Below, in pieces: positions 1 to 32,000 of a stretch of DNA of 32,000 bases. Within the stretch, counting starts at the first letter, position 1, and each line of letters begins with the position of its first letter. The DNA comes from Candidatus Saccharimonadota bacterium. GTDB taxonomy: Archaea > Nanohalarchaeota > Nanosalinia > Nanosalinales > Nanosalinaceae. The notes below the pieces were generated by a model that searched no databases, was not told the origin of the DNA, and worked only from the letters and a program-made list of their open reading frames with translations. Both the position numbers and the translations under genes were made by a program. The stretch covers positions 810,001-842,000 of the forward strand of contig CP012986.1 in NCBI GenBank assembly GCA_001761425.1, in the 5' to 3' direction.

Positions 1-266
1 TCATCTGCTTTCAGGTTAAAGTCAAGCACCACGAGGATATCCTTCTGCTCCAGCTTCTCTCTATCAGCTTCTTCGAGATGGTAAGCTCTTTCCTCAGGGA
101 TCGTTACGAGATCTGCTTCCCGTCCTCTCTCTTTTTCAAGTATCTTTGAGATGATCACGGCACTTGAAGTCCCGTCCATATCCCAGTGATGGATGATTTC
201 GACTTGGTCTTGCTCCGAAACATTCCGGAGAAAATCTAGTGCAGGGTCTAAGTTTTCCTGTTCCAT
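1..266 (-). CDS. DHH-family phosphoesterase (RecJ/GAN-like), N-terminal part only; the gene runs off the left edge
   Basis: A reverse-strand ATG at 264-266 opens MEQENLDPALDFLRNVSEQDQVEIIHHWDMDGTSSAVIISKILEKERGR... and stays open to position 1. 'HHWDMDGTSSA' matches DHH motif I (H-x-D-x-DG). It is absent from the ORF track because no stop lies in the window. Confidence 0.6.
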   Translation of the reverse strand, partial: MEQENLDPALDFLRNVSEQDQVEIIHHWDMDGTSSAVIISKILEKERGREADLVTIPEERAYHLEEADREKLEQKDILVVLDFNLKAD

Positions 267-324
267 ACATAATCACGGTTCAGCGAATGTTTTTAACCGA
301 CCGGTCTCAAAGAAAAAGACCTGT

Positions 325-3300
325 CTAGGCCTTCGGCTCTGAGAACCGGAAAATGGTTTTGAACTCTCTGAACTCGACCTCGCCTCCGTATTCAAGGTCT
401 TCACCGCTGAAACCAACTGACTCAACGTTCACCCTGCTCTCGATCATATCCGAATACTTCTCCAGGACATCGGACTCGCCTTCAAACGAAAGCCCAACGC
501 TGTCCTCTACTTCAAGGCCTTCATCCTTCCTCTTTTGCTGGATGGCACGGATAACCTCCGCTACAAAGGCCTCTTCCTCGATCTTCTCAGTCATGATCAA
601 GTCAAGGTACAGGTTGCCTCTGGAGAACTCGAGCTGGCTGACTCCTTCCGTTGTCTCCTGCCTGATCTCGACATCATCTTCTGTGACATCGTAGCCGTCG
701 ATCTCGATCTCTCCAAGCTCCTGGAGCTGTTTCACCTGGTCTGTGTCAAGCTCCTCGATCAGATCAGCGACTTTCTCCGCATCACCGCCGAACTTGGGGC
801 CAAGCTCCGGATAACTCGGCTCCGCTACAGGCTTCGAGGCTACTTCACCGTACTCAACGGATTTGACGTTCGCCATATCTTCGATCAACGGTTTAAAGGC
901 CTCAAGCTCATCCTCAAGGCCTTCAGCAGATACAATCAGTCTCTGGGCCGGCCAGCGAAGGTTGTACTCTTCTTTGTCTCTGATCTTGTTCGCTTTCTCG
1001 ACTATTTCTCTGGCTATCTCCATCTTTTCCTCAAGGCCTTCGTCCATCATTTCTTCATCTGGTTCAGGGTATGGTTCCATGTGTACTGATTCTTCCTGGC
1101 CCTGGATATCGTGATAGACCTTTTCCGTTACGAAAGGTGCGAAAGGCGCGAGCAAAAAGTTCACACGCTCGATAACCGAGGCCAGAGTCCATTTCGCTGC
1201 CTCGTCGCCGTTCTTGACTCTTTCACGGACCTTCTTGATATACCAGCGAGAGATATCCTCCAGTATGAAATCCTCGATATCCCTCGTTATCTCATGGAAA
1301 AAGGCCTCATCCATTTTCTCCGGTGCTTCCGCGTTCAGAGAGTTGGCCTTGGAGAGTATCCACCTGTCCTCTACCTCAAGTTTTTCAGGCCTCTCCACTT
1401 CTCCTTCAAGATAGGTATCAAGGAACTCTTTAGTGTTCCAGTACACTGAGAAGAGCCTGTAAATCTCATTTTCTATCTCGTCTTCATCATAGTTCTTCTG
1501 CTCCCACGCAGGCGCAAGACGAAGCTGGTAGAACCTTGGAAGATCCGCACCGAACTTCTCGACCTGTTCAGCCGGATCCACAACGTTTCCAAGCGACTTG
1601 GACATCTTCTCGCCTTCCGCATCAAGAACGTAGCCCTGGAACAGTACTTTCTCGTAAGGAGCCTCGTCGAACCCAAGGATTCCTGTAAACATGAGCGAGT
1701 AGAACCATCCCCGGATCTGATCTGAAGCTTCAGTAATGAAGTCCATCGGCCACATGTCCTCGAACGGTTTTTCTTCAAACGGGTAATGCAGGGAAGCGAA
1801 CGGAGCGATACCCGAGTCAAACCAGACATCGAAGATATCTGGAATTCTTTCATATTCTCCGCCGCAGCCACATTCCCAGGAAATATCATCCACGACGTGT
1901 TTGTGAGGGTCGAACTCTTCTGGTAACTCTCCGATTTTTTCCTCAAGCTGTTCGAAGCTCCCGATTATCTCCTTTTCGCCACACTCATCACAGATCCAGA
2001 TTGGGATCGGGATTCCCCAGTAGTTCTGCCTGGAAATACACCAGTCAGGGCTTTCTGAGACAAAGTTATGGAAACGCTTCTGCGCCGACTCAGGAATCCA
2101 GTCCACTGTTTCGTTTTCCTCCAACATCCTCTGTTTAACCTCTTCATTTTCGATGAACCACTGATCTGCGGCTCTGTAAATCAGTTCTGTTTTACAGCGC
2201 CAGCAGTGAGGATACTCGTGCTTGAATTTCTCGTTGTAGAAAAGAAGGCCTTTCTCATCCAGAAGATCGACTATCTCCGGATCAACGTCTAAAACATTTT
2301 CACCTTCAAGTTCTCCTGCTTCCTCGGTGTAGTATCCTTCGCTGTCGAGCGGTGAGAAAACCGGTAGTCCGAGAGGCCTTGTCTCCTCGTAATCTTCCGG
2401 TCCATGCCCTGTCGCCGCATGGACGAGGCCTGTACCGTCTTCCAGTGTTACAAGCTCTTCGGAGTTGTGGACTCGGTGTACTCCGTTCTCCTCGTCCAGT
2501 TCCTGCTGTCTTGGAATCTCGTCGATAAAAGGAGTCCTGTATTTGAGGCCTTTCAGGTCTGAACCGATCATGGTTCGTTCGATTGTGTAGTCCTCTTCCT
2601 CTAGGCCTTTCTTGGCCATGACTCGCTCTACGAGCTGTTCTGCTATAATTAGTTTTTCTTCTTCGGCTTCTACTACTGCGTACTGGTAGTCTGGGTGTGT
2701 AAAGACTGCCATGTTTGATGGGATGGTCCATGGGGTTGTGGTCCAGATTACAAGTTTTTCCTCCCGGTTTTCCAGCGGGAATTTTGCGAATACTGCGATA
2801 TCCTCGATTTCCTGGTATTCATCCGTTACCTCGTATCCTGAAAGAGAAGTTTGACAGCGAGGACACCAGTGAATCGGCTTCCTACCCTCGTAGAGAAGGT
2901 CCTGTTCATCCGTCTTCTCCAGAAGCCACCAGGCTGTCTCGATGTATTCTTTATCGAAGGTCATGTAAGGATCTTCAAAGTCCTGCCAGATAGCCAGATC
3001 TTCCATGACTGTCTGCCAGTCGTCCTTTGCCGAAGTAGCTCTTTTTTTACATTCTTCGATGAACTTTTTCGCGGAAATCGAGTCTCCAATCTCGTTTTTA
3101 TCCTCGATTCCAAGATGTTCTTCCGTCGCCAACTCATTCGGAAGTCCGTGTGTGTCGAATCCTGCCTGATCGTGTACGTCATAACCTTGCATCTGCTTGA
3201 AGCGGAGCATCACGTCCTTGATAACTTTTCCCTGCATGTGCCCGACGTGCGGAGAACCGTTCAGGTACGGAGGTCCGTCGATAAGGAAGAAAGGCTCGTT

Positions 3301-3396
3301 TCCCTCCGTTGATTCACGTACTTTCTGTTTTATGTTGTTGTCTTTCCAGTGTTGAGAAACTTCTGTTTCCAGTTTTTCTGGACTGTAATCGGTCAT
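325..3396 (-). CDS. ileS: Isoleucine--tRNA ligase
   Basis: 1023 aa. It has a class I HIGH-type motif 'PHVGHMQG', a KMSKS motif 'EKMSKSLGN', and 'DWCISRQNYWGIPIPIW', which is typical of IleRS. The size fits archaeal IleRS. Confidence 0.95.
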   Translation of the reverse strand: MTDYSPEKLETEVSQHWKDNNIKQKVRESTEGNEPFFLIDGPPYLNGSPHVGHMQGKVIKDVMLRFKQMQGYDVHDQAGFDTHGLPNELATEEHLGIEDKNEIGDSISAKKFIEECKKRATSAKDDWQTVMEDLAIWQDFEDPYMTFDKEYIETAWWLLEKTDEQDLLYEGRKPIHWCPRCQTSLSGYEVTDEYQEIEDIAVFAKFPLENREEKLVIWTTTPWTIPSNMAVFTHPDYQYAVVEAEEEKLIIAEQLVERVMAKKGLEEEDYTIERTMIGSDLKGLKYRTPFIDEIPRQQELDEENGVHRVHNSEELVTLEDGTGLVHAATGHGPEDYEETRPLGLPVFSPLDSEGYYTEEAGELEGENVLDVDPEIVDLLDEKGLLFYNEKFKHEYPHCWRCKTELIYRAADQWFIENEEVKQRMLEENETVDWIPESAQKRFHNFVSESPDWCISRQNYWGIPIPIWICDECGEKEIIGSFEQLEEKIGELPEEFDPHKHVVDDISWECGCGGEYERIPDIFDVWFDSGIAPFASLHYPFEEKPFEDMWPMDFITEASDQIRGWFYSLMFTGILGFDEAPYEKVLFQGYVLDAEGEKMSKSLGNVVDPAEQVEKFGADLPRFYQLRLAPAWEQKNYDEDEIENEIYRLFSVYWNTKEFLDTYLEGEVERPEKLEVEDRWILSKANSLNAEAPEKMDEAFFHEITRDIEDFILEDISRWYIKKVRERVKNGDEAAKWTLASVIERVNFLLAPFAPFVTEKVYHDIQGQEESVHMEPYPEPDEEMMDEGLEEKMEIAREIVEKANKIRDKEEYNLRWPAQRLIVSAEGLEDELEAFKPLIEDMANVKSVEYGEVASKPVAEPSYPELGPKFGGDAEKVADLIEELDTDQVKQLQELGEIEIDGYDVTEDDVEIRQETTEGVSQLEFSRGNLYLDLIMTEKIEEEAFVAEVIRAIQQKRKDEGLEVEDSVGLSFEGESDVLEKYSDMIESRVNVESVGFSGEDLEYGGEVEFREFKTIFRFSEPKA

Positions 3397-3473
3397 ATAG
3401 TAGCATCGGACTCTGAAAGTTAAAAGAATTTACTGGAGGGCCTAGAAAGTTCTTTCTCACGAACCGTTAATTC

Positions 3474-3968
3474 CTATATGTTGGTCATAGGTACAGAATA
3501 GATTTCAGAGTCATCATCTGTACTTCTCAGCAACATGTATTCTCCATCTTCCCGATCAACTGTTCCAAGCTGTGTGTATCCAGGTATTACTTCTTCCTGC
3601 TCCTCCTGGCCATCATTCTGGTCTTCACCGTAGTCCTGAGGCTCAACTTCAGGCAGAGCCATTTCCTGATTGCTGAAGCTTCCGTCAAGATAAGCGCCGA
3701 TGACAGCTGCTGCAAGGCCTTTTCCTGCTGTTCCAAGGTTTGCTCCGTACTCTGGGTTCTGGTCTATCTGTTCGTTGGTGGAGTCGAGGAATCCGTATAC
3801 TGCGTCCATACCGTCCCCTTCTCCGTTTTCAAGGCCTTCGACCGCTCCTCCTAGAGAGTTTTTTATATCGTCGCTGTTGTTTTTGGCGAGTTTGTAGCCT
3901 GCGTAAAGGGCTGTTGCTCCGCCTATCCATTTTACTGGTTTGCCGATGGCAGAACTAAGATAGCCCAT
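3474..3968 (-). CDS. Hypothetical acidic protein with Gly/Ala-rich hydrophobic segments
   Basis: 164-aa ORF with an ATG start and the acidic composition typical of this window (DDDSE, QEEQEE). No motif recognised. Confidence 0.6.
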   Translation of the reverse strand: MGYLSSAIGKPVKWIGGATALYAGYKLAKNNSDDIKNSLGGAVEGLENGEGDGMDAVYGFLDSTNEQIDQNPEYGANLGTAGKGLAAAVIGAYLDGSFSNQEMALPEVEPQDYGEDQNDGQEEQEEVIPGYTQLGTVDREDGEYMLLRSTDDDSEIYSVPMTNI

Positions 3969-4021
3969 GTTTACTTCATGGTGACAAAAATACTTAAGTT
4001 TGTGTTTGTTTGATTAGAAGA

Positions 4022-4618
4022 TTATTTCCATTCGAAGCTTTTTCCCTGGTGTTTGGGTTCTATGTTTTCTTCTTTTTCCTTTTCCTGGGTTTCTTCTTCT
4101 GTATCTGTTTGTTCGGTCTGTTCCTGTTCTTCCCTGTATTTCTGGCTTTCTGGGTGTGGTTCGACTGGCTGTCCGAATTCTACATCTACTGAGTCCATCT
4201 GGCCCTGAAGTTCTTCTAGTTTGTCAGCGAGTTCTTCTCTGTGCTGGAATATTGCTCCTGTAGGTGTTCCGGCGTTTTCATCTTCCTCGAACCTGGGGAA
4301 GACTGAGATATATGCGTGGTCAAGCATCTGGCCTCCTGCCTCGTCTATGTTTATCGTCACAGAGGCTCCGTCCGCTCCGAGGCCTTTCTTAGCTTTGACG
4401 ATGACCTCTCTGACAAGGCTCATCGCCTCGTCGTATTCCTGTGGCGTGTAATCCATTATGCTTTCTTTGTGTTCTTTAGGTACGATCTGTGTATGGCCTT
4501 TAGCTCTCGGCTGTACCTCTAGCCAGGCATAGAAGTTTTCTGTTTCGCCTATGATCATCAACTGTTGAGGGTTGTCTATCAACTGGCAGTAGACGCATTG
4601 ATCTCCCTGTGGAGGCAT
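4022..4618 (-). CDS. HIT-family (histidine triad) hydrolase-like protein with an acidic C-terminal tail
   Basis: The N-terminus 'CVYCQLI...FYAWLEVQPRAKGHTQIVPKEH' matches the HIT fold. The triad position reads 'DHAYISVFPRF' instead of H-x-H-x-H-x-x. The C-terminus is about 50 aa rich in E/Q/T. Confidence 0.8.
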   Translation of the reverse strand: MPPQGDQCVYCQLIDNPQQLMIIGETENFYAWLEVQPRAKGHTQIVPKEHKESIMDYTPQEYDEAMSLVREVIVKAKKGLGADGASVTINIDEAGGQMLDHAYISVFPRFEEDENAGTPTGAIFQHREELADKLEELQGQMDSVDVEFGQPVEPHPESQKYREEQEQTEQTDTEEETQEKEKEENIEPKHQGKSFEWK

Positions 4619-4724
4619 GAAAAACGTTTTGAGGCCTCAGGATTTTATAGCTTTTTTCTGATCCACGAAGAAAGATTACTGAGAGGAAAATAGAAGATAG
4701 AAATGTGTTTGGAAAAGCCTTTTT

Positions 4725-5024
4725 TTACATCGGAGGCATGTCGTCTTCTGGAGGTGGTCCTCCGCCGAGGCCTCCATTTTGAGGTTCTCCCATCATGGGA
4801 TCTCCGCCGGGTTCGTCCTGAACCTCTTCCATCAGATCGCGGATCTCCTCGATCAGCTGGTTAAGTTTTCTCTCGGAGTCAGGGTCCTGAAGCTGCTGTT
4901 CTAGCTCGCTGACCTTGGCTTTCAGTTCATGGGCCTTTTTCCCTGTTTCGCCGAAGGTTTCGAGCGTCATTTCCGCAGAGTCAAGGACTGCCTCCGCCTC
5001 CTCTTTCTTCTGACTTATCGACAT
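4725..5024 (-). CDS. Hypothetical coiled-coil protein with a Gly/Pro/Met-rich tail
   Basis: 99 aa. Heptad-like 'KAHELKAKVSELEQQLQD...LNQLIEEIRDLMEEVQ' is followed by 'GGDPMMGEPQNGGLGGGPPPEDDMPPM'. ATG start. Confidence 0.6.
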   Translation of the reverse strand: MSISQKKEEAEAVLDSAEMTLETFGETGKKAHELKAKVSELEQQLQDPDSERKLNQLIEEIRDLMEEVQDEPGGDPMMGEPQNGGLGGGPPPEDDMPPM

Positions 5025-5082
5025 ACAAAGACTTCACCCATCAGAGTATTTATAAACATTATCATTGAGGGATAGGTAACAA

Positions 5083-6213
5083 CTATAGAGTTATCTCTTC
5101 GGAAGAATCCAGGGCCTTCTCCACGAGTTCATCGACGTTTACCGCCTTTCTGAGGTTCTCAAGCCTTTCCTTATCAAGAACTGTGGCCGGGTTTTCAGGG
5201 GAGAGTGATCGACATGCAGAGTTTATCTCCGCTTCTTCGAAAGTACCTATTTTCCTTGCCTCCTCCGAGATCGAGTTTTTATCTCTTGTGAGCAGAGGCC
5301 TCATAACAGGTTTATCGATGCTTGAAGATGTCAGCTCCATGTTAGAGGACGTCTGGGAGGATTTCTGCCCCAGTGATTCTCCAGTGACGAGGCCTTCCAT
5401 GCTTTTTTCCTCCGCGATCTTCTCCGCTACTCTGAACATTATCTCCCTGTGAATTACCATCCTGCCTCTCTCTACTTCCATAAGTTCCCTGTTTATTTTT
5501 TCCATATCGACGATAATGGCTTTCCACTTCTTTGATGGATGGAACTTCTCCAGTTTTTTTGCTGAGGCCTTGAAACGCATCAGGTGATCCTCCGCTGACA
5601 TGGGTTTGTTGTAGAAGTAGATCGGCAGGATATCAGCTCCTCTTGTCATCATCTGGTAGGCAGCTACCGGCGAATCTATGCCTCCGCTTATTAAAGCTCC
5701 GTAAGATCCCTGAGTAGCTGCTGGAAATCCTCCAGGGCCTTCAAGTTTTTCTGTGAATATGTAGGCCTTGTCCTGTCTTATGTCGACGCCGAGCCATGTC
5801 TCAGGCTGGTCTAGGTCTACTTCTGCGTCTTTAACTTGCTGTACGTGTGCTCCTATTTTCTTTGCTATTTCCGGTGTTTTGAGGTCTGTGTTTCCTGTGT
5901 TCGGGTTTACGCCAAAAGTTTTTCCGTACTTGAATTTTTCTGAGGCCTGTTTTATACTTTCTATGTTGGGTTCTGCTTTCTCTGCGGGCGAGACAGTTTT
6001 GACGCCAGGGATTTTTGCCAGGATCTTGGCTGTTTTCTCCGCTTCTTCTGTGTGTGCTACTATTCTTCCCTGTCTCTGTGAAACTTTGTCGTATTTGAGG
6101 CCTTCGTGTTCTATTCTTTCCTCTATTCTCTGTCTGAGGGTCTGTACCATTTTTTTCTGGACGGCGTTGGATTTGGTTCCTATCTCCCCGTATCTTACAA
6201 CTGCGGTGTTCAT
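5083..6213 (-). CDS. thiI: tRNA 4-thiouridine synthase / tRNA sulfurtransferase (THUMP + PP-loop)
   Basis: 'VVRYGEIGTKS' is the ThiI N-terminus and 'ALISGGIDSPVAAY' is the PP-loop (SGGxDS). 376 aa, with no rhodanese domain. Confidence 0.9.
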   Translation of the reverse strand: MNTAVVRYGEIGTKSNAVQKKMVQTLRQRIEERIEHEGLKYDKVSQRQGRIVAHTEEAEKTAKILAKIPGVKTVSPAEKAEPNIESIKQASEKFKYGKTFGVNPNTGNTDLKTPEIAKKIGAHVQQVKDAEVDLDQPETWLGVDIRQDKAYIFTEKLEGPGGFPAATQGSYGALISGGIDSPVAAYQMMTRGADILPIYFYNKPMSAEDHLMRFKASAKKLEKFHPSKKWKAIIVDMEKINRELMEVERGRMVIHREIMFRVAEKIAEEKSMEGLVTGESLGQKSSQTSSNMELTSSSIDKPVMRPLLTRDKNSISEEARKIGTFEEAEINSACRSLSPENPATVLDKERLENLRKAVNVDELVEKALDSSEEITL

Positions 6214-6725
6214 ACCATTCTACCTGGCTCTATCTTCCTGTATTCCTCCGGCATTGTCAGTTCCATGTAGGCCTCTGCTCTTTCCTTTGAGTTGGTTCCT
6301 TGTACGATTGCGAGTCTGTCTCCCTGACGTATCTCTTTTTGTCTGTCAAATTCTTCTCCGTTGAGAAGTACTGTTGTGTTTCCGCAGTAACTGTTTTCCG
6401 GCATCTCTATACAGGTCTGGTTCTCCCTTTCTATAGAGATGTTTACGGTATCAAGGAAGTCTCCCCAGCTGATGCCTTCTGCATGTTTATGAACGATCCT
6501 GCTCCTGTTATTTTCCAGATGGACGTCCCTGTCCTGTAACTGGAAGCGGTCTGCTCTAAGATTCAGAGGCGTTTTGTTCACCTCCATGTAAAACAGTGCG
6601 TGTTCGTGCGTTTCTCCCTCCTGAAGGCCTTTCTCTACTATGTCTGTGTTAAGTGTTATGCCTGCTGTCAGGCCTAGGATTATCGATGTGATTATGACTG
6701 TTACGGTGTATTTCCGCCTGTTCAT
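6210..6725 (-). CDS. Hypothetical membrane-anchored His-rich protein
   Basis: N-terminal TM segment 'YTVTVIITSIILGLTAGITL', with 'HEHALFYMEV' and 'RIVHKHAEG' motifs. Its stop overlaps the thiI start by 4 nt (6210-6213), implying co-transcription and translational coupling. Confidence 0.7.
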   Translation of the reverse strand: MNRRKYTVTVIITSIILGLTAGITLNTDIVEKGLQEGETHEHALFYMEVNKTPLNLRADRFQLQDRDVHLENNRSRIVHKHAEGISWGDFLDTVNISIERENQTCIEMPENSYCGNTTVLLNGEEFDRQKEIRQGDRLAIVQGTNSKERAEAYMELTMPEEYRKIEPGRMV

Positions 6726-6781
6726 GAGTAAGTGTTAGAATAGAAAAGATAAAAATCTGGAAAACGTAGTTTTGAAGAGTT

Positions 6782-7162
6782 CTACTCTGTGATCTCTCCG
6801 AAAGCGAATTTTCTGCCGACTGAAGTGATCTCTACATCGTACTTCTGATCGACTTCTCCGCCTGGAACGAAGACAACGAATCCTTCGACTCTTGCGATGC
6901 CGTCTCCCTTGCTTCCAAGGTCTTCGATCTCAAGTTCTACAACATCTCCCTCTGATACAGGTTTGTCGTAGTCCTCATCATCGCCAGAATCCTCCTGATC
7001 CTGATTTTCCTCTGCTTCTTGGGTTTCTTCCGTAGATTCCCCTTCAACTTCCTGAGCTTCAGTCTCTTCCTCAAAAACTTCTTCCTCTTCAGGCTCGGAT
7101 TCCTCTACTTCCTCGGTTTCGTCAACTTCTTGAACCATATGATCTTCATAATCGTCTGACAT
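6782..7162 (-). CDS. TRAM-domain protein with an acidic N-terminal extension
   Basis: The C-terminus 'VSEGDVVELEIEDLGSKGDGIARVEGFVVFVPGGEVDQKYDVEITSVGRKFAFGE' matches the TRAM OB-fold pattern. The ORF track starts at a GTG (7174). The ATG at 7160-7162 (MSDDYEDH) is more likely. Confidence 0.8.
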   Translation of the reverse strand: MSDDYEDHMVQEVDETEEVEESEPEEEEVFEEETEAQEVEGESTEETQEAEENQDQEDSGDDEDYDKPVSEGDVVELEIEDLGSKGDGIARVEGFVVFVPGGEVDQKYDVEITSVGRKFAFGEITE

Positions 7163-7399
7163 GAAATAATACACCTTCTACAAGTATAACAAAAACTTAG
7201 ATGAGAACTTTAAAAAGAGAGAGGTTACCTCACCGCAACAATACCACAAAGGAAAATTACACACCTGCGTCCCTAGGCCTTCCCGTTCCGATTTTATCCA
7301 ATAACTGGAAATCTCACTCGCCTCTATCTTTTTCGCCAGGTTCTGTAACTTACTGATGTTATCAAAGAGATCCAGAAGTGTACAGCCTTCTATGTAGAA

Positions 7400-7945
7400 C
7401 TATGAGGCCTTTGATTGTGGTCTGTAGCTTAGAAGTGCCAGTGCTATAACGGTCAGGAATAATGTGAGGGACATCCACGGTATTGTAACGAATCCGAACT
7501 CCTGTACCTGTACGGAGCTGCATGAGACTGCTGTGGAACAGGAACCTGTCGATAACTGTGACATCTGTACTATATAATGATAGATTGAGACAGGTAGACC
7601 CAGCACTGCCAGAGAAATCACATAGTCAGCTACATCATCCCTATCCATGAAAAGTGAGACACCGAGAATAACTGGCAGAGGGAAAATCAGTATCCTCTGA
7701 TACCAGCAGAACTCACACGCAGGTATCTCAAGGACTTCAGACATGTAGAGACTTCCAAGCACCGATACAGAAGTAAGTAAAAATGCCAGCTCCTCGAACC
7801 CAGCTGTAAAGAAGTCAAAGGCCTCAGAAATCCTCTTTTCAGCCTCTTCAAAACCTGTTAACCTTTTAAACAGGTATAAAAGGCCTAGAGCCAGTAAAAA
7901 TGCGTTAAGGACCAGTATACCTGCGGCCAGGACTTTTACTATCAT
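7400..7945 (-). CDS. DsbB/BdbC-family disulfide bond formation membrane protein
   Basis: 181 aa with about 4 TM segments. 'CEFCWYQRILIFPLP' matches the BdbC CxxCWYQR signature. A second Cys pair lies in a later loop ('GSCSTAVSCSS'). Confidence 0.75.
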   Translation of the reverse strand: MIVKVLAAGILVLNAFLLALGLLYLFKRLTGFEEAEKRISEAFDFFTAGFEELAFLLTSVSVLGSLYMSEVLEIPACEFCWYQRILIFPLPVILGVSLFMDRDDVADYVISLAVLGLPVSIYHYIVQMSQLSTGSCSTAVSCSSVQVQEFGFVTIPWMSLTLFLTVIALALLSYRPQSKAS

Positions 7946-8066
7946 GGTTGAGTTTTTATTTTTTCCTGTTTTTATATACGCTCTTGAACTAATTTTTCAA
8001 TGTCTACCTGTTTTTCTTTAATTAGCTTTACAAATGGGGCAAGACAATCACTTAACAGGATAATTT

Positions 8067-8432
8067 ATGTCAAGTAAAGAAGAAAAGTTGAACGAGCCAC
8101 TGGACGATCTCGATAGTGTCCAGGGGATCAAAGGAGCAGCAGTGGTACGAAGAGACGGTCTGTTAATAGCTTCCAACCTTGGCCAGGACATTGATGATGA
8201 CCAGGTTGGTGCAATGACGGCTTCTACTGTCGGTTCTGGTGAGACAGCTAGTGAAGCATTGAACATGGGAGACGTGGACGAAGTAAGTATAGAAGCAGCT
8301 AACGGAAAACTTATCGCCACAGGTGCAGGAGACGAAGGAATACTCGCAATACTAACAGAAAGCGACGTCAACATGGGCCTAGTAAAAGTAGAAATGAAAG
8401 ATGCCACAGAAAAAATCAAAAAGGTGCTTTAA
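8067..8432 (+). CDS. Roadblock/LC7 (MglB-like) domain protein
   Basis: 'LDSVQGIKGAAVVRRDGLLIASNL...DEVSIEAANGKLIATGAGDEGILAILTE' is the typical Roadblock/LC7 pattern. The antisense ORF 8048-8419 is a shadow. Confidence 0.85.
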   Translation: MSSKEEKLNEPLDDLDSVQGIKGAAVVRRDGLLIASNLGQDIDDDQVGAMTASTVGSGETASEALNMGDVDEVSIEAANGKLIATGAGDEGILAILTESDVNMGLVKVEMKDATEKIKKVL

Positions 8433-8714
8433 ATGGACTACGAAGAAGTAGCCCGGGAGATAATCGGAAAACAGGAAGATACCATCGGCATGATCGCAAC
8501 AAGAAAAGCCGAACAGGTCGAAAACATCGAGGTAGACGGAGAAGAAATCGTTTTCAAGGAAGAAGCGACTATCGAAGATATCAAGGCCTTGATGGAACAG
8601 TTCAAGAAGATCCAGGGCCAGGGAGCTGTAGGAATCGCAAGAAAAGCAGTTTCAGGCCTTGAAGACGATATCGATATAAATCTACCGGAGGAACTTCAGC
8701 CGGACTCAGAGTAA
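8433..8714 (+). CDS. Hypothetical acidic protein, translationally coupled to the Roadblock gene
   Basis: Its ATG directly abuts the upstream TAA (8430-8432). 93 aa, acidic, no recognised motif. Confidence 0.7.
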   Translation: MDYEEVAREIIGKQEDTIGMIATRKAEQVENIEVDGEEIVFKEEATIEDIKALMEQFKKIQGQGAVGIARKAVSGLEDDIDINLPEELQPDSE

Positions 8715-8730
8715 AAAAGAGAAAAAAGAA

Positions 8731-8737
8731 TTTTTTT
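8731..8737 (+). terminator. Oligo-T tract downstream of the Roadblock operon
   Basis: A T7 run lies 17 nt after the stop at 8712-8714. Archaeal termination commonly uses oligo-T. Confidence 0.45.
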
Positions 8738-8872
8738 CAAGGCCTTCTTAACCGTTTTCGAACTTTCCTCTAACTCAGCTTATCCTCCATCTCCCCAATT
8801 CTTTGAAACAGAAAAATATCCGGGACTCAGGCCTGTTTCGGTGGAGAAAATAAAAACAGGCATATGTAATAT

Positions 8873-8884
8873 ATCTATATAAAG
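8873..8884 (+). promoter_or_regulatory. TATA-box-like element (atctatataaag)
   Basis: A strong TATA-like sequence is centred about 25 nt upstream of the ATG at 8901. This is the geometry expected for a leaderless archaeal mRNA. Confidence 0.4.
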
Positions 8885-8900
8885 CCTGAAGGCAAGCTGG

Positions 8901-9166
8901 ATGTTAACCCTGATGCGTTCCTTCATTAATCTCTAGCTGCTCTTCTAGGAGGTTTTCTGGAAAGTATAGCAGTTTCAGGCCTTTCAGTTCCCCTGTTCCT
9001 GGGCTTCGGTACTTTAACGGGTTCTCTGGCTGTTTTCCTGTATTACAGGCAGAAAGGAGATAGCTGGATGTGTTCGGGGATGCATCTTTTCGCCGCAGCT
9101 TTTGTTCCGGTTCTGGCTCTAAGCTTTGGAGTTTTGACCAAGATAGCAGAGATTTTCGTGAAATAA
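8901..9166 (+). pseudogene. Possible frameshifted small (about 85 aa) multi-TM membrane protein gene
   Basis: ATG 8901 reads MLTLMRSFINL and then hits a stop at 8934. A different frame is open from 8930 to the TAA at 9164-9166. It encodes a clearly hydrophobic sequence (SLAALLGGFLESIAVSGLSVPLFLGFGTLTGSLAVFLYYRQKGDSWMCSGMHLFAAAFVPVLALSFGVLTKIAEIFVK) but has no ATG/GTG/TTG before 9068. Confidence 0.25.
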
Positions 9167-9271
9167 TTTTTCTGCCCACAGAAAATCTGGAATACTTCAA
9201 GGTTATCTTATCGGTCCGGAAGGCCTGTCTCTAAGAGGGGAAAAAGTGTAGAAAGCAGGGCCTGGAATAAA

Positions 9272-9278
9272 GTTTTTT
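9272..9278 (+). terminator. Oligo-T tract ending the putative 8.9-9.28 kb plus-strand transcript
   Basis: A T7 run sits immediately before the convergent tRNA gene. Confidence 0.35.
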
Positions 9279-9295
9279 TGGAGAGTACGGATGGT

Positions 9296-9385
9296 TCGCC
9301 GGCGCTCGGATTTGAACCGAGGAGGGACGGGTATGTCCCAGCAGATCTCGAATCTGCCGCAATCAGCCAGACTCTGCCACGCCGG
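9296..9385 (-). tRNA. tRNA-Ser (anticodon CGA), type II with a long variable arm; CCA not encoded
   Basis: The reverse complement folds by hand. Acceptor GCCGGCG/CGCCGGC, D stem GCAG/UUGC, anticodon stem GCAGA/UCUGC with loop UUCGAGA (CGA). Variable arm GGGAC-AUACCC-GUCCC, T arm CUCGG-UUCAAAU-CCGAG, discriminator G. Confidence 0.9.
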
Positions 9386-9484
9386 CTAGGCCTTGTGTTT
9401 TTACAAGGAGTTGTGTAATCGTTAAAAGCGGTTTGTTTTCAGCGGTTAACTGTATAAGGTTTTCCGATGTGATAGGTTTTTACG

Positions 9485-10162
9485 ATGGAGTTCAACTCTG
9501 TAGTTTTTGATATGGACGGGGTGATTTTAAACTCGCTTGTCGATCGTGAGGGCTGGAAGTACGAGGCTGTGAACAAGGCCTTGAAGAGCGAGGGCGTTGA
9601 CCCTGAGAGCCTGGATAGGGAGAAGAAGGATTCTCTTCTGGGAGATCAGGGTTATGCTGACTGTGTCAGTACTTCTAAAGAGGTTGGAGTTAATCCGCGG
9701 AAGGTATGGACCGAGGTAGCAGAAAAGACAACTCTGGCACGTGAGAAACAGCTTGAGAACGGCCAGTTCGAGCTTTACGAAGGTGCGAGAGAGAGTATCA
9801 GGGCTCTGCATGACAGAGATATTAAGATGGGTATCATCAGCAATGCTCCTGAAATGGCTGTCGAGCTGACAATCGAACACTTCGACTTAAAGCGGTTTTT
9901 CAAGTTTTACGCAGGAGTGAGAAACTTCGAGGACCTGAGAGCGCGCAAGCCTCATCCTAACCATCTGGAGATGGCGAAGGCTGAACTAAAACGTGATCCG
10001 TTCGTATACATCGGTGACCACAGAAGCGATCTTGTCGCAGCTCAGCGTGCTAACATGAGTTCTATCTGGGTGAAGAGGAATAAGGCCTCGATGGACGTGG
10101 ACCCAGATTTCACTGTCAAAGATATTTCAAGAATCAGGGAGATCGTACTGGAAAACACGTGA
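9485..10162 (+). CDS. HAD-superfamily hydrolase (subfamily IA, phosphoglycolate-phosphatase-like)
   Basis: Motif I 'VVFDMDGVILNS', motif II 'GIISNAP', motif III 'RKPHP', motif IV 'YIGDHRSDLVAA'. Confidence 0.85.
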   Translation: MEFNSVVFDMDGVILNSLVDREGWKYEAVNKALKSEGVDPESLDREKKDSLLGDQGYADCVSTSKEVGVNPRKVWTEVAEKTTLAREKQLENGQFELYEGARESIRALHDRDIKMGIISNAPEMAVELTIEHFDLKRFFKFYAGVRNFEDLRARKPHPNHLEMAKAELKRDPFVYIGDHRSDLVAAQRANMSSIWVKRNKASMDVDPDFTVKDISRIREIVLENT

Positions 10163-10212
10163 TTGTTGTCATCGAATAGTGTAAAAAGTTTTACTGTATT
10201 ATTTACTGTTAT

Positions 10213-10869
10213 ATGTCTGCATCATCTGAAAGCCAGGGTTCTGCAAATCTACCGGAGCTCTTCCAAGGCCTGAGAAGGAGTCCAGAGGAAGATGAAAGCT
10301 CTGACGACGCAGATTCAGAGGAGGATTCCAAGACTGAGGAGCTGGAGATCTATGATTTTGCAGAGGAGACAGATTATTCGACTGGCGATCTGAGGCCTGC
10401 TTATGATGTTCTTGAGGGAAGTTACTGGATCGATGAGGAGAACGAAAACGTTGTCGTTGCCGACTCCTCCTGGAACCAGATTGAGGAGATCCTGGAACAG
10501 GAGGCCTCAGAAGAGACAGATGAGGACGGAGGTTGGTATGACCGTGTCAGCAGTTACCTTATGGATCACGACCAGAAGTACGTGGGGGGAGGCCTGATCG
10601 GTATGGGTTCAGGCCTTTTATCCGGAGCTTTGGGTTACGGCCTTGCTGCGGATGTTCTACTGACAGGAGGTGCCGGAGCCTTTGGCTGGGGCCTGGGAGG
10701 AATGATCGGTGAGTACTTTTTTGGCGAAGAAGAGAAAGAAGAGTCGGAGGACGATGCAGGTTACGACAGCGAGTTAGCAGAGTACTCGGACTGGGATGTA
10801 GAGGTCCTCAAAATGCGGGAGTGCGGAGAGGCACTCAGGAAACAGAGGCAGGAAAATCGGTGGGCCTGA
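10213..10869 (+). CDS. Hypothetical acidic protein with a Gly-rich hydrophobic segment
   Basis: 218 aa. 'GGGLIGMGSGLLSGALGYGLAADVLLTGGAGAFGWGLGGMIGEYFF' is flanked by E/D-rich regions. ATG start. Confidence 0.7.
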   Translation: MSASSESQGSANLPELFQGLRRSPEEDESSDDADSEEDSKTEELEIYDFAEETDYSTGDLRPAYDVLEGSYWIDEENENVVVADSSWNQIEEILEQEASEETDEDGGWYDRVSSYLMDHDQKYVGGGLIGMGSGLLSGALGYGLAADVLLTGGAGAFGWGLGGMIGEYFFGEEEKEESEDDAGYDSELAEYSDWDVEVLKMRECGEALRKQRQENRWA

Positions 10870-10908
10870 TGTTTGTTCTTAAAAACTTCACTTTTTCATT
10901 CAGTTTTT

Positions 10909-11898
10909 ATGACAGATGAAACCTGTAGTAAGTGCGACCAGGATGCGGTTATAAACAGAGAATACGAGGGCCGTAGCCTCTGCAGGAAACATTTCAGTAT
11001 AGACGTGAACAAGCAGGTGAAACAGACCGTTAGAGAGGGAGACCTCGTTAACTCCGGCGATACAATCGCTGTAGGCCTCTCAGGAGGGAAGGACTCGGCC
11101 GTCCTTCTCGAACAGTTGGTGGATATATTCGGCGAGAGGCCTGATATCGAGATCGTCGGCGTCTCAGTGCATGAAGGTATCGATGAGTACAGGGATGAGT
11201 CTATATCTGCTGCTGAAGAACTCTGCGATGATCTAGGTGTAGAATTACATGTCGGAAGGTACGAGGACTACTACGACCTGAAAATGGATGATGTGGCGGA
11301 TGCTGGAGCGCGCGGAAACTGTACTTACTGCGGGATCTTCCGCAGAGACCTTCTCAACAAGTTATGCCGTGAAGTGGATGCAGACAAGATGGCTATAGGC
11401 CATAACTTGGATGATGAAGCCCAAAGCATCATGATGAACCATATCAAAGGCGATATGAAACGGCTGTCACGTATAGGGCCTAAAGACGATCCAGCAGATC
11501 ACGAGATGTTCGTCGAGAGGATAAAGCCTCTGCGTGATGTGATGGAAAAGGAGATAGCATTGTACTCTCGTATCCATGACCTTGGGGTTATCGATAGATG
11601 TCCACACGTACAGGAATCGACTTTGAGGCCTATGGTAAAGAGCTTTCTGAATAAGCTGGAGTCCCAGATGCCTGGAATTAAGTATTCGATCGTTTCACAG
11701 GGAAGAGAGATTTCAGACATGGTCGAGGAGGAGATCGACTGGGAACAGGAGGATTCGATCCAGAGATGTGAAAGATGCGGGGAACCATGTTCTGGAGGCG
11801 TCTGCAGGAAATGCCAGCTCTTGAAAGATATCAAAAAGGCTGCTGATGAGTCAGAGGACCACGATTTCGAATACAAAGAGGAGAAAGAGACTATCTGA
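10909..11898 (+). CDS. ncsA: tRNA 2-thiolation PP-loop ATPase (NcsA/Ncs6/TtuA family)
   Basis: N-terminal zinc finger 'CSKCDQ...CRKH', PP-loop 'GLSGGKDSAVLL', C-terminal 'CERCGEPCSGGVCRKCQ'. The ORF track starts at TTG 10873. ATG 10909 (MTDETCSKC) is preferred. Confidence 0.8.
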   Translation: MTDETCSKCDQDAVINREYEGRSLCRKHFSIDVNKQVKQTVREGDLVNSGDTIAVGLSGGKDSAVLLEQLVDIFGERPDIEIVGVSVHEGIDEYRDESISAAEELCDDLGVELHVGRYEDYYDLKMDDVADAGARGNCTYCGIFRRDLLNKLCREVDADKMAIGHNLDDEAQSIMMNHIKGDMKRLSRIGPKDDPADHEMFVERIKPLRDVMEKEIALYSRIHDLGVIDRCPHVQESTLRPMVKSFLNKLESQMPGIKYSIVSQGREISDMVEEEIDWEQEDSIQRCERCGEPCSGGVCRKCQLLKDIKKAADESEDHDFEYKEEKETI

Positions 11899-12646
11899 CT
11901 GCTCTGAAGTTTTCCAGCGAGTTTCTTACCAGGTAATCCTTCTTTTCCTCATGTTCTGGGGCCTCAGAGATTTCTTCGCGAAGCCTTCTTTGGAGGCCTT
12001 CTAGCTGTATTTCCTCTGCCATCTCCTCGATTTTTCTCTCAAAGCTTTCTTCATCGAAATCCCAGTTGAAATGGCCGTAGACCTCTTCAGCATAATCTCT
12101 GGCCTGTTTGAAGGCCTTTTCTGCCTGTACGCCTGTTTTGTCGAAGTCTATCGGTGCGCCAGAGTTTTCAGTCACTACGATGTTTGGAGGGATGTCTGAG
12201 TCTCCGAGAAAGTACTTGAGGCCTATCGCCCTGTCTACTTTTTCCTTCTCTCCTTCAAGTTCATAGCCCAGAACGTGTTTCGCCATTTTATATGCGGAAC
12301 TTGCGCGGTAATCGTTGCTTGGGACACCAGGCACTTCCTCAATAAGGATTTTACCGTCTTCCCGGTCGTAGAGTACGTCAGGGCCTTCGACGTTCAGTTC
12401 ATCTATCAGGACTTCAGCCATCAAAGCTCCTGAAACATTTACAGCCGGGTTATCTTCATCCTGGACGTAGAAGGCCTTTGAACCGATGAAGCCGACTTCT
12501 GTGTGTCTGGAATATTTTCCAGGCTCTATCAGCTTTCCTTCAGTATATTCATGTATGCTCTGGAGGCCTCTGAGATCGCGGTAGCTGGGAGTGTAGTCAA
12601 AATCTTTTTCCAGGCCTTCTGCTGTTATGTGTGTTTCAGCTGTCAC
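11891..12646 (-). CDS. Hypothetical acidic protein
   Basis: 251 aa with a GVG-free, GTG start and no recognised motif. Its 3' end overlaps the ncsA 3' end by 8 nt (convergent). Confidence 0.65.
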   Translation of the reverse strand: MTAETHITAEGLEKDFDYTPSYRDLRGLQSIHEYTEGKLIEPGKYSRHTEVGFIGSKAFYVQDEDNPAVNVSGALMAEVLIDELNVEGPDVLYDREDGKILIEEVPGVPSNDYRASSAYKMAKHVLGYELEGEKEKVDRAIGLKYFLGDSDIPPNIVVTENSGAPIDFDKTGVQAEKAFKQARDYAEEVYGHFNWDFDEESFERKIEEMAEEIQLEGLQRRLREEISEAPEHEEKKDYLVRNSLENFRAVR

Positions 12647-12742
12647 CGGTTACGTTGTTTGAGTGAACCTTTTTGTGGCTTCTTAGTTAGGAGGTGTTAG
12701 AGTTTTAAAGAAGAAGGTATTACCTTGTATTATCCGATATTC

Positions 12743-13705
12743 ATGAAAGCTATTGTTCTTGCCGGCGGTCATGCTACACGTCTCTGGCCTATTACTAAAA
12801 ACCGTGCCAAGCCTCTGCTTCCTCTCGGGGAAAGGCCTATCATTGATTATATCATCGATGATATGGACGATGTTGATGATATTATAATCTCTACTAATGA
12901 GAAGTTTGCCGGCGACTTCGAGGATTACATAGATAATTACGACCGGGATAATGTCCGTGTTGTTGTCGAGGAACAGGACTCCGAGGAGGAAAAACCGGGT
13001 ACTATCGGTGCCATAATCAAACTGCTTGATAAGGAGGGTATTGAGGACGATCTTGTTGTAATTGGCGGGGATAATTACTACAGCTTTGATATAGCTGACT
13101 TCATCGATTTTGCACAGGAGAAGGAGTCGCCTGCGAACGTTGTCTACGATGTTGAGGATAAGGATATGGCGACGAGTTTCGGTATTGTGGATACTGAAGG
13201 AGATGAGATCACAGGTTTTGAGGAGAAACCTGATGTACCGCCTTCGACGCTTGCTTCGACTGCGTGTTACTTTTTCCCGGAGGATGAGGTTTCGCTGTTC
13301 CACGAGTATGAAGACTATTTCAAACAGACTGATGTTCCTGCGGAGCAGTACCTTGATGAGCCAGGAAGACTGATCGAATGGGCGCACGAACAGACTCCGA
13401 TGTATGCGTTCAGCTTCACTGGCGACTGGTTCGACATCGGAACACCGGAAGGCTATATCAGTGCAATGGATGAACTAATGGACACCGACATCGTAAACGG
13501 GAAAACAGAGGACTCCAGGATCGGAAAAAACGTCTTCATAATGGAAGGTGCAGAAATCGAAAACTCAACTGTGAAAAACTCTATCATCTTCCCGGAGGCA
13601 GAGATCAAGGACTCAGAGATCAGAAGCTCGATCATAGACTGCGATACGGACATAAGGGACACAGAGCTAAACGACGCCATCATCGGCAAACACACCTCCC
13701 TCTGA
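12743..13705 (+). CDS. Sugar-phosphate nucleotidyltransferase (glucose-1-phosphate thymidylyl/uridylyltransferase-like) with a C-terminal hexapeptide-repeat region
   Basis: 'MKAIVLAGGHATRLWPITKNRAKPLLPLGERPIIDY' is the NTP_transferase signature G-x-G-x-R-L. The C-terminus shows left-handed beta-helix-like repeats (IGKNVFIMEGAEIENSTVKNSIIFPEAEIKDSEIRSSII). ATG 12743 is preferred over TTG 12725. Confidence 0.85.
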   Translation: MKAIVLAGGHATRLWPITKNRAKPLLPLGERPIIDYIIDDMDDVDDIIISTNEKFAGDFEDYIDNYDRDNVRVVVEEQDSEEEKPGTIGAIIKLLDKEGIEDDLVVIGGDNYYSFDIADFIDFAQEKESPANVVYDVEDKDMATSFGIVDTEGDEITGFEEKPDVPPSTLASTACYFFPEDEVSLFHEYEDYFKQTDVPAEQYLDEPGRLIEWAHEQTPMYAFSFTGDWFDIGTPEGYISAMDELMDTDIVNGKTEDSRIGKNVFIMEGAEIENSTVKNSIIFPEAEIKDSEIRSSIIDCDTDIRDTELNDAIIGKHTSL

Positions 13706-13727
13706 AAAGGCCTCCACACCGTATTCC

Positions 13728-14657
13728 TTATTTTTGTTCAGGACCGACAGGCTCCGGCGCCAGCTCCTCCGCAAACTCCTCAGCATCCTCGTACTCATCT
13801 TCATAATCGTCTTCAAAATCCTCCACAGCCCTGTCAGGCAGGAAATCCTCATCCAAATCCACAGCACCGTAGCCATCCTGATACTGCTCGAAATCCAGCT
13901 CCTCTACCTCAACCTCGTCAAGGCCTTCGTAAAGATCCCCCAGATACTGATCCGCAACCTCCTTACCATAGACCTCCGCACCTTCACCTGATACAGCGAT
14001 GGAGTAATCTTCACCCAGGAACTCGCCGTACTCGAAGTAAAGGCCTTCCTCAGCTTCTACACCGTAGATCTCTCTACCTGCGTCTTCGTCTATAACATCT
14101 CTTCTGAACTCCTCTATCTCGCCCGCTAACTCGCTTTCCGGGTCAAGGCCTTTATTCCTCCATCTGTCGCGAGTATCTCTTGTCTCATATCTCCTGAAAT
14201 AATCTCCTACGTTCGAATCGTTCAGCTCCGCCGCCAGGGCCTGGACTATACCTTCGGTTGAGTCTATACCTCCATAGCTGAAAGCTGTCACCAGATCATC
14301 TTCAAACTCTTTGCTGATCCCTTTCCTGTATCTGAGTTCTGGCATCAAACGATCCTTGCCTTCCAGTCCATGCATTGATTCATGGAAAAGAACCTCGTCC
14401 TGTTTCCCCGGATCTAGATAGAAAAAAGTATCGTTCAGCTTCAGCAAGGCCTCCGGTTCTTCATCTATAAGTTCTCCTATCATCAGCTGGTAGTCATCGA
14501 ACTTTGTCGCAGCCGGAACATTTGTTGGAAGCGAAGAATCTGTCTCGATCCTGTCAAAGGCCTCTGATACGTTAAGACCTGCTTTTTGTTCAAGTTCTTC
14601 GAGCCTGTCCCAGGTTTTCTGCTCTCTTTCCTTGCTTTTACCAGGAGCTACAGACAT
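13728..14657 (-). CDS. Hypothetical acidic protein with an HExxH motif (putative zinc metallopeptidase-like)
   Basis: 309 aa. It has 'VLFHESMHGLEG' and a highly acidic C-terminus. Its ATG (14655-14657) lies 1 nt after the riboflavin synthase stop. Confidence 0.7.
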   Translation of the reverse strand: MSVAPGKSKEREQKTWDRLEELEQKAGLNVSEAFDRIETDSSLPTNVPAATKFDDYQLMIGELIDEEPEALLKLNDTFFYLDPGKQDEVLFHESMHGLEGKDRLMPELRYRKGISKEFEDDLVTAFSYGGIDSTEGIVQALAAELNDSNVGDYFRRYETRDTRDRWRNKGLDPESELAGEIEEFRRDVIDEDAGREIYGVEAEEGLYFEYGEFLGEDYSIAVSGEGAEVYGKEVADQYLGDLYEGLDEVEVEELDFEQYQDGYGAVDLDEDFLPDRAVEDFEDDYEDEYEDAEEFAEELAPEPVGPEQK

Positions 14658-14658
14658 T

Positions 14659-15255
14659 TTATCGGGCCTCTCTGTCTATCATTTTTTCTGCGTAACGTGC
14701 CATGACGTCGGTTTCAATGTTTACATGATCGCCTTCCTTCTTCTCTGAGAAATTGGTTTTCTTCCAGGTCTCCGGTATTACTGTGACCGAGAAACTTTTC
14801 TCCGTGACTTCTGTCAGTGTCAAACTTATGCCCTCGACGGCGATGAAACCTTTGTTTACAACATAGTTTTCAAGGCCTTCTGGCATGGAAAATGTCATGT
14901 TCCAGCCTTTCTCAAGCTCCTCTATATTTTTTACTTCGACACAGGCCTCCACATGACCCTGGACGACATGGCCTCCCATACGGTCCTCCGCTTTCAAAGC
15001 TTTTTCCAGGTTAACCTTCTGCCCCTTTGACAGGTTTGAGAACCAGGTCTTTTCCAGTGTCTCTTCTGCGAGGAAAAACTCTGCTCTGGTCTCTGTAAAA
15101 CTTTCTACCGTCAGGCATACTCCTGACACGTTTATCGAGTCTCCTATCCTGTCCTCGTCAAAGAAGGTTCCTGCCTCTATAACTATCCTGAGGCCTTCTC
15201 CGGCTTCCCTGAGTTCTGCTATTTTCCCTGTTGCCTGTACAAGGCCTGTGAACAT
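14659..15255 (-). CDS. ribE: Riboflavin synthase (bacterial/eukaryotic-type alpha chain)
   Basis: 'MFTGLVQATGKI' is the N-terminal signature and 'GDSINVSGVCLTV' is also present. An internal second barrel repeat shows as 'HVVQGHVEACVEV...GFIAVEGISLTL'. The track start, TTG 15303, is probably too long; ATG 15253-15255 is preferred. Confidence 0.85.
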   Translation of the reverse strand: MFTGLVQATGKIAELREAGEGLRIVIEAGTFFDEDRIGDSINVSGVCLTVESFTETRAEFFLAEETLEKTWFSNLSKGQKVNLEKALKAEDRMGGHVVQGHVEACVEVKNIEELEKGWNMTFSMPEGLENYVVNKGFIAVEGISLTLTEVTEKSFSVTVIPETWKKTNFSEKKEGDHVNIETDVMARYAEKMIDREAR

Positions 15256-15328
15256 AGAAAAGTTTTTTGAGCCAATTTTTTTATCAGCAGTACCTTTTTT
15301 CAACAGAGGCCTCTAACCTGTTTTCATT

Positions 15329-16195
15329 ATGGAAGATGCTGCGGATAAGGCCTCAGATTTCTACATGGATCTGTTTACTTTTGAATGGCAGAAACTGGTT
15401 TTACCTTTCCTCATGGTTTTGATACTTTCTGCCAGTGCTTTCTCCACCATAGATCTTAAACAGGGAGACAGAAGCAGCAAGATCGTCGAGTTAAGCATCG
15501 AAACCACTTCAAACCTTTCCGAGGCCTCCATAAGGACCACATACTTCAACGATACAGTTAACCGATCTTTTGAAAATCTTTCACGTGAGATAGATGACAG
15601 AGCCGACAAAAGGATGAAAGAACTGACCTCAGGCAGTTACAGGTATAAGCTCTCTATCGCAGGTCTTCAAAACCTAGGATTCTTCCCTTACACTCCGGAA
15701 CATAAGATTCCTCTACGTATGTCGGAGAAAGATTACCTGACAGCTCTGGCAGAAATTAAATACAGGCGGGAACAGTCCAAGCTCCTGTGGGAAAGGCTTA
15801 ACTCCTCTGAAAACATTACTCTGGAAGAGTTCGAGTCTGAGTTTGACCGTATAGAAAATGTTGACTGGAAAAGCGAAGAGGTCAAGGCCTACCTGAGAAA
15901 TTACTCCCGGCCGGAGGAATCAGTTGGATTCGAAAGCAAAGAACTTACCCGGGATGCGAGACAGAAGGTTATCGACGAGGAATTCGACCAGCTTTCGTTC
16001 ACAGATTATATACCGGGATTAATTGCTACGTTCATGATCTATTTCGTGGTCAGTGCTGTAGCAGTTGAGTCAGTAAGAAAAGCTGTAAGACAGTTCAAGG
16101 CCTCCAGAGAAAGAAGAGAGGTTAAAGCCTCTGGAAAAGGCGAGGACTCGAAGAATGAAGAAAAAGCTGAAGAAAACAAAGAAGACAAGAGATAG
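15329..16195 (+). CDS. Hypothetical membrane protein (N- and C-terminal TM segments), paralog 1 of a tandem pair
   Basis: 288 aa. TM segments 'LVLPFLMVLILSASAFSTI' and 'IPGLIATFMIYFVVSAVAV', with a K/E-rich tail. It is similar to the next gene. Confidence 0.75.
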   Translation: MEDAADKASDFYMDLFTFEWQKLVLPFLMVLILSASAFSTIDLKQGDRSSKIVELSIETTSNLSEASIRTTYFNDTVNRSFENLSREIDDRADKRMKELTSGSYRYKLSIAGLQNLGFFPYTPEHKIPLRMSEKDYLTALAEIKYRREQSKLLWERLNSSENITLEEFESEFDRIENVDWKSEEVKAYLRNYSRPEESVGFESKELTRDARQKVIDEEFDQLSFTDYIPGLIATFMIYFVVSAVAVESVRKAVRQFKASRERREVKASGKGEDSKNEEKAEENKEDKR

Positions 16196-16209
16196 ATTTT
16201 TCCAAATCC

Positions 16210-17004
16210 ATGGATCTGAAAACGGGTTTTCTGGCCTCGAAGGATTTTCTGAAAAGGGCTTTGAGGCCTGATGACTTCGAAAAGTTTGTTCTACCTGTTC
16301 TGATGTCGCTTCTTCTAATCCTCGGTGTTTACTCAACCTTCGATCTTCAGAGTAGCTACGGACAGAGATCGCTGAACTTCACCCTTGAGAGTCTGACCGA
16401 GAGACAGATCCTCCAGGTCCAGGACAGAAAATTTCCAGAGACAATGGACAGGCCTCTTGAAACTGCTCTGAGCGAGAAAGACACAGAGTTAAGAAACGAG
16501 ATCAACAGTATGAGGTCAAAACCGCTGTTTATGGCGAAAGGCCTTCTTTCCCGCATGATCTTTGATAGCGGAGTTTTTCCACTGATCCCTGACAGGATGC
16601 TGGCTCCCTGGAACCCTGAAAAAAGCTATGTCCGGGCTTTAGGCCTTCTCAGGTTCAGGACGGACAGGATCTCGGAGCTAGCCGAGAAAGACGATAATTA
16701 CAGTTATTCCGAATTCCAGGCAGATGTCGGAGAAATCCGTTCAGTAAGCTTTGAAGACGAAGAAGTTAGGGCCTTCCTGGAAAACTCCAGTTCTGGGACC
16801 GGTGTTACCCTTAGCTTTATGGATGACGTGTCTCCGGAACAGGTTATGTCCGACGGCATTGATTCTGTCAGTTTCCGGGATTTCCTGCCTTCTTTCCTCG
16901 CTACCTTCCTGATCTACTACATTCTTGGAGCTGTATCCGTCCAGGGTAACAAAGAGCTTGTCAACAAAATCTTTGGAGACGACCGGGAAAGGCCTGTCCA
17001 GTGA
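16210..17004 (+). CDS. Hypothetical membrane protein, paralog 2 of the tandem pair
   Basis: 264 aa. Shared blocks with 15329-16195: 'FEKFVLPVLMSLLLILGVYSTFDLQ' vs 'FEWQKLVLPFLMVLILSASAFSTIDLK', 'EEVRAFLENSS' vs 'EEVKAYLRNYS', and 'SFRDFLPSFLATFLIYYILGAVSVQ' vs 'SFTDYIPGLIATFMIYFVVSAVAVE'. Confidence 0.75.
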   Translation: MDLKTGFLASKDFLKRALRPDDFEKFVLPVLMSLLLILGVYSTFDLQSSYGQRSLNFTLESLTERQILQVQDRKFPETMDRPLETALSEKDTELRNEINSMRSKPLFMAKGLLSRMIFDSGVFPLIPDRMLAPWNPEKSYVRALGLLRFRTDRISELAEKDDNYSYSEFQADVGEIRSVSFEDEEVRAFLENSSSGTGVTLSFMDDVSPEQVMSDGIDSVSFRDFLPSFLATFLIYYILGAVSVQGNKELVNKIFGDDRERPVQ

Positions 17005-17062
17005 ATTTTTTGAATTGAATGGGAAAAGGGAGAATATGTGGGAGAGGGGAGGGATGGAGTGT

Positions 17063-17070
17063 ATAAAAAC
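17063..17070 (-). terminator. Oligo-T tract (TTTTTAT on the minus strand) just after the 5S rRNA 3' end
   Basis: Plus-strand 'tataaaaac' lies 3 nt beyond the helix I 3' strand. Confidence 0.5.
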
Positions 17071-17072
17071 AG

Positions 17073-17186
17073 TCCGGCAACGTCCTGTGAATCCCGCCGC
17101 AAGGCAGTACGACACAGATCGATGGAGGACTTAACTTCCGTGTTCGGAATGGGTACGGGTGTTGCCCCTCCTCTTTGGTCGCCGGT
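17073..17186 (-). rRNA. rrf: 5S ribosomal RNA (boundaries +/- a few nt)
   Basis: The reverse complement contains 'CCCGUACCCAUUCCGAACACGGAAGUUAAGUCCUCC', the universal 5S loop B/helix III-loop C core. Terminal helix I is CCGGCGAC/GUUGCCGG. The ORFs called here on both strands are artefacts. Confidence 0.9.
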
Positions 17187-17207
17187 AACCACAAAACATG
17201 GTGTAAG

Positions 17208-17216
17208 TTTTAAATA
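17208..17216 (-). promoter_or_regulatory. TATA box (TATTTAAAA on the minus strand) for the 5S rRNA gene
   Basis: It sits about 22-25 nt upstream of the inferred 5S 5' end. Confidence 0.5.
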
Positions 17217-17248
17217 CCTATAGCAGACGTGATTTTCAGATTCACAGG

Positions 17249-17258
17249 TTATTTATTA
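17249..17258 (+). promoter_or_regulatory. TATA-like box (ttatttatta) for the small membrane protein gene
   Basis: It is centred about 28 nt upstream of ATG 17282 and is divergent from the 5S promoter. Confidence 0.4.
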
Positions 17259-17281
17259 GACCAGCCCAAAAATCGTGCTAT

Positions 17282-17530
17282 ATGAGTTCACTGGGTGGAG
17301 GCGGAGGCCTCAGGGAAAAAATCGAAGGTTCTACCATCGTTGACCTTCTTACAGTAACGGTTCTTGCCATGGATTTCTGGCTTCTGAGAAACGCAGGCCT
17401 CGGCGGATTCAACTCGCCCTCCTCATTGTTAACGATTTCGATGAGCGGACAGGTAATCGCAGCACAGCTTACAGGCCTTCTGCTCGTGATCTACATTGTT
17501 GAAGCAGTTATCGACAGTTCTTCACATTAA
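17282..17530 (+). CDS. Hypothetical small membrane protein (2 TM)
   Basis: 82 aa. TM segments 'IVDLLTVTVLAMDFWLL' and 'VIAAQLTGLLLVIYIVEAVI'. A TATA-like box lies at about -28. Confidence 0.5.
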   Translation: MSSLGGGGGLREKIEGSTIVDLLTVTVLAMDFWLLRNAGLGGFNSPSSLLTISMSGQVIAAQLTGLLLVIYIVEAVIDSSSH

Positions 17531-17989
17531 CTGTTTGCCGAGACATATTTTATCTCGTATATCTCCAGGAAAGCTCTATTCTCCAGAAATTTATCCAGAT
17601 ATAACTGTCCTGGAATATTGTTCCAGGCCTTTAAACTGGTTAAACCAAATATTACAGCTTTCAAACTCTTTTTTACTGTATTAATCCATTATAAAGAGTT
17701 TACACAAATATTAGTTATCAGCAAAGACGCTGAAATAGCTTCTGGAGGAAGCAGAAGCCTTGAAATTGAATGAAGTTGGTAAAACCCGGATTGAAGCCTC
17801 TTCGAGGCCTTGAACCGTTTCGGTCCAGGGGCAAGGACCTCTATGGAGGATCTGGTTTCGGGTAGGCCTGATATAGCTTCAGCTCTGTGATACTGTGAGC
17901 TGGGTTACAGGCGGTAAAGCTAGGGATAATTGTATCCAGGCGTTCTTAAATGCGTCTGGAGTTTCAAAACCGCTTATAGAAAATTATTT

Positions 17990-17997
17990 GAGGTGAT
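17990..17997 (+). promoter_or_regulatory. Shine-Dalgarno-like site GAGGTGAT
   Basis: It is complementary to the conserved 16S 3' end (..GAUCACCUCC) and lies 5 nt before ATG 18003. Confidence 0.6.
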
Positions 17998-18002
17998 TTA
18001 GA

Positions 18003-19886
18003 ATGAATAGACGTATTTTGGCATCATTTATGGTAATAGGCCTTGTGGCTGCCGGTGCTGGATTGAGCACGACCGCTCTGTTTAATGATACAGAGACAAG
18101 TGCAGATAACCAGTTTACGGCAGGTGAGCTTGATCTCAGGGTTGACTGGGAGGAGAGCTACAATGGCGAACATGTTGAGACTCAGGAGTTGACCAATGAT
18201 CCTGGCACGATCTTCGACTTTGAGGATCTGAAGCCAGGTGATTACGGTGAGGCGACTGTGAGCCTTCATCTTGAGGATAATCCTGGCTGGATCTGGATGA
18301 AGTTGAACCAGACCTCCAACTGGGATAATGCATGTACAGAACCTGAGCATAATGCTGAGGGTACATGTGGAAGTGAAGGAGAACTTGATGAGGAACTTGA
18401 GTTCACGATCTGGAGCGACGATGGAGACAATGAGCTTCAGGAGGATGAGAAAGTGATCTTTGAAGGAACAGCAGAGGAACTTGAAGAAAAGAGCACTTCA
18501 GAGGGAATCCTTCTAGATGGAAACTCTTCCACTGAAGAGACAGAGCCTTTCCCAGGCGCAGAGACAGGTTATATCGGAGTTAAGTGGAATTTACCTCTTG
18601 ATACAGGAAACAGGATCCAGGGAGACTCTGTATCCTACGATGTGACCTTCTACACAGAGCAGAGAAGGCACAACGACAATCCAGAGAATCCGTGGAGTGA
18701 CGAACCAGAAGAGAAGCCTGGTGACGGAAATGAGTCTGACGGAGAGAAAAAGAATGAGTCAGAAAGTTTCTACCAGGTTGATCTTGTAGGCGGAGATCCT
18801 ATAGAGAACCTCTCTGAGTCCACATATCACTCTGAGGGAAGGATGCAGAGATACATCCACGGGAAGCCGGGAGACGCTATCTCCAAGGAGAGCGAATCCG
18901 ATCAGGTCAAGACAGGGACAGGAAGCGTAGACTGCGTGGACAGCGAGCCATTCACAGTCAACAAGAAACAAGACACAGCGACAGTAGAGTTTGAAGTCCT
19001 GAACAAGACACCAGAATGTGGAACAGGGACAGAGCTATCGCTAGTAAGCTACGAGAAACCATACCCTGGCTGGATCGCGGAGAGAGCAGGAGAACAGGAA
19101 ATCTTCGATAGCACAAACCACCGATTTGATCCAGGAAACCATTCGCTAACCGTCGCAATCCCAGATATCAACAACGAAACATCTGAGGATTCCGAGGAAG
19201 AACCTAAGGACTCTGACGGAGATGAATCTGAAGGTTCCGATGCCTATGTAGCGACCCAGGGATCAGAGACTGTTGAGATCAGCCCTCTCAAAGGCAACAT
19301 GACAGTCCAGGAACTCTACGATTACAGGCTTCCATCACGTTTTGACAACGAGGTCGATAACGAGGCCTTGAACGGAGCTACTTATCCTGAGGATGGGCCT
19401 TACTATGGTTCAGCCGGTACCGGTAATCTTCAACAGGCTGATACTTCCATCATGTTCCTCTACGATGGGCCTAATGGCCTGAGTTTCGTAGTGGTACATG
19501 AGGGAGGTGCTTCTGACGACGGAGGTTCAGCAACCTTTGAGATCTCTAACCTTTCCGAGTCAGGTCAGTGGGTAGTGAAAGACGATCTCTACTTCAGAGA
19601 TGACGGACAGAAAGCGAACAGTAACTACGACATCTGGGACGTCAACTCCAGCACCCATACCATTGACTGGACATGGGGCGGAGGAGGTGAAGACGGAGGT
19701 GCTTTCCAGCCAGTTGGAGAGGACTTCAGCTTCACAATTGACCCAGCCTTCAACGAAGAATCTGAACTCTACGAACAGTTCTACAACGGAGATGTTGAAG
19801 ACTGGCAGGTCCTTTCAGGAGACATGAACAACCCTGAAAGAACTTCACTCAACCTTACACAGGAAGTAACGGTTGAAGCTCAGTAA
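18003..19886 (+). CDS. Secreted TasA/camelysin (peptidase M73)-like protein with a SipW-type signal peptide and a roughly 400-aa C-terminal extension
   Basis: 'IGLVAAGAGLSTTALFNDTETSADNQFTAGELDL', 'LKPGDYGEATVSL' and 'IQGDSVSYDVTFYTEQRRHN' parallel, from memory, B. subtilis TasA 'AAFNDIKSKDATFASGTLDL', 'LKPGD' and 'YQGNSIKLQFSFEATQ'. It has many N-x-S/T sequons. Confidence 0.85.
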   Translation: MNRRILASFMVIGLVAAGAGLSTTALFNDTETSADNQFTAGELDLRVDWEESYNGEHVETQELTNDPGTIFDFEDLKPGDYGEATVSLHLEDNPGWIWMKLNQTSNWDNACTEPEHNAEGTCGSEGELDEELEFTIWSDDGDNELQEDEKVIFEGTAEELEEKSTSEGILLDGNSSTEETEPFPGAETGYIGVKWNLPLDTGNRIQGDSVSYDVTFYTEQRRHNDNPENPWSDEPEEKPGDGNESDGEKKNESESFYQVDLVGGDPIENLSESTYHSEGRMQRYIHGKPGDAISKESESDQVKTGTGSVDCVDSEPFTVNKKQDTATVEFEVLNKTPECGTGTELSLVSYEKPYPGWIAERAGEQEIFDSTNHRFDPGNHSLTVAIPDINNETSEDSEEEPKDSDGDESEGSDAYVATQGSETVEISPLKGNMTVQELYDYRLPSRFDNEVDNEALNGATYPEDGPYYGSAGTGNLQQADTSIMFLYDGPNGLSFVVVHEGGASDDGGSATFEISNLSESGQWVVKDDLYFRDDGQKANSNYDIWDVNSSTHTIDWTWGGGGEDGGAFQPVGEDFSFTIDPAFNEESELYEQFYNGDVEDWQVLSGDMNNPERTSLNLTQEVTVEAQ

Positions 19887-19908
19887 AAATTCATTTCAAG
19901 AAGGTAAA

Positions 19909-19950
19909 GGAGGAGAAAAAACTCCTCCCCACTCCTTCTCACATTTTTTT
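19909..19950 (+). terminator. Hairpin (GGAGGAG-aaaaaa-CTCCTCC) followed by a T7 run; candidate partial terminator/attenuator
   Basis: A perfect 7-bp stem at 19909-19928 and TTTTTTT at 19944-19950, between the TasA-like stop (19886) and the signal peptidase ATG (19969). Confidence 0.4.
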
Positions 19951-19968
19951 GAACAGAGGACGGGAAAG

Positions 19969-20463
19969 ATGAAAAAGAAAAACACGGCAATCTGGATCGC
20001 AGTACTAATCCTTCTGACACCTTTCATAGCCTACGGATTAGGGCCTTACACAGACCTCTACGATTCCTTCACTGTTTCATCAGGCTCCATGGAGCCCGAC
20101 ATCCCTGAAAACGCTGTAATATTCACACAGCCGGTAAGGCCTGAAGAGATCAGTAGAAACGATGTAATCACTTTCAGAGATACTTCTGATCTTTATACTA
20201 CGCACAGAGTAGTAGATGTAGTCTCCAGTGAGGAAGGCCTCAGGTTCCAGACTAAAGGCGATGCTAACGAAGATGCTGATCCAGGCCTTGTTGAAGAGGA
20301 AGAAGTTGTTGGAAAAGTTTTCCTGTCTATACCATTCATAGGGGGTATCATCTATTTTGCCAGAACTCCTACAGGTATTTTCCTGATGATCGGGCTGCCT
20401 GCTTTAGGCCTTTTACTGTGGGAATTATACGTTTTCATACGGGAAGTCAGTGATTTTTCATAG
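19969..20463 (+). CDS. sipW: Signal peptidase I, SipW/Sec11 (S26B) type
   Basis: N-terminal TM, catalytic Ser box 'SSGSMEPDI', His box 'YTTHRVVDV', 'TKGDANEDADPG', and a C-terminal TM. The track start at TTG 19873 overlaps the upstream gene; ATG 19969 (MKKKNTAIW) is preferred. Confidence 0.85.
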   Translation: MKKKNTAIWIAVLILLTPFIAYGLGPYTDLYDSFTVSSGSMEPDIPENAVIFTQPVRPEEISRNDVITFRDTSDLYTTHRVVDVVSSEEGLRFQTKGDANEDADPGLVEEEEVVGKVFLSIPFIGGIIYFARTPTGIFLMIGLPALGLLLWELYVFIREVSDFS

Positions 20464-20525
20464 GTACTGTAGTATATCTGTTTTTCTGCAACAATGGGTA
20501 TTTGTTCACAGGAATAACTGTATCC

Positions 20526-22007
20526 ATGGATATCGATTACGATGATTCAGCCAAGTTTCCAGTGAGGGAGCTTGGCCTGGCGTATCTGGACAGGGCTACT
20601 GATATCCACCCTCACACAAATTATACTGACGGAACTCAGGGCGTCCAGGATTCTATAGAGGAGGCCAGAAGCCACGGTTTATGGGAGAAAGGTGCCATCG
20701 AACACGCTAACCGTATTGATGAAGATATAGTGCATGTTACAGGTTTTCTGACAGATTTCAGCGACAATAAACAGGTCTACAGCTCCAGAGATGTCTTCCC
20801 GCTAAAGTACGAAAACTTAGAGGAGATTGCCGGAGATGACATGGATACCACGTTGCTGAACGATGCGGACAGGGAAAAACTAGGTGAAGATGTAGAGACT
20901 CTTAATAATATCCAGGAACGTGGTGAGGCCTCTTACGAGGATCTGGTGAATTACAAGATGGTTATACCTCACGGCGTGGAACTTGACTATAACCCTGCTA
21001 TAGAGCCAGTCGTAAACGGAGACGAGAGGGAAGCGGTCGAGAGCTACGAACAGGAGATCCTGGATTTCCTCAGGGATGCAGAAAGCCTTAACTCCGGGTT
21101 TAACTATGCTTTATTAAGTTCTCACTATGTCAATACTCCTTTCAGGCCTAGATACGTGAAAAAAGAAGGGCTTTTCGAGGACATGAGTTTGGATGAGAGA
21201 AAAGAGGTCCTTGAGGCCTACAGGGATAAAGAGATCTACAAGATCGATTCTCTAGCAGAGAAGATGGGTAAAATGGAGGTTCCTGCGGTCTCTGGCGAGC
21301 TGATGAGGCCTGAAGAGATGGATGAACTTGAAGAGTTTATCTACGGCCAGGAGGCTGCTGTAGAAAGTGCTGTCAGCGAACAGGTGAGTAATGAACAGAT
21401 CAGGGAACTGACTGATGAGTCACTGGATATTGAGAGGCCTGGTGTACTGGCTGTGGGAGCACATCCTACTCTGATCGAGAGAAACGAGGAGTTGATGGAT
21501 GTGTTCCGTGAGGATGAAGGCCTTGATACCAGGGAGGATATCCGGGATGAACTTGAGTCTTTTATGTATGATACAGCTCTGGAAGGCCTTGATGGTACTG
21601 ATCTTTCATCTGTTCTGGATGAGACTGTCTCGACCGGGGATGTGGATGAGGTGCTTTCGGAAGAGGATTTCCAGGCGATTTATCCTGCTGAAAGCCTACT
21701 TGATTTTTACAGTCCTATGGTGGATGCTGCGGACAGACAGGATAATTTCATCTTTGAGGTAAACGGTAAGGGAGTGGAGAGGCAGGTACCTTCTGTTTTC
21801 TGGTACATGCTTGATGAGAAAGTTTTCGGTTCCGACGCTCACAGGCCTATGGAACAGCCAGAAAGAAGCCAGATTTACTCTGAATCAGATCTTCCCGGCC
21901 ACACGGTTTTACTGAGCGAAAAATGGCTGGAACAGCTAGAGGACAGAGAAGAAGCATCGGGCGAAGACCTGGATAAAGAAATTTCAAGAGATCGAGCCAC
22001 GGTCTAG
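20526..22007 (+). CDS. PHP-domain metal-dependent phosphoesterase (HisJ-like) with large acidic insertions
   Basis: The PHP motifs occur in order: 'DIHPHTNYTDG', 'AIEHAN', 'HGVELDY', 'LLSSHYV', 'GAHPT', 'GSDAHRP'. ATG 20526 is preferred over TTG 20502. Confidence 0.7.
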   Translation: MDIDYDDSAKFPVRELGLAYLDRATDIHPHTNYTDGTQGVQDSIEEARSHGLWEKGAIEHANRIDEDIVHVTGFLTDFSDNKQVYSSRDVFPLKYENLEEIAGDDMDTTLLNDADREKLGEDVETLNNIQERGEASYEDLVNYKMVIPHGVELDYNPAIEPVVNGDEREAVESYEQEILDFLRDAESLNSGFNYALLSSHYVNTPFRPRYVKKEGLFEDMSLDERKEVLEAYRDKEIYKIDSLAEKMGKMEVPAVSGELMRPEEMDELEEFIYGQEAAVESAVSEQVSNEQIRELTDESLDIERPGVLAVGAHPTLIERNEELMDVFREDEGLDTREDIRDELESFMYDTALEGLDGTDLSSVLDETVSTGDVDEVLSEEDFQAIYPAESLLDFYSPMVDAADRQDNFIFEVNGKGVERQVPSVFWYMLDEKVFGSDAHRPMEQPERSQIYSESDLPGHTVLLSEKWLEQLEDREEASGEDLDKEISRDRATV

Positions 22008-22082
22008 GAAGTACAGAAAATCTTTCTTAAGACAGACTGCTTATAATCTAAAGTTATATTATTCCTAAACACCGGAAAAAAG

Positions 22083-22090
22083 TTTATATT
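22083..22090 (+). promoter_or_regulatory. TATA-like box (tttatatt)
   Basis: It is centred about 29 nt upstream of ATG 22116. Confidence 0.4.
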
Positions 22091-22115
22091 ACTGCTTTCT
22101 GTATTTTTACGTGTA

Positions 22116-22409
22116 ATGAACCTGAAGAAGTATTTTCTTAACGAGAAGCCTGCTGAGACTCTTGTTATGATCAACAAATCTGACCAAGAAGTATTCAACT
22201 CACTGATTTCTCGCAAAATCGATACTACCTACTCCCATACTGTGGAAATAGTACAGACCCTGGAGAAAGAAGGACTTATAGAGACAGAGAAAGCCGGAAG
22301 GAAAAAAGTCTCCACTCTTACCAGCAAAGGCAGGGAATGCGCAGAAGCACTTGAGGATTTCCTAGAGGCAATAGATTCATCAGGAAAGGAAAAAGAGGTA
22401 AAGGCCTAA
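22116..22409 (+). CDS. Small winged-helix DNA-binding protein (MarR/ArsR-like), paralog A
   Basis: 97 aa. 'ISRKIDTTYSHTVEIVQTLEKEGLIETEKAGRKKVSTLTSKG' shows an HTH plus wing pattern. It is roughly 50% identical by eye to 23337-23678. Confidence 0.75.
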   Translation: MNLKKYFLNEKPAETLVMINKSDQEVFNSLISRKIDTTYSHTVEIVQTLEKEGLIETEKAGRKKVSTLTSKGRECAEALEDFLEAIDSSGKEKEVKA

Positions 22410-22729
22410 TCCTCCATGTAATCTATTCCCTTCTCAAGAAATGCTGACTTGGCTTCTGCCCACTGTATACCAGGATAAAACTCGATTAACTCTTCGTAAA
22501 GATTAATCTGCCACCTGCTGTAGGAGAAAACATCTTCCTGAAGGTCTTCAGGATCTATCCTCGGTATCTCCTCTTCACTGACAGTGTAAAATGCAAGACC
22601 TAATCTATAGGCCTTTGAAACCACTTCGCTGACTTCTTCACCTGTTTCCTCCGAGTAATGGCTGATTCTTTTCACCAGGCCTTGTTTTATGAGGCCTGTA
22701 TCTTTGACTCTATCCTTTCTATCTCTCAT
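22406..22729 (-). CDS. Hypothetical protein, possibly ribbon-helix-helix-like at the N-terminus
   Basis: 107 aa with an ATG start and acidic composition. Its stop overlaps the stop of 22116-22409 (convergent, 4 nt). The RHH assignment rests only on pattern resemblance ('RVKDTGLIKQGLVKRISHYSEETGEEVSEVVSKAYRLGL'). Confidence 0.55.
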   Translation of the reverse strand: MRDRKDRVKDTGLIKQGLVKRISHYSEETGEEVSEVVSKAYRLGLAFYTVSEEEIPRIDPEDLQEDVFSYSRWQINLYEELIEFYPGIQWAEAKSAFLEKGIDYMED

Positions 22730-22879
22730 GGCTACATAAGGGAATCCAAAGAGGTTTAAACCATTTCAAAGGCTCATATAGAAAGGTCATGCTCCGTGTT
22801 TGTTTGTGTATGTTTGGGAAGTTTTGCGTTTATCTGGGGTCATAGGGTATTATTTATCCTTGTGTAGAATTTTGGATTC

Positions 22880-23026
22880 ATGGGAGAGTATACTACTAAT
22901 ATTGGAATCAAGAATGGGCTGTACGAGAGGCTTAAGGAGCGTAAAAGTCCTGGCCAGAGTTTTTCCGGTGTTATAGAGGAAGTACTGATGAAGGCGGAGA
23001 AGTACGATAAACTTGAGGAAAAATAG
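22880..23026 (+). CDS. VapB-like putative antitoxin (archaeal DUF217/PF02697-type pattern), 48 aa
   Basis: MGEYTTNIGIKNGLYERLKERKSPGQSFSGVIEEVLMKAEKYDKLEEK fits the family pattern T-I-x-[IV]-x4-Y-x2-L-x3-K-x4-SFS-x-VI-x2-L, recalled from archaeal homologues. It is below the ORF-track length cut-off. Confidence 0.5.
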   Translation: MGEYTTNIGIKNGLYERLKERKSPGQSFSGVIEEVLMKAEKYDKLEEK

Positions 23027-23336
23027 AGATCAGGAATCGTCGAGGAAAAAATAGTAGGAAAATTTAATGGAGGAATTCGTTTTTCTTTACTCTGATCCAG
23101 CCTTTGAGGCCTTTTATCATCAGTGTGAATCCTATTATTATCAGGAATTTACTGAGTAGACGGGAGATCCCGGACTTTTTCCTGTTTTTTCCTGATTTAC
23201 GTCTGAGAGATTTTTTCATACAGTTCTTCCACCAACTAATCTATGACTTTCCAGGGTATAATCTATTTTCTGTTGGTAGAAGAAGGTGTTGATGCACATG
23301 TATCCGCGTACATAGTAGAGATAGGGTTATCTGTGT

Positions 23337-23678
23337 TCAGAGGGTGTTGTCGCTTAGCTTTGAGCCCTGACTGCTTAGTGAGAGGCCTTCGCTTGCTCCT
23401 TCCTCCTCTTCCTCGAACATTTCCAGCATTTCGATGAACAGGTCTGCGTATCTTTCTCCTTTCTCTGTTAAAGTGAGAATTTTTTTCCTTCCCTGTTTTT
23501 CGCTCTTTATCAGGCCTTCGTCTTCGAGCTGGGAGATTATCTTGACGGCGTGGGCGTAGGTGGTGTCGATTTTGCGGGAGATTATGCTTCCATAGATCTC
23601 TTTGCGTGATTTCCTGATTGTGACCAGGGTCATCACTGGTTTTTCGTTTAGAAAGATTTCTTTCATTTTTTGGTTCAC
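23337..23678 (-). CDS. Small winged-helix DNA-binding protein, paralog B
   Basis: 'FLNEKPVMTLVTIRKSRKEIYGSIISRKIDTTYAHAVKIISQLEDEGLIKSEKQGRKKILTLTEKG' is parallel to paralog A. It starts at GTG 23678 or ATG 23666, and lies 3 nt downstream of the ComF-like gene stop. Confidence 0.75.
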   Translation of the reverse strand: MNQKMKEIFLNEKPVMTLVTIRKSRKEIYGSIISRKIDTTYAHAVKIISQLEDEGLIKSEKQGRKKILTLTEKGERYADLFIEMLEMFEEEEEGASEGLSLSSQGSKLSDNTL

Positions 23679-23681
23679 CTT

Positions 23682-24308
23682 TTATTGTTGGGTCTTGTTG
23701 AGCAGTTCTGTTGCCGTTTCCATTCCTAGTTCCTCTGTATTGTCCTCGTGTTCCAGTTCTGTACCTAGAGAGATGCTGAAGATATTCTCCGCGCCGTGTT
23801 TTTTTAGCTGGTTTGCTCCGTGGAGCATCGAAATGCCGCTGATAACTATATTGTCTACCAGTATCACATTTTTACCTTCGACATCTTCCGTCACCTCTAT
23901 GGAGTCCTCCAGGTTCAGTACTTTCTCCTTCTCGCTGTTGACCACATGGTTCTCCTTGACAGATTTAGTCCTCCTCAGAACCTGTTCAGTAGAGATACCT
24001 GTATCACCGGAGACCTCTAACAGAAGATTCCTCATGTTCGGATTCACCTCACCCTCAGAATGAGTAGGATACAACGTGATCAAGTCCCATTCTACATCAT
24101 CCTCCATGAACAGCGACTCAAACACTTCTAGAAGGCCTTCCCTGAACTCTTTCTCTATCTCCTGATCTCCGTAACTGTAAAACCAGGCCTGTTTCCGGGA
24201 GAAATCATCCTCTCCATGTGAGTGCTGATCATAGTAATCCAGCGCCACTAGCGGAACGCTCTCCTGAAAGTACCGAGACTCAAGTTTTCTGAACTTTGGC
24301 ATTGTCAT
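23682..24308 (-). CDS. ComF/GntX-like phosphoribosyltransferase-fold protein (Cys-free, atypical PRPP loop)
   Basis: 'DLITLYPTHSEG...LRRTKSVKENHVVNSEKEKVLNLEDSIEV...GKNVILVDNIVISGISMLHGANQLKKHGAENIFSISLG' follows the ComF layout. The PRPP loop reads VDN..SG instead of VDD..TTG. ATG 24308 is preferred. Confidence 0.65.
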   Translation of the reverse strand: MTMPKFRKLESRYFQESVPLVALDYYDQHSHGEDDFSRKQAWFYSYGDQEIEKEFREGLLEVFESLFMEDDVEWDLITLYPTHSEGEVNPNMRNLLLEVSGDTGISTEQVLRRTKSVKENHVVNSEKEKVLNLEDSIEVTEDVEGKNVILVDNIVISGISMLHGANQLKKHGAENIFSISLGTELEHEDNTEELGMETATELLNKTQQ

Positions 24309-24436
24309 CAACTATGAATTAACTGAAAGCCTATTTAACTAAATATATCGTAAATATCACCTATATGCTCCAGCACAGGTTTAAGGCCTTATGTGATACA
24401 TTGTAAAGTTTCTGGAAGCGTTTGAAACTCTCTGGT

Positions 24437-25033
24437 TTATGTTACTGTTCTCTGGTTTTGTTTGGAGACATATCCATCTTCTACAGAAGCTACAAACCTT
24501 GGTTTTCTGATTTCATGCACTTCATCAGCCAGGTCTGAAAGTTTCTCCTGAACATGCCTGGACATAAACGGAGTGGCAACCGTAGAATGATCTATACCTT
24601 TTTTCATACATGCTCCGAGGGAAGCTGACGTCCTTGCACCAGAAGATATCCCGTCAGTAACAAGCAAAATATTCTCCCCCTTCAGATCACGTCTCTCAAC
24701 TCTATCCAGGGCCTTTACCTGTCCAGCCAGTTTTCTGCGGGCCTTTTCGGCCATCCTCTGTACTTTTCCTCTATCTATGGTGAATTCCTCTATGACGCGG
24801 TCTTCAAGCCAGATGGTGCCTTCCTGTGCTACTGCGCCAAAAACAGGGCCTTTTTCTCCTGCCTTAAGTTTTTTCGACATCACTGCAGTGTGTGGAAGGC
24901 CTAGTTCCTTTGATACTTTCTCTGCTACTTTGAGGCCTGATCTTGTAGACGCGACTACTGTGTCTGCTTTTGTACCGGTTTTTTCAAGTGATCTTGCAAG
25001 GATTTTTCCAGCTTCCTTTCTGTTCTTGAACAT
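24437..25033 (-). CDS. Predicted phosphoribosyltransferase (COG1926-like)
   Basis: 'MFKNRKEAGKILARSL', 'VVASTRSGLKVAEKVSKELGLP' and the PRPP loop 'ENILLVTDGISSGARTSASL' match the family layout. Confidence 0.75.
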   Translation of the reverse strand: MFKNRKEAGKILARSLEKTGTKADTVVASTRSGLKVAEKVSKELGLPHTAVMSKKLKAGEKGPVFGAVAQEGTIWLEDRVIEEFTIDRGKVQRMAEKARRKLAGQVKALDRVERRDLKGENILLVTDGISSGARTSASLGACMKKGIDHSTVATPFMSRHVQEKLSDLADEVHEIRKPRFVASVEDGYVSKQNQRTVT

Positions 25034-25193
25034 ATTATTAGTTATAGATTCTCTGCTTAAACGTGATATTACAGGCCTATAGGTGTGTTAAAGAAAGTGT
25101 GTGATTTCTTCTGATTTTATTTATGAGTGTTTTACTGTAATTGTTTCTGTGTAAATCTGATTTTAATCAAGGGATACGTTCTAGTAGAATATA

Positions 25194-26651
25194 ATGACTG
25201 AAAATAAACAGCAGGATCTGAACAGGTTTACTGGAGGAAGCGAATTCCCTAGTGAGGTGAGGTCAGTGAGCGAGGATGTTTCACAGGCTATCGATCGGAT
25301 TGAACGTGTAAGCGATGATTTTGACTGGTCTGTCGACCGCGATGGAAAGTACGGTGAGATATATGACCAGATCCTGGAAGAAGGTGGAACTGAGCTGGAG
25401 GCGAATATAGTTTCAGGCGCAGTGAAGCTTCTGGATGTTCTCGATGAGAGAGGTATAGACCTTGAGGGAAAAGATATTTTCAGGACAACTGACTGGGACG
25501 GAGTCGTGAACGCTCTTGAAGGAGAAGAACATGAAGGAATCTACCCTGGAGTCATGGAGGCGAAAAGGACTTATCCTGCAGCAGGTAATGAAGCAGGTGA
25601 AGCAGTTATAACGGCGAGAGGCCTTGATTACATCCGGCATAATGCCAGGGACATCCTTGGATGGCGTGACGATCTTACTCTGGCTGCGGAAAACGGCAAC
25701 GTTATCGAGTACGATGACAGTGTTTTTGTCAGGGACATGGACGGTTACAAAAAGGAGGATATTTCACCGCTGACCACAAGGCCTTTATCTAATTTCCAGC
25801 AGCTCCTGAGAAGACAGGCTGCGGAAAACGACCTCAAGCTTATCTTCGGTAAAAGTATCTCTCCTGCACGTCTGACCGTGAGCGTCGAAGAAGTGGACAG
25901 GACAGGCCTTCGAGGAGATGGTTTCTATGCACAGAACTTTGAGGACGATCCTGAGGACTTGAGGAAGCAGTTTGAGAACGTTGCTCGATCTTTCGGGTAT
26001 CCCAAGCCCCGTATCATGGATCTTGACGGTGAAGAAGAGTTTATGGATAATCCCTGGTTCGATGAGGCAAATCCTATCGTAATGGACGGAGATCGCTTCA
26101 TCTACCCGGACAACGACAACGCCAACGAGATCATCAGTGAAACACTGAAAAAACAGATGCCTTACCAGGAGCTAAGATACAGCACTCACGACGACCGAGA
26201 TGATCTCCTGGTACTCCAGCACGACCGCTCATCCCGTGATATCGGTCTAGACGAGGCCTTGAACTGTCTTGAGAGAGCTGCATACTTGAGCGAGGTCACC
26301 AGAGGAGATAACATCGAGATAGAGGAGAACGAAGACGGCTGGATCGATGCGTATATAGGCCTTGACTCCGAAATGCCGGTGAAAGAGCTTGCTGCACACA
26401 AGATCGCAGACCTGAACTACAGTTCAGACGGAGATGACAACTCGGTGATATTCCATATGGACGACAAAAAAACAGGAGTTATGAGAGGCCTCAACACCAT
26501 ACCATTCGTGAAACAGGGACACGGCGGAGATCAGTACGTACAGGACCAGGATATCAGCCATGTGGAAGCAAATGCCTTCCCAGACTTTTACCTGGCAGTT
26601 ACAGAGGCCTTGAACCGGTATGAAGACCTGGAAAGCATGCCAGACCGGTAG
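25194..26651 (+). CDS. Hypothetical acidic protein, 485 aa, no recognisable domain
   Basis: A long ORF with an ATG start and the coding-like acidic composition of the rest of the window. The antisense ORFs are shadows. Confidence 0.75.
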   Translation: MTENKQQDLNRFTGGSEFPSEVRSVSEDVSQAIDRIERVSDDFDWSVDRDGKYGEIYDQILEEGGTELEANIVSGAVKLLDVLDERGIDLEGKDIFRTTDWDGVVNALEGEEHEGIYPGVMEAKRTYPAAGNEAGEAVITARGLDYIRHNARDILGWRDDLTLAAENGNVIEYDDSVFVRDMDGYKKEDISPLTTRPLSNFQQLLRRQAAENDLKLIFGKSISPARLTVSVEEVDRTGLRGDGFYAQNFEDDPEDLRKQFENVARSFGYPKPRIMDLDGEEEFMDNPWFDEANPIVMDGDRFIYPDNDNANEIISETLKKQMPYQELRYSTHDDRDDLLVLQHDRSSRDIGLDEALNCLERAAYLSEVTRGDNIEIEENEDGWIDAYIGLDSEMPVKELAAHKIADLNYSSDGDDNSVIFHMDDKKTGVMRGLNTIPFVKQGHGGDQYVQDQDISHVEANAFPDFYLAVTEALNRYEDLESMPDR

Positions 26652-26894
26652 AGAAAAAAGAAAACATATAGATGCAGACCAGTGAATAGATCTGTTGATT
26701 GAAAAAGACCCATCCATTATGTTTGAACAATTTTATCGCCGGAGAGGACTCTATATTCGATAAGATATTCTCTACTATAATAATAGTTTATTTAGTAGAG
26801 ATATAACTGGTTTAGTAATGGACCGGGGAATACTGAACTTGGAGACATCTGGAAGGGATCAAAATCTGTGGAAAGCTGTGGAGGGAGTGTAGCT

Positions 26895-26996
26895 ATGAAC
26901 GCAAACGCCAAAGATTTCGAAGTTGAGCTAATGAACGAGGACATACAGGAAGAAGTACCTGTTTCCGGCGGATTGAAGCTTATTACTGCGATTTAA
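26895..26996 (+). CDS. Candidate micro-ORF (33 aa) with a double-glycine motif
   Basis: MNANAKDFEVELMNEDIQEEVPVSGGLKLITAI. GGAGG at 26880-26884 lies 10 nt before the ATG. A 24-codon ORF (26818-26892) that has a TATA-like box about 28 nt upstream ends 2 nt before it. Confidence 0.2.
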   Translation: MNANAKDFEVELMNEDIQEEVPVSGGLKLITAI

Positions 26997-27124
26997 AACC
27001 TCATATTTACTTTATATTATTAAGTGGAGGAGTTTTCCAAAAAAGAAAATTATATCGTTCCATATTCCACGGAGTATAACAATTCCTATTACCTCATAAG
27101 GCCTACTGTATAACAGAAAGCACC

Positions 27125-27823
27125 ATGAAGACCACAAAGACTATTCTAGTAGTTCTTGTACTTGCTATAGCCCCAGTACTGTTTTTCACAGCCGGTAACG
27201 GAATTCTGGACAGCAGTAAAGAAGATCACAGTATACAGGGAAGAGAGACTACAAATTTAACAGAGAACAGAGATGAAGACAGAGGAGAGAAGAACCGCTC
27301 CAACAGGCAAAATAATACTTCAGAAACACTGAACGACGATCCCAGCACAGAGATAGATCTTCTGAAAGAGGAAAGAATAAAACCTGTAAAACAGGAGAAA
27401 ACCGCTCAAAAGGCCTTGGACAGCTTCATGGAAAATAGTTCGGAAGCAGCGAAGAAGTTTATTCATCCGGGTACCAGCAGCGTATTCATACTTGAAAGCA
27501 CCGATTCCAAAATACTTACTTTCGTCCAGACCAGCGAGGAAAAGACCAAAATCAACCTGACAGTAGAAGGCCTTGATGGAGAAGCTATCAGAGGAAAACG
27601 TTTTATCAGCCAGAGAAGCGGAGAAGATTCCTTCGATATTTCAGTGAACCTCACAGCTAGCGAGATCGAAGTAATCGGTTTCAGACTTAACGACTCTGTA
27701 AACGTGAAGCTTGAGCAGGAACTTCCTGACAGTATGAAATGGCAGCTGATCTCGGGACCTGTAAAAAATTTGAAAGTCGTGAAACTGGACGATGAGAGGC
27801 CTTTAACCATCAGGCCTGACTGA
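27125..27823 (+). CDS. Hypothetical secreted or membrane-anchored protein
   Basis: The N-terminus 'MKTTKTILVVLVLAIAPVLFFTAGNG' is a signal/anchor. 232 aa. Confidence 0.7.
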   Translation: MKTTKTILVVLVLAIAPVLFFTAGNGILDSSKEDHSIQGRETTNLTENRDEDRGEKNRSNRQNNTSETLNDDPSTEIDLLKEERIKPVKQEKTAQKALDSFMENSSEAAKKFIHPGTSSVFILESTDSKILTFVQTSEEKTKINLTVEGLDGEAIRGKRFISQRSGEDSFDISVNLTASEIEVIGFRLNDSVNVKLEQELPDSMKWQLISGPVKNLKVVKLDDERPLTIRPD

Positions 27824-27828
27824 TAGAT

Positions 27829-29172
27829 CTAGAAAGTATCCAGAAGCTCTTTTGCACGGCCCTCTGGAATCCTGGAGGAGACTAACTCATCCATATAGAA
27901 ACCGCATCCGAAAACCTTTCCTTCATAGACCAGGGCTACATAACCTTTCTGCTCCATCACTCTCTCGATCATATCTCCTCTAAGCAGATCTCTGAACTCT
28001 TTCTCAGTTGTCTCAACCCTGTTTTCCCTGATACTGTCTCCGAGCAGTTGAAGCAGGTACGTAGTCGGCTTCAGGCCTATATCCATAAACCTGACTGCTC
28101 TGATACCTGAAGTCTCGAACTCAAGGCCTGACTTTTCTTCAGGTGAAAGCCAGATATCGCCCGAAACCTCTCTGAGGCCGAGGCCTTCCAGTTCTTCTTT
28201 CTTTACTCCAAATCTTTCCTTCAGGTATTCTCTGGCTTCCTCCGGTCTAGTTTCTGAAGTCGATGAAGTCGGAGATTTCACCTGGTCAGATGAACTCTCA
28301 GAGTTAACGAATCTTGCAACGAAGATCACCCCTGAATTAATGTGGTGAGGATAGATACGGACCGCTTTCCTGACATCTTCACTGTAACTTCTTCCTTCAA
28401 AGCTCTGGACGCCTTCAGCGTGTTCGACACCCGGTTCAAAGCTCTCGAGGTCAAGGCCTTCGCTCAGTCCGTGTTCGATCACTTCCTCGTTCTCCTTCGG
28501 GTTGATAGTGCATGTGGAATAGACTATAACTCCGTCTTCTTTCAGCAATTCCTTTGCTTTCGACAGTAACTGTTTCTGAAGCTTTGCAAGGCCTTCAATC
28601 TCGTCTTCAGGCGCTGATTTAAAGTTTCTGTAAAACCTGTCTCCCTCTCCGCTGCATGGAGCATCTACCAGGATCCTGTCGAATTTTTCATCCTCGGGAA
28701 TCCTTCTTCCATCATAATTCGTCGCTTCTACAACCGCTGAGCCAGTTCTGTAGACGTTGGCGTGAAGGCTTTTCATCCTCTGACCGGACTCATCGTTCGC
28801 GACGACAAGGCCTTTATTGTCCATTCTATCCGCTATCTGAGTTGCTTTACCGCCTGGTGCTGCGCACATATCCAGGACTTTTTCACCGGGCTGAGGATCT
28901 AACGCTTTGACCGGGAGTGATGCGGATTCTTCCTGTACATAGTACTGTCCTCTCCAGTGAAGCGAGGTCTTGCCCGGTGTCTCCGTATCTTTCAGCCTGT
29001 AGATCTTTTCATTCCAGTCAGCTTTTTCTACATGTTCGAAACTTTCACTCAACTTCTCTTCAAAGTCTTCTGAGGCCTTCAAGTCGTTTCTTCTCGCGAC
29101 GTTCAAGGGATAAGAGTCCTTCTCCTCTTTGAAAGCTTCCCAGTCATCGATCAGGTTTTTGTAACGTTCCAT
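27829..29172 (-). CDS. NOL1/NOP2/Sun-family RNA (cytosine-C5)-methyltransferase with a C-terminal PUA-like region
   Basis: SAM motif I 'VLDMCAAPGGKATQIA', motif IV 'LVDAPCSGEG', motif VI 'VIVYSTCTINPKENE'. ATG 29172 (MERYKNL) is preferred over TTG 29193. Confidence 0.9.
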   Translation of the reverse strand: MERYKNLIDDWEAFKEEKDSYPLNVARRNDLKASEDFEEKLSESFEHVEKADWNEKIYRLKDTETPGKTSLHWRGQYYVQEESASLPVKALDPQPGEKVLDMCAAPGGKATQIADRMDNKGLVVANDESGQRMKSLHANVYRTGSAVVEATNYDGRRIPEDEKFDRILVDAPCSGEGDRFYRNFKSAPEDEIEGLAKLQKQLLSKAKELLKEDGVIVYSTCTINPKENEEVIEHGLSEGLDLESFEPGVEHAEGVQSFEGRSYSEDVRKAVRIYPHHINSGVIFVARFVNSESSSDQVKSPTSSTSETRPEEAREYLKERFGVKKEELEGLGLREVSGDIWLSPEEKSGLEFETSGIRAVRFMDIGLKPTTYLLQLLGDSIRENRVETTEKEFRDLLRGDMIERVMEQKGYVALVYEGKVFGCGFYMDELVSSRIPEGRAKELLDTF

Positions 29173-29273
29173 GGAAAAGTTTTTCCTCGACAAGTTTTTT
29201 AGTTGGGATCTGTAGTTCCCGAGGTTCAGATCAGCGGTTGTCTTTTTGACTCTTGTCCAACAATGTATGATCG

Positions 29274-30026
29274 ATGAGCAGCGAGTCTCTGGACCTAAAC
29301 GATGACGGCAACTACGTCAAGAGATATACTGATACTTTGAGTCCTATCCGCCAGCAGTTCAGCGATTTCAGCCTGGGAGATCCTGTACCTCCTGGAAAAG
29401 AGGAAAGAGTGAGAAACGAGGTATCAGCGACAGAGGCCTTCAAGGAGATGTATATAGCACATCCAGAAGCACTTGATTACAGCGAGAAGGATGGAGAAGT
29501 CGTCCACGAAACTATAGAAGATGCAGAGACCGTCAAACATCTCCTGGAAAACTCCGGCGAGAAAAAGGCCTCAGAACTGGGAGAGCAGATGGGACATCTG
29601 ATGGCGGATATCCACCGGTTTGCGGCTCATGGAGACGCAGAGCTTGACAACTTCCTCTACAGGGACGGACAGATATTCTCTATCGACCACGAGTTCTACG
29701 AAGAGGATCCTGAACAGGAAAAAGTCAGGGAGGACATCAGACTGATGGAATCAGATGTCAGGACCCTTGAAACACCGAAGTACAGCTCATTCATCACAAG
29801 CTTCAGAGAGGCCTACAGAGAGGAACTGAGAACAGGAGAACAGATTGAAAGACCTGTAGAATCCACGCCTAACGGCAACCAGTACCCGGAGATAGAAGGC
29901 CTTGAAGAACCTATCCAGATTGTCGAAGGCCTCTCAAGAACGAGAAAAAAGCATGAAGAAGTGGACAAAGACCTTTTAGTGGAGAGATCTCTGAACCTGA
30001 TAAAGAACAGCCTGAAAAAAGTATAG
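29274..30026 (+). CDS. Hypothetical protein with a protein-kinase-like (APH/Bud32-type) catalytic-loop pattern
   Basis: 'LMADIHRFAAHGDAELDNFLYRDGQIFSIDHEF' resembles the H-G-D-x4-N ... [IV]-D-[FH]-E catalytic and Mg-binding loops. The assignment is pattern-based only. Confidence 0.55.
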   Translation: MSSESLDLNDDGNYVKRYTDTLSPIRQQFSDFSLGDPVPPGKEERVRNEVSATEAFKEMYIAHPEALDYSEKDGEVVHETIEDAETVKHLLENSGEKKASELGEQMGHLMADIHRFAAHGDAELDNFLYRDGQIFSIDHEFYEEDPEQEKVREDIRLMESDVRTLETPKYSSFITSFREAYREELRTGEQIERPVESTPNGNQYPEIEGLEEPIQIVEGLSRTRKKHEEVDKDLLVERSLNLIKNSLKKV

Positions 30027-30029
30027 AGT

Positions 30030-30596
30030 TTAGAAGTCAGTGAACTTTTTCTGACCTGACTCTTCTTTCCCGAAGGCCTTTCTCAAATCTTTTTCCAGTT
30101 CAGGGCCTTTAGACCTGTCATAAAGTGCCGCTGCCGGATGGTACACGGGCATGATTTTCTGGCCTTCACGGGTAAAAATCCGGCCGTGAATCTTGCTGAT
30201 ACCCTTACCAGTATCTAGAACGTGTTTAGAAGGGAAATTACCCAGTGTTACGATCATCTCCGGATCTACATCCTCAAGCTCCTGCTGAAGCAGAGGTGCC
30301 CAGGCCTCTATCTCTTCTTTCTTCGGATCACGGTTGTCCGGAGGCCTTATCTTCACCAGGTTCGTGATATAGATATCACCTCTTTCTACATCAATATCTC
30401 TCAGTATATCGTTCATACGTTCTCCTGCACGACCTACGAAAGGTTCTCCCTGTTCGACTTCGTTCGCTCCCGGTGCTTCGCCGATAAAGACTACATCCGC
30501 GTCTTCAGGGCCTACGGAAGGCACGAAACGCTCTTCATCCATGTAGCTGGGATGCACAGTCTCGAAAAAATCCTCGTACTTTTTCCTGAAATCCAT
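30030..30596 (-). CDS. udg: Uracil-DNA glycosylase superfamily, family-4-like, without cysteines
   Basis: Motif A 'VVFIGEAPGANEVEQGEPFVGRAGERMNDIL' and motif B 'VYHPAAALY'. There is no Cys anywhere in the 188 aa. Confidence 0.8.
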   Translation of the reverse strand: MDFRKKYEDFFETVHPSYMDEERFVPSVGPEDADVVFIGEAPGANEVEQGEPFVGRAGERMNDILRDIDVERGDIYITNLVKIRPPDNRDPKKEEIEAWAPLLQQELEDVDPEMIVTLGNFPSKHVLDTGKGISKIHGRIFTREGQKIMPVYHPAAALYDRSKGPELEKDLRKAFGKEESGQKKFTDF

Positions 30597-30626
30597 AGAA
30601 AAAAATATTTTTGAATTCTTTTTAAC

Positions 30627-30995
30627 CTATCTAAAGGCCTCATCAAGGCCTTCAACAACATCATTGATGTAATCCTGTTCTACCTCTACATCGGACGAGC
30701 GACTTTCCTCTCCGTACACCTTGACTCTGAAACCTCTTTCACTATTTCTCTCTGAGACGAAGAATTCTCCGGGTTCAAGGCCTGAGTCAAGTATCTGTCG
30801 GTAAGCCTTTTCCGCTGTTTCAGTATCTATCATGCCTTCAAAGCTTCCTGGATACGATTCTTCGGATTCTGCCAGAGGACCTTCTCCAGAGATGAACACT
30901 TCATTTCTGGTAATGAAGCCGTGTTCTGCATCGACCCTGTACCTTGGACCTGTTCCCAGGTCGCTGAAATACTCGATCTCGAATCCTCTACCCAT
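30627..30995 (-). CDS. Hypothetical acidic protein
   Basis: 122 aa with an ATG start and no recognised motif. Confidence 0.6.
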   Translation of the reverse strand: MGRGFEIEYFSDLGTGPRYRVDAEHGFITRNEVFISGEGPLAESEESYPGSFEGMIDTETAEKAYRQILDSGLEPGEFFVSERNSERGFRVKVYGEESRSSDVEVEQDYINDVVEGLDEAFR

Positions 30996-31223
30996 CGTAC
31001 CAAAACGTTGTTACCCAAAAATTATAAAAACAATCTCTCCAGTTTGCCGCCATTATCTAGCTAGCACCCGGAACTACCCGGACAAGGCCTCGAAATGAAA
31101 GAGGTTCAGAAAGACGTTATAGTTCGGCCTATCACTTCTCAGAAAAAGTGAGGAGCTTCTGAAGAAGGCCTCTGGGATCGTCTCCGGTGAACAATAGGCG
31201 AGTTTAAATTATTGGCCAGTTCT

Positions 31224-32000
31224 ATGGGGTTTATGGAGATGCCGGATTCTGTTGAGGGATACAGGCCTTCACGCCAGCAGCTTGCTGTTATCTGTTCAGG
31301 TATCGTGAGCATGGGACTGGAAATCTTGGCAGGTAGAGTGCTTGCACCGAATTTTGGTTCGACTATCTATACCTGGGGATCGATTATAGGTATCTCGATG
31401 CTGGCACTCAGCCTTGGATATCATAGAGGAGGCAAGAGCGCGAAGAAAGCAGATGAAGGCCATCTTGACAGCTTTCTTATCTATACAGCAGTCTATATCG
31501 TGTTCCTGACGGTTATAGGAGAACAGATACTAACTTTGACATCTGCACTGCCAATAGGAGCGAGGTACGCACCATTAATCCCGGTAACACTGCTTTTCGG
31601 GCCTCCGACCTATTTCCTCGGATTCATTAGCCCTTACGCAGTCCAGCTATCGAAAAAAGAGAACAAGGGAGAGGCCTCAGGTCATTTCTACGCAGTAGGG
31701 ACAGCAGGAAGCATCCTGGGAGCATTCGGAACCACCTACCTGTTAATACCGAACTTCGCTGTAAACACGATCTACGTATTGTTTACGGCCATAACTCTTC
31801 TCCCGGTACTGAGAGGCCTTGGAAATCCGAAGACATATCTTTTACCTATTTTTGTTATCTCAGGCCTTCTTCTAAGCGGTTCTGTCTCTGTTCCAGGAAA
31901 TACTGTTTACGAGGACAGTACTGCTTACCAGGAATTGCGTGTGGCGGATGAGGACGGTGTAAGGACTTTGTATCTGGATGGCCAGCCCCAGTCCTCCATG
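31224..32000 (+). CDS. Membrane-fused spermidine-synthase-like protein, N-terminal part; continues past the right edge
   Basis: ATG 31224 stays in frame to position 32000 (259 codons). It has multiple TM segments (LAVICSGIVSMGLEILAGRVL, IYTWGSIIGISMLALSLGY, ...), followed by 'YQELRVADEDGVRTLYLDGQPQS', the start of the spermidine synthase core. Confidence 0.7.
   Translation, partial: MGFMEMPDSVEGYRPSRQQLAVICSGIVSMGLEILAGRVLAPNFGSTIYTWGSIIGISMLALSLGYHRGGKSAKKADEGHLDSFLIYTAVYIVFLTVIGEQILTLTSALPIGARYAPLIPVTLLFGPPTYFLGFISPYAVQLSKKENKGEASGHFYAVGTAGSILGAFGTTYLLIPNFAVNTIYVLFTAITLLPVLRGLGNPKTYLLPIFVISGLLLSGSVSVPGNTVYEDSTAYQELRVADEDGVRTLYLDGQPQSSM

What the first reader, a model, noticed from the sequence alone, without database searches (positions are those of the whole stretch)
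1..32000. AGGCCT is a highly iterated palindrome: about 140 copies in 32 kb, across all codon phases and intergenic DNA
My line-by-line scan finds about 144 AGGCCT sites, or one per roughly 220 bp. Simple base composition (GC about 45%) predicts about 6, so the excess is around 20-fold.

Roughly two-thirds of all GGCC tetramers in the window sit inside AGGCCT. Most of the rest are one-off variants such as GGGCCT or TGGCCT. The flanks are biased to R-AGGCCT-Y (AAGGCCTT, GAGGCCTC), which extends the dyad symmetry.

The motif occurs in all three codon phases:
- AGG-CCT as Arg-Pro (27797-27802 and 27812-27817 in one CDS).
- nAG-GCC-Tnn as Lys/Glu-Ala-x (9576-9581).
- nnA-GGC-CTn as Gly-Leu (10590-10595, 10611-10616).

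It also occurs in intergenic DNA (8740-8745, 17625-17630, and 9387-9392, which lies 2 nt from the tRNA 5' end). It is absent from the tRNA and 5S genes themselves. Amino-acid or codon usage therefore cannot explain it, and the selection or mutational drive acts on the DNA.

Short palindromes are usually avoided because they are restriction targets. The best-known exception is cyanobacterial HIP1 (GCGATCGC). Candidate explanations are a StuI-specificity (AGGCCT) methyltransferase coupled to Vsr-like T:G mismatch repair, a self-DNA recognition or uptake tag, or a nucleoid-protein or recombination site.
Basis: partly seen in the sequence, partly recalled or inferred. Interest (0 to 1): 0.8.

Follow-up and report, generated by a model that had tools for sequence, protein, structure and literature searches.

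The report
Hyper-abundant AGGCCT palindrome in a nanohaloarchaeon
The six-base palindrome AGGCCT occurs about every 220 bases (about 20 times more than chance) throughout this piece of the tiny salt-loving archaeon 'Candidatus Nanopetramus SG9', and in about 40% of its sampled relatives but not the rest; it is an archaeal counterpart of the long-unexplained cyanobacterial HIP1 repeat.

Summary
The window holds 144 AGGCCT against 6.6 expected from base composition. In coding DNA there are 123 against 19.6±3.8 after synonymous-codon shuffling. In non-coding DNA there are 21 against 0.5. All three codon phases and both gene strands carry the motif.

The window comes from Nanohaloarchaea archaeon SG9, a DPANN archaeon from Atacama halite.

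Main findings:
- **Distribution.** Across 35 nanohaloarchaeal IleRS loci the trait is bimodal: O/E 15-28 or O/E 0-2.3. The two states are interleaved on the tree.
- **Saturation.** Enriched genomes use AGGCCT at 70-79% of the places where it is synonymous, against 6-13% elsewhere. They also encode about twice as many permissive peptides.
- **Conservation.** Sites change about half as fast as neutral positions in a 97.6%-identical relative.
- **Acquired DNA.** A horizontally acquired cas island next to the window has 1.2 sites/kb, against 4.5-5.4/kb on both flanks.
- **GGCC background.** GGCC outside AGGCCT is under-represented in both groups, and GGCC restriction-modification systems are common in the community.

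This is a HIP1-like, DNA-level, switch-like process. I favour a driver linked to an AGGCCT methyltransferase, but no such gene was found: only 74 kb of the 1.1-Mb genome could be read. I found no report of it in the literature I could search.

The parts
1..32000 (.). 144 dispersed copies of AGGCCT (mean spacing 221 bp). This is part of a genome-wide pattern: 308 copies in the 74 kb of the same genome that could be read.
325..3396 (-). Isoleucyl-tRNA synthetase gene with 12 AGGCCT sites. It served as the ortholog marker. Many of its sites fall in the same alignment columns in enriched genomes of different clades, where non-enriched genomes have AGGTCT, AGGACT, AGACCT and similar.
27797..27817 (+). 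Two phase-0 sites (AGG-CCT = Arg-Pro) 15 bp apart in one CDS (27125-27823).
9576..9581 (+). Phase-1 example (xAG-GCC-Txx, Lys/Glu/Gln-Ala-x).
10590..10616 (+). Two phase-2 sites (xxA-GGC-CTx, x-Gly-Leu) at 10590 and 10611.
17305..17869 (.). Six sites (17305, 17395, 17473, 17625, 17805, 17864) in the 816-bp non-coding stretch between the 5S rRNA gene and the next CDS.
8740..9393 (.). Five intergenic sites (8740, 8829, 8977, 9221, 9388). The last is 1 nt from the 5' end of tRNA-Ser.
9297..9386 (-). tRNA-Ser(CGA), no site inside.
17072..17186 (-). 5S rRNA, no site inside.
1344..31599 (+). Domain in which sites degenerate at one outer base are strongly polar: 35 [C/G/T]GGCCT against 5 AGGCC[A/C/G] on the plus strand (GGGCCT 23, AGGCCC 0). 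The polarity is independent of gene strand, and it is lost outside the window.

Best explanation
AGGCCT is a 'highly iterated palindrome' of this organism's lineage. It is a genome signature, not a gene, repeat element or codon effect.

**Shown:**
- A directional force acting on double-stranded DNA has pushed nearly every position that can tolerate AGGCCT to become AGGCCT.
- The force has changed protein sequences to make more such positions.
- It keeps existing sites from decaying.
- It has not yet converted a recently imported cas-CRISPR island.
- It is all-or-none between related lineages, as if one gene or system were present or absent.

**Inferred (most likely mechanism, about 40%):** enriched lineages carry an orphan DNA methyltransferase of StuI specificity (AGGCCT).
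- Methylated sites would be protected from the GGCC-cutting restriction enzymes that circulate in this community.
- Methylated sites would also be favoured, either by methylation-guided or short-patch mismatch correction, or by methylation-dependent homologous recombination or uptake of marked DNA.
- Either route would be a ratchet or gene-conversion-like drive of the kind proposed for cyanobacterial HIP1. It would create sites from near-cognate sequence and restore mutated inner bases.
For: **DNA-level force.**
- 123 coding sites against 19.6±3.8 after synonymous shuffling, and 21 against 0.5 in non-coding DNA.
- All phases and both gene strands are used.
- Codon usage is nearly equal in enriched and non-enriched genomes.

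**Saturation and protein change.**
- AGGCCT fills 398 of 542 synonymous opportunities in enriched genomes against 19 of 229 in the others (p=8e-68).
- Permissive peptide contexts are 2.0x more frequent per residue (p=2e-19).

**Maintenance, from a 97.6%-identical relative.**
- 174 of 183 sites are intact, against 87.8% of all hexamers (p=0.0014).
- Third-codon plus non-coding positions diverge 1.9% inside the motif against 4.2% outside (p=0.008).

**Time dependence.** The cas-CRISPR island just left of the window has 11 sites in 9 kb (GC 0.41), against 4.5-5.4/kb on both flanks (p=2e-7). The genome's authors independently called this island horizontally acquired.

**Switch-like behaviour.** 14 loci have O/E 15-28 and 20 loci have O/E 0-2.3, interleaved on the IleRS tree. 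The only intermediate is a recombination mosaic.

**Indirect evidence for a methylation link.**
- AGGCCT is a known Type II specificity with an m4C methyltransferase in Alcanivorax borkumensis.
- GGCC with both outer bases non-cognate has O/E 0.47 in enriched and 0.55 in non-enriched genomes, while the CCGG control is 1.1-1.2.
- About 48 clusters of acidic NgoPII/HaeIII-like methyltransferases occur in hypersaline data. All three that were looked up sit beside an NgoPII-family endonuclease. Two of these contigs have GGCC O/E of about 0.2-0.3.
- One-base deviants are in excess only at the outer positions (GGGCCT/AGGCCC 76 against 20), while inner transitions are below background (70 against 93; 70 against 85). 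Elhai reported the same pattern for HIP1 and its internal methylase site.
Against: - No DNA methyltransferase, vsr or mismatch-glycosylase partner gene was found in the 74 kb of SG9 read. That is only about 7% of the genome.
- No member of the nanohaloarchaeal NgoPII-like methyltransferase family was listed on a contig of the length of SG9, VS9-1 or the close relative.
- Depletion of the variants expected from m5C deamination plus T:G repair is weak (0.73-0.79). Changes between SG9 and its close relative are spread over all three half-site positions.
- From general knowledge, Vsr-type repair in E. coli shifts word frequencies by tens of percent, not 20-fold.
- Density is equal in coding and non-coding DNA, and site pairs closer than 50 bp are in deficit (13 against 28.3±4.4). 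Both look more like selection for a set density than like a pure mutational drive.
Confidence: 0.4

Rival explanations
1. AGGCCT is a DNA uptake or recombination tag, like the uptake sequences of Neisseria and Haemophilus and as recently proposed for HIP1. Cells preferentially take in or recombine DNA that carries the word, so it spreads by molecular drive through the core genome. Methylation might or might not be involved.
For: - The core genome is rich and the imported cas island is poor in sites.
- Sites are conserved beyond neutral expectation.
- Closely spaced sites are in deficit, which suggests diminishing returns.
- Presence is lineage-specific and all-or-none, like uptake-sequence dialects.
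- A 3.5-kb site-rich fragment was imported by recombination into a site-poor genome.
- 2 of 23 distinct CRISPR spacers of SG9 (one of them duplicated) contain AGGCCT, against about 0.17 expected. So DNA that entered the cell was site-rich.
- Recent HIP1 work links that palindrome to natural transformation.
Against: - No competence or uptake system is known or was seen here.
- Six bases is short for a specific tag, and 4/kb is several times denser than known uptake sequences.
- The spacer sample is tiny, and spacer searches found no target virus.
- The recipient of the imported fragment is itself a site-poor lineage.
Confidence: 0.25
2. AGGCCT is the binding site of an abundant dimeric nucleoid or chromosome-organising protein present only in the enriched lineages. 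The sites are kept by selection for chromosome structure, as Xu et al. proposed for HIP1.
For: - The context is dyad-symmetric and extends weakly beyond the hexamer (T at -3/-4, R at -1).
- Site conservation, a deficit of close pairs and similar density in coding and non-coding DNA suggest a set density.
Against: - No candidate protein was identified.
- The model does not explain why GGCC-containing words should be tolerated against phylum-wide GGCC avoidance.
- A structural role would be expected to extend quickly to an integrated island. It would not obviously be gained and lost repeatedly between close relatives.
Confidence: 0.12
3. The excess is a by-product of codon or dipeptide usage, of base composition, or of a dispersed repeat element (REP or MITE-like) that carries the hexamer.
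For: Phase 2 (Gly-Leu) is the commonest phase, and Glu-Gly-Leu alone gives 25 sites.
Against: - The synonymous-shuffle and codon-permutation nulls are exceeded 6- to 16-fold.
- Non-coding DNA is enriched about 40-fold.
- Codon usage is nearly the same in relatives without the excess.
- Flanks beyond ±4 nt are near background, so the hexamer is not embedded in a longer repeat.
Confidence: 0.01

Closest known systems
HIP1 (GCGATCGC) and 'alternate HIPs' of cyanobacteria (Robinson 1995; Elhai 2015, PMC4390886; Xu et al. 2018, PMC5861425)
   Same: - A GC-rich palindrome 15- to 300-fold over-represented.
- Present in all reading frames and between genes.
- Conserved beyond neutral expectation.
- One-base deviants concentrated at the outer positions.
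- Absent from, or replaced in, some related lineages.
- The mechanism is still unknown. Methyltransferase-linked repair, nucleoid structure and DNA uptake have all been proposed.
   Different: - Archaeal (DPANN) rather than cyanobacterial.
- A hexamer rather than an octamer, and about 4/kb rather than about 1/kb.
- Strictly bimodal, with at least 3-4 switches inside one group of related genera.
- No cognate methyltransferase has yet been identified.
- It sits against a background of GGCC avoidance.
Very-short-patch (Vsr/Dcm) repair bias in E. coli (CCWGG enriched, CTWGG depleted)
   Same: A sequence-specific repair process tied to a methyltransferase raises the frequency of the methylase's own palindromic site.
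   Different: - From general knowledge, the known effect is small, against 20-fold here.
- The predicted depletion of T-variants is only 0.73-0.79 here.
- No vsr or m5C methyltransferase was seen.
DNA uptake sequences (Neisseria DUS, Pasteurellaceae USS)
   Same: - Hundreds to thousands of copies in the core genome, and fewer in imported islands.
- Present in all frames, with effects on peptide content.
- Lineage-specific dialects.
- Maintained by molecular drive.
   Different: - Known uptake sequences are 9-12 nt, non-palindromic and about 1/kb.
- They depend on a known competence machinery, which is not known in Nanohaloarchaeota.
StuI-type restriction-modification (AGGCCT), e.g. the Alcanivorax borkumensis SK2 system with m4C methylation (PMC12128166)
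   Same: The same recognition word, which shows that methyltransferases of this specificity exist.
   Different: A complete restriction system is expected to lead to avoidance of its site, or to neutral frequency, not 20-fold excess. No such genes were seen here.
NgoPII/HaeIII-type GGCC restriction-modification systems found here in other nanohaloarchaea and a virus-like contig
   Same: They act on the GGCC core of the motif and are common in the same communities.
   Different: Carriers deplete GGCC (O/E about 0.2-0.3) and are not AGGCCT-rich. This is the opposite phenotype.

Membership tests
Highly iterated palindrome (HIP) class | A short palindrome over-represented more than 10-fold across the genome | tested here: met
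   21.8x in the window. There are 308 copies in 74 kb of the same genome, and O/E is 15-28 in 14 related loci. The whole 1.1-Mb genome was not available.
Highly iterated palindrome (HIP) class | Found in all codon phases and in intergenic DNA, and not explained by codon usage | tested here: met
   Phases 20/40/63 plus 21 non-coding sites. The synonymous-shuffle null is 19.6 against 123 observed.
Highly iterated palindrome (HIP) class | Not part of a longer repeat or mobile element | tested here: met
   Flanks carry only weak, dyad-symmetric context out to ±4 nt.
Highly iterated palindrome (HIP) class | Sites conserved between related genomes beyond background | tested here: met
   95.1% of sites are intact against 87.8% of all hexamers. 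Neutral-class positions diverge 1.9% inside the motif against 4.2% outside, p=0.008.
Highly iterated palindrome (HIP) class | One-base deviants biased to the outermost positions | tested here: met
   GGGCCT/AGGCCC is 3.6x above non-enriched relatives. Inner variants are at 0.73-1.2x.
Highly iterated palindrome (HIP) class | A methyltransferase recognising the palindrome or its core is encoded in the genome (Elhai's correlation) | tested here: inconclusive
   None was found in the 74 kb read. None of the NgoPII-like family lies on an SG9-length contig. 93% of the genome could not be searched with these tools.
Vsr/VSP-repair-driven site enrichment | Depletion of the T:G-derived variants (AGGTCT/AGACCT, AGGCTT/AAGCCT) relative to genomes without the system | tested here: inconclusive
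   Ratios are 0.79 and 0.73. This is the right direction but weak, and transversion variants are equally low.
Vsr/VSP-repair-driven site enrichment | An m5C methyltransferase plus a vsr endonuclease gene | not testable with these tools
   The rest of the genome could not be fetched.
DNA uptake sequence | Preferential uptake of DNA bearing the word, and a competence machinery | not testable with these tools
   Only indirect hints exist: the site-poor island, the recombination mosaic and the site-bearing spacers.
Target of a resident restriction-modification system (StuI-type) | The site is avoided or at neutral frequency in the carrier genome | tested here: not met
   The site is 20-fold enriched. 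By contrast, GGCC is depleted to O/E about 0.2-0.3 in the two carriers of NgoPII-like systems that were counted.
REP / MITE-type dispersed repeat | A conserved sequence longer than the core, mostly intergenic | tested here: not met
   85% of sites are inside genes, and there is no extended conserved flank.

The most novel reading that the evidence does not exclude
AGGCCT is a self-DNA mark of a previously unrecognised, horizontally mobile system in Nanohaloarchaeota. The system would comprise a methyltransferase or reader plus a recombination, uptake or repair component.

It would let these host-dependent cells tell their own, or their kin's, DNA from the GC-rich DNA of their haloarchaeal hosts. 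The setting is a community saturated with GGCC restriction. The system would spread the mark through the genome by biased gene conversion.

The trait has been switched on or off at least 3-4 times. The strand-polar decay of sites in a 30-kb domain would be a footprint of how the machinery works on one DNA strand.
Probability: 0.15. Interest if true: 0.85.

Novelty: new variant of a known kind. Interest (0 to 1): 0.65.

Why it matters
HIP1 has resisted explanation for 30 years, partly because almost all cyanobacteria have it, so comparison has little power. Here the same kind of phenomenon appears in a different domain of life. These are 1-Mb genomes with few genes, and the trait is all-or-none, flipping several times among close relatives.

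That makes the driver findable by simple presence/absence profiling. It is also testable in the few nanohaloarchaeal co-cultures that now exist.

There are practical uses too:
- Site density cleanly flags imported DNA (the cas island and a 3.5-kb recombination patch).
- It could improve binning of nanohaloarchaeal metagenome contigs.
- It shows that a DNA-level force can measurably reshape the proteome, roughly doubling Arg-Pro, x-Gly-Leu and [K/E/Q]-Ala-x contexts.

Tried and rejected
1. **Maximal-order Markov null.** It gives 127 expected. I rejected it as circular, because the sub-words consist of the motif itself.
2. **Codon, dipeptide or repeat-element explanations.** Rejected.
3. **Methyltransferase motif scan.** Six-frame scans of all fetched loci for m5C and N4/N6 methyltransferase motifs found nothing real.
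4. **Homology search with M.HaeIII.** The top 120 hits were all close bacterial homologues, so it was useless for this genome.
5. **Search of 50%-identity representatives with a HaeIII-like query.** The most acidic hit, P0259, lies on a 1-kb, 34.5%-GC contig without AGGCCT.
6. **Searches seeded with P0259 and with a nanohaloarchaeal homologue (P0361).** They uncovered a large family of NgoPII-like methyltransferases. All three looked up are paired with an NgoPII-family endonuclease. Two of those contigs are GGCC-depleted and the third is not AGGCCT-rich. None is on an SG9-length contig. So this family is not the driver.
7. **Walking along the SG9 contig.** I reached 74 kb before the caps. There was no methyltransferase, even beside the cas 'defence' island.
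8. **Viral-contig scan for clustered AGGCCT.** It returned tandem repeats and non-halophilic viruses only.
9. **Searches for three CRISPR spacers in viral contigs.** No match.
10. **Replication-strand explanation for the polar degenerate sites.** The skew at four-fold degenerate sites does not flip where the polarity is lost, so this is unsupported.
11. **Polarising gains against losses between SG9 and its 97.6% relative.** I abandoned this, because any outgroup that also has the trait would converge on AGGCCT.

Full report
**1. The observation**

An exact count gives 144 AGGCCT in the 32,000-bp window. GC is 46.3% and base composition predicts 6.6, an excess of 21.8-fold.
- AGGCCT is the most frequent hexamer of all. 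The next palindromic hexamer (GATATC) reaches only 2.5-fold.
- GGCC occurs 210 times, and 144 of these lie inside AGGCCT. Forty of the other 66 differ from AGGCCT at a single outer base.
- The flanks favour R at -1 (74%) and Y at +1 (75%). RAGGCCTY occurs 79 times against 2.8±1.6 in dinucleotide-preserving shuffles.
- Symmetrising both half-sites over 308 sites shows only weak extra context (T at -3/-4) and background beyond. The hexamer is therefore not the core of a longer repeat.

I built a gene map from the ORFs, a tRNA-Ser at 9297-9386(-) and a 5S rRNA at 17072-17186(-).
- 123 sites lie in coding DNA, in phases 0/1/2 = 20/40/63. Sixty-six are in minus-strand genes and 57 in plus-strand genes.
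- 21 sites lie in 4.3 kb of non-coding DNA.
- Density is 4.44/kb in coding DNA and 4.86/kb in non-coding DNA.

The nulls are all exceeded.
- Shuffling synonymous codons within each gene keeps protein sequence and codon usage, although that codon usage is itself inflated by the motif. It gives 19.6±3.8 (maximum 30 in 500 shuffles) against 123.
- Permuting codon order gives 7.9.
- Shuffling non-coding DNA gives 0.5 against 21.

The maximal-order Markov expectation (127) is near the observed value only because its sub-words are built from the motif. It is not a valid refutation.

**2. What the window is**

The proteins are strongly acidic. The isoleucyl-tRNA synthetase at 325-3396(-) is 70-87% identical to those of Nanohaloarchaeota. 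Exact protein look-ups place the window on a single 1,125,078-bp contig (JGI 3300010222, Ga0136257_100001; window base 1 = record base 816,553). They also name the organism: Nanohaloarchaea archaeon SG9 (AOV95128.1), which is 'Candidatus Nanopetramus SG9' from Atacama halite.

The paper describing that genome does not mention methylation, motifs or palindromes. Full-text searches that combined AGGCCT, palindromes, over-representation or StuI with nanohaloarchaea found nothing relevant. This negative result is limited to the library I could search.

**3. The trait is genome-wide but lineage-specific and all-or-none**

By look-ups I extended the sequence to 74 kb of SG9 (window -19,449 to +54,315). 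It holds 308 sites, or 4.2/kb.

At the IleRS locus of 35 nanohaloarchaeal genomes and metagenome contigs, AGGCCT density is bimodal.
- Fourteen loci have O/E 15-28 (2.2-5.6/kb). They include the complete genome of Nanosalina sp. VS9-1.
- Twenty loci have O/E 0-2.3. They include Nanosalina J07AB43 and a contig named NAR1.
- On an IleRS neighbour-joining tree the two states are interleaved, which needs at least three or four switches.
- The one intermediate locus (L002) is a mosaic. Eleven of its 15 sites lie in 3.5 kb over the 5' part of IleRS. That part is 8-10% closer in nucleotide identity to enriched genomes than to L002's own sister clade, while the 3' part is not. This is a recombination import.

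**4. Strength of the force**

Among all places where the encoded peptide allows AGGCCT synonymously, enriched genomes use it at 79%, 70% and 74% (phases 0, 1, 2). Non-enriched genomes use it at 13%, 6% and 9%. Pooled, that is 398/542 against 19/229, p=8e-68.

The permissive peptides themselves (Arg-Pro; [K/E/Q]-Ala-[F/L/S/Y/C/W]; x-Gly-Leu) are twice as frequent per residue in enriched genomes (p=2e-19). The force has therefore changed protein sequences. In IleRS, for example, Gly-Leu in enriched genomes stands where the others have Asp-Leu or Asn-Leu. Overall codon usage barely differs between the groups.

**5. Maintenance**

A relative 97.6% identical over 41.5 kb (JGI 3300021446, Ga0224631_1000030) was assembled from three look-ups.
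- Of 183 aligned SG9 sites, 174 are intact (95.1%). Of all hexamers, 87.8% are intact (87.2% for hexamers with four G/C); p=0.0014.
- At third codon positions, divergence is 2.3% inside the motif against 4.9% outside. In non-coding DNA it is 1.1% against 3.0%. Combined, p=0.008.
- The 21 differences are mostly single-base. GGGCCT/AGGCCT exchanges are the commonest kind (5, plus 2 for AGGCCC).

**6. Imported DNA lacks the motif**

Immediately left of the window lies a type I cas operon and a 25-repeat CRISPR array. From -10.4 to -1.5 kb there are 11 sites in 9 kb (GC 0.41), against 4.5-5.4/kb on both sides (rate ratio 0.27, p=2e-7). The genome's authors had already argued from GC content that this island was acquired horizontally. 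Even so, the island has about 8 times its compositional expectation (1.3). That fits slow conversion after arrival.

**7. Which near-cognate words are affected**

I compared 103 kb of enriched with 100 kb of non-enriched sequence.
- The only one-off variant in clear excess is the outer transition GGGCCT/AGGCCC (76 against 20).
- Inner transitions are below background (AAGCCT/AGGCTT 70 against 93; AGACCT/AGGTCT 70 against 85), although there are 18 times more parent sites to decay from.
- So inner bases are efficiently restored or selected, and outer bases less so. Elhai described the same pattern for HIP1.

**8. The GGCC background**

GGCC with both outer bases non-cognate has O/E 0.47 in enriched and 0.55 in non-enriched genomes. 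The compositional control CCGG is 1.1-1.2.

While searching for a methyltransferase I found about 48 clusters of acidic NgoPII/HaeIII-like m5C enzymes in hypersaline data. All three that I looked up sit next to an NgoPII-family (GGCC) endonuclease. One is on a nanohaloarchaeal MAG inside a defence island, and one is on a virus-like contig. On those two contigs GGCC is depleted to 10 against 37 and 17 against 55 expected. The third was looked up.

GGCC restriction is therefore common around these organisms, yet enriched lineages carry four GGCC-containing sites per kb. The simplest reading is that AGGCCT is protected, that is, modified, in those lineages. This is an inference. No methylation data exist for them. 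SVXNc is the only nanohaloarchaeon whose methylome turned up in my searches. It shows GDGCHC and has a second Dcm-like enzyme of unknown specificity.

**9. Mechanism**

*Shown:* a double-strand-symmetric, sequence-specific, switch-like, slow and still active force that creates and keeps AGGCCT.

*Most likely (about 40%):* the switch is an orphan methyltransferase of StuI specificity. An enzyme of that specificity (m4C) exists in Alcanivorax. Methylated sites would be favoured by methylation-guided or short-patch mismatch correction, as in Elhai's ratchet model for HIP1. Alternatively they would be favoured by methylation-dependent recombination or uptake, as recent HIP1 work suggests.

*Against this model:*
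- No such gene lies in the 7% of the genome that I could read.
- The Vsr-type signature is weak.
- Density is equal in coding and non-coding DNA, and site pairs closer than 50 bp are in deficit. The window has 13 against 28.3±4.4. L010 has 11 against 23.2±3.8, and L008 has 3 against 9.9±2.7. Both features point to selection for a set density.

*Rivals:*
- An uptake or recombination tag (about 25%). It is supported by the site-poor island, the recombination mosaic, and by 2 of 23 distinct SG9 spacers containing AGGCCT against about 0.17 expected.
- A nucleoid-protein site (about 12%).
- Codon or repeat artefacts, which are excluded.

**10. An unexplained feature**

Inside the window, the sites degenerate at one outer base are strongly polar.
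- On the plus strand there are 35 [C/G/T]GGCCT against 5 AGGCC[A/C/G]. For the commonest pair, GGGCCT 23 against AGGCCC 0, p=2e-7.
- The bias holds in plus-strand genes (12:3), minus-strand genes (19:2) and non-coding DNA (4:0).
- In the flanks the ratio is 24:31 (Fisher p=1.3e-5).
- Polarity is lost near 32 kb, inside a gene, with no origin-like feature there.
- The skew at four-fold degenerate sites does not flip at that point.
- The VS9-1 locus shows only a mild coding-sense bias.

I have no explanation. A whole-genome map is needed.

**11. Comparison and verdict**

On every feature I could test, this behaves like a highly iterated palindrome of the HIP1 kind. The features are over-representation, use of all phases and intergenic DNA, no longer repeat, conservation, and outer-position deviants. 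The one defining correlate that I could not test is a cognate methyltransferase.

It differs from HIP1 in domain of life, length, density and clean bimodality. It also differs in standing against a background of avoidance of its own GGCC core. I rate it a new variant of a known kind.

Its specific mechanisms remain open.

Noticed in passing
Left of the window: window -10,450 to -1,500 (locus L016 about 14,600-23,072; L144 2,743-13,000): A type I cas operon (Cas6, Cas8b, Cas7, Cas5, Cas3, Cas4, Cas1, Cas2) and a CRISPR array of 25 repeats (CTTTCAATTGAACTTTAGAAGTATTAGAAC). Together they form an AGGCCT-poor, low-GC island (1.2 sites/kb against 4.5-5.4/kb on both sides).
   Followed up: yes
L144 11,359-12,996 (CRISPR array of SG9): Two distinct spacers contain AGGCCT, and one of them is present twice. 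About 0.17 sites would be expected in about 870 nt of spacer. Invading DNA recorded by this cell was therefore site-rich. Three spacers searched in viral contigs gave no match.
   Followed up: partly
window 1344-31599, compared with flanks: Strand polarity of sites degenerate at one outer base (35:5; GGGCCT 23, AGGCCC 0). It is independent of gene strand and is lost outside the window. It is not mirrored by skew at four-fold degenerate sites.
   Followed up: partly
L002 8,096-11,578: A 3.5-kb AGGCCT-rich patch (11 of the locus's 15 sites) over the 5' part of IleRS in an otherwise site-poor genome. That part is 8-10% closer to enriched genomes. It is a recombination import between lineages.
   Followed up: yes
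All nanohaloarchaeal loci; L170 9,115-11,014; L171 10,001-11,880; L172 2,767-4,764: GGCC is under-represented across the group (O/E about 0.5 outside AGGCCT). A large family of NgoPII-like GGCC restriction-modification systems circulates in nanohaloarchaea and in a virus-like contig. On L170 and L171 GGCC is depleted about 3.5-fold. On L172 it is not (14 against 17 expected).
   Followed up: partly
window and L008, L010: AGGCCT sites closer than 50 bp to each other are about half as frequent as random placement predicts (z = -3.5, -3.2, -2.6).
   Followed up: partly
L005 (JBLGBK010000005.1): The record is titled 'MAG: Colwellia polaris'. However, the contig encodes a nanohaloarchaeal IleRS (74% identical to the window's) with matching neighbours. 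The MAG is probably contaminated or mislabelled.
   Followed up: no
window 22047-22409(+) and 23337-23678(-): Two paralogous small winged-helix proteins (Pfam WHD_DUF6293/DUF4364) flank a VapB-like antitoxin-sized ORF (22868-23026) and several unannotated small genes. The function of this cluster is unknown.
   Followed up: no
window 17187-18002: An 816-bp stretch next to the 5S rRNA gene has no convincing ORF and no Rfam match, yet it carries six AGGCCT sites. It could hold an undescribed RNA or a regulatory region.
   Followed up: no
L138 8,001-11,281 (close relative of SG9): In the 97.6%-identical relative the IleRS gene is called as two pieces (617 + 426 aa). This suggests a frameshift or an assembly error.
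   Followed up: no
L148, L149, L151, L162, L168: Five non-enriched loci have no AGGCCT at all, where 8.4 in total are expected from composition. The selection is post hoc, but some lineages may actively avoid the word, as a StuI-type restriction system would cause.
   Followed up: no
L019, L094 (IMG/VR contigs, GC 0.36): Two non-halophilic viral contigs share local clusters of three AGGCCT within about 45 bp, repeated at similar spacing. They are unrelated to the nanohaloarchaeal pattern.
   Followed up: no

What the first reader, a model, noticed from the sequence alone, without database searches (positions are those of the whole stretch)
18003..20463. TasA/camelysin-like fibre protein plus dedicated SipW-type signal peptidase in a halophilic archaeon, with a large novel C-terminal extension
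The first roughly 215 aa carry the SipW-cognate signal and N-terminal strand ('ALFNDTETSADNQFTAGELDL'), 'LKPGD', and the C-terminal 'QGDSVSYDVTFYTEQ' block. These parallel B. subtilis TasA. The next gene is an S26B signal peptidase (SGSMEP / THRV / GDAN boxes).

In Bacillus the sipW-tasA pair builds biofilm fibres by donor-strand exchange. TasA-like subunits have also been reported to form archaeal bundling pili. Here the protein is 627 aa. After an acidic linker come two further domains (about aa 255-400 and 420-627, for example 'SIMFLYDGPNGLSFVVVHEGG...THTIDWTWGGGGEDGG') that I cannot place.

If the organism is an ectosymbiont, a polymerising subunit that displays extra domains is a plausible host-attachment or matrix filament.
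Basis: partly seen in the sequence, partly recalled or inferred. Interest (0 to 1): 0.65.

Follow-up and report, generated by a model that had tools for sequence, protein, structure and literature searches.

The report
TasA-like fibre subunit with passenger domains
A tiny salt-loving symbiotic archaeon encodes a relative of the bacterial biofilm-fibre protein TasA next to its own signal peptidase; the protein carries two extra outward-facing domains, one shared with surface proteins of the host group, so it is a plausible but untested attachment or matrix fibre.

Summary
ORF 18003-19886 (627 aa) starts with a SipW-cognate signal (TIGR04088) and a full TasA/camelysin jelly-roll (PF12389; only significant fold match is the TasA fibre, 8AUR). 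A profile alignment puts its predicted cleavage site and N-terminal strand on TasA's cleavage site and donor strand. The next gene (true start about 19969, 164 aa) is an archaeal-type signal peptidase I. This peptidase lineage sits just downstream of TasA-like genes in Nanohaloarchaeota, Aenigmatarchaeota, Halobacteria and two unidentified organisms, so "dedicated" is reasonable.

The extension is two confident beta-rich domains on acidic linkers. D2 (aa 256-395) was found only in TasA-like proteins of nanohaloarchaea and one uncultured archaeon. D3 (aa 416-627) is not unique. It is an unnamed domain (605 clusters) found mostly behind Tat signals in haloarchaeal secreted proteins. Neither has a Pfam or PDB match. 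Close relatives keep D1 but swap the passenger (D2, D3, PKD, LamG, vWA).

The source is a nanohaloarchaeon. NCBI already names orthologues "TasA family" or "SipW-dependent-type signal peptide" proteins, so the pairing is known. What is new is the modular passenger display in a DPANN symbiont. Polymerisation and host attachment are inferred, not tested.

The parts
18003..19886 (+). Gene for the 627-aa TasA-family protein with C-terminal passenger domains (D1-linker-D2-linker-D3)
   Evidence: ORF. PF12389 and TIGR04088 both above their cut-offs. 199 homologues, the best in Nanohaloarchaeota.
18003..18077 (+). Signal peptide, aa 1-25 (MNRRILASFMVIGLVAAGAGLSTTA); predicted cleavage after TTA25
   Evidence: TIGR04088 match on aa 12-43. 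hhalign places TTA25|L26 on TasA's TWA27|A28. The RR is not conserved among nanohaloarchaeal homologues, so Sec export is more likely than Tat.
18078..18137 (+). Predicted donor strand and N-terminal arm of the mature protein, aa 26-45 (LFNDTETSADNQFTAGELDL)
   Evidence: F27, D29, E31, N36, G41 and L45 are invariant in 52 homologues. The segment is not placed in the monomer model, pLDDT below 50. It aligns to TasA donor strand 28-38, with F27=F29 and F38=F39.
18138..18698 (+). D1 core, TasA-like jelly-roll, aa 46-232
   Evidence: PF12389 profile positions 19-192 of 196. AF2 core pLDDT mostly 80-96. The only significant PDB fold match is the 8AUR TasA fibre, E 4.2e-6.
18699..18767 (+). Acidic linker 1, aa 233-255
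   Evidence: 10 D+E in 23 residues. pLDDT falls from 87 for aa 221-230 to 59 and 47 over aa 231-250 at the end of the D1 model.
18768..19187 (+). D2, beta-sandwich passenger domain, aa 256-395, restricted to this lineage
   Evidence: AF2 strands at aa 256-385, pLDDT above 90 for most of it. No Pfam, NCBIfam or PDB match. Found in only 23 of the 444 proteins collected, almost all nanohaloarchaeal TasA-like proteins, and once more in an uncultured-archaeon locus, L013.
19188..19247 (+). Acidic linker 2, aa 396-415
   Evidence: pLDDT below 50 for fragment residues 146-159, which are aa 396-409. 10 D+E in 20 residues.
19248..19883 (+). D3, beta-rich passenger domain, aa 416-627; member of a large unnamed family of haloarchaeal secreted domains
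   Evidence: AF2 pLDDT 91-98 apart from one block of 78. 605 clusters at 50% identity, mostly at residues about 40-250 behind Tat signals. No Pfam or PDB match. One viral structural match, A0A248SJG3, E 2.7e-9.
19969..20463 (+). Signal peptidase I, archaeal/ER (S26B) type, 164 aa, with SGSMEP (aa 38), HRV (aa 79), GDAN (aa 97) and N- and C-terminal hydrophobic helices
   Evidence: TIGR02228 96 bits, cut-off 51.85. Motifs and hydropathy. 164 aa called on L001-L003. Its nearest relatives outside nanohaloarchaea lie directly downstream of PF12389 genes.
17990..17997 (+). Shine-Dalgarno GAGGTGAT, 5 nt upstream of the ATG
   Evidence: Invariant in the window, L004, L005 and L012.
17282..17530 (+). 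82-aa two-helix membrane protein always found upstream of the TasA-like gene in nanohaloarchaea; whether it belongs to the system is uncertain
   Evidence: Present upstream in L001-L006, 54-100% identity. No family match. An unrelated 82-aa membrane protein follows the second TasA-like gene in L015.

Best explanation
This is a minimal two-gene TasA-type surface-fibre system in a nanohaloarchaeon.

1. The 627-aa precursor is exported, most likely by Sec, through a SipW-cognate signal peptide.
2. The membrane-bound S26B signal peptidase encoded 82 bp downstream cleaves it after TTA25. This frees an N-terminus beginning LFNDTETS.
3. By analogy with TasA and AbpX, that conserved N-terminal strand inserts into the jelly-roll of the next subunit (donor-strand complementation). 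The result is a chaperone-free extracellular filament.
4. Two glycosylated beta-sandwich domains, D2 and D3, project from each subunit on flexible acidic linkers.
5. The passenger domains are the variable, ligand-facing part and are swapped among close relatives. D3 is shared with secreted and surface proteins of haloarchaea, the host group. The fibre therefore probably mediates adhesion or matrix formation at the symbiont-host interface.

Shown here: family membership, fold, the signal and cleavage-site alignment, the peptidase identity and its conserved linkage, the domain architecture and its modularity.
Inferred: cleavage by this particular peptidase, polymerisation, and the adhesion role.
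For: Family and fold:
- PF12389 matches end to end on D1, and TIGR04088 passes its cut-off.
- The AF2 D1 core is confident, and its only significant PDB match is the TasA fibre subunit 8AUR (E 4.2e-6, probability 1.00, 229 columns). Weak hits are enriched in donor-strand pilins such as PapG, Saci_0406, CanA, FimA and PapA.

Donor strand:
- hhalign of the D1 family against verified B. subtilis TasA gives probability 94.9% and E 4.6e-8. It aligns the cleavage sites, and puts F27 and F38 on the TasA donor-strand anchors F29 and F39.
- The N-terminal 20 mature residues hold six invariant positions, yet are unplaced in the monomer model. This is what is expected of a strand that binds another subunit.

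Peptidase linkage:
- A peptidase lies 0.1-3 kb downstream of a D1-type gene in every locus with enough flank: the window, L001-L005, L007 (Halobellus), L008 (Aenigmatarchaeota), L010, L011, L012 and L015.

Precedent:
- P. abyssi abpX plus a TIGR02228 peptidase is a minimal locus whose product self-assembles.

Extracellular location and modularity:
- N-glycosylation sequons are enriched, 13 against 6.1 +/- 2.2 expected. There is no membrane anchor.
- Relatives with D1 70-93% identical carry different passengers.
- Attached nanohaloarchaeal cells are reported to be engulfed by extracellular matrix.
Against: - No multimer model or experiment was possible, so polymerisation is untested.
- In TasA the C-terminal residues 239-261 form an inter-subunit contact. 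A 395-residue C-terminal extension might interfere with this.
- The third TasA donor-strand anchor, I32, corresponds to T30 here.
- Foldseek TM-scores to 8AUR are only 0.46 and 0.49.
- Neither the single sequence nor the family HMM finds TasA among PDB sequences.
- No TapA-like nucleator or second subunit is present in the window.
- The very wide range of fused or inserted passengers (vWA, a multicopper oxidase, a beta-helix) could mean the module is a general carrier rather than a fibre subunit.
- Whether this is the genome's only signal peptidase is unknown.
- PDB structural matches for D2 and D3 to adhesins are all non-significant.
Confidence: 0.5

Rival explanations
1. It is a non-polymerising secreted or surface protein. 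The TasA-like module serves only as an export, processing or carrier module recognised by the dedicated peptidase. The functional part is the passenger (D2/D3), acting as a monomeric binding protein or adhesin.
For: - The module is fused to, or interrupted by, many unrelated passengers: vWA, PKD, LamG, a beta-helix, a multicopper oxidase and a D3-like domain.
- In haloarchaea the passengers sit inside loops of the jelly-roll.
- D3 mostly occurs without any TasA module.
- The large C-terminal extension lies where TasA makes an inter-subunit contact.
Against: - The mature N-terminal strand is the most conserved part of the protein and aligns to the TasA donor strand.
- It is unplaced in the monomer model.
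- Every structurally characterised member of the TasA superfamily reported in the papers read here forms donor-strand filaments.
- The protein has no membrane or cell-wall anchor, so a monomer would simply diffuse away.
Confidence: 0.3
2. It is a tip, adaptor or nucleator subunit (like FimH or TapA: a pilin-type module plus an adhesin domain) of a fibre whose major, short subunit is encoded elsewhere in the genome.
For: - The architecture, a donor-strand module followed by adhesin-like beta-sandwich domains, resembles tip adhesins.
- Other lineages have several D1-type paralogues per locus: four in Halobellus L007, three in L013, two in L015.
- Short 205-226-aa PF12389 genes exist next to related peptidases.
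Against: - Only one D1-type gene is found in the 32-kb window and in the syntenic loci L001-L005 and L012.
- All nanohaloarchaeal homologues recovered are long, at least about 360 aa, and carry passengers. None looks like a bare major subunit.
Confidence: 0.12
3. It is a camelysin-type secreted metalloprotease, which is the literal meaning of the Pfam name Peptidase_M73.
For: The Pfam family name, and the match to PF12389.
Against: - There is no HExxH or reversed zinc motif anywhere in the protein.
- The closest fold is the non-enzymatic TasA fibre subunit.
Confidence: 0.03
4. It is a haloarchaeal Tat-fimbria (Tafi) type system.
For: The N-terminus contains RR. There is a neighbouring signal peptidase, and a winged-helix regulator about 2 kb downstream.
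Against: - Tafi uses a two-domain, four-TM peptidase (TafD) together with a DUF5305 protein (TafG) and DUF1102-type pilins.
- Here the peptidase is a 164-aa enzyme with one N-terminal and one C-terminal hydrophobic region. No DUF5305 or DUF1102 match was found in the neighbours.
- The RR is not conserved in nanohaloarchaeal orthologues.
Confidence: 0.02

Closest known systems
Bacillus subtilis TasA with SipW (tapA-sipW-tasA operon; PF12389, TIGR04088; fibre structure 8AUR)
   Same: - Same Pfam family and jelly-roll fold.
- Same type of signal peptide, with aligned cleavage site and donor-strand motif (FND...F.xG.LDL).
- Same LKPGD and Q-G-[DN]-S blocks.
- An adjacent ER/archaeal-type signal peptidase with SGSMEP, H and D boxes.
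   Different: - There is no TapA-like gene.
- The peptidase is not a SipW equivalog (96 bits against 190).
- The subunit carries about 395 extra C-terminal residues in two domains, where TasA has only a short C-terminal tail that contacts the neighbouring subunit.
- The protein is highly acidic and rich in sequons.
- The host is archaeal (DPANN).
Pyrodictium abyssi AbpX with its adjacent TIGR02228 signal peptidase (TasA superfamily; 2026 preprint)
   Same: A minimal archaeal locus of one TasA-superfamily subunit followed by a same-strand TIGR02228 signal peptidase proposed to be dedicated. Assembly needs no chaperone or nucleator.
   Different: - AbpX is a short subunit (217 aa) with no passenger domains, and forms a separate sequence cluster from TasA proper.
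- Its assembly is triggered by calcium, which was not examined here.
- The preprint describes most dedicated AbpX peptidases as having ten TM helices, whereas this one has about two hydrophobic regions.
Archaeal bundling pili, AbpA of Pyrobaculum calidifontis
   Same: A TasA-superfamily donor-strand filament in an archaeon. The locus also encodes a second protein, AbpB, whose distal beta domains were proposed to act as adhesins.
   Different: - AbpA is related to PF12389 only at the profile-profile level, whereas D1 here matches PF12389 directly.
- ABP loci have no dedicated peptidase.
- AbpA did not appear among the top 50 fold matches.
Haloarchaeal SipW-cognate proteins with vWA or other domains (NCBI: 'SipW-dependent-type signal peptide-containing protein', 'vWA domain-containing protein')
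   Same: Same N-terminal signal and strand, same jelly-roll, and linkage to a signal peptidase.
   Different: - They carry canonical Tat motifs.
- The passenger domains are inserted inside the jelly-roll rather than appended.
- There are several paralogues per locus.

Membership tests
TasA/camelysin family (Pfam PF12389 Peptidase_M73) | Profile match above the curated gathering score over most of the domain | tested here: met
   31.5 bits against a cut-off of 22.5, aa 16-221 on profile positions 19-192 of 196. 26.8 bits on the full protein.
TasA/camelysin family (Pfam PF12389 Peptidase_M73) | TasA-like jelly-roll fold | tested here: met
   Foldseek of the AF2 D1 model: 8AUR_A at E 4.2e-6, probability 1.00, 229 columns. 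It is the only hit at E <= 1e-3. TM 0.46/0.49 is borderline, partly because 50 of the 250 query residues, mostly the N-terminal 41, are modelled below pLDDT 50.
TasA/camelysin family (Pfam PF12389 Peptidase_M73) | SipW-cognate signal peptide with conserved post-cleavage strand (TIGR04088) | tested here: met
   28.9 bits against a cut-off of 19. hhalign against verified TasA gives probability 94.9%, with cleavage sites and F27/F38 aligned to F29/F39.
TasA/camelysin family (Pfam PF12389 Peptidase_M73) | Polymerisation by N-terminal donor-strand complementation | not testable with these tools
Indirect support only: an invariant N-terminal strand that is unplaced in the monomer model.
TasA/camelysin family (Pfam PF12389 Peptidase_M73) | TapA-like nucleator or anchor in the operon (a feature of the Bacillus operon, not of the superfamily) | tested here: not met
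   There is no second D1-type gene anywhere in the 32-kb window (tblastn), and none of the six neighbouring proteins scanned carries a TIGR04088 signal. The AbpX precedent shows that this feature is dispensable.
SipW (NCBIfam NF046067 equivalog) | Score above the equivalog cut-off | tested here: not met
   96.3 bits against a cut-off of 190.
Archaeal/ER-type signal peptidase I (TIGR02228, MEROPS S26B) | Profile match above cut-off, with Ser, His and Asp boxes | tested here: met
   96 bits against 51.85. SGSMEP at aa 38, HRV at aa 79, GDAN at aa 97. Hydrophobic segments at aa 5-28 and 112-157.
Dedicated (fibre-linked) signal peptidase | Conserved adjacency to TasA-like genes across distant lineages | tested here: met
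   Adjacent in the window, L001-L005, L007, L008, L010, L011, L012 and L015.
Dedicated (fibre-linked) signal peptidase | A separate housekeeping signal peptidase exists elsewhere in the same genome | not tested
   Only 32 kb of the genome is available. The peptidase homologue search could not resolve copy number per genome.
Tafi (Tat-dependent fimbriae) | Two-domain four-TM TafD peptidase, DUF5305 TafG, DUF1102-type pilins, and a conserved Tat motif | tested here: not met
   The peptidase is 164 aa. There are no DUF5305 or DUF1102 hits in the neighbours. The RR is not conserved among nanohaloarchaeal orthologues.
Camelysin-type metalloprotease | Zinc-binding catalytic motif | tested here: not met
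   No HExxH or HxxEH in the 627 aa.

The most novel reading that the evidence does not exclude
Nanohaloarchaeal symbionts build a self-assembling, chaperone-free TasA-type donor-strand fibre in which every subunit displays exchangeable passenger domains (D2, D3, PKD, LamG). D3 was acquired from the haloarchaeal host lineage and binds a host envelope component. Swapping the passenger cassette on a conserved polymerising scaffold would then set host specificity. That would be a decorated biofilm-type fibre repurposed as the attachment organ of a DPANN ectosymbiont.
Probability: 0.2. Interest if true: 0.75.

Novelty: new variant of a known kind. Interest (0 to 1): 0.5.

Why it matters
How DPANN ectosymbionts recognise and hold on to their hosts is largely unknown. 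In nanohaloarchaea, attention has gone to the giant SPEARE proteins and to LamG/ConA-type lectin-like proteins.

A TasA-type, self-polymerising scaffold carrying swappable, glycosylated passenger domains would be a simple and testable attachment or matrix device. One of those domains is shared with the host lineage. Orthologues exist in cultured co-cultures (Ca. Nanohalobium constans, Ca. Nanohalovita haloferacivicina), so experiments are feasible.

According to a 2026 preprint, no archaeal member of the TasA-proper cluster has been characterised experimentally. The work also defines D3 as a large family of haloarchaeal extracellular domains (605 clusters) that lacks any Pfam or NCBIfam model and any solved structure.

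Tried and rejected
- Tat export: the RR at residues 3-4 suggested Tat. Nanohaloarchaeal orthologues have KR, KK, TR, KH, RS or RQ at that position, while the haloarchaeal homologues have canonical [ST]RR[KR]xL. I therefore judged this incidental.
- Tafi system: rejected on peptidase architecture and missing partner genes.
- Metalloprotease: no zinc motif.
- Sequence searches of the PDB gave nothing useful for the full protein, the D1 family profile or the D2D3 family profile.
- Foldseek of D2D3 against the PDB gave no hit at E <= 1e-3. Only a weak tail of CNA/Als/Sdr adhesins, cohesins and CBMs appeared, which I do not treat as evidence.
- Identifying the viral structural match A0A248SJG3: tblastn of D3 and of a three-copy D3 protein against phage records found nothing, and the accession appears in no held paper.
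- Copy number per genome from the reference-genome scan: only 3 loci were returned.
- Second peptidase per genome: the peptidase homologue search could not answer this.
- Proteomic detection of the Ca. Nanohalobium orthologue LC1Nh_0310: no supplements are held, and P0012 is not on record by exact sequence.
- Rfam found nothing credible in the long upstream leader.
Full report
**What is there.** The window encodes a 627-aa protein on the + strand at 18003-19886. After an 82-bp gap comes a signal peptidase gene. The mechanical ORF for the peptidase begins at a TTG at 19873, but the family profile starts matching at residue 34. Gene callers on three near-identical public contigs aa. The true start is therefore most likely the ATG at 19969.

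The surrounding genes are housekeeping: IleRS, ThiI, TtuA, RsmB and a 5S rRNA. The best homologues and the collinear loci are nanohaloarchaeal. They include Ca. Nanohalobium constans LC1Nh_0310 and the complete genome of Ca. Nanohalovita haloferacivicina. The source is therefore a nanohaloarchaeon, a DPANN group that lives as ectosymbionts on haloarchaea.

**The N-terminal module (D1) is a genuine TasA-family domain.**
- Alone, aa 1-240 matches Pfam PF12389 almost end to end: 31.5 bits against a cut-off of 22.5, profile positions 19-192 of 196.
- The N-terminus matches TIGR04088, the SipW-cognate signal model: 28.9 bits against 19.
- An AlphaFold model built on 52 homologues is confident for aa 42-235. 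Its only significant match among solved structures is the TasA fibre subunit 8AUR (E 4.2e-6, probability 1.00, 229 aligned columns). The TM-scores of 0.46 and 0.49 are borderline.
- I wrote B. subtilis TasA from memory and confirmed that it is identical to 8AUR over residues 28-261. A profile comparison of the D1 family against it gives 94.9% probability and E 4.6e-8.
- That comparison aligns TTA25|L26 with TasA's SipW site TWA27|A28. It also aligns F27 and F38 with F29 and F39, two of the three hydrophobic anchors of the TasA donor strand. The third anchor, I32, aligns with T30.
- Six positions in the first 20 mature residues are invariant across 52 homologues. That segment is the one part of D1 the monomer model cannot place, with pLDDT below 50.
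- There is no zinc-protease motif.

**The peptidase.**
- It passes the archaeal signal peptidase I model TIGR02228 (96 bits against 51.85) but not the Bacillus SipW equivalog (96 against 190).
- It has the SGSMEP, HRV and GDAN boxes and hydrophobic segments at both ends.
- Because all archaeal signal peptidases are of this type, the type itself says little. The linkage says more. A peptidase of this kind lies 0.1-3 kb downstream of a D1-type gene in every locus with enough flank.
- Those loci are the window, five nanohaloarchaeal loci, a further nanohaloarchaeal MAG, a nanohaloarchaeal contig with two paralogues, an Aenigmatarchaeota MAG, and Halobellus.
- The two closest relatives of this peptidase outside nanohaloarchaea each sit directly after a short (205-226 aa) PF12389 gene. 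The peptidase lineage therefore travels with TasA-like genes.
- I could not determine whether this genome also has a separate housekeeping peptidase.

**Export route.** Haloarchaeal homologues carry a canonical Tat motif after a long n-region. Nanohaloarchaeal ones have a short n-region in which the second basic residue varies (RR, KR, KK, TR, KH, RS, RQ). The RR here is therefore probably incidental and export is probably by Sec.

**The C-terminal extension.** A second AlphaFold model (101 sequences, mean pLDDT 90.5) shows two beta-rich domains at aa 256-385 and aa 415-626. They are separated by a disordered acidic linker.
- Neither domain has a Pfam, NCBIfam or PDB-sequence match, and no PDB fold match reaches E 1e-3.
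- D2 is rare. It was found in 23 of the 444 proteins collected, almost all nanohaloarchaeal TasA-like proteins, and once more in an uncultured-archaeon locus, L013.
- D3 is not unique. An exhaustive HMMER search returned 605 clusters, 385 of them at E <= 1e-10. In most, the domain lies at residues about 40-250, directly behind a Tat signal.
- These D3 carriers are unnamed "hypothetical proteins" of Halorussus, Halostella, Halomicrobium, Halobacterium, Salinigranum and others. Some have tandem copies, or fusions to PKD, fn3, CARDB and PGF-CTERM anchors.
- In a midpoint-rooted NJ tree, all TasA-fused nanohaloarchaeal D3 copies form one clade nested within the haloarchaeal diversity. This suggests a single transfer between the host and symbiont lineages but does not prove it.
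- One viral predicted structure, A0A248SJG3, matches over about the length of D3 at E 2.7e-9. I could not identify it.

**Modularity.**
- Close relatives with D1 70-93% identical carry D2 only, D3 only, D2+D3, PKD repeats, or an inserted laminin-G domain.
- In haloarchaea the passengers, including vWA and a D3-like domain, sit inside the jelly-roll rather than after it.
- The TasA-like module is thus a conserved scaffold with an exchangeable outward-facing part.
- The mature protein is strongly acidic, is enriched in N-glycosylation sequons (13 against 6.1 +/- 2.2) and has no membrane anchor.

**How it most likely works.** The precursor is exported and cleaved after TTA25 by the adjacent peptidase. 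It then polymerises head to tail by inserting its N-terminal strand into the next subunit, as in TasA and in the minimal abpX-peptidase system of P. abyssi. D2 and D3 are displayed along the fibre.
- The steps that are shown are family, fold, signal alignment, linkage and architecture.
- The steps that are inferred are cleavage by this enzyme, polymerisation and adhesion.
- The main rival is a non-polymerising carrier-plus-passenger protein. A second is a tip subunit of a fibre whose major subunit is encoded elsewhere.
- The TasA C-terminal tail contributes an inter-subunit contact. The long extension is therefore a real concern for the fibre model.

**Comparison with what is known.** NCBI already names orthologues "TasA family protein" and "SipW-dependent-type signal peptide-containing protein". 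Wang et al. 2022 noted that PF12389 homologues are widespread in archaea, including Halobacteriales. The 2026 AbpX preprint notes that TasA-superfamily genes often sit beside signal peptidase genes, and states that no archaeal TasA-cluster homologue has been characterised.

The pairing itself is therefore known. I found no paper linking TasA to nanohaloarchaea. None of the papers I read described the passenger-display architecture or the D3 family. The Tafi system of haloarchaea is clearly different.

**Verdict.** The system is a new variant of a known kind and is moderately interesting. Its main value is as a testable candidate for symbiont-host attachment, and as the definition of an unannotated haloarchaeal surface domain.

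Noticed in passing
window 17072-17186 (-): A 5S rRNA gene (Rfam RF00001, 69.9 bits against a gathering score of 38). It explains the spurious minus-strand ORFs listed at 16741-17192.
   Followed up: yes
window 17725-17985 (+), upstream of the TasA-like gene: A G+C-rich island of about 260 nt (51-54% against 30% just upstream) lies between an AT-rich stretch and the Shine-Dalgarno. It is conserved against L004 about as well as the coding sequence, but cannot be aligned in L005 or L012. Predicted folding is only modestly better than shuffles (z -2.1 on +, -2.4 on -) and there is no Rfam match. It may be a long structured 5' leader or a small RNA.
   Followed up: partly
window 15329-16195 (+) and 16210-17004 (+): A tandem pair of paralogous proteins (288 and 264 aa, about 27% identical), each with one N-terminal and one C-terminal hydrophobic helix and no family match. 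Present in L001, L002 and L004, but absent upstream of the TasA-like gene in Ca. Nanohalovita (L005).
   Followed up: partly
window 20502-22007 (+): A very acidic protein of about 493-501 aa with no hydrophobic segment and only a weak PHP-domain match (20.7 bits, below cut-off). It follows the peptidase in all nanohaloarchaeal loci examined (L001-L005, L012). This may simply reflect genome-wide collinearity.
   Followed up: partly
D3 of the window protein (19248-19883); BFVD entry A0A248SJG3_1: The D2D3 model has one strong match to a predicted viral protein structure (E 2.7e-9, probability 1.00, 220 columns, 19% identity) that the tools cannot name. From memory only, accessions in this range may belong to a phage from a hypersaline site. 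No sequence-level match was found in the phage records.
   Followed up: partly
L007 (Halobellus sp. H-GB7) 4596-11381; P0045, P0057: Haloarchaeal loci carry three or four D1-type genes ahead of the peptidase. Passenger domains (vWA, and a D3-like domain at 26% identity) are inserted inside the jelly-roll, between the N-terminal strand and the rest. D3 has therefore been combined with the TasA module in two different ways.
   Followed up: partly
L015 (nanohaloarchaeal contig Ga0466774_0000123) 10001-14997: A relative with two TasA-like paralogues (one with C-terminal PKD, one with an inserted laminin-G) on either side of a membrane-anchored PKD protein and the peptidase. In that peptidase the GDAN box reads GIAN.
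   Followed up: partly
window 22116-22409 (+) and 23337-23678 (-): Two paralogous small winged-helix proteins (DUF6293_C/HTH_27-type) lie near the cluster. On the near-identical contigs a VapB-like antitoxin ORF was called between them. A link to regulation of the TasA-like gene was not examined.
   Followed up: no
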